From the NCBI GenBank assembly GCA_021812365.1, contig JAKANQ010000004.1, positions 1 through 47,341 on the forward strand: 47,341 nucleotides of DNA, in the 5' to 3' direction. The stretch is from a bacterium (GTDB lineage Bacteria > Patescibacteriota > Minisyncoccia > UBA6257 > GWB1-50-10). The position numbers were made by a program, and so were the translations under genes. The notes under the pieces are model-generated. The model saw only the letters and a list, made by a program, of their open reading frames with translations. It searched no databases and was not told where the DNA came from. Below, one piece after another: positions 1 through 47,341 of the stretch; positions within the stretch are counted from its first letter, which is position 1; the number at the start of each line of letters is the position of its first letter.

Positions 1-1704
1 AAGAAGCTTTTCCTTTTGAGCGGACTTCTGTCCGTGCTCTTCGCCTGTGGCGGCGGTGGTGGCGGTTCTACGCCCCCGCCTCCTCCTCCGGCCCCCACTC
101 CGCTCTCCGTCTCGTCCGTGAACCCCACGAACAATGCGACGAGCGTCCCCGTGACGACGAAGGTCACCTTCGTCTTCTCGGCCTCGCTCGATCCAGGAAC
201 GGTCACCGCGAGTTCTGTCACGCTTCTCGCAAACAACGTCGTCGTCCCGGCTACGGTCTCGACCTCGAATGCCACAGTCACCCTGACTCCCAGTGCTCCG
301 CTCAACTACTCGAGCGTGTACACGACGAAGGTTCTGACCTCGGTGAAGAACACGAGTGGAACCGCGCTCTCTGCGCAGTTCTCCTCCTCCTTCACCACGG
401 CTTCGTACGTCGATACCACGCCTCCGACCGTTGTTTCCGTGAATCCCACGACGAACGCCACGAACGTGCCCATCTCAACCTCGGTCTCCGTGACCTTCTC
501 TGAGCCTGTGGCAGAGAGCTCCGTGAACGCCACCTCGTGTGAGCTTCTTCTCGGTGCGGTGCAGGTCTCTGCGAGCATCTCGTTCGACACGACTGGCAAG
601 GTGGTCACCCTGACCCCTGCCTCTCCGCTTGCCTACGCGAGCACGTACTCCGTGGTCCTTACGACCTCGGTCACGGATCTCGCGGGCAATGCGCTCGCGT
701 CGCAGTTCTCGTCGTCCTTCGTGACGGCTGCTGCTCCGCCTCCTGCCTTCACGCCCTTCGGGCTCGATACGCAGTATCAGATGGATACCGTCGCGGCTGA
801 TGAGACCGGAAATGTGTTCGTGTCCGGTCACACCACTGCGACACCGACGAATGCGTTCGTCGCGAAGTTTGATTCGACCGGGAAGCTCTTGGTGTTGAAC
901 AGCAACCTAGGTCTCGCTGCGGGTTTCTACCCCTATGGGAACATCTACGTGCATGGCGGCAATGCGTATGTGCCGGTGAAGAATGATGCCCCCAATTCCA
1001 TTATGGTTGCCAAGCTGAATGCTGATACGCTGAATACTCTTGTATTCGCTTCAGTACACGATGGTTCGAAACCCTCCGTGGTTGCGGACAATTCGGGCAA
1101 TCTCTTCATCACGAGCTACGATATGACCATGAAGACGGATCTGTTTTTTGCTCCCGAGGTCAATATTTCCTACGCTGGTGGCACGTCAATCGCTCTCGCG
1201 TTCAATGGAGTCATCGTCGCGGGAAAGACCAACACCGTCACCTCCGTGACGCGGAGAGATTTGAATCTCGCCGTGACATGGAACGAGGTGTCGAGTACTT
1301 CTGGGTGCGATGTGTTCGGTACGTCTTCCTCGGCCGCCGCATCAATGTTCTACGTTTCAGGAACTACGTTCGACGCGACTGTGTCGAATGCTACCCACTA
1401 TCCCTTCGTGAAGGGGTACAAGTACCAGAACGTCGGTGGGGTGGAGACCATCTCGCTTTCGTGGAATACCGCGCTCGCCGGCACCGATATGATGAATGCC
1501 ACCGGCGGTTCGGATGGTTCGCACTACGCCGTTTGCGCGGGACCTGATGTGCTCTACAAGGTCCTTTCGGATGGCACGCTTGCGTGGACCGCGCCTCTCG
1601 CGCGTAAATCGTACGGTGTCGCCGAATACAATGGCACGGTGTTCGTTTCCGATATGACCAATGTGCTCACGGTCATGAATGGGCAGACAGGCGCGCGGCA
1701 ATAA
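1..1704 (+). CDS. Lipoprotein-like surface protein with two Ig-like (Big_5-type) domains and a C-terminal beta-propeller-like region; 5'-truncated by window edge
   Basis: Frame open from base 1 (KKLFLLSGLLSVLFA-CGGGGGG, lipobox-like); two repeats 'SVNPT.NAT.VP..T.V...FS..LTP..PL.Y.S.Y'; strongly C/G-ending codons. Confidence 0.75.
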   Translation, partial: KKLFLLSGLLSVLFACGGGGGGSTPPPPPPAPTPLSVSSVNPTNNATSVPVTTKVTFVFSASLDPGTVTASSVTLLANNVVVPATVSTSNATVTLTPSAPLNYSSVYTTKVLTSVKNTSGTALSAQFSSSFTTASYVDTTPPTVVSVNPTTNATNVPISTSVSVTFSEPVAESSVNATSCELLLGAVQVSASISFDTTGKVVTLTPASPLAYASTYSVVLTTSVTDLAGNALASQFSSSFVTAAAPPPAFTPFGLDTQYQMDTVAADETGNVFVSGHTTATPTNAFVAKFDSTGKLLVLNSNLGLAAGFYPYGNIYVHGGNAYVPVKNDAPNSIMVAKLNADTLNTLVFASVHDGSKPSVVADNSGNLFITSYDMTMKTDLFFAPEVNISYAGGTSIALAFNGVIVAGKTNTVTSVTRRDLNLAVTWNEVSSTSGCDVFGTSSSAAASMFYVSGTTFDATVSNATHYPFVKGYKYQNVGGVETISLSWNTALAGTDMMNATGGSDGSHYAVCAGPDVLYKVLSDGTLAWTAPLARKSYGVAEYNGTVFVSDMTNVLTVMNGQTGARQ

Positions 1705-1721
1705 TGCGCGCTTCAACAAAT

Positions 1722-1752
1722 GCCCCCGCTCATCGCGGGGGCCTTTTTATTT
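1722..1752 (+). terminator. Intrinsic terminator, CCCCGC family
   Basis: GCCCCCGC-TCATC-GCGGGGGC then T-tract. Confidence 0.85.
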
Positions 1753-1854
1753 TCAAATTGATTGTCCAAGAACTTATTCACTGAATATATAATATTAGAA
1801 ATTATCGGTGTGGTATAATAATAATGTCGAAGTAAAAGAATTCAAACAATAACT

Positions 1855-2364
1855 ATGGAATTGAGGAAGGATCTTATAGGGCTTATGATAGGCGTCGTTG
1901 TGGTTGTGGTCGGAATCGCACTCTATGTAGGCGGTGCATTCAAAAAGAGCGTTGAAGCTCCTCTGAGTTCCGATGTAAATGCCGTGCCTCCGGTGACGGT
2001 TTCCGTGGGTTCGCTTTCGGCGAGCGACGCGGGAAAGCAAATGACTCCTCCTCAAGATACCTACAAGGATCCGAGCGGTAAGGGCCCCTCGGTTTTTTCA
2101 TATAATCTTACCGCGCAAGGCGGAGCCTATTCTCCGAATGAACTTATCGTCGCAAAAGGGGAGCGCGTGCAGATCAATTTCAAGGCCGCTGATGCGGATT
2201 ATGATTTGCAGATAGCGCCGCCAATCGGCCTCTATGTGATAGCGAAAAAGGGCGAGGTGGCTTCGTTCGGGTTTGACGCGGCTCAGGCGGGGCGATACCA
2301 ATTTGCCTGCTCAAAGATGTGTCCAAGCGGCAGTGAGATGAAAGGGGCAATCGTTATTAAATAA
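1855..2364 (+). CDS. Membrane-anchored cupredoxin-like protein
   Basis: N-terminal TM helix; 'YSPNELIVAKGERVQINF' and 'GRYQFACSKMCPSGSEMKGAIVIK' cupredoxin-type C-terminus. Confidence 0.75.
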   Translation: MELRKDLIGLMIGVVVVVVGIALYVGGAFKKSVEAPLSSDVNAVPPVTVSVGSLSASDAGKQMTPPQDTYKDPSGKGPSVFSYNLTAQGGAYSPNELIVAKGERVQINFKAADADYDLQIAPPIGLYVIAKKGEVASFGFDAAQAGRYQFACSKMCPSGSEMKGAIVIK

Positions 2365-2365
2365 T

Positions 2366-3721
2366 ATGAATAACAAAAAAAATCTTTTAAGAATAGGGAT
2401 TGCAATGGGGGTGTTTGTGTTTTTGCTTGTGGGACTTTCTTTTCCGAAGCATGCAAAGGCAATATGTGCGGGTCCTGATCCTTGCGGTAGTGGAACGACG
2501 CCGACAGCTGCACCTACATTAAATGTTGTGCAGGCTCTAGGTGGCTCTTCGGTTTATTTTTCTTGGACGAATAATGATGGCGGAGCGGGTACTTATTATA
2601 TCTATCAATCTACTGATAATGTCACATTTTCTGTGGTGGCATCAACCACCGCTCTTTCTTTTAATCTTCTTCACGTATACCCAGGTTTCCTTCCTGCAAG
2701 TTGTGTTGGTGGATCCAGCTATAAGTATTATTACTACATAAAAGAGGCGGTGTCGGGGCAGCTTGTTTCTCCCGCTTCAGCTACAGCTTCCCCCATTTTT
2801 ATGTGCCCACCTACAATACAATCGGTATCAACCGTTTCACAAACACAACTTACTGTGTCTTGGACTGATAACGCAGATGATGAGGCCGGGTTTTATGTGT
2901 ATAGAGATGGGCTTCTTGTTGCGTCAAGTCAGCCGGGTACCGGTACTGGTTCAACACTTGCGTTTGGAGAAGCAGCATTTACCTGTGGTACAAAACATAC
3001 ATATTATGTGAAAGCTTATAATGGCGCAAATATTTCCGATAATAGTGCCACTCTGACTGGCGTGACTGCGCCATGTGCACCGACTTCTGGATCAATTAGT
3101 GTTGTATCACCAACTCAAATTACTGTATCATGGACTTTAAATGGAACATGGGTTGATGCATATCAGATATATAGGGGCTCATATCTTGCTGCCAGTCAGA
3201 CTTTGAATGCTAACTCAACTGGGGTTTCTCTTCAGGATTCCGGATTGCAGTGTGGAACTACATACTCATATTTGTTGAGATTGTGGGGCGGTGGGGCTTC
3301 TACAAATTCGGCGACAATAACAGGCACAACACCTTCCTGCGTCTCCGCTCCCGCGCCGGTAGCGTCTGCGCTCGCAACTCCGGTTTCTGGAAGTCCATCA
3401 ATCAATTCAAGCTGGGCAGGAACATTTGATGGGGTGCGTGTCTATTTGAAAGGACCAACCGGATATTCATTAGCAGGAGATTTCGCTTCGGCAATTAAAG
3501 CAACCTCATTTGCGGGATTAAAATGTCCATATCCTTATACTGCATATTATTTGGCGTATAATAATGACCCTTCTGTTTCCGGCACTGATGCATCGTGCTC
3601 AAGTGCGCTGAGTAATATGGGTATAAGCGGACCCGCGGCACCTACAGGAGCGAAATGTGCCACTGCCATCTCAGCATCCGTCGATATGCGGTTCTGTACC
3701 CAACAATTCCTTGGTAACTAA
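2366..3721 (+). CDS. Secreted Cys-rich fibronectin type III-like repeat protein (paralog 1)
   Basis: Signal peptide; repeats 'S.TQ.TVSWT...Y..YR...CGT...Y'; ends RFCTQQFLGN. Confidence 0.75.
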   Translation: MNNKKNLLRIGIAMGVFVFLLVGLSFPKHAKAICAGPDPCGSGTTPTAAPTLNVVQALGGSSVYFSWTNNDGGAGTYYIYQSTDNVTFSVVASTTALSFNLLHVYPGFLPASCVGGSSYKYYYYIKEAVSGQLVSPASATASPIFMCPPTIQSVSTVSQTQLTVSWTDNADDEAGFYVYRDGLLVASSQPGTGTGSTLAFGEAAFTCGTKHTYYVKAYNGANISDNSATLTGVTAPCAPTSGSISVVSPTQITVSWTLNGTWVDAYQIYRGSYLAASQTLNANSTGVSLQDSGLQCGTTYSYLLRLWGGGASTNSATITGTTPSCVSAPAPVASALATPVSGSPSINSSWAGTFDGVRVYLKGPTGYSLAGDFASAIKATSFAGLKCPYPYTAYYLAYNNDPSVSGTDASCSSALSNMGISGPAAPTGAKCATAISASVDMRFCTQQFLGN

Positions 3722-3731
3722 ATTAATAACC

Positions 3732-4220
3732 ATGAATAATACAAATAAAATTATCATATCGGTTATGGTTGCTGGAATTATCGGCGCGGCATACTACTTC
3801 TATAAACCAGAGCAGCAGATAAGCGTGGGAAATGGCGCAGCCACTTCTACCGCTCAATCGCCCTATGAACAGCAGGTTTCCGCATTAGCCGGCGCGCCGC
3901 TTACCAAGGCGCAAAAAGAGGAGGCGCTCACCGCAAGCGGACCGGAAAAATTAAAGATATTTGATGTTGCGATAGCAACTGATTCAATCAATCCAAACGC
4001 GATAGTGGTGGAAAAAGGTGATTTGATTCAATTAAATGTGCGTTCTGATAGAGATGTGAAGTTTGAATCGAAGGACCTGCAATTCACCTCAACTATCAAA
4101 GGAGGGGAGCCATATGGAGTGAGTATTCCCGTGGCTAACGTGGGAACATACACGTTCTATTGTCAGGACGGAAACTCGAAGACTATTTTTGGTCACATTG
4201 TAGTGATGCCGCGGGGATGA
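3732..4220 (+). CDS. Membrane-anchored cupredoxin-like protein (paralog 2)
   Basis: Start moved to ATG 3732 (MNNTNKIII); 'NPNAIVVEKGDLIQLNV...GTYTFYC'; stop overlaps next ATG (ATGA). Confidence 0.7.
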   Translation: MNNTNKIIISVMVAGIIGAAYYFYKPEQQISVGNGAATSTAQSPYEQQVSALAGAPLTKAQKEEALTASGPEKLKIFDVAIATDSINPNAIVVEKGDLIQLNVRSDRDVKFESKDLQFTSTIKGGEPYGVSIPVANVGTYTFYCQDGNSKTIFGHIVVMPRG

Positions 4221-5281
4221 ACAACAAACATCTTTTAAGAATCGTATTTGGAATTGGCGTAGTTGTGCTTCTCTTTGTGGCATTCTCAGTTTCACATCAT
4301 GTGAACGCAGTTTGCTCTCCATATCCCGATTGTCTTGGCGGTGGTGCGTTTCCAACCTCCGCGCCCACATTAAATATTGTACAGTGGATGGGTGGTTCGC
4401 AGATAAATTCATCTTGGACGGATAATGACCCCCCAGGAACCTTTTTCATCTATCGTTCGACTGATAATGTAAATTTTTCACTCATCACAACAACGACCGC
4501 AACTTCTTATTCTGATTATGGCGCCACTCCTTGCGGCGATACCTTTTATTATGGAGTTAAATCGATCGGTTCGGGCACGCTTTCCGCGATGTCCAACGTA
4601 TTATCGGCCACTACCGTATGTGCGCCCGCCGCGCCTACATTGAACTCGGTGACTGCGGTCTCACAGACGCAGATAAATGTGACATTTACCGATAACTCAA
4701 CGAATGAATTTGGATTCTATGTGTTTGAAAACGGGAATTATGTTACGAATCTTGTAAGCACCGCGGGAACGGGAACGGTCACCACATGGTCCGCGGCGGG
4801 ACTTACGTGCGGCACAACATATTCATTTTATATACAGGCGGAGAATACGGGAGGCCTCAGCAATTCGGCGACGATGAGTGCGACCACAAACGCGTGCATT
4901 TCTGCGCCCTCAGCCGTGTCATCGATTTTGGTGTCGCCTGTTGCGGGGAATCCGACGATAAATACGACATGGACGAGTGTCTCTGATGGTGTGCGACTTT
5001 ATGCGAAAGGATCTTCGGGATATTCGCTTGTGGGAGATTTTTCTTCCTCAATAAATAAGGACTCAATGGTCAATATGCAGTGCCCGTTTCCCTATACTCT
5101 TGGATATATCGCATATAACAATGATCCTTCAATTGCTGGCATCACTGACTCATCGTGTACGAACGCATTCAATACCGCGGGTATCGTGGGGCCCGTGGTT
5201 CCCACAGGGGTACGATGTTCTTCGGCGACGCTTAGTCCCGCGCCGCTTCGTTTTTGCACTCAACAATTTTTAGGTAATTGA
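4217..5281 (+). CDS. Secreted Cys-rich fibronectin type III-like protein (paralog 2)
   Basis: Start ATG 4217 (MNNKHLLRI) matches N-terminus of 2366 ORF; same C-terminus RFCTQQFLGN; one FN3-like repeat fewer. Confidence 0.75.
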   Translation: MNNKHLLRIVFGIGVVVLLFVAFSVSHHVNAVCSPYPDCLGGGAFPTSAPTLNIVQWMGGSQINSSWTDNDPPGTFFIYRSTDNVNFSLITTTTATSYSDYGATPCGDTFYYGVKSIGSGTLSAMSNVLSATTVCAPAAPTLNSVTAVSQTQINVTFTDNSTNEFGFYVFENGNYVTNLVSTAGTGTVTTWSAAGLTCGTTYSFYIQAENTGGLSNSATMSATTNACISAPSAVSSILVSPVAGNPTINTTWTSVSDGVRLYAKGSSGYSLVGDFSSSINKDSMVNMQCPFPYTLGYIAYNNDPSIAGITDSSCTNAFNTAGIVGPVVPTGVRCSSATLSPAPLRFCTQQFLGN

Positions 5282-5294
5282 TTACTATATAACT

Positions 5295-6251
5295 ATGGAA
5301 ACTTTTATGAGGGGGGTTGCAACGTTTTTAGTCACAGCCGTTCTTGGGGTGGTCCACTTTTTCTACAAGCCTCCCGCACCAGTTGTCTTGCAAAATGGGA
5401 CCGCGCCTATTCCTGCCACAAGTACATTTCCCGAAACCTCATCCGCAGGGAGCGCATCCGTTGCGACCGCAACAAAAAACGAAGCTGGCCCATCTGTAAT
5501 ATCCAATAACATTCCTGTGAATATTCAACCAGCACAGGCCCCCACATCTTCCAAGGTAGGATTGCTTCCTCCCGCTGCTCCTACCGGTGTCCAACTACGG
5601 ACCCCCACATCTTCCATGGCAGAAACGCTTCCCTCCACTATTCCCACTGGAATTCCATCGAGTAGTCCCACTATCTCTTCGCCCATTCAGCCGATTTCCT
5701 ATCCCGCAAGCAGCACAAACCCACTTGATGTCATTGGAAGTTTCTTATTTCCAAATACGACCACACTCGTTCCCACAAGCACCAGTGTTTCTGCTCCCAC
5801 GGCAGTGATTCCTCCTCCTCCGATGCCTGCTTCTACGGGGTCCGCACAGCCGGCTCAAACGAGCAGTGTTTCAACCGTGAGCACTTCAACAGTGCTTGAT
5901 TCGCAGATTGCGGCGCTTTCTGGATTGCCTCTTTCGACGCCGCAAAAACAGGAACCGCTTAATACCACGGGACCCGAGATGTACAAAGTATTTGATTTTG
6001 CGGTATCGGCAAATTCATTCACTCCCAACGCTATCATCGTGCTGCAGGGTGATTTGGCTCAGCTTAATGTCACCTCAAGTATCAATACCACGCTTGAATC
6101 GAAGGACCTTCAATTCAGCGTGCCTGTCACGACAGGAGGTACGTCGGCGGTGAGTATTCCTGCCACAGACGTGGGAACCTTCGTGTTCTATGCCACCGGT
6201 TCAAATTCTCAGCCCATCTTCGGATATTTCGTGGTGCGTTCGCGTACATAA
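5295..6251 (+). CDS. Membrane-anchored protein with long Pro/Ser/Thr stalk and C-terminal cupredoxin-like domain (paralog 3)
   Basis: C-terminal ~110 aa align by eye with 3732 ORF (GPE..K.FD.A, PNAI.V..GDL.QLNV, ESKDLQF, VSIP, IFG..VV). Confidence 0.7.
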   Translation: METFMRGVATFLVTAVLGVVHFFYKPPAPVVLQNGTAPIPATSTFPETSSAGSASVATATKNEAGPSVISNNIPVNIQPAQAPTSSKVGLLPPAAPTGVQLRTPTSSMAETLPSTIPTGIPSSSPTISSPIQPISYPASSTNPLDVIGSFLFPNTTTLVPTSTSVSAPTAVIPPPPMPASTGSAQPAQTSSVSTVSTSTVLDSQIAALSGLPLSTPQKQEPLNTTGPEMYKVFDFAVSANSFTPNAIIVLQGDLAQLNVTSSINTTLESKDLQFSVPVTTGGTSAVSIPATDVGTFVFYATGSNSQPIFGYFVVRSRT

Positions 6252-6296
6252 TAAGGATGTAAAGTATAACGAACGGCGTTTGCAATTGAATGAACG

Positions 6297-7463
6297 ATGA
6301 AAATTGTTGCATCTTTTTTGGTTGTGGGGGCAATCAGCGGTCTTATGATATATGCAAGCGGCGGATTCAATGCATTCGTTGAAAATCTGCTTTCTACGCG
6401 CAGTCCGTTCTCCTCAGCTGAGGAAATCAACCTTGATTCGCGTGGAAACAATATTGCTGAAATTAAAGGCTCGCTCGCAGTGAATATGAAGAAGAGCTCC
6501 GAGAAAAAAGACGCAGTACTTCTCAAACAATGTAGTGCAATACCGGGTGTGGCGGAGGCGGGTGATGTGCTCCTTAACGAAGTTGCGTGGATGGGAAGCA
6601 GGGGAGATTCAAAGCGGGAGTGGATAGAGTTGAAAAATAGTTCGTCATCGGCCATTTCTCTGGCGGGTTGGGAATTATTGGATAAAAGCGGAAAGATTGA
6701 TGTGCGTTTCGGTAAGGGCGACGTCATTCCTTCCAACGGTTTTCATATCGTTTCTCGTGGAAGTGATTTTGCGGGCACGATAAATAATAGCGATGAGGCG
6801 CTCTATCTTTTTGATGCCAATTGCGGATTGCGAGATATGGTCGTTGCAAATTCAAAATGGCCCGCGGGGGATGCGAAACAATGGATGACCGCGGAGCGAA
6901 ACTCCGATCTTGGCTGGAACACATCCCAATCGGCCGGAGGCACCCCGGGAAGAGAAAATAGCGCTACGGTGAACACATTCAATAAGAATACTAACGCTGT
7001 GGCCACCAAGCCAGTTGAATCTGCTCCTTCGGCAATTCGTATAAGCGAGGTGATGGCGGGAGGAAAAAATGATTCCGATTTTGAGTTTGTGGAGCTTTAC
7101 AACACATCCGATTCTTCCGTTTTGCTCACAGGAGTATCGCTCAAAAAGAGGAGTTCGGGGGGTACAGAGTCCACGCTTGTTTCGGAAAGCAGATTGAATG
7201 GAAAGACGCTTCCCGCACATTCCTATTTGCTGCTTGCGAATGAGAAAGGGTATACGGGAAGCGCACATGCAGACGTGGTATGGCCCTCATCTTACTCATT
7301 ATCGGAAAATAACAACGGTATTGTGGTGTATGATGCACACAATGTTGCGATTGACTCGGTACGTTGGGAGAGCATTCCCGAGGGTTCGAGCATGACTCGT
7401 GACGGGTGGGAGAACGGTTCATTCCATACCAATGCACTGCCCACTCCACAAAACTCCCACTAG
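6297..7463 (+). CDS. Secreted protein with two lamin-tail (LTD) domains
   Basis: Two copies of 'L/I.NEV/SEV...EWIELKN/EFVELYN...L.G..L' each ending TPGREN / PTPQNS. Confidence 0.8.
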   Translation: MKIVASFLVVGAISGLMIYASGGFNAFVENLLSTRSPFSSAEEINLDSRGNNIAEIKGSLAVNMKKSSEKKDAVLLKQCSAIPGVAEAGDVLLNEVAWMGSRGDSKREWIELKNSSSSAISLAGWELLDKSGKIDVRFGKGDVIPSNGFHIVSRGSDFAGTINNSDEALYLFDANCGLRDMVVANSKWPAGDAKQWMTAERNSDLGWNTSQSAGGTPGRENSATVNTFNKNTNAVATKPVESAPSAIRISEVMAGGKNDSDFEFVELYNTSDSSVLLTGVSLKKRSSGGTESTLVSESRLNGKTLPAHSYLLLANEKGYTGSAHADVVWPSSYSLSENNNGIVVYDAHNVAIDSVRWESIPEGSSMTRDGWENGSFHTNALPTPQNSH

Positions 7464-7563
7464 TCTCGCATTCCAAATCTTTTCTTGTTCCCAAAATTCT
7501 CACTAATCTCACCGCGAAACTAAAAGAAATAATAAGAAGCACTCAAACCTTCCAAAAAAGCCA

Positions 7564-7610
7564 ACGATTGGTAAATATATATACAATACATACATATATT
7601 TACCAATCGT
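7564..7610. repeat. Palindromic site, copy 1
   Basis: Perfect 17-bp inverted repeat ACGATTGGTAAATATAT (7564-7580) / ATATATTTACCAATCGT (7594-7610); followed by TGaTATACT extended -10 at 7612-7620. Confidence 0.9.
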
Positions 7611-7632
7611 GTGATATACTGATAATAAATAT

Positions 7633-8364
7633 ATGGGCGGACCTCTACTTCATGATAAAAATAAAATAAGAAAACGTGCAGAGGAGAAAAGGGAACGAGA
7701 AAGACGTACGCATGCAGAAAGTCGATTAAAAGATAGGAAGTCACGAAGATCTTCTGTGGCGGGGCGCATTCCCGAAGACTTTTTACGTAGGTTATATGTT
7801 GTGGAAAAAAAATCAATGAGGGAGATTGCTGAAGTGTGTTCGTGCTCAATACATAAGGTAGCGTATTGGATTGTTGCATACTCGATTCCGGTGAGAAATC
7901 AAGGCGATGCAGTCTATGAAGCAAAACATAAACACGGTATTTCCCTTTCTTTTGATGAAAAACATATAGAAATTAAAAGTCCTATTTTTTTATATGGAAT
8001 TGGTCTCGGAATGTATTGGGGAGCGGGATTGCGAAGCGGTAACGCTATTCGCATTGGAAGCACTAATCCAGAATTTATAAAAAAATTTATTAATTTTCTT
8101 CACTCTGTCTACGGAGTGCCGCCGAACCTTTTGCATTTTGGTCTTACAATTTCTAAGGATATAAGTGTGGACAATGCTATTTCTTTTTGGGCAAACGCTT
8201 TTTCCGTATCCGCAACGCAATTTCAAAAGCCGATTATTGTGAATTCACACAAAAAAACAGGACAGAAAAAAGAATGGAAGTACGGATTTGTTACGTTATA
8301 TTTTTTTAATTCAAAATTAAAAAAAAGATTAATGAGTGATATTAAGCAATATGAATTATCATAG
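7633..8364 (+). CDS. Basic HTH plus LAGLIDADG-like domain protein
   Basis: HTH-like 'LRRLYVVEKKSMREIAEVCSCSIHKVAYW'; 'GIGLGMYWGAG...IRIGSTNPEFIKKFINFL...YG' resembles single-motif LAGLIDADG-like proteins; AT-rich relative to neighbours. Confidence 0.6.
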   Translation: MGGPLLHDKNKIRKRAEEKRERERRTHAESRLKDRKSRRSSVAGRIPEDFLRRLYVVEKKSMREIAEVCSCSIHKVAYWIVAYSIPVRNQGDAVYEAKHKHGISLSFDEKHIEIKSPIFLYGIGLGMYWGAGLRSGNAIRIGSTNPEFIKKFINFLHSVYGVPPNLLHFGLTISKDISVDNAISFWANAFSVSATQFQKPIIVNSHKKTGQKKEWKYGFVTLYFFNSKLKKRLMSDIKQYELS

Positions 8365-8365
8365 T

Positions 8366-8406
8366 ATTGGTAAATATATATACAATTTGGATGTATATTT
8401 ACCAAT
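8366..8406. repeat. Palindromic site, copy 2
   Basis: ATTGGTAAATATA-N15-TATATTTACCAAT; first 21 bp identical to 7567-7587; same 41-bp geometry; followed by TGaTATGAT 8406-8414. Confidence 0.9.
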
Positions 8407-8425
8407 GATATGATTGGATTATGTG

Positions 8426-8468
8426 GGGTGGGAGTAGGGTGGGAGTAGGGTGGGAGTAGGGTGGGAGT
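8426..8468 (+). repeat. Tandem repeat (GGGTGGGAGTA) x3.9, G-quadruplex-forming motif
   Basis: Units at 8426, 8437, 8448 and 8459 (10 of 11 bp); eight G3 tracts. Confidence 0.9.
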
Positions 8469-8515
8469 GGTGTGGTGGGTTTGCGGAGGGGTAGGAGATT
8501 GGGTAAACTTAATCA

Positions 8516-8863
8516 ATGATTTCAATTGAAGATTTTGCAAAGATTGAATTAAGAGTTGCAAAGATACTTTCCGCGGAGCGAGTGGATGGTTCTGAAAAAC
8601 TGATGAAACTTGAGGTGGACGCGGGCGATACGGATGAGGCGGGAACTCCGCTTCGACGACAGGTGCTTGCGGGCATTACAAAGGCCTATGAACCGGAGGC
8701 ACTTCTTAATAAGGCCGTTGTCATCGTGGCAAATTTGGAACCAAGGAAATTGATGGGTATGGAAAGCAATGGAATGCTTTTGGCGGCGACCGATTCCTCG
8801 ACGGGAGTATTGGCGCTTCTTACGCCTGACCTCGATGTGGCCCCCGGAAGTAAAATTCGTTAA
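8516..8863 (+). CDS. Stand-alone tRNA-binding OB-fold protein (MetG C-terminal / Trbp111 / CsaA family)
   Basis: 'ISIEDFAKIELRVAKILSAERVDGSEKL', 'VANLEPRKLMGMESNGMLLAA'. Confidence 0.9.
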   Translation: MISIEDFAKIELRVAKILSAERVDGSEKLMKLEVDAGDTDEAGTPLRRQVLAGITKAYEPEALLNKAVVIVANLEPRKLMGMESNGMLLAATDSSTGVLALLTPDLDVAPGSKIR

Positions 8864-8874
8864 TCATATTGCGC

Positions 8875-9660
8875 ATGAACAATAAAAAATTCGGACTTTC
8901 GGTGAGTGCGGTCATTATCTTCATCGGGCTCATGCTCGCGATAAAATTCGGCGGTGCCGGACTTTTGACCAAACTTCAAGGAACGAGTTCGGGCCCCGCG
9001 CTCATTCCGCTCATCACCGTTGCGGCGCTTTTGGACAGTCTTAATCCGTGCGCATTCTCCGTACTGCTTCTTACCATCGCCTTCCTTTTCAATATGGGGG
9101 AATCGCGCAAGAAGATATTGGCCGTAGGGGGTACTTATATATCGGGAATATTCGCGGTGTATGTCCTGATAGGACTCGGCATTTTGAGGACGCTTACATT
9201 TTTCAACATTCCCGGATTCATGCGGAAGGTTGCCGCGTTCATCATAATCATATTCGGTCTTTTGGATCTCATTAATTCATACTTTCCGTCATTTCCCATC
9301 AAACTTAAGATTCCCGCGTTCGCGCGCAAGCCGATTGCGGTCCTCATGAAGAAGGGTTCTTTAATTGCCTCCTTTATGCTCGGCGTATTTGTCGGACTCG
9401 TTCAATTTCCGTGCGTCGGCGGTCCGTATCTTTTGATACTAGGACTCTTGCACGATTCCCATTCGTATATGGACGGATTCGGATTATTGCTTTTCTATAA
9501 TCTCTTATTCCTCGTGCCTCTCATCGTGGTGCTCTTTATTGCCTCTAATCCCGTACTGCTTGAGAAAGTACAAACGCTCAAGAGCTCAAATTCGGGACGA
9601 ATGCGCTTTTTGACCGGTGTTGCAATGGTACTTTTGGGACTTCTTATATTCGTATTGTAG
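8875..9660 (+). CDS. CcdA/DsbD-like transmembrane thiol-redox protein
   Basis: Multiple TM helices with 'DSLNPCAFSVL' and 'QFPCVGGPY'. Confidence 0.8.
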   Translation: MNNKKFGLSVSAVIIFIGLMLAIKFGGAGLLTKLQGTSSGPALIPLITVAALLDSLNPCAFSVLLLTIAFLFNMGESRKKILAVGGTYISGIFAVYVLIGLGILRTLTFFNIPGFMRKVAAFIIIIFGLLDLINSYFPSFPIKLKIPAFARKPIAVLMKKGSLIASFMLGVFVGLVQFPCVGGPYLLILGLLHDSHSYMDGFGLLLFYNLLFLVPLIVVLFIASNPVLLEKVQTLKSSNSGRMRFLTGVAMVLLGLLIFVL

Positions 9661-9702
9661 TGTTGATTGCTCCTCGCGTATCTCGGGTGTAAAATATCCT
9701 TT

Positions 9703-10227
9703 ATGGACGAACACAAAATGGAACAGCTCATTGCGAAGGTAAACGAGCTGAAAAAAAGCGGTACTGTTGACTTGTCAGTGGAAGAAGACCTTTCCATTGC
9801 CATAATGAATTTAGTGAGTTTAGAGGAGCATTTTTTCTTTACGGGCGAAAAGACGAAGAAAGATGAATATTTCGACCTTCTCGCGGAGACTCGCGAGATA
9901 CGAAAGTCGCTTTTGAAGAGAATGATTGATTCTCACGAAGGGGAGACGTGGTGCATCTCGAAGCATCTCCTCGCGGCCTCAATGAGGCTTATGGAGGTTG
10001 GCACGAAGTTCAATGGCGATGGGAAGAAAGAAGAAGCGAAAGATATGTTCGATAAGGCATACCACATCTATTCGATGTTCTGGGCGCTTCGTTTGAAACT
10101 TATCGACCTTAGCAACGTGAAGAAGATTGATGACAATACGCTAAACGTGCGTGACAGCGAGGGGATGAAAAAACCTTGGGCGGTCGAGGATATCGTTGAA
10201 AAATTGGTAAATTGTTGCGATGAATAG
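9703..10227 (+). CDS. Helical hypothetical protein ending in CCDE
   Basis: ORF with -10 box TAAAAT 7 nt before ATG 9703; overlaps next gene by 8 nt. Confidence 0.7.
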   Translation: MDEHKMEQLIAKVNELKKSGTVDLSVEEDLSIAIMNLVSLEEHFFFTGEKTKKDEYFDLLAETREIRKSLLKRMIDSHEGETWCISKHLLAASMRLMEVGTKFNGDGKKEEAKDMFDKAYHIYSMFWALRLKLIDLSNVKKIDDNTLNVRDSEGMKKPWAVEDIVEKLVNCCDE

Positions 10228-10618
10228 AGTAATAAAATATTTTGCATCCATTGTCGGCGTTCTTCTTGTGGGAATCCTTTTGGTTTGGGGATTGTGGAGC
10301 GTGACATGGCAGGAAAAGAAGCCGACTATCAACATTCCCGCGTTCGCGCAGTGTTTGGCGGATAAGAAGGTGACGATGTACGGCGCGTACTGGTGCCAGC
10401 ACTGCCAGAATCAGAAGGCGTTGTTCGGAGATGCCTTCAAGCTCGTGCCGTATGTGGAGTGCACTGAAAATACCAAGTTGTGCACCGAGAAGAGCATAGA
10501 AGGTTTTCCCACGTGGCTCGTGCCTGACGGGAGGGGGGGTATGACAAAATTGGAAGGTGAGCAGACATTCGATGAACTCGCAAGGGCGAGCGGGTGTACG
10601 CTTATTCCCGCAAAGTAA
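10220..10618 (+). CDS. Membrane-anchored thioredoxin/glutaredoxin-like protein
   Basis: 'MYGAYWCQHCQNQK.LFG...YVEC...C....IEGFPTW'. Confidence 0.85.
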   Translation: MNRVIKYFASIVGVLLVGILLVWGLWSVTWQEKKPTINIPAFAQCLADKKVTMYGAYWCQHCQNQKALFGDAFKLVPYVECTENTKLCTEKSIEGFPTWLVPDGRGGMTKLEGEQTFDELARASGCTLIPAK

Positions 10619-10621
10619 TGG

Positions 10622-10653
10622 AAAGAATCGCTCCGAGAACGGAGCGATTCTTT
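10622..10653. terminator. Intrinsic terminator hairpin
   Basis: AAAGAATCGCTCCG-AGAA-CGGAGCGATTCTTT. Confidence 0.8.
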
Positions 10654-10680
10654 AATAACATGCTAGAATTAGCATAACGT

Positions 10681-11958
10681 ATGAAAATAAAGAATTTTCA
10701 CGACCTTGCTCAAAGCAAAGAAAGAGAGGTCGCGCTTATGATCGCGGAGACCGCGCTCCAGGCCATAGATACTAAGAGCGTGATGGAGAAAAATCTCGTA
10801 TTTAAGAATGAGGCTCTTTTTGTCGGCGGGAAATACGTGCCATTACAGAACATTGACCGCATATTCGTGGTAGGTGTGGGAAAGTGTTCCGTGGACGCGG
10901 CTTCCGTGGTGGAAAATGTGCTGGGTACCCGCATTACCGATGGCGTGGTGCTCTGCATAGGCGAGAAAAAACTCATCAAAATGAAGACATATTGCGGTAC
11001 GCATCCTTTTCCATCCCTTATCAATGTAGAAGCGACGGGGGAGATAATAAAGATGCTTTCGGGCATGACCGAGCGCGACCTTGTGCTCTTTCTTATTTCG
11101 GGCGGTGGCTCGACCTTGTTATGCCAGCCTCAGGAGATGACGTGCGAGAACGAGAAGGATATATTGCAAATTCTTTTTGAGAAGGGTGCCACTATTGAAG
11201 AGATAAATATCTTGCGCAAGCACATTTCTCTCGCGCGCGGTGGATTTCTCGCAAAGCACGCATTTCCCGCGAAAGTCATCTCGCTCATATTTTCCGATGT
11301 TCCCGGAAATGATTTGGAGTTCATCGCTTCGGGCCCTACGGTAAAAGACAATACTACCATTTCCGACGCAAAGAGAATCTTGGAAAAATATGGTATCGCG
11401 GATAAGGTGGTTGAATCCTCATTGATAGAAACGCCGAAGGAAGACAAGTATTTCAAGAATGTGTGGAATTTGATAGTGGTGTCGAATGAAATCGCGCTTC
11501 ATTCGATGGAAGAGAAGGCGCGAGAGTTGGGATTTACGCCCATCATCAAAACAGCCATGCTCACGGGTGAGGCGCGTGAAGTCGCAAAATCCGTACTCAA
11601 CGAATTGGAACTTGCGCCGCCCCATACCGTACTTCTTTACGGGGGTGAGACAACGGTAACGGTAGAGAAGGAGGGAAAGGGAGGCCGCGGATTGGAATTC
11701 GTGTTGAGCGCGTGTCGGACCATCCGCGCGGGAGAATTGGTGATGTCGGTTGCGTCCGATGGCAGAGATAACACGGAATTTGCCGGCGCACTTTGTGATA
11801 TAATGACTAAGGAAAAAGCGCGAACATTCGGATTGGACATCGAGCAGTACCTAGAGGACAATCTTTCATTCAAATTTTTTGATAATGTAGGAGATTATCT
11901 TATGACGGGACTCACAGGATCAAATGTTTCCGACCTTATTATTTGCATAAAACTTTAA
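10681..11958 (+). CDS. Glycerate 2-kinase (MOFRL/TtuD family)
   Basis: 'VVGVGK', 'HPFP', 'LISGGGSTL', 'SDVPG...IASGPT', 'GGETTV', 'TG.TGSNVSD'. Confidence 0.9.
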   Translation: MKIKNFHDLAQSKEREVALMIAETALQAIDTKSVMEKNLVFKNEALFVGGKYVPLQNIDRIFVVGVGKCSVDAASVVENVLGTRITDGVVLCIGEKKLIKMKTYCGTHPFPSLINVEATGEIIKMLSGMTERDLVLFLISGGGSTLLCQPQEMTCENEKDILQILFEKGATIEEINILRKHISLARGGFLAKHAFPAKVISLIFSDVPGNDLEFIASGPTVKDNTTISDAKRILEKYGIADKVVESSLIETPKEDKYFKNVWNLIVVSNEIALHSMEEKARELGFTPIIKTAMLTGEAREVAKSVLNELELAPPHTVLLYGGETTVTVEKEGKGGRGLEFVLSACRTIRAGELVMSVASDGRDNTEFAGALCDIMTKEKARTFGLDIEQYLEDNLSFKFFDNVGDYLMTGLTGSNVSDLIICIKL

Positions 11959-11965
11959 TTTAAAA

Positions 11966-14422
11966 ATGGCCAAAGGAAAAAATACTCAATTCATCAGGTG
12001 GTTCAGCGAAACAAGAATCGAAGATGTTCCTCTCGTGGGGGGTAAGAACGCGGCGCTTGGGGAGATGTATTCTATGCTGGTCCCGCTTGGCGTGAACGTG
12101 CCCGATGGATTCGCGCTTACGGCGGATGCATATCGCTATTTTTTTGAGCAGACGGGTCTTGATAAGGAGATTCGTGAGATACTTTCCGATCTTGATACGC
12201 ACGATATGCATAATTTGCAGGTGCGAGGCGCGAAAGTCCGCGCTGCTGTGGTAAGAGCGGAACTTCCCAAAGACCTGAAAGAGCTTATCGCAAAAGCGTA
12301 TGCGGAATTGGAGAAGAAGTATGGCAAGAATATCGATGTGGCGGTACGTTCATCGGCAACCGCGGAAGACTTGCCGGGAGCTTCATTTGCAGGGCAGCAG
12401 GAAACATATCTCAATGTGCGCGGCGTGGGAGATGTCATCCATTTTACGAGAAAGTGCATTGCTTCTCTCTTCACCAATCGTGCCATTTCCTACCGCGCGG
12501 ATAAAGGATTCTCTCATTTTGATACCGCGCTTTCCGTGGGAATCCAGCGCATGGTCCGCTCCGATCTTGCGGCATCGGGCGTTGCGTTCACCATTGATAC
12601 GGAGACGGGTTTCGATAAGGTGGTGGTCATCAACGGTATTTACGGACTTGGAGAATTTATCGTGCAGGGAAAGGTGATTCCTGACGAATTCGTCATATTC
12701 AAACCAACATTGGAGAAAGGATTTAATCCTATCATTTCGAAAGAACTTGGGAGAAAGAATATAAAGCTCGTGTATTCTTTGTTCGGCACCAAACAAAAGA
12801 GCGTTTCCGCGCGCGATGAAGAAAAATTCTGTTTGACCGATGCGGAGGCGGAAAAGCTCGCAAAGTGGTGTGTTCAGGTTGAAAATCATTTTTCACAAAA
12901 AGCGGGCCATTATCGGCCAATGGATATTGAGTGGGCAAAGGATGGGAAGACCGGCGAACTTTTTATCGTGCAAGCGCGACCCGAAACGATTCATGCGGGC
13001 GAGGATAAGAATGTATCGAGAGAGTATCGCCTTGGCAAGCGGAGCAATGTATTACTGCATGGAATCGCAGTGGGCGCAAAAGTGGGAGCCGGAAAAGTTC
13101 GCATCTTGCACGATGCGAAACATATTGGCTCGTTCAAGAAGGGCGAGGTGCTTGTCACGGAGATAACCGATCCCGATTGGGAGCCTATCATGAAGATAGC
13201 GTCCGCAATCGTTACCGATAAAGGGGGGCGTACGTCGCATGCGGCAATCGTCTCGCGCGAACTCGGTATTCCCTGCATCGTCGGTTCGAAGAACGCAACG
13301 CGTCTTTTGAAGAACGGCGAGGAGGTTACCGTCGATTGTTCATCGGGCGAGGTGGGTAATGTGTATTCGGGCATTTTGCCGTTTGAGGTTGTGGAGCATC
13401 GCTTGGACGAACTTCCAAAGACGAAAACGAAGATAATGGTGAACATCGGCTCTCCCGATGAGGCATTCAAGAATCATTATCTGCCCGTGAAAGGAGTCGG
13501 ATTGGGAAGATTGGAATTCATCATCGCGTCGCATATCCGCATTCATCCGAACGCGCTCATAGATTACAAAAAATTGAAGCATGGCAAGCAGACCCCCGCC
13601 ATACGGAAGATAATCCGCGAAATCGACGCGCTCACGGAAGGGTATGAAAATAAGGAGCATTATTATGTGGACCAATTGGCGCGCGGTATCGCAAAGGTGG
13701 GAGCCGCGTTCTATCCGAATGAGGTCATCATCCGCTTCTCCGATTTCAAGACGAATGAGTACAGTAAGCTCATTGGCGGTGAGCTCTATGAACCGCAGGA
13801 AGAAAACCCGATGCTTGGATGGCGCGGTGCTTCGCGATATTATGACCCCAAATTCAAGAAAGCATTCGGACTCGAGGTAGTGGCACTAAAGCGAGTAAGA
13901 GAAGATATGGGCCTTACGAATGTGGTTCCCATGGTTCCATTCTGTCGAACGCCTGAGGAGGGGCGGAAGGTGCTCGATGCGATGGCGGAACACGGACTTA
14001 GCCGAGCTGACGATAAGAAGCTTAAAACGTATGTGATGTGCGAGATTCCTTCCAATATTCTCCTCGCGGATGAATTTTTGGAGATATTTGATGGAATGTC
14101 CATCGGCTCAAACGATCTGACTCAGCTCACGCTTGGACTCGATAGAGATTCGGGAATTGTCACGCATATTGCGAATGAGAATAATCCCGCGGTCAAAAAA
14201 CTCGTGTCGGAAATCATCCATAAGTGCAAGGAGAAGAAAAAATATATCGGTATTTGCGGACAAGCTCCTTCGGATTATCCCGACTTCGCGCGCTTCCTCG
14301 TGAAAGAGGGTATTGAGAGTATGTCATTGAATCCGGACACGGTGATAAAGATAATCACGGAGCTCGGCAAGAAAGAGCGGAAGCCGCGCGCATCTCGTGC
14401 CGCGAAGAAAGAGAATGAGTAG
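11966..14422 (+). CDS. ppsA: Phosphoenolpyruvate synthase
   Basis: 'VGGKNAALGEM', 'AVRSSATAEDLPGASFAGQQET', 'GGRTSHAAIVSRELG', 'EENPMLGWRG', 'SIGSNDLTQL'. Confidence 0.97.
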   Translation: MAKGKNTQFIRWFSETRIEDVPLVGGKNAALGEMYSMLVPLGVNVPDGFALTADAYRYFFEQTGLDKEIREILSDLDTHDMHNLQVRGAKVRAAVVRAELPKDLKELIAKAYAELEKKYGKNIDVAVRSSATAEDLPGASFAGQQETYLNVRGVGDVIHFTRKCIASLFTNRAISYRADKGFSHFDTALSVGIQRMVRSDLAASGVAFTIDTETGFDKVVVINGIYGLGEFIVQGKVIPDEFVIFKPTLEKGFNPIISKELGRKNIKLVYSLFGTKQKSVSARDEEKFCLTDAEAEKLAKWCVQVENHFSQKAGHYRPMDIEWAKDGKTGELFIVQARPETIHAGEDKNVSREYRLGKRSNVLLHGIAVGAKVGAGKVRILHDAKHIGSFKKGEVLVTEITDPDWEPIMKIASAIVTDKGGRTSHAAIVSRELGIPCIVGSKNATRLLKNGEEVTVDCSSGEVGNVYSGILPFEVVEHRLDELPKTKTKIMVNIGSPDEAFKNHYLPVKGVGLGRLEFIIASHIRIHPNALIDYKKLKHGKQTPAIRKIIREIDALTEGYENKEHYYVDQLARGIAKVGAAFYPNEVIIRFSDFKTNEYSKLIGGELYEPQEENPMLGWRGASRYYDPKFKKAFGLEVVALKRVREDMGLTNVVPMVPFCRTPEEGRKVLDAMAEHGLSRADDKKLKTYVMCEIPSNILLADEFLEIFDGMSIGSNDLTQLTLGLDRDSGIVTHIANENNPAVKKLVSEIIHKCKEKKKYIGICGQAPSDYPDFARFLVKEGIESMSLNPDTVIKIITELGKKERKPRASRAAKKENE

Positions 14423-14425
14423 GTA

Positions 14426-14447
14426 AAAGCGCCCTTCGGGGCGCTTT
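14426..14447. terminator. Terminator hairpin after ppsA
   Basis: AAAGCGCCC-TTCG-GGGCGCTTT. Confidence 0.75.
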
Positions 14448-14449
14448 CC

Positions 14450-14504
14450 TTGAATAATGCCGCGATTTGTGGTATTTTCCTGATTGGCTTTTTAACATAG
14501 GAGA
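14450..14504 (+). promoter_or_regulatory. Promoter, boxA-like motif and SD (module B)
   Basis: TTGAAT-17-TATTTT; GCTTTTTAACA 14487-14497; AGGAGA 14499-14504. Confidence 0.65.
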
Positions 14505-14508
14505 GTCT

Positions 14509-14859
14509 ATGAAATATCGAGAGGTGCGAATGTTTAGGTGTGTGGTGTGCGGTCGTGCTCACATCACAGAGAACAGAGAGGTCATAGCACCAGATTATGT
14601 ACCTGAAGAGAGTTTTAATTGCGACCTGAACAAGTATTCCGACGTGAAGATCGTCGGTGGCGTGCTTTTCAAGAAGAGGGCGGCTCTCGCGTGGGCGCGG
14701 AATGCTCAGCTCGCGTGGGGAAACACTCCTCATGCCGGCATCTGCACCGAGTGCTATTGGGGCGACGCCATTCAGCGCATGCTTCCGTACATCAAGGACG
14801 ATTTGGATGGACGGCCCGCAACGCTTTCCGGCAAGTCCTCAGAAATGATCGCTATTTAG
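14509..14859 (+). CDS. Orphan protein with two CxxC motifs (possible Zn-binding)
   Basis: SD before ATG 14509; CVVC ... CTEC; own terminator. Confidence 0.7.
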   Translation: MKYREVRMFRCVVCGRAHITENREVIAPDYVPEESFNCDLNKYSDVKIVGGVLFKKRAALAWARNAQLAWGNTPHAGICTECYWGDAIQRMLPYIKDDLDGRPATLSGKSSEMIAI

Positions 14860-14867
14860 ATATATAT

Positions 14868-14892
14868 CCCCGCATCCGTGCGGGGTTTTTTG
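14868..14892 (+). terminator. Intrinsic terminator, CCCCGC family
   Basis: CCCCGCA-TCCG-TGCGGGG-T-tract. Confidence 0.85.
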
Positions 14893-14918
14893 TTGATTGT
14901 GTGGTAAAATGAGGTGGT

Positions 14919-15923
14919 ATGAAAATAGGATTTTTTGAGCTGGAGGGATGGGAGGAAAAGATCATACGGGAAAAGTTCAAGGAACATGAACTGCGTTTCA
15001 GTAACGAAAAAGTCTCGCCGGAAAGCCTTCCTACTCAGTTTGATTTCGATGTGATCTGCGTGTTCGTGAACTCCCATCTTACCGCGGATGTCATTGCAAG
15101 GTTTCCTAATTTGAAACTTATCGCCACGCGTTCAACGGGGTTCGACCATATTGATGTTCCCACATGCACCGCGAAGGGAATAAAGGTGGCGTATGTGCCG
15201 GGATATGGCGACAATACTGTCGCCGAATTCGCGTTTGGCCATATATTGAATCTCACGCGAAAGCTCTATCAGGCCATCGACCGAACGAAAAATTTCGAGG
15301 AGTTCTCATTCACGGGCCTTCGAGGGTTTGATTTGAAGGGAAAGACCATTGGTGTTATCGGCACGGGCCGCATTGGAAAAGAGACCATAAAGATAGCGAA
15401 AGGATTCGATATGAACGTAGTCGCATATGACCCGTTTCCGAACGCGGAGGCCGCAGCAACTCTTGGATTTACCTATATGTCCCTTGAGAATCTTTTGGGT
15501 CAGTCGGATATAATCACTATCCATACGCCGCTTAACGAAAGCACGAAGCATTTGATAAATAAAAATACCGTAAAGTTCATAAAACGCGGCGCGTATCTTA
15601 TAAATACCGCGCGCGGCGCGATTGTGGAAACAGACGCGCTTGTATTGGCGCTTATGGATGGCACGCTCGGCGGCGCGGGTCTTGATGTGCTTGAGGAAGA
15701 AGAGGATATAAAAGATGAGATGAGGCTTTTAGGCGAGTCGGAGATTCACGCGGAGCGCGTACGCATGATGCTCACGAATCACGCGCTTATGAAGATGTCG
15801 AATGTATTCATCACTCCGCATACCGCGTTCAATACGAAGGAGGCGATGGAGAGAATTTTAAATACTACCATTGAGAATATATCGGGCTTCATCGGCGGTA
15901 CGCTCAAGAATCTGGTTCCATGA
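14919..15923 (+). CDS. NAD-dependent D-2-hydroxyacid dehydrogenase (D-lactate dehydrogenase-like)
   Basis: 'RSTGFDHID', 'GVIGTGRIG', 'INTARG', 'LDVLEEE', 'TPHTAF'. Confidence 0.9.
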   Translation: MKIGFFELEGWEEKIIREKFKEHELRFSNEKVSPESLPTQFDFDVICVFVNSHLTADVIARFPNLKLIATRSTGFDHIDVPTCTAKGIKVAYVPGYGDNTVAEFAFGHILNLTRKLYQAIDRTKNFEEFSFTGLRGFDLKGKTIGVIGTGRIGKETIKIAKGFDMNVVAYDPFPNAEAAATLGFTYMSLENLLGQSDIITIHTPLNESTKHLINKNTVKFIKRGAYLINTARGAIVETDALVLALMDGTLGGAGLDVLEEEEDIKDEMRLLGESEIHAERVRMMLTNHALMKMSNVFITPHTAFNTKEAMERILNTTIENISGFIGGTLKNLVP

Positions 15924-16594
15924 CGCAAGAGATACGATATGTATGGGTGGGAATAGTGCCGAGAATATTTTTCTTGGCGCTCTTTCTTATTGCCGCGATA
16001 CGCTACGCGATGAGGAACCGCGAGCATCAGCCGCTCGTATTCAAGGCCATTACCTATAAACGGCTTATCTGGTCAGCCATCTTTTTCAAAATCGGATTTG
16101 CAGGAGTGCTCACTCTATTGCAGTACGTCCTTTGGAAGGGGGGCGGATTAGGAAAATTATTCCTGCACGAGGGATTGAGCTCCTCTCTTCCGATTCCGCT
16201 TATTCATCTGTTTCCTTGGATATTCAAGTCTTCTCTCGGCTATTTCATATTTTATTCGCTCCAGCGATTTTGGCTCAATACATTTCTTTCGCTTTTTGTC
16301 GCCTGGCTTTTCTATCACTTTCTCATACTTTTAAAGCGATACAAGGAACGCTTTTTCGAGGAAGGGGAGGTGGAACTCGGGTATCTTATGGCGCTTATTG
16401 TCGGGTGGCCGTTCTTCATCTTGTTCGTTCCTATGGGATTTTTGTTTGTGGTATTCGTATCGATATTCCGCCTCATTTTTTTCAAAGAAGCATACACTAC
16501 GCTCGGGTGGCCGTTCATTTTGGGCGCTTTTACGGCATTTTTGTTCGGTGGTATGCTCATGCCCCTTCTTAGGTTATCTGTTTTCTCCATATAG
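15920..16594 (+). CDS. Polytopic membrane protein, prepilin peptidase (A24)-like C-terminal half
   Basis: 'GEVELGYLMALIVGWP...LGWPFILGAF' resembles A24 'GDVKL...LGW...PFGPFL'. Confidence 0.5.
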   Translation: MTQEIRYVWVGIVPRIFFLALFLIAAIRYAMRNREHQPLVFKAITYKRLIWSAIFFKIGFAGVLTLLQYVLWKGGGLGKLFLHEGLSSSLPIPLIHLFPWIFKSSLGYFIFYSLQRFWLNTFLSLFVAWLFYHFLILLKRYKERFFEEGEVELGYLMALIVGWPFFILFVPMGFLFVVFVSIFRLIFFKEAYTTLGWPFILGAFTAFLFGGMLMPLLRLSVFSI

Positions 16595-16627
16595 GCATTG
16601 AGAAATGGTTCCGTGTATAATGAACGT

Positions 16628-17116
16628 ATGGAATCAATTCAAGAGAAAAAGAAGGTTTCCCCGAAAGATGTATTCATGCATCTTCTCGCAATCGTCACGC
16701 TCTATGTGAGCGCGGTCACATTGTTAGTATTGCTTTTCCAATTCATAGATATTGCGTTTCCCGACGTTCTTACGGGAGGATATTATGCGTTGCAGGGCGC
16801 TTATTCCACGATTCGATTCTCCATCGCCACGCTCCTCGTGGTCTTTCCTGTCTATCTTTTTACAATGCGCTTTTTGAATAGGAGCTATGAGGCTAATCCC
16901 ACGAAGCGCGACTTGAGGATACGGAAGTGGCTCATCTATTTCACGTTGTTTGTCGTGGCACTTGTCGTGATAGGTGATCTTGTGGCACTCATCAACAGTT
17001 TTTTGGGAGGCGAGATAACCACGCGTTTCTCATTGAAGGCTCTCTCGATTCTTTTTGTCACGGGTTCGATATTCTTCTACTATTTCGCGGACATCAAAAA
17101 GCACAACACCGAATAA
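16628..17116 (+). CDS. DUF5671-like membrane protein
   Basis: 'PKDVFMHLLAIVTLY...IRFSIATLLVVFPVY...IRKWLIYFTLFV...GEITTRF.LK'. Confidence 0.7.
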   Translation: MESIQEKKKVSPKDVFMHLLAIVTLYVSAVTLLVLLFQFIDIAFPDVLTGGYYALQGAYSTIRFSIATLLVVFPVYLFTMRFLNRSYEANPTKRDLRIRKWLIYFTLFVVALVVIGDLVALINSFLGGEITTRFSLKALSILFVTGSIFFYYFADIKKHNTE

Positions 17117-17117
17117 T

Positions 17118-17570
17118 ATGAGATATTTCGTATACGGGATAATCGGAGTGGTTGTAGCGGCCATCGTTGCCGGATTTGTGATAGTCGGCTCTCCGAACGA
17201 AGAGCGAATGAGGAGATTCGATGAGCAGCGTGCGAACGATCTCCAAGGGTTGCAGTATGAGATAGTGAACTATTGGCAGGCGAAGGATAAGCTTCCCGAA
17301 ACGCTCACTGCCATACAAGATGACATCCGTGGTATTCGCGTACCGACCGATCCCGAGACGGGGGCGGCATATGAGTATGCGATAAAAGGAAATCTGGAAT
17401 TTGAATTGTGCGCCACCTTCAAAAGAGTGAGCAATGAGACGAATCCTCAGGTGGTGAGGCCTATTGGATTGTACGGAGGCACGAATGAAAATTGGCAACA
17501 TGGCGCGGGGAGGACGTGTTTTACAAGGACCATTGATAAGGATCTCTATCCTCCTTTGAACAAACAATAA
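17118..17570 (+). CDS. Pilin-like membrane-anchored protein
   Basis: N-terminal TM; 'GSP...R..RFD.QR..DL...LP..L...PTDPETG..YEY...FELCATF' with C-terminal Cys pair. Confidence 0.6.
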   Translation: MRYFVYGIIGVVVAAIVAGFVIVGSPNEERMRRFDEQRANDLQGLQYEIVNYWQAKDKLPETLTAIQDDIRGIRVPTDPETGAAYEYAIKGNLEFELCATFKRVSNETNPQVVRPIGLYGGTNENWQHGAGRTCFTRTIDKDLYPPLNKQ

Positions 17571-17583
17571 TTTCGCGGGTTCA

Positions 17584-17805
17584 ATGAAGATACTTGTCAC
17601 CGCAAAACCCGGAGCTAAAACGGAAAAAGTTGAAAAATTAGGCGATAATCATTTCGCGGTGTTCGTGAAGGAAAGAGCGAAAGAGGGGGAGGCGAACAAA
17701 GCGATTGAGAAGGCGCTTGCAAACTATTTTGGCGTAAAGCCATATGAAGTTGAGATAGTATCAGGGCATATGGCGAAAAATAAGCTTGTGGAGATAGTCG
17801 AATAA
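17584..17805 (+). CDS. DUF167/YggU family protein
   Basis: 'V.AKPGAK...EGEANKAI...LA.YFGV...EIVSG...KNK'. Confidence 0.85.
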   Translation: MKILVTAKPGAKTEKVEKLGDNHFAVFVKERAKEGEANKAIEKALANYFGVKPYEVEIVSGHMAKNKLVEIVE

Positions 17806-17867
17806 TCGCGCGTAGTGAAAGCCTTGCGGAACGGAAGTGCTCACTCTATGATGAGGGCCAATACCAT

Positions 17868-19910
17868 ATGAGTCTTTTCAAACTGGTAAGCGACAATAAG
17901 CCCGCAGGAGACCAACCAAAGGCAATCGATGCCTTGGTTTCCGGTATAGAAAAAGGAATGCGGCATCAGACGCTTCTTGGTGTCACGGGATCGGGAAAGA
18001 CGTTCACCATGGCGAATGTGATTCAGCGTATTTCGCGTCCCGCGCTCGTAATAGCGCATAACAAGACCTTGGCGGCGCAGCTTACGAACGAGCTTCGCGA
18101 ATTATTTCCTAAGAATTCAGTGCACTATTTCGTGTCATATTACGATTACTATCAGCCGGAAGCATATATTCCAACCTCCGATACCTACATCGGCAAGGAG
18201 GCGATGATAAACGAGGAGATAGACAAGTTACGCCATGCGGCGACGACCGCGCTTCTTACGCGCCGCGACGTGATAGTGGTCTCATCCGTTTCCTGCATCT
18301 ACGGTCTTGGCGCGCCGCAAGTGTATGCCAAGCACATCTTCCATTTCAAAAAAGGCGACACGATAGATCGCCAGTCATTCGTGAGGAAGCTTGTTGAACT
18401 GCATTTTACGCGCACCAATTCCGATCTTACGCGCGGCACGTTCCGTCTTCGTGGCGACAATTGGGAGATAATGCCTACGGACAGAGAGGTCATCTTCAAC
18501 TTTGAATTGAAGAACGGCATCATAGAGAACATCTATGAGGTTGACCCTGTGGCGGGATATATTCCGGGGAAGACCCCCGCACGCGATGATGTGTTCATTG
18601 CGCCCGCAAAGCACTTCATCACGTTGGCGCCGGAACGCGAACGCGCCATCAAAGAAATTCGAGAAGAGCTGAAGGCGCGCCTCAAGTATTTTGAAAAGCA
18701 TGGAAAATTTTTGGAAGCCGAGCGGCTGGAACGAAGAACGAAGTATGACCTCGCGATGATAAAGGAAGTAGGCTATTGCAACGGCATTGAGAATTATTCT
18801 CAGCATCTTTCGGGAAGGGCTTCCGGTGAGCCGCCGGACACGCTTTTGGATTATTTCCCGAAGGACTTCATGACGTTCATCGATGAATCGCACGTGACCG
18901 TTCCGCAGATCGCGGGCATGTCGGCGGGCGATGCGGCACGCAAAAAGACGCTTGTTGAGTTCGGATTCCGTCTTCCCTCGGCAGCCGATAATCGTCCGCT
19001 CACGTTCGCTGAGTTCAACGCGCGAATAGGACAGGTGGTATTCACTTCCGCGACTCCGGGTCCCTATGAGAATGAAACAAGTTCGGTAGCTAAGGGCGGG
19101 CAGGTGGTAGAGCAAATCATCCGCCCAACCGGCCTTGTGGACCCTGTGGTAACCATTCTTCCCGCGAAAGGACAGGTGCAGGATCTTATTACGCGAATTG
19201 AGTCGCATATCAATGCTCCAAAGGGAAAACGTGAACGTATTCTCGTGACTACGCTTACCAAGAAGATGGCGGAAGACCTTTCCGCATATCTGGAAGAAAA
19301 GAAGATAAAGGTGACGTATTTGCACAGTGATGTAAAAACATTGGACCGCATCAAGATACTCACGAAATTGAGAAGGGGAGAGATAGATGTACTCGTGGGC
19401 GTGAACCTGCTGCGCGAGGGATTGGACTTGCCTGAGGTATCGCTTGTCGCAATTTTGGACGCGGATAAGGAGGGATTTTTAAGGAGTGAGACCGCGCTCG
19501 TACAGACCATCGGCCGCGCCGCGCGTAATGTGAGCGGCGAGGTCTTGATGTACGCGGATAACGTCACCGGTTCGATGGAGCGCGCGATTCGCGAAACAAA
19601 TCGCCGCCGAAAATTACAGCTCGCGTATAACAAGGAGCACAATATCACTCCCAAGACCATCATCAAGGAAATAAAAGATATTTTGCCGATAGAAAAGATA
19701 GAGAAGATAGAACTTGGCGTCGCTCCCAAATCGAAGAAGGCACTCGAGGTCCTTATAAAGGAAAAAGAATATGAGATGCGGGAAGCTGCTGAGGAATTGA
19801 ATTTCGAACTTGCTACTATCTTACGTGAAGAGATAAAAGCGCTCTCGCAAAAACTCGAGGAAGCGAAGAAGGAGCCAAGGGCTGTAAAGGGGAAAAAAAC
19901 CGCCCAATAG
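17868..19910 (+). CDS. uvrB: Excinuclease ABC subunit B
   Basis: 'PAGDQP', 'LGVTGSGKTFT', 'YFVSYYDYYQPEAY', 'DESH', 'NLLREGLDLPEV'. Confidence 0.98.
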   Translation: MSLFKLVSDNKPAGDQPKAIDALVSGIEKGMRHQTLLGVTGSGKTFTMANVIQRISRPALVIAHNKTLAAQLTNELRELFPKNSVHYFVSYYDYYQPEAYIPTSDTYIGKEAMINEEIDKLRHAATTALLTRRDVIVVSSVSCIYGLGAPQVYAKHIFHFKKGDTIDRQSFVRKLVELHFTRTNSDLTRGTFRLRGDNWEIMPTDREVIFNFELKNGIIENIYEVDPVAGYIPGKTPARDDVFIAPAKHFITLAPERERAIKEIREELKARLKYFEKHGKFLEAERLERRTKYDLAMIKEVGYCNGIENYSQHLSGRASGEPPDTLLDYFPKDFMTFIDESHVTVPQIAGMSAGDAARKKTLVEFGFRLPSAADNRPLTFAEFNARIGQVVFTSATPGPYENETSSVAKGGQVVEQIIRPTGLVDPVVTILPAKGQVQDLITRIESHINAPKGKRERILVTTLTKKMAEDLSAYLEEKKIKVTYLHSDVKTLDRIKILTKLRRGEIDVLVGVNLLREGLDLPEVSLVAILDADKEGFLRSETALVQTIGRAARNVSGEVLMYADNVTGSMERAIRETNRRRKLQLAYNKEHNITPKTIIKEIKDILPIEKIEKIELGVAPKSKKALEVLIKEKEYEMREAAEELNFELATILREEIKALSQKLEEAKKEPRAVKGKKTAQ

Positions 19911-19935
19911 GTTGTTTTTCAGTTCAAGAGGTATA

Positions 19936-19992
19936 TTGACAAAATAATATTATCAAGGTATAATGTTTTTGTTAGATTGGTTCTTTGATAAC
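19936..19992 (+). promoter_or_regulatory. Consensus sigma70 promoter and boxA-like motif (module C)
   Basis: TTGACA-17-TATAAT (19936-19964); GTTCTTTGATAAC 19980-19992. Confidence 0.8.
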
Positions 19993-20002
19993 ACGGCAAA
20001 TC

Positions 20003-20148
20003 TTCATACGGCGCGATTCGCGAGGAGCGCACTCAATGTCAGGTTGGCTGATGTCTAGTGCGCTACTCGTTGAGTGGCGACCGTCGCGCGGGTAACGCGC
20101 GTTCTGTACCCAATTTTCGCGCCATTCGGCGCAAGGGGGCTGTATGAA
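20003..20148 (+). ncRNA. Candidate structured 5' leader RNA
   Basis: Stems AGCGCACT/AGTGCGCT (20026-33/20057-64), CGCGCG/CGCGCG (20085-90/20096-101), GGCGCGA/TCGCGCC, TTCATACGGC/GCTGTATGAA over the start codon. Confidence 0.45.
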
Positions 20149-20833
20149 AGCAATGCGGATTTACTTCGAGCTCGTCGGTGGAAAGACCATCGCGATGTTC
20201 GCTGACGGGTTCAGGGCCTTCGAGGCCACGACGCAGAAGCCCGTGAAGGACGGTGCACCCAAGCGGTACACCATGCGTCTCGGCGACGCGACCGGCAGGT
20301 TCGTCACCGTCGGCACGAACGATCGGGAGACCCCCGAGGTCATCACGATCAAGCGAGAGGGCAAGCCGCCCATCCACCTCATCCACCGCATGGACTTCAC
20401 CAAGGTGAAGGACATGAAGCGGAGCAAGGAGACCGGAGAGGATGCCTTCTTCTTCACCATGAGCAAGGAGGCGAACCAGAACGACCTGCGCATCGCCCTT
20501 CAAATCAACACGAAGGGAGCGGCGAATGTCGAGGGCAAGCACGGTACTTACTCCGTCTCCACCGAAGCCATCGAGGGTCTGCCCTTCGGCTACGGCATGA
20601 GCGAGGCCGGCTCGACCTTCCTGGTCGGCCTGACCGTGATCGCCCCTGGCGAGACCATCACGATCACGCCCGAGGGCGGTGAACCCGTTCTGCTCCACTA
20701 CGATGGAGTGAAGGGTCTCGTCTTCGAGCAGCCCGGCTCCTTCGCCCCGCTCATCGCGGAGGCCGAGCCCGAGCATGTGCCGCAGCGCACCCGCCGTGCG
20801 AAGAAGCACCAACAGCATACGACCGAAGCCTAG
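20144..20833 (+). CDS. Orphan hypothetical protein
   Basis: Very strong C/G third-position bias in this frame; AAGGGGG before ATG; own promoter and terminator. Confidence 0.8.
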   Translation: MKAMRIYFELVGGKTIAMFADGFRAFEATTQKPVKDGAPKRYTMRLGDATGRFVTVGTNDRETPEVITIKREGKPPIHLIHRMDFTKVKDMKRSKETGEDAFFFTMSKEANQNDLRIALQINTKGAANVEGKHGTYSVSTEAIEGLPFGYGMSEAGSTFLVGLTVIAPGETITITPEGGEPVLLHYDGVKGLVFEQPGSFAPLIAEAEPEHVPQRTRRAKKHQQHTTEA

Positions 20834-20852
20834 TTCTCGGCCGTCAATCCAT

Positions 20853-20884
20853 CGCCCCGCGCAATTTGCGGGGCGTTTTTTTTA
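20853..20884 (+). terminator. Intrinsic terminator, CCCCGC family
   Basis: CGCCCCGC-GCAATTT-GCGGGGCG-T-tract. Confidence 0.85.
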
Positions 20885-20995
20885 CGCACAAAAAGAGATT
20901 GACTTTTGGTTGGTGGGACACTAAAGTTCGTGTGTGGTATCCCTAGCACGCGAAGTGCCGGGCCATTTCGTTATTCACTCATAAAACATACAGGA

Positions 20996-21021
20996 CCCGC
21001 CTTCGCTAAAGCTACGGTGGG
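20996..21021. repeat. REP-like short palindromic element
   Basis: CCCGCC-TTCGCTAAAGCTAC-GGTGGG; resembles a dispersed repeat I recall from CPR genomes; single copy in this window. Confidence 0.45.
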
Positions 21022-21040
21022 CACGTAAAATAAAAATATC

Positions 21041-23554
21041 ATGCAGGACAAGATAATCATAAAAGGAGCGCGGGAACATAATTTGAAGAACATCAATTTA
21101 GAGATTCCTCGCGGAAAAATGACGGTGTTCACGGGACTTTCCGGTTCGGGAAAATCATCGCTTGCGTTCGATACCATCTTTGCGGAAGGACAACGAAGAT
21201 ATATCGAATCGCTTTCGGCATACGCGCGCCAATTTTTGGGCAGGCTCGATAAGCCCGATGTGGATGAGATAGAGGGACTTTCGCCCGCAATCTCAATTGA
21301 CCAGAAAAGCCACTCGGCCAATCCGCGTTCAACGGTCGCGACCATCACGGAAATCTACGATTATATGCGTGTGCTTTTCGCGCGCGCGGGCAAGCCGCAT
21401 TGTCCACGATGCGGAACACCCATCAAAAAGATGACTATCGAGGAGATAGTCGACGTGGCAATCTCCATTTCAAATGAAAACAAGGCGGGGAAGAATGTGG
21501 TCATCTTGGCACCCGTCGTCCGCGGGAGGAAGGGGGAGTATTACCAATTACTCTATGATTTCTTGAATACGGGTTTTTCCGAGATTCGCGTGGATGGAAC
21601 GTATTATTCGTTGCGCGACAAGATAGACTTGAGCCGTTATAAGCAGCATACTATCGACCTTGTGGTCGACAGGATGCCCGCGAAATTGGATTTCAAAGAG
21701 AAGGATAATCGCTTGAGGCTTTCGGAAGCGATTGAGACTGCGCTGAAGTATGGCAACGATGTGGTGACCATCATCACCGATGAGGAGACCTCGCTGTCCG
21801 CGAAATTCACGTGTCCTAATGATGGCTTCTCGTTTCCTGAGATTGAGCCGCGTCTCTTTTCATTCAATAGCCCGTTCGGCGCGTGTCCCGCGTGTAACGG
21901 CCTTGGTACCGAGAGCATCTTCTCCGAGAAGATATGCGAGGTATGCGGAGGAAAACGTTTGAAGGAAGAGGCGCTCAGCGTACTCATCAATGGAAAGAAC
22001 ATCGCGAATGTGACGGGACTTTCCGTCGCGCATGCGCATGAATTTTTTGACAAGGCTGAAAAATCAAAGGACGAACAGTTCAAGGAGATCGCGGAATTGC
22101 CTCTGCGCGAGATAAAGAATCGGCTTAAGTTTTTAGCGGATGTGGGTTTGGAATATCTCACGCTCGACAGGCGCGCGGGCACATTGTCAGGCGGCGAGGC
22201 GCAGCGCATTCGGCTTGCGTCGCAGATAGGTTCAAGGCTTGTGGGTACGCTCTATATACTTGATGAGCCGACCATCGGACTTCACCAGCGAGACAATGCA
22301 AAGCTCATAAAGACATTGCAGGACTTGCGTGATTTGGGAAACACGGTAGTGGTGGTCGAGCATGATGAGGAGACGATTCGCGCTTCGGATTATCTTGTTG
22401 ACGTGGGTCCCGGCGCGGGCATCCATGGCGGAAACATCGTGGCGGCGGGTCCGATACCCGAGGTCATCAATGACACGCGGCATGCGTCACTTACGCTTGA
22501 TTATCTTCGCGGAAAGGAGTTCATCGAGGTTCCCAAGGAACGCCGTGGCGTAAAAACCGGGCATGAATCGATAAAGATGAAGGGCGTCACGGAAAACAAT
22601 CTTAAGAACGTTGATGTGAACATTCCATTACGAAGACTTACCGCGGTTACGGGAGTTTCCGGTTCGGGAAAAAGTTCGCTCATCTATGACGTGCTCTACA
22701 AACATCTCGCGAACAAATTCAACGGCGCGAGCTATAAGGTTGGCGCGAATAAGGGAATCACGGGATTGGAATATGTGAATAGGGTCATCAACATCGACCA
22801 GGGGGCCATCGGACGCACGCCGCGTTCAAATCCCGCAACATACGTGGGGGCGTGGTCATTTATTCGCGACTTGTTCGCGGCGACCGAAGATGCGCGCGTG
22901 CGCGGCTATCGTCCAGGAAGATTCAGCTTCAATGTGAAGGGTGGCCGCTGCGAGAACTGCGAAGGACATGGCGTCATCGCGATTGAGATGCATTTCTTGC
23001 CAACCGTCTATGTGACGTGTGATGTATGCAAGGGAAAACGTTTTGACAGAGAAACGCTTGAAGTGGAGTACAAGGGAAAGAATATCTATGATGTATTGAA
23101 AACGACCATTGAGGAAGCGGTCACATTCTTTGAAGATATTCCTTGGCTCTATGACCGATTGAAGATATTGGATGAGGTGGGTCTCGGCTATTTGGAGCTT
23201 GGACAATCCGCGACAACGCTTTCGGGCGGCGAGGCGCAGCGCATCAAGCTTGCCGCGGAACTTGGAAAACGTGATACGCGAAAGACCATCTATCTTTTGG
23301 ATGAGCCGACCACCGGACTTCACTTCGCGGACGTGCAGAAGCTGCTTGATGTGTTGCAGCGCCTCGTATCACGCGGCAATACCGTAGTGGTCATCGAACA
23401 TAATCTTGATGTCATCAAATCGGCGGATTGGGTCATCGACCTCGGTCCCGAGGGTGGAGAAAAGGGCGGCGCCATCATTGGCGAGGGAACGCCTGAAGAG
23501 ATCGCGGAAAAAGCGCGAAGTTTTACGGGACATTACTTGAAGGCCGTCTTATAA
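21041..23554 (+). CDS. uvrA: Excinuclease ABC subunit A (short form)
   Basis: 'GAREHNLKN', two Walker A ([18 protein letters not shown]), two LSGGEAQRI, Zn fingers. Confidence 0.98.
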
Positions 23555-23560
23555 ATAGTG

Positions 23561-23592
23561 AACAAGGCGCAATGCCAAATTGCGCCTTGTTT
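23561..23592. terminator. Terminator-like hairpin after uvrA
   Basis: AACAAGGCGCAAT-GCCAA-ATTGCGCCTTGTT. Confidence 0.7.
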
Positions 23593-23616
23593 ATCGTTTG
23601 AGGTACAATGAAAATC

Positions 23617-24486
23617 ATGGAAGCGAAGAATATCACAAAAAAGAAGGTTGGATTGGCGCTTGGCGGTGGCGGCGCGAAAGGGCTTGCGCACATCGGCGTC
23701 ATCAAAGAACTTGAGCGCGCGGGCGTGGAGATAAGCTATATTGCGGGTACCAGCATGGGTGCGTTGGTGGGCGCGTGGTACGCGGCCACGAAAGATATCG
23801 CGGCACTCGAAAAATTGTTTATAAGCATTAAGGACGAGGATGTATATTCGATGAGTAAAATAGCGCGCAAACACGATGGCGCGATTTTCAAGGATTCGTC
23901 CATTCCCGATTTTTTGGAAAAGCAATTCAAAAGTGTTGATTTCAACGATCTAAAGATTCCATTCAAGGCAATTGCGACGGATACAAAGAATGGCGAGCAG
24001 GTAGTGCTTGAAAAGGGAAGCCTTTCAGACGCGGTAAGAGCAAGCACCGCGTTGCCTGTGGTATTCAGCCCCGTGGAGATAGATGGGCGAGTGCTTATGG
24101 ATGGGGGGTTTGTGAATCCTGTGCCCGCGGATGTGGTGCGAGAGATGGGTGCTAATCTTGTTATCGCCGTTGACGTGTCAAGCAAGTGGTTTGATTTTTC
24201 TGAGGAAAAGATACGTATTTTCCACATCTATTCTCTTATCGCAAGCGCGTTGGCGGTCATCGAATATCAGATAGCGGCCCGCATATTGGAGGAGAATGCC
24301 GACATTGTGCTGCATCCGCAGGTGCTTACGCACCATTGGCTTGAATTTGGAAACGCGCGAGAGCTCATCGCTCATGGCGAGACCGAGACTCACGAACAGA
24401 TTTCAAAGATATGCGAGCACGCGGGGCATCAGTTACCAGAAAAATCTCCGTTTGAGAAGTTTATGGACTTCATCCTTTACGCATAA
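23617..24486 (+). CDS. Patatin-like phospholipase (RssA/NTE family)
   Basis: GGGGAKG, GTSMG, DGG motifs; alternative start 23608. Confidence 0.92.
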   Translation: MEAKNITKKKVGLALGGGGAKGLAHIGVIKELERAGVEISYIAGTSMGALVGAWYAATKDIAALEKLFISIKDEDVYSMSKIARKHDGAIFKDSSIPDFLEKQFKSVDFNDLKIPFKAIATDTKNGEQVVLEKGSLSDAVRASTALPVVFSPVEIDGRVLMDGGFVNPVPADVVREMGANLVIAVDVSSKWFDFSEEKIRIFHIYSLIASALAVIEYQIAARILEENADIVLHPQVLTHHWLEFGNARELIAHGETETHEQISKICEHAGHQLPEKSPFEKFMDFILYA

Positions 24487-25839
24487 CTACTTGTCCAATT
24501 GCTGAGAGGTGAGAAGGTCATTGCCCGAAAGAAGGAATAGCGTCTTGTCGTTCAACGCGAATTGCGCCGCATCCGCGGCGAGCGTATAGATATTTCTTGC
24601 CGAGCGCGTGTCAAATTCCTCCGCTTTCAGTTCGTTGCCCGCTTTTATCAAAAAATAATTTTGAGTGAACGGTATCCACTTGAAGGATTGCGCATCCTCG
24701 CCTTCGGTGAGAGTGAAGTTGCTCGCATCTCCCTGTTTGCGAATCACATTTTCCTCATAATCTTTGAGGTAGAGAATCTCCGCGTCGCCATTCGTTCCGA
24801 TGAATATCGCGCGCTTGGAATCGGGGGAAAATGAATAGAATGAGATTTGTGCTCCTACCTTTTTCAGTGCTTGAGTATCAACCTCGTAGTGGAAGAGATG
24901 CTGTTCTTCATCGGTAATAAGAAGATCGGAGCCGTCCGGAGAGGCTTTCAGTCCTGTCGCAAAATTAAGATGTACCGGATATTCTGATTGCGTATGAAGA
25001 AGAAGGTCCGAAATAGTAAGGACTCCTTTTGAATCAATGGCAAAGAAATCGTTATTGCTTGTTGCGTACGCAATAAGTTTATTCGTGGCAAGCAATGGTT
25101 CCAACTCCATCTTCTTTGTATCCAATATATAGACAGACGTATTGGTGGTGATGATGAGTTTCGTTCGTGTGAAGGGGTGGGAGATGACTTCTCGAATTTT
25201 CGCGATACTCGCGAAGCCTAATTGCTTATGGCGCAGAGAAGAAAAGAGAGTATTTATGTTGAGCGTTGAGGATGCGTCATCAAGATTCACGAAGTAGTAT
25301 GTTGCACCGTCTTTTGTGACCACAAATGGCGAATCCAGATTCGAAAGAATGACGTCCTTTCCCGCAATCTTCTCGTTTTTGAATCCAAGTTCTCCCGCCG
25401 TTGTCTTTACGACGGGGCCGTTCTTAGTGAGCCAAAATGCCGCAATGTCGGTACTGCTTGTGTCAGGGGTCAGTGTTTTAGGCCATAGGATGATGTCCTT
25501 TGAAGACGCAACTATTCCCGATGAGAGCGAGAATTCTTTGTTCCAATCATAATAGCCGGGAAGCGAGAGCGAGACCGAGTGGGTGGTGGGGGTAAGGCCC
25601 GGGACGTAGATGTCATTGCTCAAAAATCCCGCGGTTCCCGGATATTTTTTGCCATCAAGATAGAGTGTGGCATCGCGTGGCGTGAATTTCACGTAAATAC
25701 CGCCCGCTTTCACGAGGCGGAGATTTTTCGTGTCTATCACGAATCCAAGCATCTTTATCGTGAGATATGAGCCGAGTATCAAAAAGACGGCGAAAAAAAA
25801 CCAAACCAGTTTTCTTCGAGCGGAATGTCCCAGTGCCAT
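24487..25839 (-). CDS. Membrane-anchored PEGA-like / beta-propeller-like protein
   Basis: N-terminal TM then 'GGIYVKFTPRDATLYLDGK...GL.P..H.V.LSLPGYYDWNK'; 'SPDG', 'FSPDSK' repeats; start moved to ATG 25839. Confidence 0.7.
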   Translation of the reverse strand: MALGHSARRKLVWFFFAVFLILGSYLTIKMLGFVIDTKNLRLVKAGGIYVKFTPRDATLYLDGKKYPGTAGFLSNDIYVPGLTPTTHSVSLSLPGYYDWNKEFSLSSGIVASSKDIILWPKTLTPDTSSTDIAAFWLTKNGPVVKTTAGELGFKNEKIAGKDVILSNLDSPFVVTKDGATYYFVNLDDASSTLNINTLFSSLRHKQLGFASIAKIREVISHPFTRTKLIITTNTSVYILDTKKMELEPLLATNKLIAYATSNNDFFAIDSKGVLTISDLLLHTQSEYPVHLNFATGLKASPDGSDLLITDEEQHLFHYEVDTQALKKVGAQISFYSFSPDSKRAIFIGTNGDAEILYLKDYEENVIRKQGDASNFTLTEGEDAQSFKWIPFTQNYFLIKAGNELKAEEFDTRSARNIYTLAADAAQFALNDKTLFLLSGNDLLTSQQLDK

Positions 25840-25904
25840 AGTACATTTACGGTAGCGCGAAGGATGGTTTTCCGCAAGGAATCGCCTTCCGCGCGGCACT
25901 ATCC

Positions 25905-25970
25905 TTGACAAAATAAAAATAAAGTATAGAATATGAACTCTGTTGAACCTTAATAACTACACAAAGGAGG
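25905..25970 (+). promoter_or_regulatory. Promoter, boxA-like motif and SD (module D)
   Basis: TTGACA-16-TAGAAT; GAACCTTAATAAC 25945-25957; AAGGAGG 25964-25970. Confidence 0.7.
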
Positions 25971-25976
25971 AAGATT

Positions 25977-26396
25977 TTGCGTGATCATATTGTAGGAGTA
26001 CTCGTTGGTCTTTTGTTCGTTACTGCGTACGCGTCGTGGGATTCGAAGTCCATCGCGAAGATGCCACGCGCGGTAACGTGCGAGTGCGCGAACGAGGAGA
26101 GCTATACGACCATGCGTGCGTGGGTTACCGCGTACACAAGCAGCGCCGACGAGTGCGGAAATGATTTCGGCATCACCGCATCGGGCGAACGCGCCCGCGA
26201 TGGCGTGGTTGCGTGCAATTTTTTGCCGTTTGGCACCAGGGTGAGGATTCCAGAACTCTTCGGAGAGAGGGAATTTGTCGTCATGGACCGAATGTCCAAG
26301 GGAAAGGAGAACTACGTTGATGTGTGGGTGAAGAGGAAATATACTGCCCGCAGGATAGGAAAATCCTTTGTAGACATAGTCGTGGTCGACAGTTGA
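25977..26396 (+). CDS. 3D (Asp-Asp-Asp) domain protein, putative peptidoglycan lytic enzyme
   Basis: 'VTAYTS..DEC...ITASG...GVVACNFLPFGTRVRIP...VMDR...VDVW'; TTG start with SD. Confidence 0.85.
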   Translation: MRDHIVGVLVGLLFVTAYASWDSKSIAKMPRAVTCECANEESYTTMRAWVTAYTSSADECGNDFGITASGERARDGVVACNFLPFGTRVRIPELFGEREFVVMDRMSKGKENYVDVWVKRKYTARRIGKSFVDIVVVDS

Positions 26397-26400
26397 TACA

Positions 26401-26429
26401 AGCCCCGCGCATTTTGCGGGGCTTTTTTT
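26401..26429 (+). terminator. Intrinsic terminator, CCCCGC family
   Basis: AGCCCCGC-GCATTTT-GCGGGGCT-T-tract; 20 of 21 nt identical to the 20854 hairpin. Confidence 0.85.
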
Positions 26430-26484
26430 GTTGCTGTATGTTTCCTTTATTTTTTGATATACTGAAAAAAAGCCTAATAATCAT

Positions 26485-27042
26485 ATGAAAAATAAAACGT
26501 TATGGATCGTTCTTGGCGTGGCGGTCGTCGCGCTTCTCTATGTATGGACCTCATACAACGGATTTGTAGGAAAGAATGAGGCGGTAGATAACCAGTGGGC
26601 GCAAGTGGAGACGCAGTATCAGCGCAGATTGGACCTTATTCCTAACCTCGTGAATTCGGTGCAGGGCGCGATGAAACAGGAAAAGGATGTCTTTTTGGCG
26701 ATTGCGGACGCGCGCACGAAGTATGGCAGCGCAAAAACGGTAGATGAGAAAGCGGCGGCGGCAACGGGTGTGGAATCAGCGCTCAGCCGATTGCTCGTGG
26801 TGATGGAAAACTATCCTACGCTTAAATCATCGGATGCGGTACAGACGCTTATGGTACAGCTTGAGGGAACCGAGAATCGCGTGAGCGTGGAGCGACAGCG
26901 CTTCAACGATGCGGTGAAGGATCTCAACATGTCCGTGAAGCGTTTCCCCGGCAACATCGTTGCGGGAATGTTCGGATTTAAGGAGCGAACCTATTTTGCG
27001 GCGGCAAGCGGCGCTGAGAATGCTCCGAAAGTAAACTTCTAA
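26485..27042 (+). CDS. lemA: LemA family protein
   Basis: 'WAQVETQYQRRLDLIPNLV', 'ENYPTLKS', 'LEGTENRVSVERQRFN'. Confidence 0.95.
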   Translation: MKNKTLWIVLGVAVVALLYVWTSYNGFVGKNEAVDNQWAQVETQYQRRLDLIPNLVNSVQGAMKQEKDVFLAIADARTKYGSAKTVDEKAAAATGVESALSRLLVVMENYPTLKSSDAVQTLMVQLEGTENRVSVERQRFNDAVKDLNMSVKRFPGNIVAGMFGFKERTYFAAASGAENAPKVNF

Positions 27043-27048
27043 CTTCAC

Positions 27049-27933
27049 ATGAGGAGGGTCGTATTACTCTTTCTCATTGCTATCGTAACAATTCCATTTG
27101 TTGCGCGTGCATACACAAGTCCTGGCAAGCCTGAGGAAGGTTTTTTTGTGAGTGATTTTGCGGGGATGCTACATCCACAAGAAAAAGCACAGCTTGAACA
27201 AAAGCTTGCGGCGTTTGAGGCAAGTTCCACGAATGAGATTGCGGTCGTCACTATTCCAAGTTTGAATGGCGATACGATTGAAAATTATGCCGTGAAATTG
27301 TTCGAGGACTGGAAGATAGGCAAGAAGGGGAAGGATAACGGCATCCTGCTTCTCATCTCGCGTGATGATAGAAAGGTGCGCATTGAGGTCGGATATGGAT
27401 TGGAGGGCGCGCTCACCGACGCGCAGAGTTATTGGATCATCAATAATGTAATCACGCCTAATTTCAAGGCGGGGAATTATTATGCGGGCATTGACGGCGC
27501 GGTCTCTCAGATAATGTCTGCGACGCGGGGTGAGTACGTGCCTTCTGAATCTCAGAATGTCGATAGAACAGTGAATGCGGTGTTCGAGTATTGGTATCTT
27601 ATTCCCATTGGCATTATGTGGCTCGCAAGTATTTTGGGCCGTTCAAAATCATGGTGGGCAGGTGGTGTGCTTGGAGGCATAGGCGGCGTCGTCATCGGAC
27701 TCTTCGATGGATTCTTCTACGCGGGTATTCTCGCTATCGTATTTCTCATTCCTCTCGGGTTGCTCTTCGATTATTTCGTATCTAAATCGTACGATAAGTA
27801 CAAGGCGGGAACGGGCGGCATTCCTTGGTGGATAGGCGGCGGAGGTTTTTGGGGCGGAGGAGGCTCGGGCGGTGGATTCGGAGGATTCGGCGGCGGGCGT
27901 TCGGGCGGAGGAGGCTCAAGCGGTGATTGGTAA
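27049..27933 (+). CDS. TPM domain (YgcG-like) protein with Gly-rich tail
   Basis: 'EIAVVTIPSL', 'WKIGKKGKDNGILLLIS.DDRKVRIEVGYGLEGALTD', GGFGGG tail. Confidence 0.92.
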   Translation: MRRVVLLFLIAIVTIPFVARAYTSPGKPEEGFFVSDFAGMLHPQEKAQLEQKLAAFEASSTNEIAVVTIPSLNGDTIENYAVKLFEDWKIGKKGKDNGILLLISRDDRKVRIEVGYGLEGALTDAQSYWIINNVITPNFKAGNYYAGIDGAVSQIMSATRGEYVPSESQNVDRTVNAVFEYWYLIPIGIMWLASILGRSKSWWAGGVLGGIGGVVIGLFDGFFYAGILAIVFLIPLGLLFDYFVSKSYDKYKAGTGGIPWWIGGGGFWGGGGSGGGFGGFGGGRSGGGGSSGDW

Positions 27934-27940
27934 TCTATCT

Positions 27941-28630
27941 ATGAAACACACATTCGGAAATGTAATCGTACTGGGACTTGGAGGTTCCATCATCTTTCAA
28001 AATGAGATAAACGTACCTCTCTTGAAGGAGTGGAAGGCGCTTGTCGACACATACGCAAAGACGCACAAGGTCATCATCGTGATGGGCGGCGGCAAGCTTG
28101 CGCGCTGGTATCAGGAGGCGGCACGTGCGGTTCGTCCTATCTCCACGAAAGAGGGCGATTGGCTCGGTATCTATGCCACGCGTGCGAATGCGAAGCTCAT
28201 TCAGACCGTGTTCGGAAAGATCGCCGACCCGGTTCTTTTTGACGCGCCCCTAAGGATAAAGAAACTTACGAGTCCTGTTACTGTCGCGTGTGGATGGGAG
28301 CCTGGATGGTCAACCGATTTCATCTGTATGTCGCTCGCAAAGCAGTTCGGCGCGAAGGAGGTCGTGATGGCGGGGAAGCCCGCGTTCGTATATGACAAGA
28401 ATCCGGATCAGTTTATCGACGCGAGACCGTTCAAGGAGATGAAGTGGTCCGAATATTGGAAGATAATTCCGCATAAATGGACTCCGGGCGCGAGCACCCC
28501 TGTGGACCCTGTGGCGGCGAAGTTCGGGAAAGCGAATAAGATAGCGGCTATCGTGGTGGATGGCAGAAATATGAGGAATATGGAGGCACTTTTACGCGGG
28601 GAGGAGTTTGATGGAACGCTGATTACGTAG
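27941..28630 (+). CDS. pyrH: UMP kinase (archaeal-type)
   Basis: 'LGGS', 'VMGGGKLAR.YQ', 'D.LGIYATRANA', 'PGWSTD', 'VYDKNP', 'PVDPVAA'. Confidence 0.85.
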   Translation: MKHTFGNVIVLGLGGSIIFQNEINVPLLKEWKALVDTYAKTHKVIIVMGGGKLARWYQEAARAVRPISTKEGDWLGIYATRANAKLIQTVFGKIADPVLFDAPLRIKKLTSPVTVACGWEPGWSTDFICMSLAKQFGAKEVVMAGKPAFVYDKNPDQFIDARPFKEMKWSEYWKIIPHKWTPGASTPVDPVAAKFGKANKIAAIVVDGRNMRNMEALLRGEEFDGTLIT

Positions 28631-28664
28631 CGAAAGGTTTTGATATAATAAACGTATTATATAC

Positions 28665-29147
28665 ATGAAGCGCATGGCTAAAAAAACACTCATATTGTTG
28701 GTCATAAGTGCGTTTGGACTCGTCTCACGCGGCGTGGGGCTTGTGGCGCACGCACAGACCGTCGATGCTACCGCGGCGACCGTTCAAACCGATTTTGAGC
28801 GTGAGCTTCAGCAATTGACGCAGCAGATAGCGAGCGACCTTGAGGCACAAAAAGCGGCGAGCGAGATAGATAGTGAGGATACGAAGATCGCAGGCGATGA
28901 TTTCAGCGACAATGTGGTGATTGATGGAGAAAAATCGAGTGAGGAGATTCAGAAGGAGATAGATGATGAGGTGAACATCGAGAATCCGGAGAGCGGTGCG
29001 GATGCTCAAGTTGATGGCGGCGATAATGCCACCTCCACGCTTCAAGATGAGAACACGCCGTCATTTGATTCGAACGGTGATGTGCAAAGCAATGACGCAC
29101 AAAGTACGAGCACCGATGGCACAAGCGGCGGAGATTCCAACCAATAG
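28665..29147 (+). CDS. Secreted acidic low-complexity protein
   Basis: Signal peptide ending AHA; D/E/S/T-rich; TGaTATAAT upstream. Confidence 0.7.
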   Translation: MKRMAKKTLILLVISAFGLVSRGVGLVAHAQTVDATAATVQTDFERELQQLTQQIASDLEAQKAASEIDSEDTKIAGDDFSDNVVIDGEKSSEEIQKEIDDEVNIENPESGADAQVDGGDNATSTLQDENTPSFDSNGDVQSNDAQSTSTDGTSGGDSNQ

Positions 29148-29155
29148 CATCCTCA

Positions 29156-29644
29156 ATGAAAAAATCTATTTTCATAATTACCGGAATAGTCATCATCGCC
29201 ATACTGGGAATCATCGCGTACTCGTTTTGGAGTTCCGCGCCGCAACAACAGTCTCTTCCGCAAGCCATCAATAACGAGGCCGCGACCACCACTGTTTCGG
29301 TAACCCCGCTTCCCACGGCCGCCATTGTCGGCGTGAAGCTCGGAACCGTATTGAATGGAGAGGGGCTCATTGATAATCCGACCACCACCTTTGACATGAA
29401 GGACAACATCTACGCCGTGCTCTCGTTGCAGGCGGCACTTGCAAAGACGCAACTTGCCTACATCAGAACCTTCGATGGAAAGTATGTTGATTCAAAAGTG
29501 TCTCATCCTACGCAGGACGGGATGGTCGACTTCCATTTCAGTTGGATATTGAATGCGGGCAAGACGCGCAAAGCGGGAAATTATTCGCTTTCATTCTTTG
29601 TGGATGGAAAGAAAGCGCAAACGGTTGATTATACGGTACGATAA
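29156..29644 (+). CDS. Membrane-anchored hypothetical protein (Ig-like)
   Basis: N-terminal TM; C-terminal 'GNYSLSFFVDGK'. Confidence 0.7.
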   Translation: MKKSIFIITGIVIIAILGIIAYSFWSSAPQQQSLPQAINNEAATTTVSVTPLPTAAIVGVKLGTVLNGEGLIDNPTTTFDMKDNIYAVLSLQAALAKTQLAYIRTFDGKYVDSKVSHPTQDGMVDFHFSWILNAGKTRKAGNYSLSFFVDGKKAQTVDYTVR

Positions 29645-29715
29645 GATTCATTAGCTATCGAACGGTTGAAAAAGGGACGAAAGGTCGAGAGTACAAGAAA
29701 ATTAAACAACTATAT

Positions 29716-30276
29716 ATGAAACATTTAAAACTTATTTTGAGCGTTATAGCGATAGTCGGTATCGCGGCATTTTCTGTCGCGAAATACAATGTAGTATCGG
29801 CGGATGATAATCAGGGACAGGGCGAGGGAGAGGCGATAAGCGGTATCGCGTCACTTCATGGAGATTCACAGAGTTCAAGCGAAAGCGAGAACAAGAACGG
29901 TCTCGGACTCGGCGGCACTGAATTCGCAATCGGTTCGGGAGGCGAGACGACATTGAACGGCGGCTTGGTCTCATCCGTAACGGATCAGACGGTTGCGGTT
30001 ACTATTTTCGGATTGCCGATAAAGGCGGTCGTGTCTTCGAATACACAGGTCGTCGGCATGGGCACGAGCACACTCTCCTCGGTAAAGGCGGGAGATGTGG
30101 TCGATATCAAGGGAACGATCGATCCTTCTTCGGGAGTCATCAATGCGTCTACCTTCAGAGACAGGACATTCCAGACTCAGAATGTAGCGAACATCCAGGC
30201 CCAGATACAGCAGCTTTTGGCGCTTATCAGGCAGTTGCAGGCTCAGGTTCAGGGCGGACAGGGAGGAGGTAACTAG
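29716..30276 (+). CDS. Secreted protein, DUF5666-like with Gln-rich coiled-coil tail
   Basis: 'G.VSSV...V.S.T.V...LSSVKAGDVVDIKG...INA'; 'IQAQIQQLLALIRQLQAQ'. Confidence 0.65.
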   Translation: MKHLKLILSVIAIVGIAAFSVAKYNVVSADDNQGQGEGEAISGIASLHGDSQSSSESENKNGLGLGGTEFAIGSGGETTLNGGLVSSVTDQTVAVTIFGLPIKAVVSSNTQVVGMGTSTLSSVKAGDVVDIKGTIDPSSGVINASTFRDRTFQTQNVANIQAQIQQLLALIRQLQAQVQGGQGGGN

Positions 30277-30286
30277 TAGTGGAAAG

Positions 30287-30314
30287 ATAAAACCCCGAGC
30301 AATCGGGGTTTTAT
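30287..30314. terminator. Intrinsic terminator
   Basis: ATAAAACCCCGA-GCAA-TCGGGGTTTTAT. Confidence 0.8.
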
Positions 30315-30322
30315 TGTTGTGT

Positions 30323-30356
30323 AAAAAAAGAGCGCCCGTTCAATGAACGAGCGCTT
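30323..30356 (-). terminator. Intrinsic terminator of module E
   Basis: Minus strand AGCGCTCGTTC-ATT-GAACGGGCGCT-C-T7. Confidence 0.8.
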
Positions 30357-30364
30357 GGTTTGTA

Positions 30365-30757
30365 TTATTGGCGGGAGTTTGTGATTCCCAGCTCTTCGTA
30401 TGTCTGCCCCACACAGTTCGCGCAATTACCCTTTGCGGGCGGTGCGTTCGGTTTGGCTGGCGCTGGGGCTTTCGCCATGGCGGGAGCCGGAGCGGGGAGC
30501 GGTGCCCGTGGCACAGGGGGAGGGGCTGCCCTTCTTGCGGGCGGCTCCCATCTGGGAGCGGCTCTCGACGGCGCGGGGTCGCGCCTTGTGCTCTTCGTGT
30601 CTTTGGTGGGCGGTTCCGCGGCCTTCTGAGAAGCGGCGCGCGGTTCGCTGCAGTGGCATTTGCACTTCACGCAGCACTCTCCAGGACGGAAGATGAGCCA
30701 GATGATGAAGATACCAAGAGCTGCCGTGAGCACGGTCACGATAATTCGGGTTTTCAT
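30365..30757 (-). CDS. Orphan membrane-anchored Cys- and Pro/Ala-rich protein
   Basis: TM helix, CCVKCKCHC, Pro/Ala stalk, CANC; AGGAG 6 nt before ATG 30757; high GC. Confidence 0.7.
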   Translation of the reverse strand: MKTRIIVTVLTAALGIFIIWLIFRPGECCVKCKCHCSEPRAASQKAAEPPTKDTKSTRRDPAPSRAAPRWEPPARRAAPPPVPRAPLPAPAPAMAKAPAPAKPNAPPAKGNCANCVGQTYEELGITNSRQ

Positions 30758-30763
30758 ACCCAT

Positions 30764-30813
30764 CTCCTTTTCAAGGTGCTTTTTTAAAGTACCATAATTT
30801 TCCTAAGAGTCAA
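30764..30813 (-). promoter_or_regulatory. Promoter, boxA-like motif and SD (module E)
   Basis: Minus strand TTGACT-16-TACTTT (extended TG); GCACCTTGAAAA; AGGAG. Confidence 0.65.
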
Positions 30814-30818
30814 GATAG

Positions 30819-30846
30819 AAAAAACCGCTTCATTTGATTGAAGCGG
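30819..30846 (-). terminator. Intrinsic terminator of module F
   Basis: Minus strand CCGCTTCA-ATCAAA-TGAAGCGG-T6. Confidence 0.8.
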
Positions 30847-30855
30847 CTGGAATTT

Positions 30856-31158
30856 TTACGGGCGATTGTGGTTTGCCATTTCTTCTACGGTGTAGATACC
30901 CGCGGCCCAGAGCACACCCTGAATGAATCCGAGCCATCGGAATACCTTGTCCATTCTGCCTTCTTGAATGAAGGTTTCCATTTGGTCCAGCATTCCGTGG
31001 CAGTGGGCGAGATGGTAGTGGAATTGATTGTTGAAATCAATGCCCGCTTGTCCGCGATTCGGAATCTTGTGGTGTGGAAACGGATAATTCGGAATGCGCA
31101 TATCTTCGAACTTCTTACGGTAGATGGTCAAAACCTCTCTTACCTTGTCTGGGGTCAT
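30856..31158 (-). CDS. Small hypothetical protein
   Basis: Start ATG 31158 (MTPDKVRE) with AAGGAGGA; motif 'KVFRWLGFIQGVLW..G'; the longer ORF call runs into the tRNA. Confidence 0.8.
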   Translation of the reverse strand: MTPDKVREVLTIYRKKFEDMRIPNYPFPHHKIPNRGQAGIDFNNQFHYHLAHCHGMLDQMETFIQEGRMDKVFRWLGFIQGVLWAAGIYTVEEMANHNRP

Positions 31159-31162
31159 GAGA

Positions 31163-31217
31163 TCCTCCTTGTGCGATGTGCTCTTTGCACCATAGCAAAA
31201 GAGAAGGGGGATGTAAA
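31163..31217 (-). promoter_or_regulatory. Promoter, degenerate boxA-like motif and SD (module F)
   Basis: Minus strand TTTACA-17-TATGGT; GCACATCGCACA; AAGGAGGA. Confidence 0.55.
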
Positions 31218-31242
31218 TAATTCGTCTTTCTCCCGCACAAAG

Positions 31243-31329
31243 CGGAAGGGGCGAGATTCGAACTCGCGAGAGGATTTCTCCCCTACAGTCTTTCCAGGAC
31301 TGCGCCTTAGACCACTCGGCCACCCTTCC
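31243..31329 (-). tRNA. tRNA-Ser (GGA)
   Basis: GGAAGGG/CCCTTCC acceptor, anticodon arm CAGTC-CTGGAAA-GACTG, long variable arm, GTTCGAATC, discriminator G, no encoded CCA. Confidence 0.95.
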
Positions 31330-31387
31330 GCTTTAAGCGGGATTGCGTTTTGTGACTTCGCTTCGCATCAGACAAAACGGGAACAGC

Positions 31388-31420
31388 ACTTGCGCACGTA
31401 GACCACCATGCGACCCCTCC
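31388..31420 (-). pseudogene. tRNA-Ser-like 5' half fragment
   Basis: Minus strand GGAGGGG-TC-GCAT-GGTGGTCTAC-GTGC-GCAAGT: acceptor 5' strand plus D arm, no T arm of its own. Confidence 0.55.
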
Positions 31421-31434
31421 TTTTATGCCTTGTG

Positions 31435-31463
31435 ATTGTACGATAATACGTGTTTTTTTTCAA
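31435..31463 (-). promoter_or_regulatory. Promoter for tRNA fragment and tRNA-Ser
   Basis: Minus strand TTGAAA-17-TACAAT. Confidence 0.7.
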
Positions 31464-31543
31464 TTTTCAGATATAAAATTGGGCATTTCATCTTGTCTAG
31501 TTTTGTTTTATACTAAAAGAGAATTTTAGTTCTTGTTGAAGCG

Positions 31544-32707
31544 ATGGCAAATAAAAATCTCACAAACGCAAAACGGGCAAAGAACGACGAATTTTATACT
31601 CAGTACAGCGATATTCAAAAAGAGATTGAAGCGTATTTGGAATATAACCCCGACGTATTCCGCAGTAAGGCGGTATATTGCAATTGTGATGATCCATACG
31701 AAAGTAATTTCTTTCGCTATTTTGTGCTCAATTTTAATAAACTTGGATTGAAACAACTTATCACCACAAGCTACAAACCTTCACCTGTAGCAAACACTCA
31801 GTTGGCATTATTTGGTGATGACAAAACTCTTGCAAAATCAAAAGGGCGTCCCAAAGTAACCGCTAACAAATTTATTATCAACGAAGTACGCGACATAGAT
31901 GATGACGGCGAATTTAATTTGAAGGACGTTGCAAAGCAGTTAAAGACGAACAAAAACAACGAATGGTCGCCACTCGAAGGTGATGGTGATTTTCGTAGTA
32001 ATGAATGTGTAAATCTACTCAAGCAATCTGATGTTGTGGTAACAAATCCACCATTCAGTTTGTTCCGCGAATATGTTAAACAACTTTTTGATTACAATAA
32101 AAAGTTTGTAATTATTGGCAATATGAACGCGATTACTTATAAGGAAATCTTCTCTTTAATTAAAGAGAATAAAGTATGGCTTGGAGCTGGCAAAAACGAT
32201 GGAAGAAATGTTTGGTATCAGGTTCCAGATAGTTATGAAAATTTTCACAAAAAAGAGGATGGTAAGAAATACGCATTTGTTGCTGGAACGATTTGGTTTA
32301 CCAATCTTGATCATGGGCGCCGCCACCAACCGTTGCCGTTAATGACTAAAGCAGAGGTAATTAAATTTGGCACGAAAAAACCATTTGAAAAATATAACAA
32401 CTATAATGCAATTGAGGTGCCTTTAGTTAAATATATTCCAAACGACTATGCGGGTGTAATGGGTGTGCCAATTAGCTTCCTTAGTAAGTACTCTCCAGAA
32501 CAGTTTGAAATTGTAGGAATGTGTGAAAATGAAGACTTATATAAAATGAAAACAAAAGTATATACAACCGCAGAATGCAAACAAGCATATTTAAATAAGT
32601 TTGGTAAAAAGGGAACTTACGATTTGAATGCAAGTGGAGTAGTTATTAAGAGTGGTATATTAGAGAAAGTCTATCAAAGAATTCTTATAAAACATAAGAA
32701 AAAATAA
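31544..32707 (+). CDS. Adenine-specific DNA methyltransferase, EcoRI-methylase family
   Basis: 'AK.AKNDEFYT', 'YCNCDDP.ESNF', 'GDGDFRS.EC', 'VVTNPPFSLF', 'MGVPISFL.KY.PEQF'. Confidence 0.9.
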   Translation: MANKNLTNAKRAKNDEFYTQYSDIQKEIEAYLEYNPDVFRSKAVYCNCDDPYESNFFRYFVLNFNKLGLKQLITTSYKPSPVANTQLALFGDDKTLAKSKGRPKVTANKFIINEVRDIDDDGEFNLKDVAKQLKTNKNNEWSPLEGDGDFRSNECVNLLKQSDVVVTNPPFSLFREYVKQLFDYNKKFVIIGNMNAITYKEIFSLIKENKVWLGAGKNDGRNVWYQVPDSYENFHKKEDGKKYAFVAGTIWFTNLDHGRRHQPLPLMTKAEVIKFGTKKPFEKYNNYNAIEVPLVKYIPNDYAGVMGVPISFLSKYSPEQFEIVGMCENEDLYKMKTKVYTTAECKQAYLNKFGKKGTYDLNASGVVIKSGILEKVYQRILIKHKKK

Positions 32708-32708
32708 T

Positions 32709-33311
32709 ATGAAAGGAATTATTTACGTAATGACAACAGCCGTATCTGGTTTGGTAAAGATAGGCAAGACCGGTATAAACAATTATCAGGAGAGAATGCG
32801 AAACCTTGAGGCAAATGGTTATTATAATGTTGCCGGCCTGAAAAGATTTTTTGCTATTGAACTTGAGGATTATGATGATAAGGAAAATCTACTGAAAGAT
32901 ATTTTTAATAAACATCAGGTTGGAGAAAGTGAACTATTTGCGCTGGATCAAGAATTGTTGCGACAGCTCCTACTCTCGTTTAAGGGGAGGGTTGTTTATC
33001 CTGAAAATATTGATCAAGAGAAAGAGTTTGACATAGTTTCAAACATTAGAAGAGAGAGTAGGCTATTTAGTTTTTATAAGAAGGGGCTCAAAAATGGAGA
33101 CATAATCGTTTTCAAGGACGATGAGGATATAACGGCCAAGGTTGCTGGTGAGCGCGAGGTAGAGTATGAGGGTCAGATTTGGAAATTATCGCCACTTACA
33201 TATAAGCTTTACGAACAGCGAGGTGAACTGAATGAGAGTGGGGCTTATGCGGGTGCGGACTATTTTAAATACAATGGTAAAAGGTTGAGAGATTTGCCCG
33301 ATGTGATTTAA
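32709..33311 (+). CDS. GIY-YIG (T5orf172-like) nuclease domain protein
   Basis: 'GIIYVMT...GLVKIGKT...R...L...E...H...ELF'. Confidence 0.75.
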   Translation: MKGIIYVMTTAVSGLVKIGKTGINNYQERMRNLEANGYYNVAGLKRFFAIELEDYDDKENLLKDIFNKHQVGESELFALDQELLRQLLLSFKGRVVYPENIDQEKEFDIVSNIRRESRLFSFYKKGLKNGDIIVFKDDEDITAKVAGEREVEYEGQIWKLSPLTYKLYEQRGELNESGAYAGADYFKYNGKRLRDLPDVI

Positions 33312-33320
33312 AAAAATAAT

Positions 33321-34496
33321 ATGGAAATGAAAACATTTTTAAAAACCAACATCACCGTCAAAGATATTTGTGAAGGATTTGTCTATAACGAACTTGAAGG
33401 CAAGGGTTTGTTTGGTTTGTCTGGTAAGCTCACTATTCAGCCCGAGTATCAACGCAACTATATCTATGCATCCGATGGCGGAAAAAGAGAGGCTGCGGTT
33501 ATTGAGTCCCTGCTTAAGGGGTATCCCATTGGGTTGATCTATTTTAATAAGGTTTCTGAAAACAATTTGGAAGTTTTGGACGGACAGCAACGCATCACTA
33601 GCGTGGGACGTTTTGTGACTGATAAGTTTGCTATCAAAGATGAAAATGGTATGGAACAATACTTTGGTGGTATGGCAAAAGATAAGAAAGCAAAGATCTG
33701 GGAAACAAAGCTGCTTATTTATGAATGTGAAGGTACGGAAAGCCAGATAAAAGAGTGGTTTAAGACTATAAATATTGCCGGCGTTCCGCTCAATAATCAG
33801 GAACTACTTAATGCGGTGTATTCTGGTCCGTTTGTAACGCTTGGCAAAGAAGAGTTTAGTAATAGCCAAAACGCCAACATTCAAAAATGGAGTGCGTATG
33901 TGGCGGGTAGTGCTAATAGACAAGATTTTTTGGAACGTGCGCTTGATTGGGTAAGTAGGGGAAATATAGGAGACTACATGAGTGGTCATCGGTTTGATAA
34001 AAATATCACTGAGCTAAAAAAATATTTTAATGGTGTTATTGACTGGGTATCCAGTGTATTTACTGATGTGGAAAGCGAAATGCGTGGATTAGAGTGGGGA
34101 CGGCTGTATGAGACATATCATAAAAAATCATACAATCTGAAAAAAGTTTCGGAAGAAGTACAAAAACTGTATGGAGATCCATATGTCAAAAACCGCAAAG
34201 GCATTTTTGAATTCATATTAGGAGGCTCTACCGATACTAAATTACTTGATGTTAGGGTTTTTGATGATGCAACTAAAAAATCAGTATATAAGAAGCAAAC
34301 AACTAAAGCTGAAAAGAAAAAAATATCAAATTGTTCGCTTTGTGCTCTTGGACATGATGCCAACAAGAAAAAGATTTGGAAGTTAGATGAAATGGAAGCC
34401 GACCACGTGGCGGCATGGAGTAAGGGTGGTAAAACAACAATCAAAAATTGTGAGATGTTGTGTAAAACCCACAACCGAGCAAAAGGAAATAGATAA
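33321..34496 (+). CDS. DUF262 plus HNH endonuclease (GmrSD-like)
   Basis: 'IQPEYQRNY', '[10 protein letters not shown]', 'F.TIN..G.PL'; C-terminal C..C...'[13 protein letters not shown]...NCEMLC.THN..K'. Confidence 0.88.
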
Positions 34497-34555
34497 TAAA
34501 ATAGTCAGATGTTGTGCAAGCAAGACAGTCGAATGAAGTTTAGAAAGTAACAGTT

Positions 34556-35053
34556 ATGACCCCCTCTACTTCAATTGCATATATTGATGGTGCAAATCTC
34601 CATAAAGGGGTCGATTCGTTGGCGTGGAGGCTGGATTATAAAAAATTTCGATCGTGGATTCGACAAAAATTTGGCATTACTGAGGCGAGCCTATTTATTG
34701 GTATGATGTCAAAACATGCGAATCTTTACACGTTTCTACAATCTGCCGGTTACACCTTAGTTTTCAAAGAAGTTGTTTTTGATGGGGACGGAAAAGCGAA
34801 GGGTAATTGCGATGCTGACCTTGTGCTTCAGGCAACGAAAGATTATTACAATAAGAAGCCCGTATCTGTTGTTTTGGTATCTAGTGATGGCGACTATGCT
34901 TCACTTGTAAAGTTTTGGGTGGAGAGTGGTGTGCGGTGTACTATTGTTTCTCCCGCGCCAGTTGAAAAATGTTCGGTTCTGCTCAAGCGTACCGAGGCGC
35001 CAATCGTTTACTTGAATGATGTGAGACATAAGCTTGAGTACCATCAGAAATAA
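34556..35053 (+). CDS. NYN/LabA (PIN-like) RNase domain protein
   Basis: 'AYIDGANL', 'KGNCDADLV', 'LVSSDGDYASLV'. Confidence 0.88.
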   Translation: MTPSTSIAYIDGANLHKGVDSLAWRLDYKKFRSWIRQKFGITEASLFIGMMSKHANLYTFLQSAGYTLVFKEVVFDGDGKAKGNCDADLVLQATKDYYNKKPVSVVLVSSDGDYASLVKFWVESGVRCTIVSPAPVEKCSVLLKRTEAPIVYLNDVRHKLEYHQK

Positions 35054-35104
35054 AAAAGCCCCCGGCACGGACGTATCCGTGCAAGGGTCTTTTTCGTGGT
35101 GATG
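35052..35104 (-). ncRNA. Candidate ~50-nt hairpin sRNA convergent on the NYN gene
   Basis: Minus strand AAAAAGACCC-TT-GCACGGA-TACG-TCCGTGC-C-GGGGGC-T6 directly downstream of a promoter. Confidence 0.55.
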
Positions 35105-35109
35105 TCCTT

Positions 35110-35136
35110 ATTATATCACACCTGTATTAAAGTCAA
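35110..35136 (-). promoter_or_regulatory. Promoter pointing back at the NYN gene
   Basis: Minus strand TTGACT-15-TATAAT with extended TG; no ORF downstream. Confidence 0.65.
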
Positions 35137-35182
35137 TGGTTTTGTGGCCGGTCCAATGAGTGTGCCTTTTTAACGAAAATTA

Positions 35183-35485
35183 ATGACTTTTCAAGATAAA
35201 ATCTATAAAATAGCAGCCAAAATACCAAAAGGAAAGGTGGCGACGTATGGGCAGCTTGCGAAGATGGCGGGGAGTTCGGGGGCGGCACGAGCGGTTGGAA
35301 TGTGTATGAAGCACAATCCCGACATGAAAGTGGTGCCATGCCACAGGGTGGTCGCCTCTGATGGGAAGCTTACGGGTTATGCATTCGGCAACGGCATTTC
35401 CACAAAAAAGAAGATGCTCTTGAAGGAAGGCGTGGTATTCAAAGGTGAGCGTGTGAATCTTTCCCGCTCACAATGGAAAGGGTAG
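35183..35485 (+). CDS. Methylated-DNA--protein-cysteine methyltransferase (MGMT C-terminal domain only)
   Basis: 'IPKGKVATYGQLA', 'ARAVG', 'VPCHRVV'. Confidence 0.9.
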   Translation: MTFQDKIYKIAAKIPKGKVATYGQLAKMAGSSGAARAVGMCMKHNPDMKVVPCHRVVASDGKLTGYAFGNGISTKKKMLLKEGVVFKGERVNLSRSQWKG

Positions 35486-35517
35486 GAGTGGTTTGATTGG
35501 GGTGGTACAATTAAACT

Positions 35518-35916
35518 ATGAATGAAACGAGTACGTGGTATTCGTCGATAATAAAGCCTTCCTGGGCGCCCCCAAGCTGGCTCTTTGGCCCTGTGTGGTC
35601 TGTGCTCTATACCATCATCGCGGTCTCGTTCGGCGCGGTGTTCTACAAGGTATTTACAAAGCAGCTTCCATTTGCGATAGCCTTGCCCTTCATATTGAAT
35701 CTCGTATTCAACTTTGCATTCTCTCCGATACAGTTCGGACTTAAAAATAATATGCTCGCGGCAATCGATATTTTGCTCGTGCTCGCCACACTTATCTGGT
35801 CGCTTTATACGATCTATCCGCACATGAGGTGGGTGGCACTCGTGAATATTCCGTATCTCTTGTGGGTCTCATTCGCAACCGTACTTCAAATCACCATAAC
35901 CATTTTGAATAAATAA
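35518..35916 (+). CDS. tspO: TspO/MBR family protein
   Basis: 'WY..I.KPSWAPPSWLFGPVWSVLY', 'PYLLWVSFAT.L'. Confidence 0.92.
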   Translation: MNETSTWYSSIIKPSWAPPSWLFGPVWSVLYTIIAVSFGAVFYKVFTKQLPFAIALPFILNLVFNFAFSPIQFGLKNNMLAAIDILLVLATLIWSLYTIYPHMRWVALVNIPYLLWVSFATVLQITITILNK

Positions 35917-35920
35917 CATC

Positions 35921-36523
35921 ATGAACCTATTACACAATAAAAAGACCGCAATCATCGTGCTTCTTGTCTTGGCGTTCGCCGCGGGTATCTATTTTGAATT
36001 CTTCCGCTCCTCAAAGAACAATTCTGCGCTATGCGCGCCTGATGCGACATTTTGTTCCAACCAATCAGCGAACGGCCTTACTGATTCAAAAGGAAATCCG
36101 TGGAGTACGTTTGTCGATGTTGCTCAAGGGTTTGAATTCAGCTATCCGCCGAAGTTGGAGAAGAAGTATATAAGCACGGCGGTCTGGCCGCCGAAGATGG
36201 TGGCGGAAACGGGAACATTTGAGTGCGCAGTGAGTAAGTCTGAAAACGGACGTCCCGAGACCACAAGCACGCGCGTCATCGGAACGCGCAGCTATTGCGT
36301 GAGTGTGGTGGGTGAAGGTGCTGCAGGTTCGGTATACGACGACTATACCTACACCACGCAAAAGAATGGGAAGATACTCTCGGTGAATTTTTCGCTTCGC
36401 TTCCCGCAATGTCTCAATTATGATGAGCCGAATCAGACGGCGTGCATTGATGAGCAACGTTCATTTAATGTCGACAATCTTGCGAACCGCATGATAGAGA
36501 GTGTTATCTTCCGCGCAGAATAA
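35921..36523 (+). CDS. Membrane-anchored hypothetical protein with Cys pairs
   Basis: N-terminal TM; 'GFEFSYP', 'EGAAGS.Y..Y.Y'. Confidence 0.7.
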   Translation: MNLLHNKKTAIIVLLVLAFAAGIYFEFFRSSKNNSALCAPDATFCSNQSANGLTDSKGNPWSTFVDVAQGFEFSYPPKLEKKYISTAVWPPKMVAETGTFECAVSKSENGRPETTSTRVIGTRSYCVSVVGEGAAGSVYDDYTYTTQKNGKILSVNFSLRFPQCLNYDEPNQTACIDEQRSFNVDNLANRMIESVIFRAE

Positions 36524-36567
36524 TATTATTCGAACATTGGTTTGGTATACTAAAATCAACAACTACT

Positions 36568-37305
36568 ATGCAAGAAAAAAAGGGATACATATGGGCGGCT
36601 TCGGTGCTTGGGGTGGCGTTGATCGTAGGGCTTGGAATACTCGGCTATTTCATCGCCTCGAATCGCACCACTAATACGATAACCGTGACGGGGTCTTCAA
36701 AGATGCATGTGACCTCCGACCTCGCGAAGTGGGATGCGAATTTCACCTTGCGCGCGAATCTCACCAATCTGAAAGATATGCTTGAGAAGGCGAGCGCGAA
36801 TACCGACAAAATTCGCCAGTTCATCGTTGCGCGCGGCATTGATGCAAGCGCCATCACATTTCTTCCGATACAGACCGACCCCGTGTATGACATGGGAAAG
36901 GGCTATGGCGGTTCGCAGGACGTGATCGGATATAACGTGCGCCAGGAGGTGCGCGTGGAGAGCGGCGATATCGCGAAGATTGAAGACCTCGCGACGAATG
37001 CAAAGAGTTTGGTGGACCAGGGAATCGTGCCCGAGTATCAGCGCACCGATTATCTTTATACGAAACTTTCCGACCTTAGACCCCAATTATTCGCTGAGGC
37101 GACAAAGGACGCGCTTACGCGCGCAAAGGCGATTGCTGCGGGAACGGGTGTGCGCGTAGGAGCGCTCCGCAGCGCGAGGACGGGCGTGATACAGATTCTT
37201 GCACCGAACTCAACGGACATCGCGGACTACGGTGCATATGACCTTTCAACAAAAGAAAAGGACGCGAGTGCGACAGTGACCGTTTCGTTCGAGCTTCTTC
37301 CGTAA
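36568..37305 (+). CDS. SIMPL (DUF541) domain protein
   Basis: 'TITVTGS....V.SDLA.W', 'EATKDA..RA.AIA', 'V.VSF'. Confidence 0.85.
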   Translation: MQEKKGYIWAASVLGVALIVGLGILGYFIASNRTTNTITVTGSSKMHVTSDLAKWDANFTLRANLTNLKDMLEKASANTDKIRQFIVARGIDASAITFLPIQTDPVYDMGKGYGGSQDVIGYNVRQEVRVESGDIAKIEDLATNAKSLVDQGIVPEYQRTDYLYTKLSDLRPQLFAEATKDALTRAKAIAAGTGVRVGALRSARTGVIQILAPNSTDIADYGAYDLSTKEKDASATVTVSFELLP

Positions 37306-37334
37306 AAAAAGCCCCCGCATTGTGCGGGGGTTTT
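37304..37334. terminator. Bidirectional terminator, CCCCGC family
   Basis: A7-GCCCCCGCA-TTG-TGCGGGGGT-TTT between convergent genes. Confidence 0.85.
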
Positions 37335-37340
37335 GTGTTT

Positions 37341-37976
37341 CTATTCTTCCGAAATATCCACTTCCGGCTTTCCCGGAAGTTCGTGGCACGTATGGCAGCG
37401 AGCCTGATACGATTCCTTGCCGCCGACCTGCACCTGATCAGCGCTGTAATGCGCGGGCAGACCGTCGATAAGGCGTTGGGGCAGATGCGCGGGCTTGCCG
37501 CACAGTGCGCAGTACGAATGGAGCAGCGTCACGTTGTGCATGCCATCGCAGAGGCCGATGAGCGAGAGTGTTGAGCCGAAAGGCTCGCCACGAAAGTCGA
37601 GGCGTAGACCCGCGCAGATGACGTCGTACCCGAGCTCAAGGAGTCTGTCCACCACGAGGTAGATGCGGGACTTCTGCGAAAAAAACTGAATCTCGTCGAT
37701 GGCAATAATGTCGGGAAGTTCGTCTTCCTTAATTTCATAGTTAACCGCATCAAAAATGCGGCGCGCATTATCTGCCGGCACTTCAATGGCCGGCATTACG
37801 CGCCCGTGAAAATTCTTGAGTTGGCATCTACCACTTCGCGTATCAATGGTGGGCTTCAATACCAGCACATGTTTTCGTCCATGCTTTCGCATGATGTCGA
37901 TTCGGTTCATGAGCTCGGTTGTTTTGCCTGCGAACATATTGCCCATAATAAGATGAAGCGTTCCTCGAGTTGCCAT
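37341..37976 (-). CDS. tdk: Thymidine kinase
   Basis: 'GNMFAGKTTEL', 'IDEIQFF', 'GLRLDFRGEPF', C..C, 'VGGKESYQARCHTCH'. Confidence 0.95.
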   Translation of the reverse strand: MATRGTLHLIMGNMFAGKTTELMNRIDIMRKHGRKHVLVLKPTIDTRSGRCQLKNFHGRVMPAIEVPADNARRIFDAVNYEIKEDELPDIIAIDEIQFFSQKSRIYLVVDRLLELGYDVICAGLRLDFRGEPFGSTLSLIGLCDGMHNVTLLHSYCALCGKPAHLPQRLIDGLPAHYSADQVQVGGKESYQARCHTCHELPGKPEVDISEE

Positions 37977-37979
37977 GAA

Positions 37980-38054
37980 TCCTCCTTATGGATCTGTGTT
38001 TGATTCGTTGTTAAAAAACTACCTTCATAAAAGCATAAACGGCATGTTTTGCAA
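37980..38054 (-). promoter_or_regulatory. Promoter (weak -10), boxA-like motif and SD (module G)
   Basis: Minus strand TTGCAA; GTTTTTTAACAAC (38019-38007); AAGGAGGA. Confidence 0.55.
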
Positions 38055-38096
38055 ATAACCAATTGGAGATATAGCATTACGGTATCGAGAGAACGT

Positions 38097-39299
38097 ATGA
38101 AAAAGATATATTCGCATATTCCCGAGAACCCGGGCGTCTACTTCATGAAGGATGCCAAAGGAACCATTCTCTATATAGGAAAGGCGGGCAATTTGAAACG
38201 GAGAGTTTCGAGCTATTTTTTGCGCCCGCATGACGCGCGCATTCAGAAACTGGTGAGTCTTATAAAAGCGATTGATTACCGAGAGACCGACAGCGCGCTT
38301 GAGGCGCTTATCTTGGAGTCCGCACTCATCAAGAAATACCAGCCACAATTCAATATTCGAGAAAAAGATGATAAGAGCTTCCTCTATGTGGTCATTACCG
38401 ATGAGGAATATCCGCGCGTCCTTTTGGCTCGCGGAAAGGAGGTGTTGGAAGGGAAGTACAAAAAGACGTTTGGTCCCTTCGTGGTCGCGTCCAATGTGCG
38501 CGAGGCATTGCGTATCTTGCGGAAACTGTTTCCGTGGCACACGCATGACCCCGAGAAGATAGGCACCTATAAGCGCCCCTGCTTCGATTATGAGGTTGGC
38601 ATCTGTCCCGGCGTGTGCGTGGGCGCGATAGGCAAGAAGGAGTATGCGAAGACTATCAAGAATCTCGCACTTTTCTTCGAGGGGAAAAAGGACAAGATTC
38701 TCATCTCACTTAGAAAGGATATGAGTGCTGCGAGCAAAAAACAGGAATACGAAAAAGCGGAATCGATAAAGAGGAAGATATTCGCATTGCAACATATTCA
38801 GGATACCGCGCTCATCAGCGATGATGAGATAGTGTCGCTTACGGGACGCAACGCGCGCGCGATACGCATAGAGGGATATGACATCTCGAACATTTCCGGC
38901 GTTTCCGCGGTGGGGTCCATGGTGGTGTTCGTGAATGGGGTGCCCGATAAGAATGAGTACAGGAAGTTCAAGATTCGAACGGTGGAAGGTCCGAACGATA
39001 TCGCAATGCTGCGCGAGGTGCTTACGCGAAGATTCGACAATAAATGGACCTTGCCTGACCTTCTCTTGATAGATGGTGGAAAGGGACAGGTGAATGTGGC
39101 AAATGAAGTGCTCAATGAACTTGGATTCACAATTCCCGTGGTGGGACTCGCAAAAGGTGCGGAACGAAAGAGAAATGACCTTATAGGAACACTTCCTTCG
39201 GGAATAGAGCTTAGTACTCTCATCAAGGTTCGCGATGAGGCGCACCGATTCGCGGTCGCATATCATAAAAAGGTTCGTAGCGGTGCCTTCTTTAAATAA
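38097..39299 (+). CDS. uvrC: Excinuclease ABC subunit C (no C-terminal HhH domain)
   Basis: 'PGVYFM...YIGKA.NLK.RVSSYF', Cys cluster, 'IEGYDISN', 'LIDGGKGQ', 'RDEAHRFA'. Confidence 0.93.
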   Translation: MKKIYSHIPENPGVYFMKDAKGTILYIGKAGNLKRRVSSYFLRPHDARIQKLVSLIKAIDYRETDSALEALILESALIKKYQPQFNIREKDDKSFLYVVITDEEYPRVLLARGKEVLEGKYKKTFGPFVVASNVREALRILRKLFPWHTHDPEKIGTYKRPCFDYEVGICPGVCVGAIGKKEYAKTIKNLALFFEGKKDKILISLRKDMSAASKKQEYEKAESIKRKIFALQHIQDTALISDDEIVSLTGRNARAIRIEGYDISNISGVSAVGSMVVFVNGVPDKNEYRKFKIRTVEGPNDIAMLREVLTRRFDNKWTLPDLLLIDGGKGQVNVANEVLNELGFTIPVVGLAKGAERKRNDLIGTLPSGIELSTLIKVRDEAHRFAVAYHKKVRSGAFFK

Positions 39300-39314
39300 T
39301 CTATAATAAGTCTA

Positions 39315-40163
39315 ATGCCCAAAACGGATGTACTGATAGGAGCTCATGTTTCAGGTGGAATCGCCGATTGTATCGATGGTGCGGAAGCTATTGGCGCACG
39401 AACCATTCAGATCTTCGGCGCGTCTCCGAGAATGTGGCGTACGAAGATGCCGAGCGAGCGTGAGGTTTCAGAATACAAGAAAAAGCTCAATGCGAGCTCC
39501 GTGCAGTCGGTCTACCTGCATGCGGCATATTTGGTGAATCTTGCGAGCTCGTCCGCGGATATCTATGCCTTCTCTGCGCAAAGTCTCGCGGATCATTTGA
39601 AGATTGCGGAGATGCTCGGTGCGGAGGGCGTCATCTTTCACCTCGGTTCCTCAAAAGGAGGTGAGAGAGATGAGGCGTTCACAAAGGAAGTTGCGGCGAT
39701 AAAGAAGATACTTCAATTAGTTCCCGGAAAGGCGAGTCTTATTATGGAAAATGCCGCGGGGGGCGGAGATAAGATAGGCGCTACCATTGCGGACATCGCC
39801 CGTCTTTTTCGCGAAGTGAAGTCGTCACGGTTGAAGGTCTGCTATGATACCGCGCACGGGTTTGAAGCGGGTCTCGTCCAGTCGTACACCAAAGAAAGTG
39901 TGAAGAAGCTTTTTGATGAATTTGATAAGGAAATCGGTCTGAAGCATCTCGTCGCGATACACGCAAATGATTCGAAGACGGAGGCGGGTTCGAATCATGA
40001 TAAGCATGAGAACATCGGCGAGGGATATATCGGCCTTGATGGGTTCAAGGCGCTCGCGGGCGATGTGCGATTGCATGACAAGGCGTGGCTTCTTGAGGTC
40101 CCCGGATTCGATGAGATGGGGCCCGATAAGAAGAACATCGAGATCTTGAAATCTTGTTTTTAA
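39315..40163 (+). CDS. nfo: Endonuclease IV
   Basis: 'GAHVS', 'HAAYLVNLAS', 'ENAAG', 'DTAH', 'HANDSK', 'DKHENIGEG'. Confidence 0.95.
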   Translation: MPKTDVLIGAHVSGGIADCIDGAEAIGARTIQIFGASPRMWRTKMPSEREVSEYKKKLNASSVQSVYLHAAYLVNLASSSADIYAFSAQSLADHLKIAEMLGAEGVIFHLGSSKGGERDEAFTKEVAAIKKILQLVPGKASLIMENAAGGGDKIGATIADIARLFREVKSSRLKVCYDTAHGFEAGLVQSYTKESVKKLFDEFDKEIGLKHLVAIHANDSKTEAGSNHDKHENIGEGYIGLDGFKALAGDVRLHDKAWLLEVPGFDEMGPDKKNIEILKSCF

Positions 40164-40498
40164 TGATGAGATTGCTGAATAAGACGAAACATATCGTGCT
40201 TGCGGAAGATATACGCACGGCCGAAACACTCGCGGAAAAAGCGAAGGGACTTTTGGGGAAGGAGCAGCCTGAAGCCCTCTATCTTGAAACGCGGTTTGGG
40301 ATTCATACGTTCGGGATGAAGTTTTCCATTGATTGCGCGGTTCTTGATGATTCGTTCGCGGTAAGGGCTCTGCGAACACGCATGCATCCGAACAGGATGT
40401 TCTTTTGGAATCCTCGATTTTCCCGTGTGGTAGAGTTGCCCGAGGGCACGCTTTCTCACACGGGAACGGCGATTGGCGATATATTGGCGCTTGAATGA
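40163..40498 (+). CDS. DUF192 family protein
   Basis: 'A.T..EK.KGLLG', '[11 protein letters not shown]', 'VVELP.G'. Confidence 0.85.
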
Positions 40499-40520
40499 GC
40501 GTTATGATATTATTTTTCGC

Positions 40521-41024
40521 ATGGAAATAAATAAGGATGGGAAAGTATTTATTGGGCTCATCGTCGTTCTTATAGTCGCCATTGTCGGTGTGGTGTATAA
40601 GATAACGAAGCCTTCCTCGGGTTCTCCGGTAAGCGTCACGTCGAATAATAATCAACCTATAACTATGAACGTCACAACACAGCCGGTTTCATCAAATGAC
40701 GGTTTGCAGATAACGGATGAGGTGGTAGGAACGGGAGCGGAAGCGGTCGCGGGAAAGAAGGTCACCGTGCACTATGTCGGCACTTTGACCGACGGAAAGA
40801 AGTTCGACAGTTCTTGGGACAGGGGCACTCCGTTCACCTTCGATCTTGGCGCAGGCCAGGTCATCAAGGGATGGGATGAAGGAGTTTCGGGAATGAAGGT
40901 CGGCGGAAAGAGAAAATTGGTGATTCCTCCCGCGCTTGCATACGGCAATCGTGAGGCGGGAAATGGTTTAATTCCCGCGAATTCAACACTCGTCTTCGAG
41001 ATTGAATTGCTCAATGTGCAATAA
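40521..41024 (+). CDS. FKBP-type peptidyl-prolyl isomerase
   Basis: '[33 protein letters not shown]', '[14 protein letters not shown]'. Confidence 0.96.
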
Positions 41025-41040
41025 TCTTTTTGCATCAATG

Positions 41041-41071
41041 AAAAACACCCGTGCATCACGGGTGTTTTTTT
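41041..41071. terminator. Intrinsic terminator
   Basis: AAAAACACCCGTG-CAT-CACGGGTGTTTTT. Confidence 0.85.
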
Positions 41072-41107
41072 ATGCAAGCTAGTAATGAGGTATACTTAGA
41101 CTATTAT

Positions 41108-42751
41108 ATGGGAGAAGAAGAATTAAAGAAGGTTATACAAGGGGATGTGCTCATTGATGACACAACGCGTGCTCACTATAGCCGTGATGCGAGTATTTTT
41201 GAGGTAACGCCTTCTTTCGTGGTATTTCCCAAAGATGCGGAAGACGTGAAGCATCTGGTGAAGCTTGTGAGTGAGGCGAAGGGGAGGGGCGATGATGTTT
41301 CGCTCACCGCGCGTTCCGCGGGGACCGATATGGGTGGAGGGCCTCTCACCGAGTCCATCGTCATGGACTTCACGAAATATTTTAAGAAGACTTCCGATGT
41401 AAGTGTGAAGAATAATGAGGGATATATTACTTCCGAACCTGGCGTATTCTATCGTGATTTTGAAAAGAAAACGTTGGAAAGCGGATATCTTCTTCCTTCG
41501 TATCCCGCCTCGCGCAGTTTGTGCGCTATAGGCGGCATTGTGGCAAATGATTCGGGGGGTGAGAAGACGCTTAAATACGGGAAGACGCACGATTACGTGG
41601 AACGGTTAAATGTGGTTCTCTCGGATGGCGAGCTTCATGAGATAAAAGCGCTCACTCCTCAAGAATTGGCGGAGAAGGAGCAATTACACACATTTGAGGG
41701 CGAGGTCTATCGCAAAATGCATGCGTTGCTTGAAACGAACTATGATGCGGTCCATGCCGCAAAACCGAACGTGTCGAAAAATTCGGCGGGGTATGACCTA
41801 TGGAATGTGTGGGATAGAAAGCGATTTGATCTTACAAAATTATTCGTGGGATCGCAGGGCACGCTTGGCATCGTTACGGAGGCGGAATTTCGTTTGGTGA
41901 AGACAAAGCCATATTCGGGAATGCTCGTGGTCTTTTTGAAAGATTTCAATTCCATCATACCTGTAGTGAAGGAGGTGTTGCCATTCAAACCTTCAAGCTT
42001 TGAATCATTTGATGACAAGACATTCAAACTTGCGCTCAAATTCTTATGGGGCTTCATAACAATATTGGCAAAGAATCCATTCTCGCTTGCATTCTCATTC
42101 TTGCCTGAGTTTTTCCTTGTGCTTACCAAAGGAATGCCGAAGCTTATCCTTCTTGTTGAATTTGAGGAAGATACCGAGGAGGCGGTCATTGAAAAGATAG
42201 ATGGGCTCAAGAAAAAACTTGAACCGCTCCACCTTACCATGCGCGTCGCGAAGACAAGGGAAGAGTCGGATAAATATTGGGCGATACGCCGCGAGAGCTT
42301 CAATCTGTTACGCCAGCGCGTGAAGGGGATGCAAGCGGCGGCTTTCGTCGATGACATCATCGTGCGTCCCGAATTCATTCCCGAATTCTTGCCGAAGCTC
42401 TATCAGATACTTGATAAGTATGAGTTCTTCTCCACGGTTGCGGGACATATGGGCGATGGAAACTTCCACATCATTCCGCTTCTCAAGCTTGCGAATGAAT
42501 CCGACCGAATGAAGATTCATCCCGCGATGGATGAGGTCTATACGTTGGTCTTAAGCTATGGGGGATCCATCACCGCAGAACATAACGACGGGCTTATTCG
42601 AAGTCCGTATCTCACGCAGATGTTCGGAGAAAAGATTACGAATTTATTTGCAGAGGTGAAGACCATCTTCGATCCCAATGGCATCTTCAACCCGAGAAAG
42701 AAAGTGGGAGCGAGCATCGAGTATGCGATGGCGCATATAAAGAAAAGCTAA
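41108..42751 (+). CDS. FAD-linked oxidoreductase (GlcD / D-lactate dehydrogenase type)
   Basis: 'RSAGT..GG', 'GSQGTLGIVT', 'GHMGDGNFH', 'AEHNDG', 'FDPNGIFNP.K'. Confidence 0.9.
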   Translation: MGEEELKKVIQGDVLIDDTTRAHYSRDASIFEVTPSFVVFPKDAEDVKHLVKLVSEAKGRGDDVSLTARSAGTDMGGGPLTESIVMDFTKYFKKTSDVSVKNNEGYITSEPGVFYRDFEKKTLESGYLLPSYPASRSLCAIGGIVANDSGGEKTLKYGKTHDYVERLNVVLSDGELHEIKALTPQELAEKEQLHTFEGEVYRKMHALLETNYDAVHAAKPNVSKNSAGYDLWNVWDRKRFDLTKLFVGSQGTLGIVTEAEFRLVKTKPYSGMLVVFLKDFNSIIPVVKEVLPFKPSSFESFDDKTFKLALKFLWGFITILAKNPFSLAFSFLPEFFLVLTKGMPKLILLVEFEEDTEEAVIEKIDGLKKKLEPLHLTMRVAKTREESDKYWAIRRESFNLLRQRVKGMQAAAFVDDIIVRPEFIPEFLPKLYQILDKYEFFSTVAGHMGDGNFHIIPLLKLANESDRMKIHPAMDEVYTLVLSYGGSITAEHNDGLIRSPYLTQMFGEKITNLFAEVKTIFDPNGIFNPRKKVGASIEYAMAHIKKS

Positions 42752-42760
42752 CGAAAGTAC

Positions 42761-42785
42761 AAAAAGCCCCGCATGTGCGGGGCTT
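42761..42785. terminator. Terminator, CCCCGC family (U-tract on minus strand)
   Basis: AAAAAGCCCCGC-ATGT-GCGGGGCTT. Confidence 0.8.
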
Positions 42786-42788
42786 ACG

Positions 42789-43082
42789 CTATAAACGCTG
42801 AGGAGGAATGACGTGAAAGTTATTCTGAATGAGTACCGTATTACTTCCTGTGTATCGTTCGCCTTTCCAGATAAGAGTGAGGCCATCGCGAAAGACGTGG
42901 ATGACATCCATTCCAATCTCCGTCTTGAGAAGAAACAGATTCATGCGTCCGCTTTTTTCAAGGATTGCCTCATGCGTGTGGACGAACGTATACAAGCTGT
43001 AAAAATTCATGAAGCAGCACTCCTTCATCTTCTCAGCTGTCGCATTGGCAACACACTCAAATCTGATGGTACCGCCGTTCAT
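42789..43082 (-). CDS. Orphan 97-aa protein (module I)
   Basis: ATG 43082 (MNGGTIRFEC) with GGAGG, own promoter and terminator. Confidence 0.6.
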   Translation of the reverse strand: MNGGTIRFECVANATAEKMKECCFMNFYSLYTFVHTHEAILEKSGRMNLFLLKTEIGMDVIHVFRDGLTLIWKGERYTGSNTVLIQNNFHVIPPQRL

Positions 43083-43087
43083 CGTTG

Positions 43088-43142
43088 CCTCCACTATATG
43101 AAGTTCTTTGTGCATAGTGGCACAAAACAAGGGGAGCGTCAA
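43088..43142 (-). promoter_or_regulatory. Promoter, degenerate boxA-like motif and SD (module I)
   Basis: Minus strand TTGACG-17-CACTAT; GAACTTCATATA; GGAGG. Confidence 0.5.
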
Positions 43143-43164
43143 AAGAAAGGAGGTGGAGTATTCG

Positions 43165-43277
43165 TTGACAAACGTCAATTTATGTGATAAAATACGTTTG
43201 TTCGTAATGAACATTAACAACTGAGCAATCGTGCTCATTTTCCCACTTTTCACGCGACGTGTTCGCGGTATGGAGGA
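43165..43277 (+). promoter_or_regulatory. Promoter, boxA-like motif, hairpin and SD (module H)
   Basis: TTGACA-17-TAAAAT; GAACATTAACAAC 43209-43221; TGAGCA-ATCG-TGCTCA-TTTT; GGAGGA 43272-43277. Confidence 0.75.
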
Positions 43278-43282
43278 AGTAC

Positions 43283-43723
43283 ATGGGAAGCATGGTAAGT
43301 GTTGCCGAGCAGTGCGGCATTCATCCCTACAGTGAGGGAGCACTCACTGTCGTGCGCCATAGGCGGAATCCGATTGAGTCTTGGAATCCTCGGCGCGTAC
43401 AGTCCTACTACACGCAATCCCAATCCGACAGCCGACTCGTGAGCGGCCACAAGCTGTGGAAGGAACTCGATGGGATGAACAATCTGAACATCGAGGTCTT
43501 CAACTGGTTCTGGAGCAACAAGTTCTTCTTTCCGCTCGAGTGGTGTGAGCGCAAGAACGGGAAGCCTGTCTTCGTCTTCTTCTGGGGAACGATTCTTCTG
43601 ACCTCGGATGGCAAACCGTGCGTGGCCTGCCTGTGGCGCGAGCCCAATGGTCTCCGGCGCGGCTACCGCCTCCTGGATTCCATGTTCGATGCCAACAGCC
43701 CGGCGGCTCAGTACACGTTCTAA
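43283..43723 (+). CDS. Hypothetical aromatic-rich protein
   Basis: SD-supported ATG 43283; strong C/G third-position bias; 'P.EW...VFFWGTI...DG..CV.CL...PAA'. Confidence 0.75.
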   Translation: MGSMVSVAEQCGIHPYSEGALTVVRHRRNPIESWNPRRVQSYYTQSQSDSRLVSGHKLWKELDGMNNLNIEVFNWFWSNKFFFPLEWCERKNGKPVFVFFWGTILLTSDGKPCVACLWREPNGLRRGYRLLDSMFDANSPAAQYTF

Positions 43724-43728
43724 TCATC

Positions 43729-43768
43729 AGCCCTCTACGAAATACGTTTCGTAGAGGGCTCTTTCTTT
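43729..43768 (+). terminator. Intrinsic terminator
   Basis: AGCCCTCTACGAAA-TACG-TTTCGTAGAGGGCT-CTTTCTTT. Confidence 0.85.
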
Positions 43769-43822
43769 ACTTAATTGTTTTTTTATTGTACATTAATGCG
43801 ACTCTCACTAGGAGGAGGAATC

Positions 43823-45055
43823 ATGTTTGAAATAGTAAAGAACGATACAAAGACAAGAGCGAGAGTAGGCACTTTAACAGTTCCGCATGGCGGAAAACTT
43901 CTTACTCCCGCGTTCACCATGGTCGGCACTCGCGCGAAAGTGATTTCGCTCGAACCGAACGACCTCGTGCGCACGAATACGGGCATCGTCATTTCCAATA
44001 CGTACCATCTTTGGAGAGGGCTCGGAGAAAGACTTCCCGAGTTCAAAGGGCTCCATACGGTGATGGGATACGATGGAGTGATCGCGACCGATTCGGGCGG
44101 TTTCCAGGTGTTCTCACTTGGATTCGGCCGTGAGCACGAAGTTTCAAAAATAGGATTTTTTCCCGAGGAGGAAAAGACGCCGGGATTTCTTTCGGACCTT
44201 TTCCTTCAGATTCGCATCTGGCTCGGCATCAAGCATTCGCGCAATTCAGTGCGCGTGATGCCTTGGGGCGCGTATTTCAAGGATGAGAATTACGGCGATG
44301 AGCGATCGGTCTTTTTGAACGCAACGAAATCGATAATGCTTCAAGAAAAACTTGGCGCTGATATCATTTTGGCATTCGATGAGTGCACCTCTCCGCGTCA
44401 CGGACGGCATTACACGAAGTGGGCGATGAAGCGCACTCACCGATGGGCGAAGAAGTGCCTTGCGGTGAAATCAAATCCGAATCAGCTCCTGTTCGGCATC
44501 GTGCAGGGCGGCGCGTTCGAAGATCTGCGCAAGGAAAGCGCGCGCACGATAGGCAGCATGCCGTTCGACGGATTCGCGATAGGAGGCTCGCTCGGTAATT
44601 CGAAGGAGGATATGTACCGTGTGCTTGAATGGAGCATGCCGTATCTTCCCGACGAGAAGCCGCGCCATCTTTTAGGCATTGGTCAGATTCGCGATATCTT
44701 TGAAGGTGTCGAACGCGGCATTGATACGTTTGATTGCGTCATCCCAACGCGTGAAGCGCGCCACGGCGCGATTTGGACATACGACGGGCGATACGACGTG
44801 ACCAAGGGCGCGAACAAGAATGCGGATGTTCCGCTCGCTCCCGATTGCGCGTGTCCCGCCTGCGCTTCTGGCATCACTCGCGCGAAACTTCACGAGCTCT
44901 TTAAGAATAAGGACAGGGAAGCGGGCAAGCTTGCCACGCTCCACAACGTCTATTTTTTCAACGACCTCATGAAGAGCATTCGGCAGGCGATCATGGAAGA
45001 CAGGTTTTCGGAATACAAGGAAGCCGCGCTCTCGCGCATCGAAAAGAAGAAGTAA
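43823..45055 (+). CDS. tgt: tRNA-guanine transglycosylase
   Basis: 'NTYHL', 'TDSGGFQVFSL', 'FDEC', 'GIVQGG', 'PRHLLGIG', 'DTFDCVIPTR.ARHG', C.C..C...H Zn site. Confidence 0.95.
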   Translation: MFEIVKNDTKTRARVGTLTVPHGGKLLTPAFTMVGTRAKVISLEPNDLVRTNTGIVISNTYHLWRGLGERLPEFKGLHTVMGYDGVIATDSGGFQVFSLGFGREHEVSKIGFFPEEEKTPGFLSDLFLQIRIWLGIKHSRNSVRVMPWGAYFKDENYGDERSVFLNATKSIMLQEKLGADIILAFDECTSPRHGRHYTKWAMKRTHRWAKKCLAVKSNPNQLLFGIVQGGAFEDLRKESARTIGSMPFDGFAIGGSLGNSKEDMYRVLEWSMPYLPDEKPRHLLGIGQIRDIFEGVERGIDTFDCVIPTREARHGAIWTYDGRYDVTKGANKNADVPLAPDCACPACASGITRAKLHELFKNKDREAGKLATLHNVYFFNDLMKSIRQAIMEDRFSEYKEAALSRIEKKK

Positions 45056-45060
45056 CATAC

Positions 45061-45087
45061 GCCCCCGCACTCGCGGGGGTTTTTCTT
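45061..45087 (+). terminator. Intrinsic terminator, CCCCGC family
   Basis: GCCCCCGC-ACTC-GCGGGGGT-TTTT. Confidence 0.85.
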
Positions 45088-45110
45088 GTCGTTACGGTAT
45101 AATGAAATCA

Positions 45111-45956
45111 ATGAAACGATTTCTCGCAGCCATCCCCGTGTTGATCTTCGCGTTTGCCGGCACCGCGCATGCGAATGCAACCGTAACCGTCTCCAGTTTT
45201 TCTCCTTACCAAGGCGATACCGTCTTAGTCATGTTCCGCAATAGCGCGCATCCGGTTTCCGGCTCGTTTTTGGGGCGTTCGCTTTCGTTCTTCACCTATC
45301 ACAACGCATCAAGCACCATTCTTCCCATATCCGCACTGCAAAAGGCGGGGAAGTATTCTCTTGTCATACGATTGAGCAACGGCGAGACGTACAAACACAT
45401 CGTAACGGTGCGCACGAAGAAGTTTGTGAAGGTGGTGCTCGGTATTCCGAAGGAATTGGGGCTCACCACAAGCGGACTGCTCACGAAACTCGGCGAACAG
45501 AAAGCAAGCATTGACGATGTGGTGAAACATGTGACTTCACGCGTATATTTTGACAGATCATTCGGGCTGCCGCTCTATGACAATTCAAAGATAAGTACCA
45601 CATTCGGTTCGATTCGTGAGACGGGCAATTCACTCATCCATCATTGGGGCATCGACCTTGCGGGGAAGGAGGGGTCCGCAGTCGGCTCGATGAGCGGGGG
45701 CGTGGTGAAGAGTACCTACACCGATTCGGTATATGGCAACGTGGTCATTGTGGACCATGGTGAGGGAATCTATTCGCTCTATCTCCATCTGCAGAAGATT
45801 TTGGTGAAGGAAGGGGAGAAGGTAGAGCGTGGACACGTGGTCGGTCTTTTGGGACACACGGGGTACGCGACCGGTCCACACCTTCATCTCTCCATGAAAA
45901 TAGATTCCATTCCTGTTGACCCCGTCCAGTTCGTGGCATTGTTCAAAAAATATTGA
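45111..45956 (+). CDS. M23 family metallopeptidase
   Basis: Signal peptide; 'HWGIDLA', 'YGNVVIVDHG', 'YLHL', 'TGPHLH'. Confidence 0.93.
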   Translation: MKRFLAAIPVLIFAFAGTAHANATVTVSSFSPYQGDTVLVMFRNSAHPVSGSFLGRSLSFFTYHNASSTILPISALQKAGKYSLVIRLSNGETYKHIVTVRTKKFVKVVLGIPKELGLTTSGLLTKLGEQKASIDDVVKHVTSRVYFDRSFGLPLYDNSKISTTFGSIRETGNSLIHHWGIDLAGKEGSAVGSMSGGVVKSTYTDSVYGNVVIVDHGEGIYSLYLHLQKILVKEGEKVERGHVVGLLGHTGYATGPHLHLSMKIDSIPVDPVQFVALFKKY

Positions 45957-46032
45957 CGATAGATTGTTTTTATAGTATTTTATTTTCAGCTTTTTAACAG
46001 GTTCAAGTGTGAACCATTGCTGCCTAAGGAGG
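45953..46032 (+). promoter_or_regulatory. Promoter, boxA-like motif, hairpin and SD (module J)
   Basis: TTGACG-17-TATTTT; GCTTTTTAACA 45989-45999; GGTTCA-AGTG-TGAACC; AAGGAGG 46026-46032. Confidence 0.7.
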
Positions 46033-46036
46033 GCAC

Positions 46037-47143
46037 GTGAACGAAAAGATCGCAAAGCTTTCACCAAACTTGCAAGCGCTCATCGTCGAGAAGAAGACGT
46101 CAGAGGCTTCGCTTGATCACTTTCGCCACACGCTTCAGAATCCCCGCGGCACCATCTCGAGTTTCGCGGAGAGCGCACTGCTTCACTGCAATGGCGGTGC
46201 CGCGCTCGATGCGGCACTCTGGCTGCGGCGCCATCTCAATAATGGCGGGAAGCTTGTCATCACTCTCGCGGGTGCCTTGAGTTCGTTCGAGATCGGCGTG
46301 CTTCTCACTCCGCTCATCAGAGCCGGTAAGGTGCACCTCGTTTCCGCGACGGGTGCGAATCACGAGGAATCGTATTACCGCTACGTCGCGAGCAAGGAGT
46401 ACCGTTATATTCCGCGCTACACCGAACTTACTCCCGAGCAGGAGGCGGAGCTTCGTGACGCCGGCCTTCGGCGCATCACTGATACGTTTCTCCCCGAGGA
46501 TGAGAGTGTGCGTATTTTGGAGCCGCACCTTTTGGATATGTGGCGGAATGCCGAGAAACATGGCGAACGCTTTTTCCCGCATGAGTATTTTCGTCGCTTC
46601 TTTACCGAGGGGCTTATCGCTTCCGATACGCAGCTTGGTGAGGAGGAGTGCTGGGTCCACGCGGCGTGGAAGCATTCGATTCCCATCGTGATCCCAGGAT
46701 TCGAAGATTCGACGATGGGGAACATCTTCGCGAGCTACACCTATCCGCATGGGAAACATAAGAGCAAAGCTCAGGTTTTGCTCAACCCGAATATCATGAA
46801 GACGGGGCTGGATTACTTCCATCTCATGTATGACTGGTATATGGAGGAGAGCGAGGACGCGCCCATCGCGTTCCTGCAGCTCGGTGGCGGCATCTCGGCG
46901 GATTTTCCAATCTGTGTCGTGCCATCCTTAAAGCATGACCTCGGGCTTCATGGCAAGGTGCGCGATTGGGCGGGTTTCATTGAGATCGGCTCATCGCCTA
47001 TGTCCTACGGCTCATATTCAGGTGCCGGCGGCAAGGAGAAGATCACATGGGATAAGCTTTCCACAAAAAGCTATTACCAGATCATTCAGAGCGATGTGAC
47101 CGTAGTCTTTCCCTGGATTGCCGCGATTCTGCTTGGACTGTAA
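46037..47143 (+). CDS. Deoxyhypusine synthase-like protein
   Basis: 'TLAGALSS', 'SATGAN.EE', 'RITDT..PE', 'PGFEDSTMGN', 'LGGGIS.DF', 'GSYSGA...EKITWDKL', 'SDVTVVFP'. Confidence 0.9.
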   Translation: MNEKIAKLSPNLQALIVEKKTSEASLDHFRHTLQNPRGTISSFAESALLHCNGGAALDAALWLRRHLNNGGKLVITLAGALSSFEIGVLLTPLIRAGKVHLVSATGANHEESYYRYVASKEYRYIPRYTELTPEQEAELRDAGLRRITDTFLPEDESVRILEPHLLDMWRNAEKHGERFFPHEYFRRFFTEGLIASDTQLGEEECWVHAAWKHSIPIVIPGFEDSTMGNIFASYTYPHGKHKSKAQVLLNPNIMKTGLDYFHLMYDWYMEESEDAPIAFLQLGGGISADFPICVVPSLKHDLGLHGKVRDWAGFIEIGSSPMSYGSYSGAGGKEKITWDKLSTKSYYQIIQSDVTVVFPWIAAILLGL

Positions 47144-47152
47144 GCAAATTTT

Positions 47153-47179
47153 CCCCCGCGTTCCGCGGGGGTTTTTATT
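47153..47179 (+). terminator. Intrinsic terminator, CCCCGC family
   Basis: CCCCCGCG-TTC-CGCGGGGG-TTTTTATT. Confidence 0.85.
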
Positions 47180-47221
47180 ATGTTGATTTTGAGGGTGTTC
47201 TATTATAGACTTTATTTTACT

Positions 47222-47341
47222 ATGCACGATAGAAAGAGGATGGTTGCGTTTTTAACGCTGATTGTCGCCGTATCGGTCGTTGCCGGCGTTTTTTCATATG
47301 AGCCCTTGTGGCAGAAGATAAGTTCATTCAGGCCTTGGAGC
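47222..47341 (+). CDS. N-terminus of a membrane protein, truncated by window edge (possibly SecD)
   Basis: MHDRKRMVAFLTLIVAVSVVAGVFSYEPLWQKISSFRPWS open to the end; SecD is only a guess from the TM helix. Confidence 0.5.
   Translation, partial: MHDRKRMVAFLTLIVAVSVVAGVFSYEPLWQKISSFRPWS

Follow-up and report, generated by a model that had tools for sequence, protein, structure and literature searches.

A catalytically degenerate HTH-LAGLIDADG-like gene bracketed by two 41-bp palindromes in a Patescibacteria genome: candidate operators for its own product

The window, a stretch of 47,341 nucleotides (contig JAKANQ010000004.1 of assembly GCA_021812365.1, forward strand), comes from the genome of an ultra-small bacterium of the Patescibacteria (G000; 626,283 bases in 25 contigs). 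It harbors a free-standing open reading frame set between two 41-bp palindromes in direct orientation, P1 on the upstream and P2 on the downstream side, each with a -10-like box on its 3′ side (Table 1).

Table 1. Features of the palindrome-flanked gene and its surroundings (window coordinates)
Feature	Position	Strand	Description
Cassette-specific left flank	7464..7566	+	Between the stop of the upstream Lamin-tail-domain (LTD) gene and P1; without counterpart in the G009 empty site; unalignable with the 54-nt G010 equivalent
P1, 41-bp palindromic site	7567..7607	.	Inverted repeat to 7564-7610; outer 13-nt arms exact, centre imperfect; proposed operator
Promoter	7612..7626	+	Extended -10 TGaTATACT (hexamer 7615-7620) overlapping a second -10 candidate, GATAAT (7621-7626)
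ORF, 243 aa	7633..8364	+	Basic helix 9-34, HTH ~43-93, LAGLIDADG-like domain ~103-243; motif LYGIGLGMYWGAG
P2, second site copy	8366..8406	.	Inverted repeat to 8358-8414; proposed auxiliary operator or roadblock
Promoter-like remnant, doubtful function	8406..8423	+	TGaTATGAT (hexamer 8409-8414), 6 nt, then ATG at 8421 opening a 12-codon frame
G-rich tandem repeat GGGTGGGAGTA, 3.9 copies	8426..8475	+	In the cassette-specific right flank, which ends at 8468 before conserved GTTTGCGGAG

Both palindromes have the layout ATTGGTAAATATA-N15-TATATTTACCAAT. They are identical over their first 21 and last 13 nucleotides and start 799 bp apart, and a single nucleotide separates P2 from the stop codon of the gene, TAG at 8362-8364. 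Repeat searches lengthened the direct repeat to 49 nt at 82% identity, the inverted repeat at P1 to arms of 20 nt (7564-7583/7591-7610, 95%) and that at P2 to arms of 28 nt (8358-8385/8387-8414, 86%). Across the 626,283 bases of the genome, the 13-mer arm has four exact matches, all of them arms of P1 or P2, and the sole other match with at most one mismatch is a single half-site on contig C4. When two mismatches are allowed there are six matches against 1.03 expected, and none of 100 shuffled sequences reached six, which excludes a chance origin of the paired palindromes. The duplication is no private artefact of this assembly either, a possibility raised by an earlier, sequence-only reading of the locus, because a contig of 1,279 nt that covers 7200-8455 and shows 0 differences recurs in all four DNA runs; as the runs belong to a single study, probably of the source sample, they are not independent. 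The sequencing runs listed as holding the cassette locus include no RNA run. All that the sequence-only reading had said of the letters themselves holds: the places, spacing and 21-bp identity of the two palindromes, the nucleotide between stop codon and second copy, the two -10 boxes and the AT-richness of the gene, whose GC content is 0.26-0.42 against 0.47-0.53 in the flanks.

Promoter prediction at P1 returned TTTACC-16-GATAAT. The start codon of the gene, which is present in a single copy in the genome, follows the promoter by 6-12 nt and is not preceded by a Shine-Dalgarno sequence; its mRNA should be leaderless or nearly so.

The protein falls into no NCBIfam family, and its best Pfam match, DUF1804 at E 0.05, is short of the cut-off. 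The Pfam LAGLIDADG models matched neither this protein nor its relatives (64 sequences), among which Pfam assigned HTH_23 to 18 and Sigma70_r4_2 to 11. A single-sequence AlphaFold model was discarded as unusable (pLDDT 45). The model built from the 64-sequence alignment has a mean pLDDT of 88.5 and consists of a long basic helix, a three-helix HTH and an alpha/beta domain (residues 103-243). By structural alignment, residues 43-93 match HTH DNA-binding domains with Z about 5, and the HTH was the only part matched in a sequence-profile search of the PDB. The top structural matches of the C-terminal domain in VIA-align are LAGLIDADG domains and the transcription factor WhiA (7qsu_A at Z 7.9, 8dy9_I at 6.7, 2vs8_A at 6.7 and 1mow_A at 6.4, then 3hyj_D at 5.9, 3e54_B at 5.8 and 2dch_X at 5.6); all Z are at most 7.9, and values below 8 may reflect a common arrangement of generic kind. 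LAGLIDADG domains occupy ranks 1-4, 6, 8, 10 and 11 and at least 13 of the 50 rows, with I-CeuI, I-CreI, I-MsoI and PI-PfuI lower in the list. Foldseek found no match in the PDB at E <= 0.001, its best hits being OmpA-like chains with TM about 0.25. We regard a LAGLIDADG-type fold of the C-terminal domain as likely, though not proven.

The family motif reads LGLGLYWGEG(S/T/N)K, and the position of the LAGLIDADG catalytic acid is occupied by Glu in 47 of the 64 sequences. In the window protein residues 127-132 read MYWGAG, with Ala131 in place of the family Glu, and its eight closest relatives also lack Glu there. Judged from the alignment, the acidic residue of the motif has thus been lost in this protein by a Glu-to-Ala replacement. 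The sequence-only reading, which had seen an HTH protein with a LAGLIDADG-like domain devoid of its catalytic acid, was essentially right on both counts. The eight close homologues are intact (49-58% identity, 237-243 aa) and share 66 invariant columns that are densest in the HTH; the protein therefore looks as if it were maintained for DNA binding rather than for cutting. Residues 100-243 are predicted to form a symmetric homodimer, with a score of 0.83 against 0.01 for the best control, a level attained by 20 of 30 proteins solved as same-chain pairs and by 1 of 23 solved as single chains. The interface comprises residues 113-131, the LAGLIDADG motif helix, with a contact agreement of at least 63% between runs and a partner pLDDT of at least 84. 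This result may reflect likeness to LAGLIDADG homodimers already solved.

The gene belongs to a large family spread throughout the Patescibacteria. A homologue search returned seven proteins with 51-58% identity to the window ORF, and phmmer identified 949 representative proteins at E <= 1e-3, 133 of them at E <= 1e-10; within the taxonomic family of the host bacterium, 46 of 96 genomes gave a match. By tblastn no match was found in phages, and a metagenome scan yielded one close locus only (L047). Most members crowd a tRNA gene. In 45 of 56 tabulated loci the tRNA 5′ end lies within -21 to +39 nt of the ORF stop, and at the commonest offset, -10, the tRNA nucleotides U8-A9-G10 supply the stop codon TAG. 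The tRNA is 102-259 nt away in four further loci, and the remaining seven, including those of the window, of the congeneric genome G010 and of L047, have no tRNA within 400 nt. The one tRNA gene of the window is at 31242-31329, away from the end of the ORF. The window copy is a member of a small clade that has left the tRNA.

The nearest relatives adjoin tRNA-Thr(GGU), and more distant paralogues tRNA-Tyr, Ile(UAU), Gly(GCC) and others. Many of the partner tRNA-Thr genes are interrupted after anticodon position 36/37 by 171-228 additional nucleotides, and in all genes with such an insert the 5′ exon reads ...ACTCCATGGT. The inserts are left unclassified because Rfam recognizes none of them; its search for group I introns was negative both in 12 loci scored at gathering thresholds and in 6 loci scored at E <= 1. 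When run with introns allowed, ARAGORN called some of these tRNA-Thr genes Arg or His by placing the intron differently. Literature searches on bacteria of the candidate phyla radiation (CPR) returned only the known LAGLIDADG enzymes of rRNA introns and no description of LAGLIDADG genes that abut tRNAs or are flanked by palindromes. This family of tRNA-crowding selfish genes is apparently undescribed.

A P1-type site precedes the gene in all 13 loci that code for the long form of the protein, of 230-260 aa with the basic N-terminal helix, and in none of those that code for the short form of roughly 195 aa. Ten of these sites were recognized by a strict symmetry criterion and three are degenerate (L014, L020 and L022). 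At the ten strict loci the site measures 38-40 bp, has the invariant ends TTGG...CCAA and lies 17-26 nt before the ATG. The perfectly paired stem comprises 12-22 bp and the unpaired centre 0-19 nt at a constant total length, and the inner arm positions are lineage-specific yet symmetric (AAATATA, TAACTTA, CCAGCAA, AGAGCAA or AAGAGTA). In the relatives an extended -10 element of the form TGnTAnnnT directly follows the site on its 3′ side and the ATG comes 6-12 nt later, again without a Shine-Dalgarno sequence; in the long-form loci the site is centred about 38 to 41 nt upstream of the predicted start.

A fixed length combined with a variable stem and centre points to a pair of half-sites kept a set distance apart more than to a hairpin. 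This geometry, the invariant ends, the tie to one form of the protein and the overlap with the promoter are what one would expect of the operator of a dimeric regulator. The proposal that the palindromes are cognate operators serving autoregulation thus proved the better of the two options in the sequence-only reading as regards the upstream copy. Since genome-wide searches in G000, G010 and a third genome, G094, found exact arms only at the cassette, the site does not appear to define a regulon.

Two other origins were considered for the site and rejected. It is not a native promoter element of tRNA-Thr, being absent upstream of all 42 tRNA genes of G000 and absent from G034, the one gene-less relative examined (of five genomes queried, three gave no match, and the match in G012 was not to tRNA-Thr(GGU)). 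A leftover tRNA front half is ruled out as its general origin: local alignment beat shuffled sequences in only 1 of 11 loci, L011, where 13 nt match the tRNA 5′ half exactly (0/300 shuffles); L020 and L013 gave p 0.067.

A second copy directly after the stop codon was found only in the clade of the window, and most relatives have the upstream copy only. In this clade P2 begins 2-9 nt after the stop in all four members with flanking sequence, namely, G000, G010 (L007/L008), G094 (L010) and the metagenome contig L047. In G094 an intact, intron-bearing tRNA-Thr(GGU) gene lies 218 nt past P2, ruling out that P2 is a decayed tRNA. Because the G094 copy retains the catalytic Glu, the presence of P2 is not tied to the loss of catalysis. 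The -10-like box past P2 of the window is 5 bp closer to the palindrome than its counterpart at P1, in another register, and is absent from the three other double-site loci, which speaks against control of a downstream G-rich transcript, as the sequence-only reading had envisaged. Relatives carry additional copies of the site in diverse positions. L021 has two identical copies upstream of the gene, 258 nt apart, L014 an extra one after rpmG, and L047 a third before a divergent gene for a low-molecular-weight (LMW) phosphatase; a second, Glu-bearing paralogue in G010 (L094) has an inverted copy beyond the tRNA.

Comparison with related genomes shows that gene and palindromes form an indel. The gene is present in two of the eight genomes of the genus. 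A tree of two concatenated neighbouring proteins, which left out G005 as the query protein was not found there, has the topology (G000,(G009,G010)) with a support of 0.99, and G009, which is 86% identical to its sister G010 in these two proteins, lacks the cassette. Its empty site is clean, the stop of the LTD gene being followed by GTTTGCGGAG... The extra DNA amounts to 1,005 nt in the window (7464-8468) and to 927 nt in G010. Its boundaries are 54-103 nt to the left of P1 and 41-62 nt to the right of P2, and the outer spacers of G000 and G010 are not alignable with each other. Either G009 has lost the whole unit, or the same spot received it twice, once in G000 and once in G010. P1, ORF and P2 together occupy three contexts: in G000 and G010 they are flanked by the LTD and tRNA_bind genes, in G094 they lie within a tRNA-Thr cluster and in L047 next to the LMW phosphatase gene. 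We propose that the whole unit, about 1 kb long, is an accessory cassette with a mobile past.

The palindromes could be functional ends or targets of a mobile cassette, P sites being cut by the endonuclease or by an active paralogue in trans and the unit moving through cut-and-paste transfer, copying that starts from half-site microhomology, or loxP-like site-specific recombination. The presence of the unit in three unrelated contexts fits mobility and therefore leaves room for such a role as a minority view, which we hold to be unlikely. A patchy distribution, down to its absence from the sister of G010, and an AT-rich composition would suit it, as would the Glu of the G094 copy and the Glu-bearing, tRNA-abutting paralogue of G010, which has a pair of inverted sites of its own; the window protein, however, lacks the catalytic residue, and most relatives make do with a single site. 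No palindrome remains in any of the four congeneric empty sites (G006, G007, G008 and G009), and the boundaries of the indel fall outside P1 and P2 rather than at them. The palindromes thus travel with the gene instead of being left behind, which argues against the loxP-like, excisable one-gene cassette that had been the other option of the sequence-only reading. The genes adjacent to the cassette (LTD, tRNA_bind and DsbD_TM-like) include no recombinase, and the contigs of the four DNA runs, all of one study, contain no deletion or circle joints (weak evidence; contigs drop rare variants).

As RNA, the palindromes are predicted to fold strongly, with -19.8 kcal/mol for P1 (z -5.6) and -23.3 for P2 (z -5.1) in the window and -22.2 and -26.1 for the G010 copies (z -11.9 and -7.8). 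In G010 and G094, P1 and P2 are each a perfect palindrome of 19-22 bp even though the centres of the two differ, which a pure operator of two half-sites does not require and which hints at selection for, or generation of, hairpins. The palindromes might therefore act as hairpins independently of any protein, P1 terminating or insulating read-through from upstream and P2 ending or stabilizing the cassette mRNA, a role in keeping with the constant place of P2 just past the stop codon. On the minus strand a run of T follows P1 and the element scores as terminator-like, but the sense strand has no U-tract after P1 or P2 in G000, G094 or L047, and the stems are AT-rich. A hairpin, moreover, needs neither the invariant TTGG/CCAA ends nor a fixed length of 38-40 bp while stem and loop vary, and the restriction of the site to loci of the long protein form ties it to the protein. 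We consider this explanation improbable.

The layout past P2 in the window, with a TGnTATGAT box, 6 nt and an ATG, mimics that of P1, and on the promoter side the repeat continues for 8 nt past the palindrome. P2 might on these grounds be a functionless vestige, either the operator and promoter of a decayed second tandem cassette or a local duplication of P1, of which L021, with its two 47-nt P segments at 100% identity, proves the feasibility. A search past P2 in G000, G010 and G094 gave no profile match that would mark the remnant of a second ORF copy (best E 0.34), although the regions are short and the test is weak. P2 has, however, stayed intact and symmetric at an unchanged position in four lineages with only 43-58% identity between their proteins, while the spacers are unalignable, which argues for selection; we regard a vestige as very doubtful.

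We give equally little credence to the notion of a minimal self-mobilizing cassette, in which a dimeric HTH-LAGLIDADG enzyme would cut its own 41-bp palindrome and the gene would be excised or copied and inserted at breaks or P-like sites, regenerating a full site on each side; if true, the window copy, devoid of the Glu, would have been left stranded and would persist solely by repressing itself.

The explanation that we favor, with moderate confidence, is that the gene codes for a homodimeric, catalytically degenerate HTH-LAGLIDADG protein and that the palindromes are its cognate operators, P1 serving autoregulation and P2 being an auxiliary site or a roadblock. The protein, with its basic helix, HTH and single LAGLIDADG-type domain, would be a Glu-to-Ala offshoot of a free-standing family of homing-endonuclease-like proteins in Patescibacteria that normally abut tRNA genes. 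P1 and P2 would each bind one dimer, the two HTHs reading the invariant outer ATTGG/CCAAT and the LAGLIDADG core spanning the variable centre. Because P1 is centred at about -40 of the gene's own extended -10 promoter, its occupancy would be expected to set transcription of the gene. We favor autorepression, as in I-TevI; activation of the Class II type is the alternative. As for P2, it could cooperate with P1 by looping, or it could be a roadblock of protein or hairpin at the 3′ end of the cassette that stops transcripts of the cassette from running on into the host gene downstream; as no promoter is conserved beside P2, its role is guesswork. The extra copies of the site in L021, L094, L014 and L047 are not explained by simple autoregulation.

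The window protein resembles the single-motif, homodimeric LAGLIDADG enzymes I-CreI, I-MsoI and I-CeuI in having one such domain, in its predicted dimerization through the motif helix, in the likely match of its fold and in the palindromic nature of its presumed DNA site; its relatives have Glu at the acidic position of the motif. It differs from them by an added N-terminal HTH and basic helix and by Ala at the catalytic position, and its gene is free-standing rather than part of an intron or intein. The homing sites of I-CreI-type enzymes are about 22 bp long, as compared with 41 bp for the site in the window.

A closer functional parallel may be WhiA (DUF199), a bacterial transcription factor described as combining degenerate LAGLIDADG domains with an HTH (PMC3240954, PMC3384342). 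Like WhiA, the window protein has a LAGLIDADG scaffold without catalytic residues and an HTH, and is predicted to bind instead of cutting; 8dy9_I and 3hyj_D are among its structural matches. WhiA is a monomer with two tandem LAGLIDADG domains and a C-terminal HTH, whereas the window protein has one domain, an N-terminal HTH and a predicted dimeric state. The two also differ in that the window protein has no sequence relationship to WhiA and no regulon and is encoded by an accessory rather than a conserved gene. The locus thus offers a tangible case in which the scaffold of a homing endonuclease may have been converted into a regulator that only binds DNA, as has been proposed for WhiA, and with a presumed DNA site in hand the idea is directly testable.

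For autoregulation, the precedent is I-TevI, the endonuclease of the td intron of phage T4, which is described as repressing its own expression by binding an operator that overlaps its promoter (PMC2988022). That case shares with the present one a homing endonuclease with a DNA-binding domain of HTH type and a site over its own promoter, which here is a candidate site. I-TevI is a monomeric GIY-YIG enzyme that is still an active nuclease and has a single operator resembling its homing site, in contrast to the LAGLIDADG fold, palindromic site and two site copies found here.

Compared with its tRNA-abutting relatives in Patescibacteria, the window copy is new in its location away from a tRNA, in the loss of the catalytic residue and in the bracket of two sites, the second one after the stop codon. 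It adds this off-tRNA, double-site form to the large family of selfish genes found at Patescibacteria tRNA genes. The 41-bp palindrome, with its invariant ends and lineage-specific interior, and the orthologues at 43-58% identity constitute a natural series on how HTH-LAGLIDADG proteins read DNA, which may be of some interest for meganuclease engineering.

Extra copies of the 41-bp palindromic site were found in relatives, at positions that differ from locus to locus. On the metagenome contig L047, a third copy stands upstream of a divergent low-molecular-weight phosphotyrosine-phosphatase gene, at a distance of about 25 nt, and carries TATAAT at its center, on the strand of that gene. At locus L021, two site-bearing segments are separated by a terminator-like hairpin. 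The second paralogue of G010, a congener of the window's genome, retains the acidic Glu of the LAGLIDADG motif; its gene adjoins tRNA-Thr and has its own site. A further copy of the site, in inverted orientation, is present about 200 nt past this tRNA, and an orphan piece resembling the 3′ half of a tRNA lies between the two.

Many tRNA-Thr(GGU) genes at family loci are themselves interrupted, as detected with ARAGORN (option -i). The insert follows anticodon position 36/37 and is 171 to 228 nt long; it is preceded by U, ends with G, and contains conserved internal blocks. Rfam searches returned zero matches for the insert, even at E ≤ 1, the cutoff applied to 6 loci.

Table. Coordinates of the features described
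Feature	Locus	Position	Remarks
Third site copy	L047	1484-1523
Site-bearing segments	L021	1073-1119, 1331-1377	identical, ~45 nt each, 258 nt apart
Second-paralogue locus, features	L094 (G010)	709-747, ~1838-1878, 1928-1966
Interrupted tRNA-Thr(GGU)	L010 (oriented; G094)	2471-2728
Interrupted tRNA-Thr(GGU)	L094	1420-1720
Interrupted tRNA-Thr(GGU)	L011, L012, L017-L020, L067-L088
P1, full inverted repeat	window, minus strand	7564-7610	scores as intrinsic-terminator-like
Tandem repeat GGGTGGGAGTA	window	8426-8475	perfect, 11-nt unit, 3.9 copies
GIY-YIG-like ORF, tRNA-Tyr	G000 C6	1-300
HNH-like ORF, tRNA-Leu(UAA)	G000 C4	just upstream of 4286
tRNA-Trp	G000 C8	6443-6514	contig breaks just upstream
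HNH gene and second ORF	L092 (G034)	505-1574

In G000, the genome that holds the window, two other nuclease-like ORFs, both assigned by eye, run into tRNA genes. One, GIY-YIG-like, continues into tRNA-Tyr where a contig ends; the other, HNH-like (…CPNCH…), continues into tRNA-Leu(UAA), suggesting that in this genome the habit of abutting tRNAs may extend to other nuclease families. Neither tRNA-Thr(GGU) nor tRNA-Thr(UGU) is present in the G000 assembly, one contig of which breaks next to tRNA-Trp, where relatives have a Thr-Thr-rpmG-Trp cluster. In the relative G034, which lacks the family, tRNA-Thr(UGU) and tRNA-Thr(GGU) enclose an HNH gene together with another ORF, and a 9-nt repeat of a tRNA's initial bases precedes that tRNA by about 75 nt.

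Within the window, the minus strand reads through P1, the upstream palindrome, into TGGCTTTTTT and there scores as intrinsic-terminator-like; the A-run beside P1 is not kept in G010. The stretch from P2, the downstream palindrome, to the tRNA_bind promoter contains a G-rich tandem repeat whose plus strand holds eight G3 tracts, a pattern by which it could form G-quadruplexes. Comparison of the corresponding regions showed that this repeat is missing from G010 and from the empty-site congener G009.

The HTH module of the family is also found in longer proteins. Sequence searches with the window protein retrieved proteins of 300 to 820 residues with 4 to 10 tandem copies (P0014, P0029, P0090, and others), and a PDB sequence-profile search matched the module to a designed “CAP repeat” and a CRISPR-repeat-binding double HTH (8vd6_A and 2lvs_A).

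Follow-up and report, generated by a model that had tools for sequence, protein, structure and literature searches.

Autonomous single-gene transcription units and a phased leader motif in a very small Patescibacteria genome

Single-gene units in the window

The stretch of DNA analysed here (the window, 47,341 nt) comes from a 626-kb Patescibacteria (CPR) genome, a very small one of about 650 genes. It contains nine genes, each of which has its own promoter, a short motif downstream of the -10 hexamer, a Shine-Dalgarno sequence, a single ORF and a terminator, and all nine lie exactly where an initial annotation had placed them. They are real and stereotyped single-gene transcription units, listed below together with the uvrA promoter and a truncated gene at the start of the window; for the four minus-strand motif sites the coordinate is that of the 5' G, the high coordinate.

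1..1752, plus: Big_5 (bacterial Ig-like) surface-protein gene, 5'-truncated, GC3 0.71; terminator CCCCCGC...GCGGGGG at about 1722-1752; promoter off the contig
14450..14885, plus: unit A; -35 TTGAAT 14450-14455; TGg and -10 TATTTT 14473-14478; motif GCTTTTTAACA 14487-14497, then Shine-Dalgarno GGAGAG; ORF 14509-14859 (116 aa, Cys-rich, no Pfam match); terminator 14868-14885
19936..20885, plus: unit C; -35 TTGACA 19936-19941; -10 TATAAT 19959-19964; motif GTTCTTTGATAAC 19980-19992 in a 164-nt leader; ORF 20144-20833 (229 aa, GC 0.63, GC3 0.86, no Pfam match); terminator 20853-20875
20899..20927, plus: uvrA promoter, TTGACT-17-TAAAGT, without the leader motif
25905..26434, plus: putative cell-wall-hydrolase-like unit; -35 TTGACA 25905-25910; -10 TAGAAT 25927-25932; motif GAACCTTAATAAC 25945-25957; ORF 25977-26396 (139 aa); terminator 26400-26424
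30331..30813, minus: Pro-rich membrane-anchored orphan unit; -35 TTGACT 30813-30808; -10 TACTTT 30791-30786; motif GCACCTTGAAAA from 30779; ORF 30763-30365 (132 aa); terminator 30355-30331
30823..31217, minus: 100-aa orphan unit; -35 TTTACA 31217-31212; TG and -10 TATGGT 31194-31189; motif GCACATCGCACA from 31181 (2.8 bits, the weakest of the nine); ORF 31158-30856; terminator 30848-30823; a tRNA-Ser lies directly upstream
37312..38055, minus: tdk unit; -35 TTTGCA 38055-38050; -10-like TTTTAT 38032-38027; motif GTTTTTTAACAAC from 38019 (13.1 bits); ORF 37976-37341 (thymidine kinase); two-way terminator 37330-37312
42764..43142, minus: 97-aa orphan unit; -35 TTGACG 43142-43137; -10 CACTAT 43119-43114; motif GAACTTCATATA from 43106; ORF 43082-42789; terminator 42785-42764
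43165..43770, plus: 146-aa orphan unit, divergent from the preceding one; -35 TTGACA 43165-43170; TG and -10 TAAAAT 43188-43193; motif GAACATTAACAAC 43209-43221 (14.2 bits); ORF 43283-43723 (GC3 0.75); terminator 43729-43760
45953..47181, plus: deoxyhypusine-synthase-family unit; -35 TTGACG 45953-45958; -10 TATTTT 45976-45981; motif GCTTTTTAACA 45989-45999 (11.9 bits with the preceding CA); ORF 46037-47143; terminator 47153-47171

Between the -10 hexamer and the G of the motif, where the initial annotation gave 6-15 nt, there are indeed 6 nt at 30779, 7 nt at 31181, 38019, 43106 and 45989, 8 nt at 14487, 12 nt at 25945 and 15 nt at both 19980 and 43209; the string shared by 14487 and 45989 occurs nowhere else in the window. 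Five of the nine promoters are recovered by a promoter scan (19936-19964 with 12/12 matches, 25905-25932 and 43165-43193 with 11/12, 45953-45981 and 31217-31189 with 9/12), and the other four, with the weak -10 hexamers TATTTT, TACTTT, TTTTAT and CACTAT, were read from the sequence. Promoter-like matches overall do not exceed those in shuffles (27 vs 25.3 and 26 vs 22.9); terminator-like matches do (34 vs 21.6 and 37 vs 19.1). A Shine-Dalgarno sequence of the GGAG type is present in each of the nine, as is, within 10-25 nt of the stop codon, a G+C hairpin plus T run.

Of the cargo assigned in the initial annotation, the thymidine kinase and the deoxyhypusine-synthase-family protein are borne out and six genes are without a Pfam match (E<=0.01). 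The label '3D' for the gene at 25977-26396 was not confirmed by Pfam, and the PDB and PHROG matches of this protein are weak only. The C/G-ending codon use noted for several units is likewise found, with GC3 of at least 0.60 in eight of ten units when the Big_5 gene, possibly a tenth, is counted; across the genome the median is 0.53 and the 90th percentile 0.62. A Big_5 gene with a motif promoter starts at the end of contig C25; no overlap was found between that contig and the head of C1.

A phased leader motif throughout the genome

The motif is not peculiar to these nine or ten units but is far more widespread. Unseeded EM discovery in the 30 nt 3' of the -10 of 98 predicted promoters yielded aAGtActTTAACAA, which is occupied in 65 of the 98 segments, promoters and starts being predictions throughout and the training set of the PWM being the same promoters that were counted afterwards. 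Its consensus is AG WWC N TT W AC AA, a G-poor block in which TT at +7/+8 is near-invariant and A-C-A-A comes next. The motif lies at offsets 4-6 in 40 of the 65 occupied segments, and its phase places the A 7 nt past the -10. Promoters of this class carry a strong -35, TTGAC (23-29 of 30), a 17-nt spacer and a TRTG-type extended -10, and their -10 hexamer is often weak at the first and the third-to-fifth positions.

Might the likeness between sites reflect no element at all, but simply A+T-rich, G-poor short leaders and the selection of sites by the reader? Singly, the nine window sites are weak as 11-13-mers (2.8-14.2 bits under the genome motif), so that a motif beyond chance becomes visible only genome-wide; 7-mer counts and strict consensus patterns are unremarkable, and PWM matches of at least 10 bits occur in coding DNA too (177 in 1.07 Mb). 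Against this, the EM log-likelihood is 134.7 for the real segments and 47.0-59.8 in 12 composition-preserving shuffles. Moreover, with no motif search whatever, column 13 of the segments aligned at the -10 is T in 57 of 98 (p 1e-10), and anchoring on AG gives T in 31 of 36. Similarly, at 851 promoter-like sites taken without gene calls, the PWM reaches at least 8 bits 24 times at offset 5 and 0.68 times per control offset, an enrichment of at least 35-fold at a single offset.

Orthologous promoters point the same way. In an upstream alignment of tdk from six congeners, the -35 and the TT of the motif are invariant and the length between motif and Shine-Dalgarno varies. The gene at 25977-26396 and its promoter are conserved in the congeners G003 and G007, which keep the block GTTCCTTAATAAC across a 4-nt indel that shifts its distance from the -10. 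The same pipeline recovers the motif in a congener as well. Two other genera of the family show weaker, AT-rich variants, and a relative from another family shows a TAAG start signal only, with the block absent. The absence of any element is thus already contradicted and hardly credible. The grammar of promoter and leader is real by statistical test, specific to one orientation and conserved between orthologous promoters, and the original observation is confirmed in a wider form than the one in which it was made.

Gene class and variable sites

Genome-wide, the motif goes with orphan-like cargo of high GC3, as the initial annotation had anticipated for its units. Pfam matches were obtained for 12 of 40 motif genes as against 17 of 20 non-motif promoter genes (p=8e-5) and 18 of 20 other genes of the window, and 29 of 42 motif genes have a terminator no more than 80 nt from the stop, as against 11/33 and 121/539 in the comparison groups; the crude gene caller missed or mis-started some genes, which makes these counts lower bounds and the comparison classes noisy. 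In the congener G003, none of seven motif genes and all three non-motif genes have a Pfam match. Motif genes are mostly small, without a Pfam family and raised in GC3; three ribosomal-protein genes have a GC3 of 0.47-0.50. The absence of a Pfam or DNA match does not prove a gene accessory, and the motif also precedes some housekeeping genes (ftsZ, typA/bipA, two thymidylate kinases, tdk, M16 and M3 peptidases), so that it is not exclusive to accessory genes.

Motif genes occupy intergenic spots which are empty or otherwise filled in sister species, and for five of the nine units in the window none of seven congeners gives a DNA match. Both interruptions of conserved neighbourhoods proposed earlier are borne out by synteny. 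At the uvrB/uvrA spot, occupied here by unit C, the uvrA promoter is the conserved right-hand border of a variable region: it directly follows the uvrB stop in G001 and G005, where the site is empty, and a different unit in G006, other units being found also in G004 and G002. The unit C protein has only three homologues, at 82-87% identity, in a search of 5.8 billion clusters. At the ppsA spot, which like uvrB/uvrA holds different units in other species, the ppsA stop and the next ATG, that of a D-2-hydroxyacid dehydrogenase gene, are only 26-27 nt apart in G003 and G007, and unit A has no DNA match in any of the seven congeners. The same holds for the 97-aa orphan unit, the genes flanking its site being only 207-345 nt apart in G001, G005 and G006, for its divergent 146-aa neighbour, and for the deoxyhypusine-synthase-family unit, the gap at its site being 327-337 nt in G002 and G004 as against 1226 nt here. 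The Pro-rich orphan unit is likewise without a DNA match in the seven congeners compared; the 100-aa orphan unit has one in G003 and G002, and its protein matches PHROG 7775 (of unknown function; E 3.8e-13).

Mobile regulatory cassettes are represented by the promoter-early-stem-loop (PeSL) elements of T4-type phages and by 'mobile promoters', in which, as here, similar promoter and terminator signals surround unrelated novel ORFs in variable regions. Those cassettes are homologous copies, whereas the promoters here are at background identity (0.311 at unconstrained positions in the units, 0.290 in other promoters), the one exception being a duplicated pair of genes on C8 and C21. The features which the units share do not come from copying of one element, and the idea of copies of an insertable element is not upheld.

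Possible roles of the leader block

The first part of the motif would be an ordinary signal. Kuo et al. 2025 (PMC12641261) describe a 'start' element, YRY/YRR with its centre at the start site 7 bp past the -10, and TRTG as an extended -10; the C-A-G with A at the seventh nucleotide and the TGTG or TATG before the -10 fit both exactly, such that CAG is probably this element. That account concerns the lineage-specific composition of initial transcribed regions (PMC12641261); it includes neither a positional TT at +7/+8 with ACAA nor a link to a gene class.

The block as a whole could belong to the core promoter or initial transcribed region as a DNA-level element of the lineage's RNA polymerase, having no role in RNA and affecting start-site choice, open-complex stability or promoter escape, thereby offsetting the weak -10 hexamers. 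The sharp phasing to the -10, to a single base in the 24 matches at one offset, would also fit such an element, as would the strand specificity, the promoter make-up peculiar to the class (TTGAC, TRTG and weak -10 positions) and the lineage-specific initial transcribed regions reported in the literature (PMC12641261). It is nevertheless an unlikely explanation. At least 13 forward matches lie at offsets 8-12, where 3.4 are expected, the block survives the indel noted above, and similar conserved sequences follow the 16S 3' processing stem, with no evident promoter there. We also know of no RNA polymerase contact which reads the sequence from +7 to +13.

Much less probable still is that the block serves a DNA-binding regulator, such as a global repressor or a silencer of accessory genes, as an operator covering the start site. 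Repressor operators typically occupy such a position, from +1 to +13, and the motif is conserved in orthologous promoters and marks one gene class rather than every promoter; but it is neither a palindrome nor a direct repeat, it stands in strictly one orientation relative to transcription (52 forward matches at offsets 0-20; 21 for the reverse complement, about 14 being expected), about two thirds of predicted promoters would be a large number for a single regulator, given some 650 genes, and no candidate regulator was identified.

A third possibility, that of the initial annotation, is a boxA at which NusB/NusE (S10) would bind the nascent RNA, yielding a Nus-modified polymerase, the units forming a Nus-dependent accessory regulon subject to antitermination or, as in E. 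coli suhB, to translational gating. Like the boxA of rRNA operons, lambdoid nut sites and suhB, the block is a G-poor 11-13-mer which starts with G, is U-rich and then A-rich, and lies early in the transcript; it is in register with the published consensus GYTCTTTAANA (PMC5725501) at G1, T6, T7, A8, A9 and A11, it can lie 3-8 nt farther from the start, and it often abuts or lies a few nucleotides before the Shine-Dalgarno, as in suhB. Some sites come very near the consensus (GTTCTTTAACAAC on C11, GTCTCTTAACAAC on C22 and the block of the 25977-gene orthologues), the last sharing GTTCCTT with 16S-leader candidates of G007 and G008. NusA and NusG are present, and 28 of 31 genomes have NusB, which here falls in the gap between the ends of C11 and C6.

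The block is, however, degenerate and, judged by its letters, only loosely boxA-like: position 3 favours A, the critical C4 occurs in only about 45% of sites, and the exact consensus occurs seven times in the whole genome, two of these within 50 nt of a gene start. Two is within the published range of 0-7 boxA-type mRNA sites per gamma-proteobacterial genome (PMC5725501), as against dozens of block sites here. Most of these are locked to the start site, in contrast to rrn and nut boxA, and the lineage's own rRNA-leader and trailer candidates reach just 2.6-7.1 bits under the leader PWM. Furthermore, Rho_RNA_bind was found in none of 31 genomes of the order, which would leave no Rho to counteract, and each unit is one gene closed by its own terminator, so that antitermination has no obvious job. 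We consider a boxA identity improbable, and the interpretation of the initial annotation is only partly supported.

The explanation which we prefer, with about even confidence, is that the nine modules are part of a genome-wide class of autonomous single-gene units, at least about 40-65 in 626 kb, each running from a sigma-70-type promoter through the CAG triplet and the leader block to a strong Shine-Dalgarno, one ORF and an intrinsic terminator. On this explanation the TTWACAA block would be a separate cis element, most likely one that works in the RNA, near its 5' end, and sets the translation or stability of these monocistronic mRNAs with short leaders, perhaps by way of a bound factor; a function as a Nus antiterminator appears unlikely. 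RNA structure prediction distinguishes motif leaders in no way from other leaders, and thus lends no support to an 'unstructured leader' role.

The units themselves may behave as 'morons' do in phages, where independent promoter-ORF-terminator units lie between conserved genes (PMC3594210). As accessory genes bringing or acquiring the lineage's standard expression signals, they would enter and leave the gaps between core genes, recombination in the core genes on either side being the probable route. Like morons, they have their own promoter and terminator, deviate in composition from their surroundings, often carry cargo of unknown function and lie between genes which are adjacent in relatives. 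They differ in being set among the core genes (uvrB/uvrA, ppsA, tgt) of a cell's own chromosome rather than in a prophage, and in that only two of ten tested cargo proteins match a PHROG family; their conserved leader block is likewise a feature which morons do not have.

Single-gene units and their surroundings in the window

The nine units, each a predicted module of promoter, leader motif, SD, single ORF and terminator, are uniform in organisation. All nine motif strings were found at the positions given to them in the initial annotation, invariably 6-15 nt past a -10-like hexamer, itself preceded by a -35-like hexamer, and leaders of 16-164 nt lead to a start codon with a GGAG-type SD in all nine. 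A G+C-rich hairpin with a T run lies within ~25 nt of each ORF end, and the proposed arrangement, a single ORF with a promoter and a terminator to itself, holds for 9/9 units. The neighbouring genes, whose proposed identities are upheld by Pfam, are listed together with the units.

Units and neighbouring genes in the window (coordinates, strand where recorded as minus, identity)
1-1704, truncated Big_5 gene, possible tenth unit
11966-14422, ppsA-like (PEP-utilising) gene, Pfam
14450-14885, unit A (ORF 14509-14859)
14919-15923, D-isomer 2-hydroxyacid dehydrogenase, Pfam
17868-19910, uvrB, Pfam
19936-20885, unit C (ORF 20144-20833)
21041-23554, uvrA, Pfam
25977-26396, unit gene (25977 gene)
30365 and 30856, minus, ORF ends naming two further unit genes
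37341-37976, minus, tdk, unit gene
38097-39299, uvrC, Pfam
41051-42751, FAD-linked oxidase, Pfam
42789-43723, divergent pair of units
43775-45055, tgt, Pfam
45102-45956, M23 peptidase, Pfam
46037-47143, DHS-like unit gene

As to the cargo, the assignments to thymidine kinase and to the deoxyhypusine-synthase family were borne out, while the label '3D' for 25977-26396 stayed unconfirmed. Pfam assigns no family to six of the cargo proteins at E<=0.01, and eight of ten are without a match in PHROGs, the other two matching families of unknown function. The distinct use of C/G-ending codons noted earlier is likewise found, with GC3 of at least 0.60 in 8/10 units, the truncated Big_5 gene included, against a genome median of 0.53.

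The assembly comprises 626,283 bases in 25 contigs (estimated completeness 98.2%), one of which, C1, makes up the entire window. The closest public proteins to the window UvrB are ~60% identical, from metagenome-assembled genomes labelled Uhrbacteria, Magasanikbacteria, Parcubacteria, Saccharibacteria or Patescibacteria group, which identifies the organism as a candidate-phyla-radiation (CPR) bacterium whose genome is very small. For window 37300-47179 no RNA run was listed as carrying the sequence, only DNA contigs from four runs of one study, and comparison of contigs from those runs with 14000-33999 gave no junction cleanly removing a unit. As weak hints only, related-population contigs agree with the window from 14919 rightwards and differ in their letters leftwards, and allelic variants occur within 20127-20374. 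The latter, found in the DNA contigs of the four runs, lie in the orphan of unit C and are in line with its 82-87% identical public proteins; this orphan is either fast-evolving or present as several alleles in related populations.

A leader motif phased with predicted promoters

Since the nine sites are individually weak, the motif was tested across the whole genome. Our own rough gene caller returned 647 genes, from which 423 upstream regions were taken; those with a sigma-70-like promoter and at least 22 nt past the -10, 98 in all, formed the test set. EM, started from 40 randomly chosen segment subsequences, converged on aAGtActTTAACAA with a log-likelihood of 134.7, compared with 47.0-59.8 in 12 composition-preserving shuffles, and assigned sites to 65/98 segments (29 at offset 5, 5 at offset 4, 6 at offset 6 and 25 elsewhere). 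Alignment of the 98 segments at the -10, without any motif search, gives C, A and G at columns 6-8 (C 42, A 55, G 43) and T at column 13 in 57/98 (p ~1e-10), and among the 36 segments picked for AG at columns 7-8 only, T occupies column 13 in 31 and column 14 in 23, C column 17 in 19 and A column 18 in 22. At 851 promoter-like sites on both strands, chosen independently of gene calls, the PWM, which was trained on the same predicted promoters that are later counted (the genes too are predictions), reaches at least 8 bits 24 times at offset 5, against 0.68 per control offset. Over offsets 0-20 the forward motif is found 52 times, with a small second group at offsets 8-12, and its reverse complement 21 times, against ~14 expected. 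The bare PWM is weak; at 12 bits or more it occurs 12 times in 34 kb of sense upstream sequence, never in 31 kb of antisense upstream sequence and 21 times in 1.07 Mb of coding positions. The motif is thus real, directional and tied to promoters, and it characterises the genome as a whole instead of being peculiar to the nine units.

Other routes to the motif were less productive. When EM was given whole upstream regions it settled on A runs and on the T tails of terminators, for which reason it was anchored on predicted promoters instead, and plain 7-mer counts and strict IUPAC patterns were uninformative because the motif is degenerate; listings of TTRAYAAC and TTTTAACA nevertheless gave the first hint of sites beyond the window. 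Many sites start with AGAAC or AGTTC, and a LexA-type GAAC-N4-GTTC box was considered and set aside, the second half-site being absent by eye. A specially unstructured leader finds no support either, as predicted RNA structure fails to discriminate motif leaders from others: both classes have an MFE z-score of -0.45, and P(unpaired) over the first 14 nt is 0.63 versus 0.61.

The same pipeline was applied to ~100 kb from each of four relatives, kin genomes that are not independent of one another. It gave AGaAcattTCACAA in a congener (G003), weaker and more A+T-rich variants such as AGCAATTTATTAAC and TCTTTAACAAAAGG in two other genera of the family, and only a TAAG-type start signal in the one genome from another family of the order (log-likelihood 46 versus 39-43 in shuffles). 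Orthologous promoters can be followed more closely. Those of tdk in six congeners read TTTGCAAAA, with the -10 and the TT of the block kept and a block-to-SD length that differs by as much as 13 nt. In front of the 25977 gene, the congeners G003 and G007 both retain the block GTTCCTTAATAAC (GAACCTTAATAAC in the own genome), a 4-nt indel shifting its distance to the -10. Judged from these alignments, the element is under constraint.

The first three positions of the motif correspond to a known promoter element. According to the part of PMC12641261 compared here, promoters across bacteria have a 3-bp 'start' element (YRY/YRR), whose centre is the start site 7 bp past the -10, and an extended -10, TRTG, 2 bp before the -10 hexamer. 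The promoters of the motif class fit both exactly: among 30 class members C, A and G occur in 18, 25 and 23, with A at the seventh nucleotide past the -10, and G-T-G stands at -4 to -2 in 17-19. The remainder, TT at +7/+8 followed by A-A-C-A-A, with almost no G over +3 to +13, lies outside what this part of the study accounts for. As far as our searches show, the leader block is undescribed in the literature on Patescibacteria/CPR promoters, and no known promoter or leader element explains its position-specific TT and ACAA; published tables of boxA sites and of initial-transcribed-region enrichments, the latter including one CPR species, could bear on this.

The block could, in principle, belong entirely to the promoter and be read by the polymerase, as its sharp phasing with the -10 in most promoters would suggest. 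We consider this unlikely. A reading in the transcript is favoured by the single orientation of the motif, by the block being kept as a unit when its distance to the -10 changes, by a second group of sites a few nucleotides further downstream, and by similar sequences in rRNA precursors. With moderate confidence, we therefore regard the block as a leader element that acts in the transcript and is joined to a start element of the ordinary kind.

boxA, the Nus factors and the missing Rho

The initial annotation took the motif for a boxA acting via Nus antitermination. For boxA, the part of Baniulyte et al. (PMC5725501) consulted gives the gamma-proteobacterial consensus GYTCTTTAANA, reports that a boxA near the SD is able to repress translation and counts 0-7 consensus mRNA sites per genome. 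The leader PWM aligns with this consensus in register, having G1, T6, T7, A8, A9 and A11 in common with it, and differs in preferring A at position 3 and in having C4 in under half of the sites. The exact gamma-proteobacterial consensus is found at 0/9 window sites and 7 times in the genome, within the published range, two of these lying within 50 nt of a start. In the relatives, boxA-like sequences follow the hairpin in the 16S leaders (GCGTTCCTTGAAAGC and GCGTTCCTTACAAGA) and in the 23S leader (GCGGTCATTGAAAAG), and another is conserved just past the 16S 3' processing stem (AAGAAAGTCCTTAATTA in the own genome). When compared with these candidates of the lineage's own rrn, the leader PWM fits poorly: the rrn-leader candidates GTTCCTTGAAAGC and GGTCATTGAAAAG score 2.6-5.8 bits, and the rRNA leader and post-16S candidates all together 2.6-7.1 bits.

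Of the protein factors, NusG and NusA were found. NusB (PF01029) was not found in the own assembly and is present in 28/31 genomes, including 6/7 congeners; as the nusB locus of G003 falls precisely between the contig ends C11:25007 and C6:7201, its absence probably reflects an assembly gap and not a loss. The Rho RNA-binding domain (Rho_RNA_bind, PF07497), in contrast, was detected in 0/31 genomes of the order by a search positive in 9/14 control genomes. With no Rho found and with single-gene units each ending at a terminator of its own, no role for classical Nus antitermination is apparent here, and few exact matches and the poor rrn fit likewise speak against it. Accordingly, and in spite of the register with boxA, we hold a Nus reading of the block to be improbable, though the Nus factors may act here in some other way, or an RNA-binding factor of another kind may do so.

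Some features of the rRNA genes were observed alongside. The 16S and 23S genes are unlinked, lying on separate contigs or at a distance from each other, and each has a promoter and a terminator to itself (loci L102-L111 of G003, G007, G008, G010 and G020, and own contig C20), and a terminator follows the post-16S boxA-like sequence within ~100-150 nt. Upstream of 23S (L108 in G007, L110 in G003, L107 in G008) a stretch of ~90 nt is conserved between a strong promoter and the 23S leader. It closes with a terminator-like hairpin, ..ACGAATGA.A.TC..TCGGCGG.TA.C...GGCGGTTTTTT, and may represent either a small RNA gene or a structure of the leader.

Motif genes and variable spots between core genes

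Outside the window, 42 genes carry the motif at a posterior of at least 0.72, and of the 40 scanned 12 have a Pfam match and 28 have none, the missing Pfam or DNA match being a proxy only for 'accessory'. The matches are two thymidylate kinases, a PepF-type M3 peptidase, FtsZ, a pilin-type N_methyl protein, Big_5, SET, PP2C, two M16 peptidases, MFS and TypA/BipA; the motif is thus also present on some housekeeping genes. Among 34 promoter-bearing genes with a posterior <0.3, a match was obtained for 17 of the 20 scanned (ribosomal proteins, SecA, ClpP, ClpB, DnaA, MnmA, YchF and others), a difference with a Fisher p of 8e-5, or 3e-4 with curated cut-offs. The other window genes match in 18/20 cases, and in G003 the counts are 0/7 behind a clear motif promoter and 3/3 for the others. 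Motif genes are shorter (median 162 aa versus 213 for all genes) and have a GC3 of 0.58 versus 0.53, several reaching 0.75-0.89; since three ribosomal-protein genes have only 0.47-0.50, high GC3 is no mark of high expression here. A perfect hairpin with a T run within 80 nt past the stop follows 29/42 motif genes, 11/33 non-motif promoter genes and 121/539 remaining genes. The contrasts in Pfam matches, length, GC3 and terminators support the proposed link between motif, single-gene unit and orphan-like cargo. The terminator stems are themselves stereotyped, CCCGC-loop-GCGGG being strongly over-represented: it occurs 144 times when both strands are counted, in 61 cases with a T run, against 0-51 for ten other G+C pentamer stems.

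The annotation had also offered that the units are insertable, and here the comparison with seven congeners is informative. Five of the nine units (A, C, the divergent pair 42789-43723 and the DHS-like gene) are without a DNA match in 7/7, their flanks do match, and the corresponding sites are short-gapped or otherwise occupied; conserved instead are tdk in 5/7, the 25977 gene in 4/7 and the 30856 gene in 2/7. From the ppsA stop to the next ATG there are 26-27 nt in G003 and G007. The conserved uvrA promoter (TTGACT-17-TAAAGT) directly follows the uvrB stop in G001 and G005, while this same spot is taken in G006 by another unit, of 77 aa, complete with promoter, AGCATTATCG leader, SD and terminator. 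In G004 the spot contains two units and in G002 at least two genes, each of these behind TTGAC(A/T)-17-TAT(A/C)AT, 5 nt and CAG. The gap upstream of tgt measures 207-345 nt in G001, G005 and G006 compared with ~1.3 kb in the own genome, and that at the DHS site 327-337 nt in G002 and G004 compared with 1226 nt. Synteny therefore places five of the nine units between genes adjacent in relatives or at sites otherwise filled there. For the high-GC orphan of unit C, a search of 5.8 billion protein clusters yields no more than three homologues, which are 82-87% identical.

A mobile promoter or copied cassette of the PeSL type was rejected as the vehicle. PeSL-like cassettes have regulatory regions that are homologous copies, unlike the promoters of the units, and at 29 functionally unconstrained promoter positions the motif promoters are no more alike than background (identity 0.311 for motif pairs, 0.290 for non-motif pairs and 0.297 for cross pairs), a duplicated gene on contigs C8 and C21 being the exception (0.90). 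Insertability thus stands in so far as sites are empty or refilled in relatives, and falls in so far as the units are not copies of a mobile cassette. Phage morons offer a parallel, sharing with the units the own promoter and terminator around a single ORF (9/9) and, for five of the nine, the location between genes adjacent in relatives; morons, however, reside in phage or prophage, whereas the units are flanked by uvrB, uvrA, uvrC, ppsA-like, tgt and M23 peptidase genes. What emerges is that accessory genes occupy permissive spots between other genes and have an expression grammar in common, without forming a transposable cassette; gain and loss could occur by recombination in the flanking core genes.

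CPR bacteria have tiny genomes, few recognisable regulators and many genes without a known family. A more far-reaching proposal, which we offer as speculation with the odds clearly against it, is that the element would be a boxA-like 5'-end tag read by a retained RNA-binding factor, NusB-S10 being the prime candidate, which would gate translation or stability of recently acquired or fast-evolving orphans; ~7-10% of the genes would then form an accessory-gene regulon in this Rho-less lineage with its 0.6-Mb genome, the tag letting newcomers be expressed. Overall, the original observation is confirmed and extended, and its interpretation is partly supported. A sequence grammar of this kind predicts which genes are stand-alone, lineage-specific units, and variable spots between core genes (e.g. 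uvrB/uvrA) are refilled with different units in sister species, in a moron-like manner and yet on a cellular chromosome. If NusB-S10 or another factor binds the element, Rho-less organisms would be putting the Nus machinery to a new use; if the element acts at the level of the polymerase, the known core promoter would be extended. Either way, ready-made expression signals become available for genetics in CPR organisms.

Several observations concern the assembly and the surroundings of the units. The head of the window's contig, C1, has no match in any other own contig, and the truncated Big_5 gene is therefore not joinable to the Big_5 gene start on C25; at the other end, the final 127 nt (47215-47341) are identical to the end of contig C5, which makes a join of C1 and C5 at this point probable. 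The DHS-like gene is followed by a 30-nt terminator (47150-47179) identical to C21 819-848, which follows a 657-aa motif gene, and 93% identical to another on C8. The 657-aa gene, without a Pfam family, is one of a near-identical pair (C8:1088-3061 and C21:857-2830) with motif promoters 90% identical, either a recent duplication or a single region assembled twice. A tRNA-Ser gene (anticodon GGA, 31242-31329, minus strand) immediately precedes the promoter of the 100-aa orphan unit (31217-30823), which has the same orientation, and the tRNA stretch gives many short DNA matches on several contigs per congener, as expected for tRNA genes. The stretch 31544-35000 is low in G+C (0.34-0.40 versus ~0.48), opens with an EcoRI-type adenine methyltransferase gene (31544-32707; PF13651, E 7e-123) and is probably a restriction-modification islet of foreign origin. 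Finally, comparison of 23608-37305 reveals a rearrangement within the genus: G003 and G007 have the same gene order as the own genome, whereas in G001, G005 and G006 the tdk region follows uvrA almost directly and the counterpart of 24487-37305 is located elsewhere.
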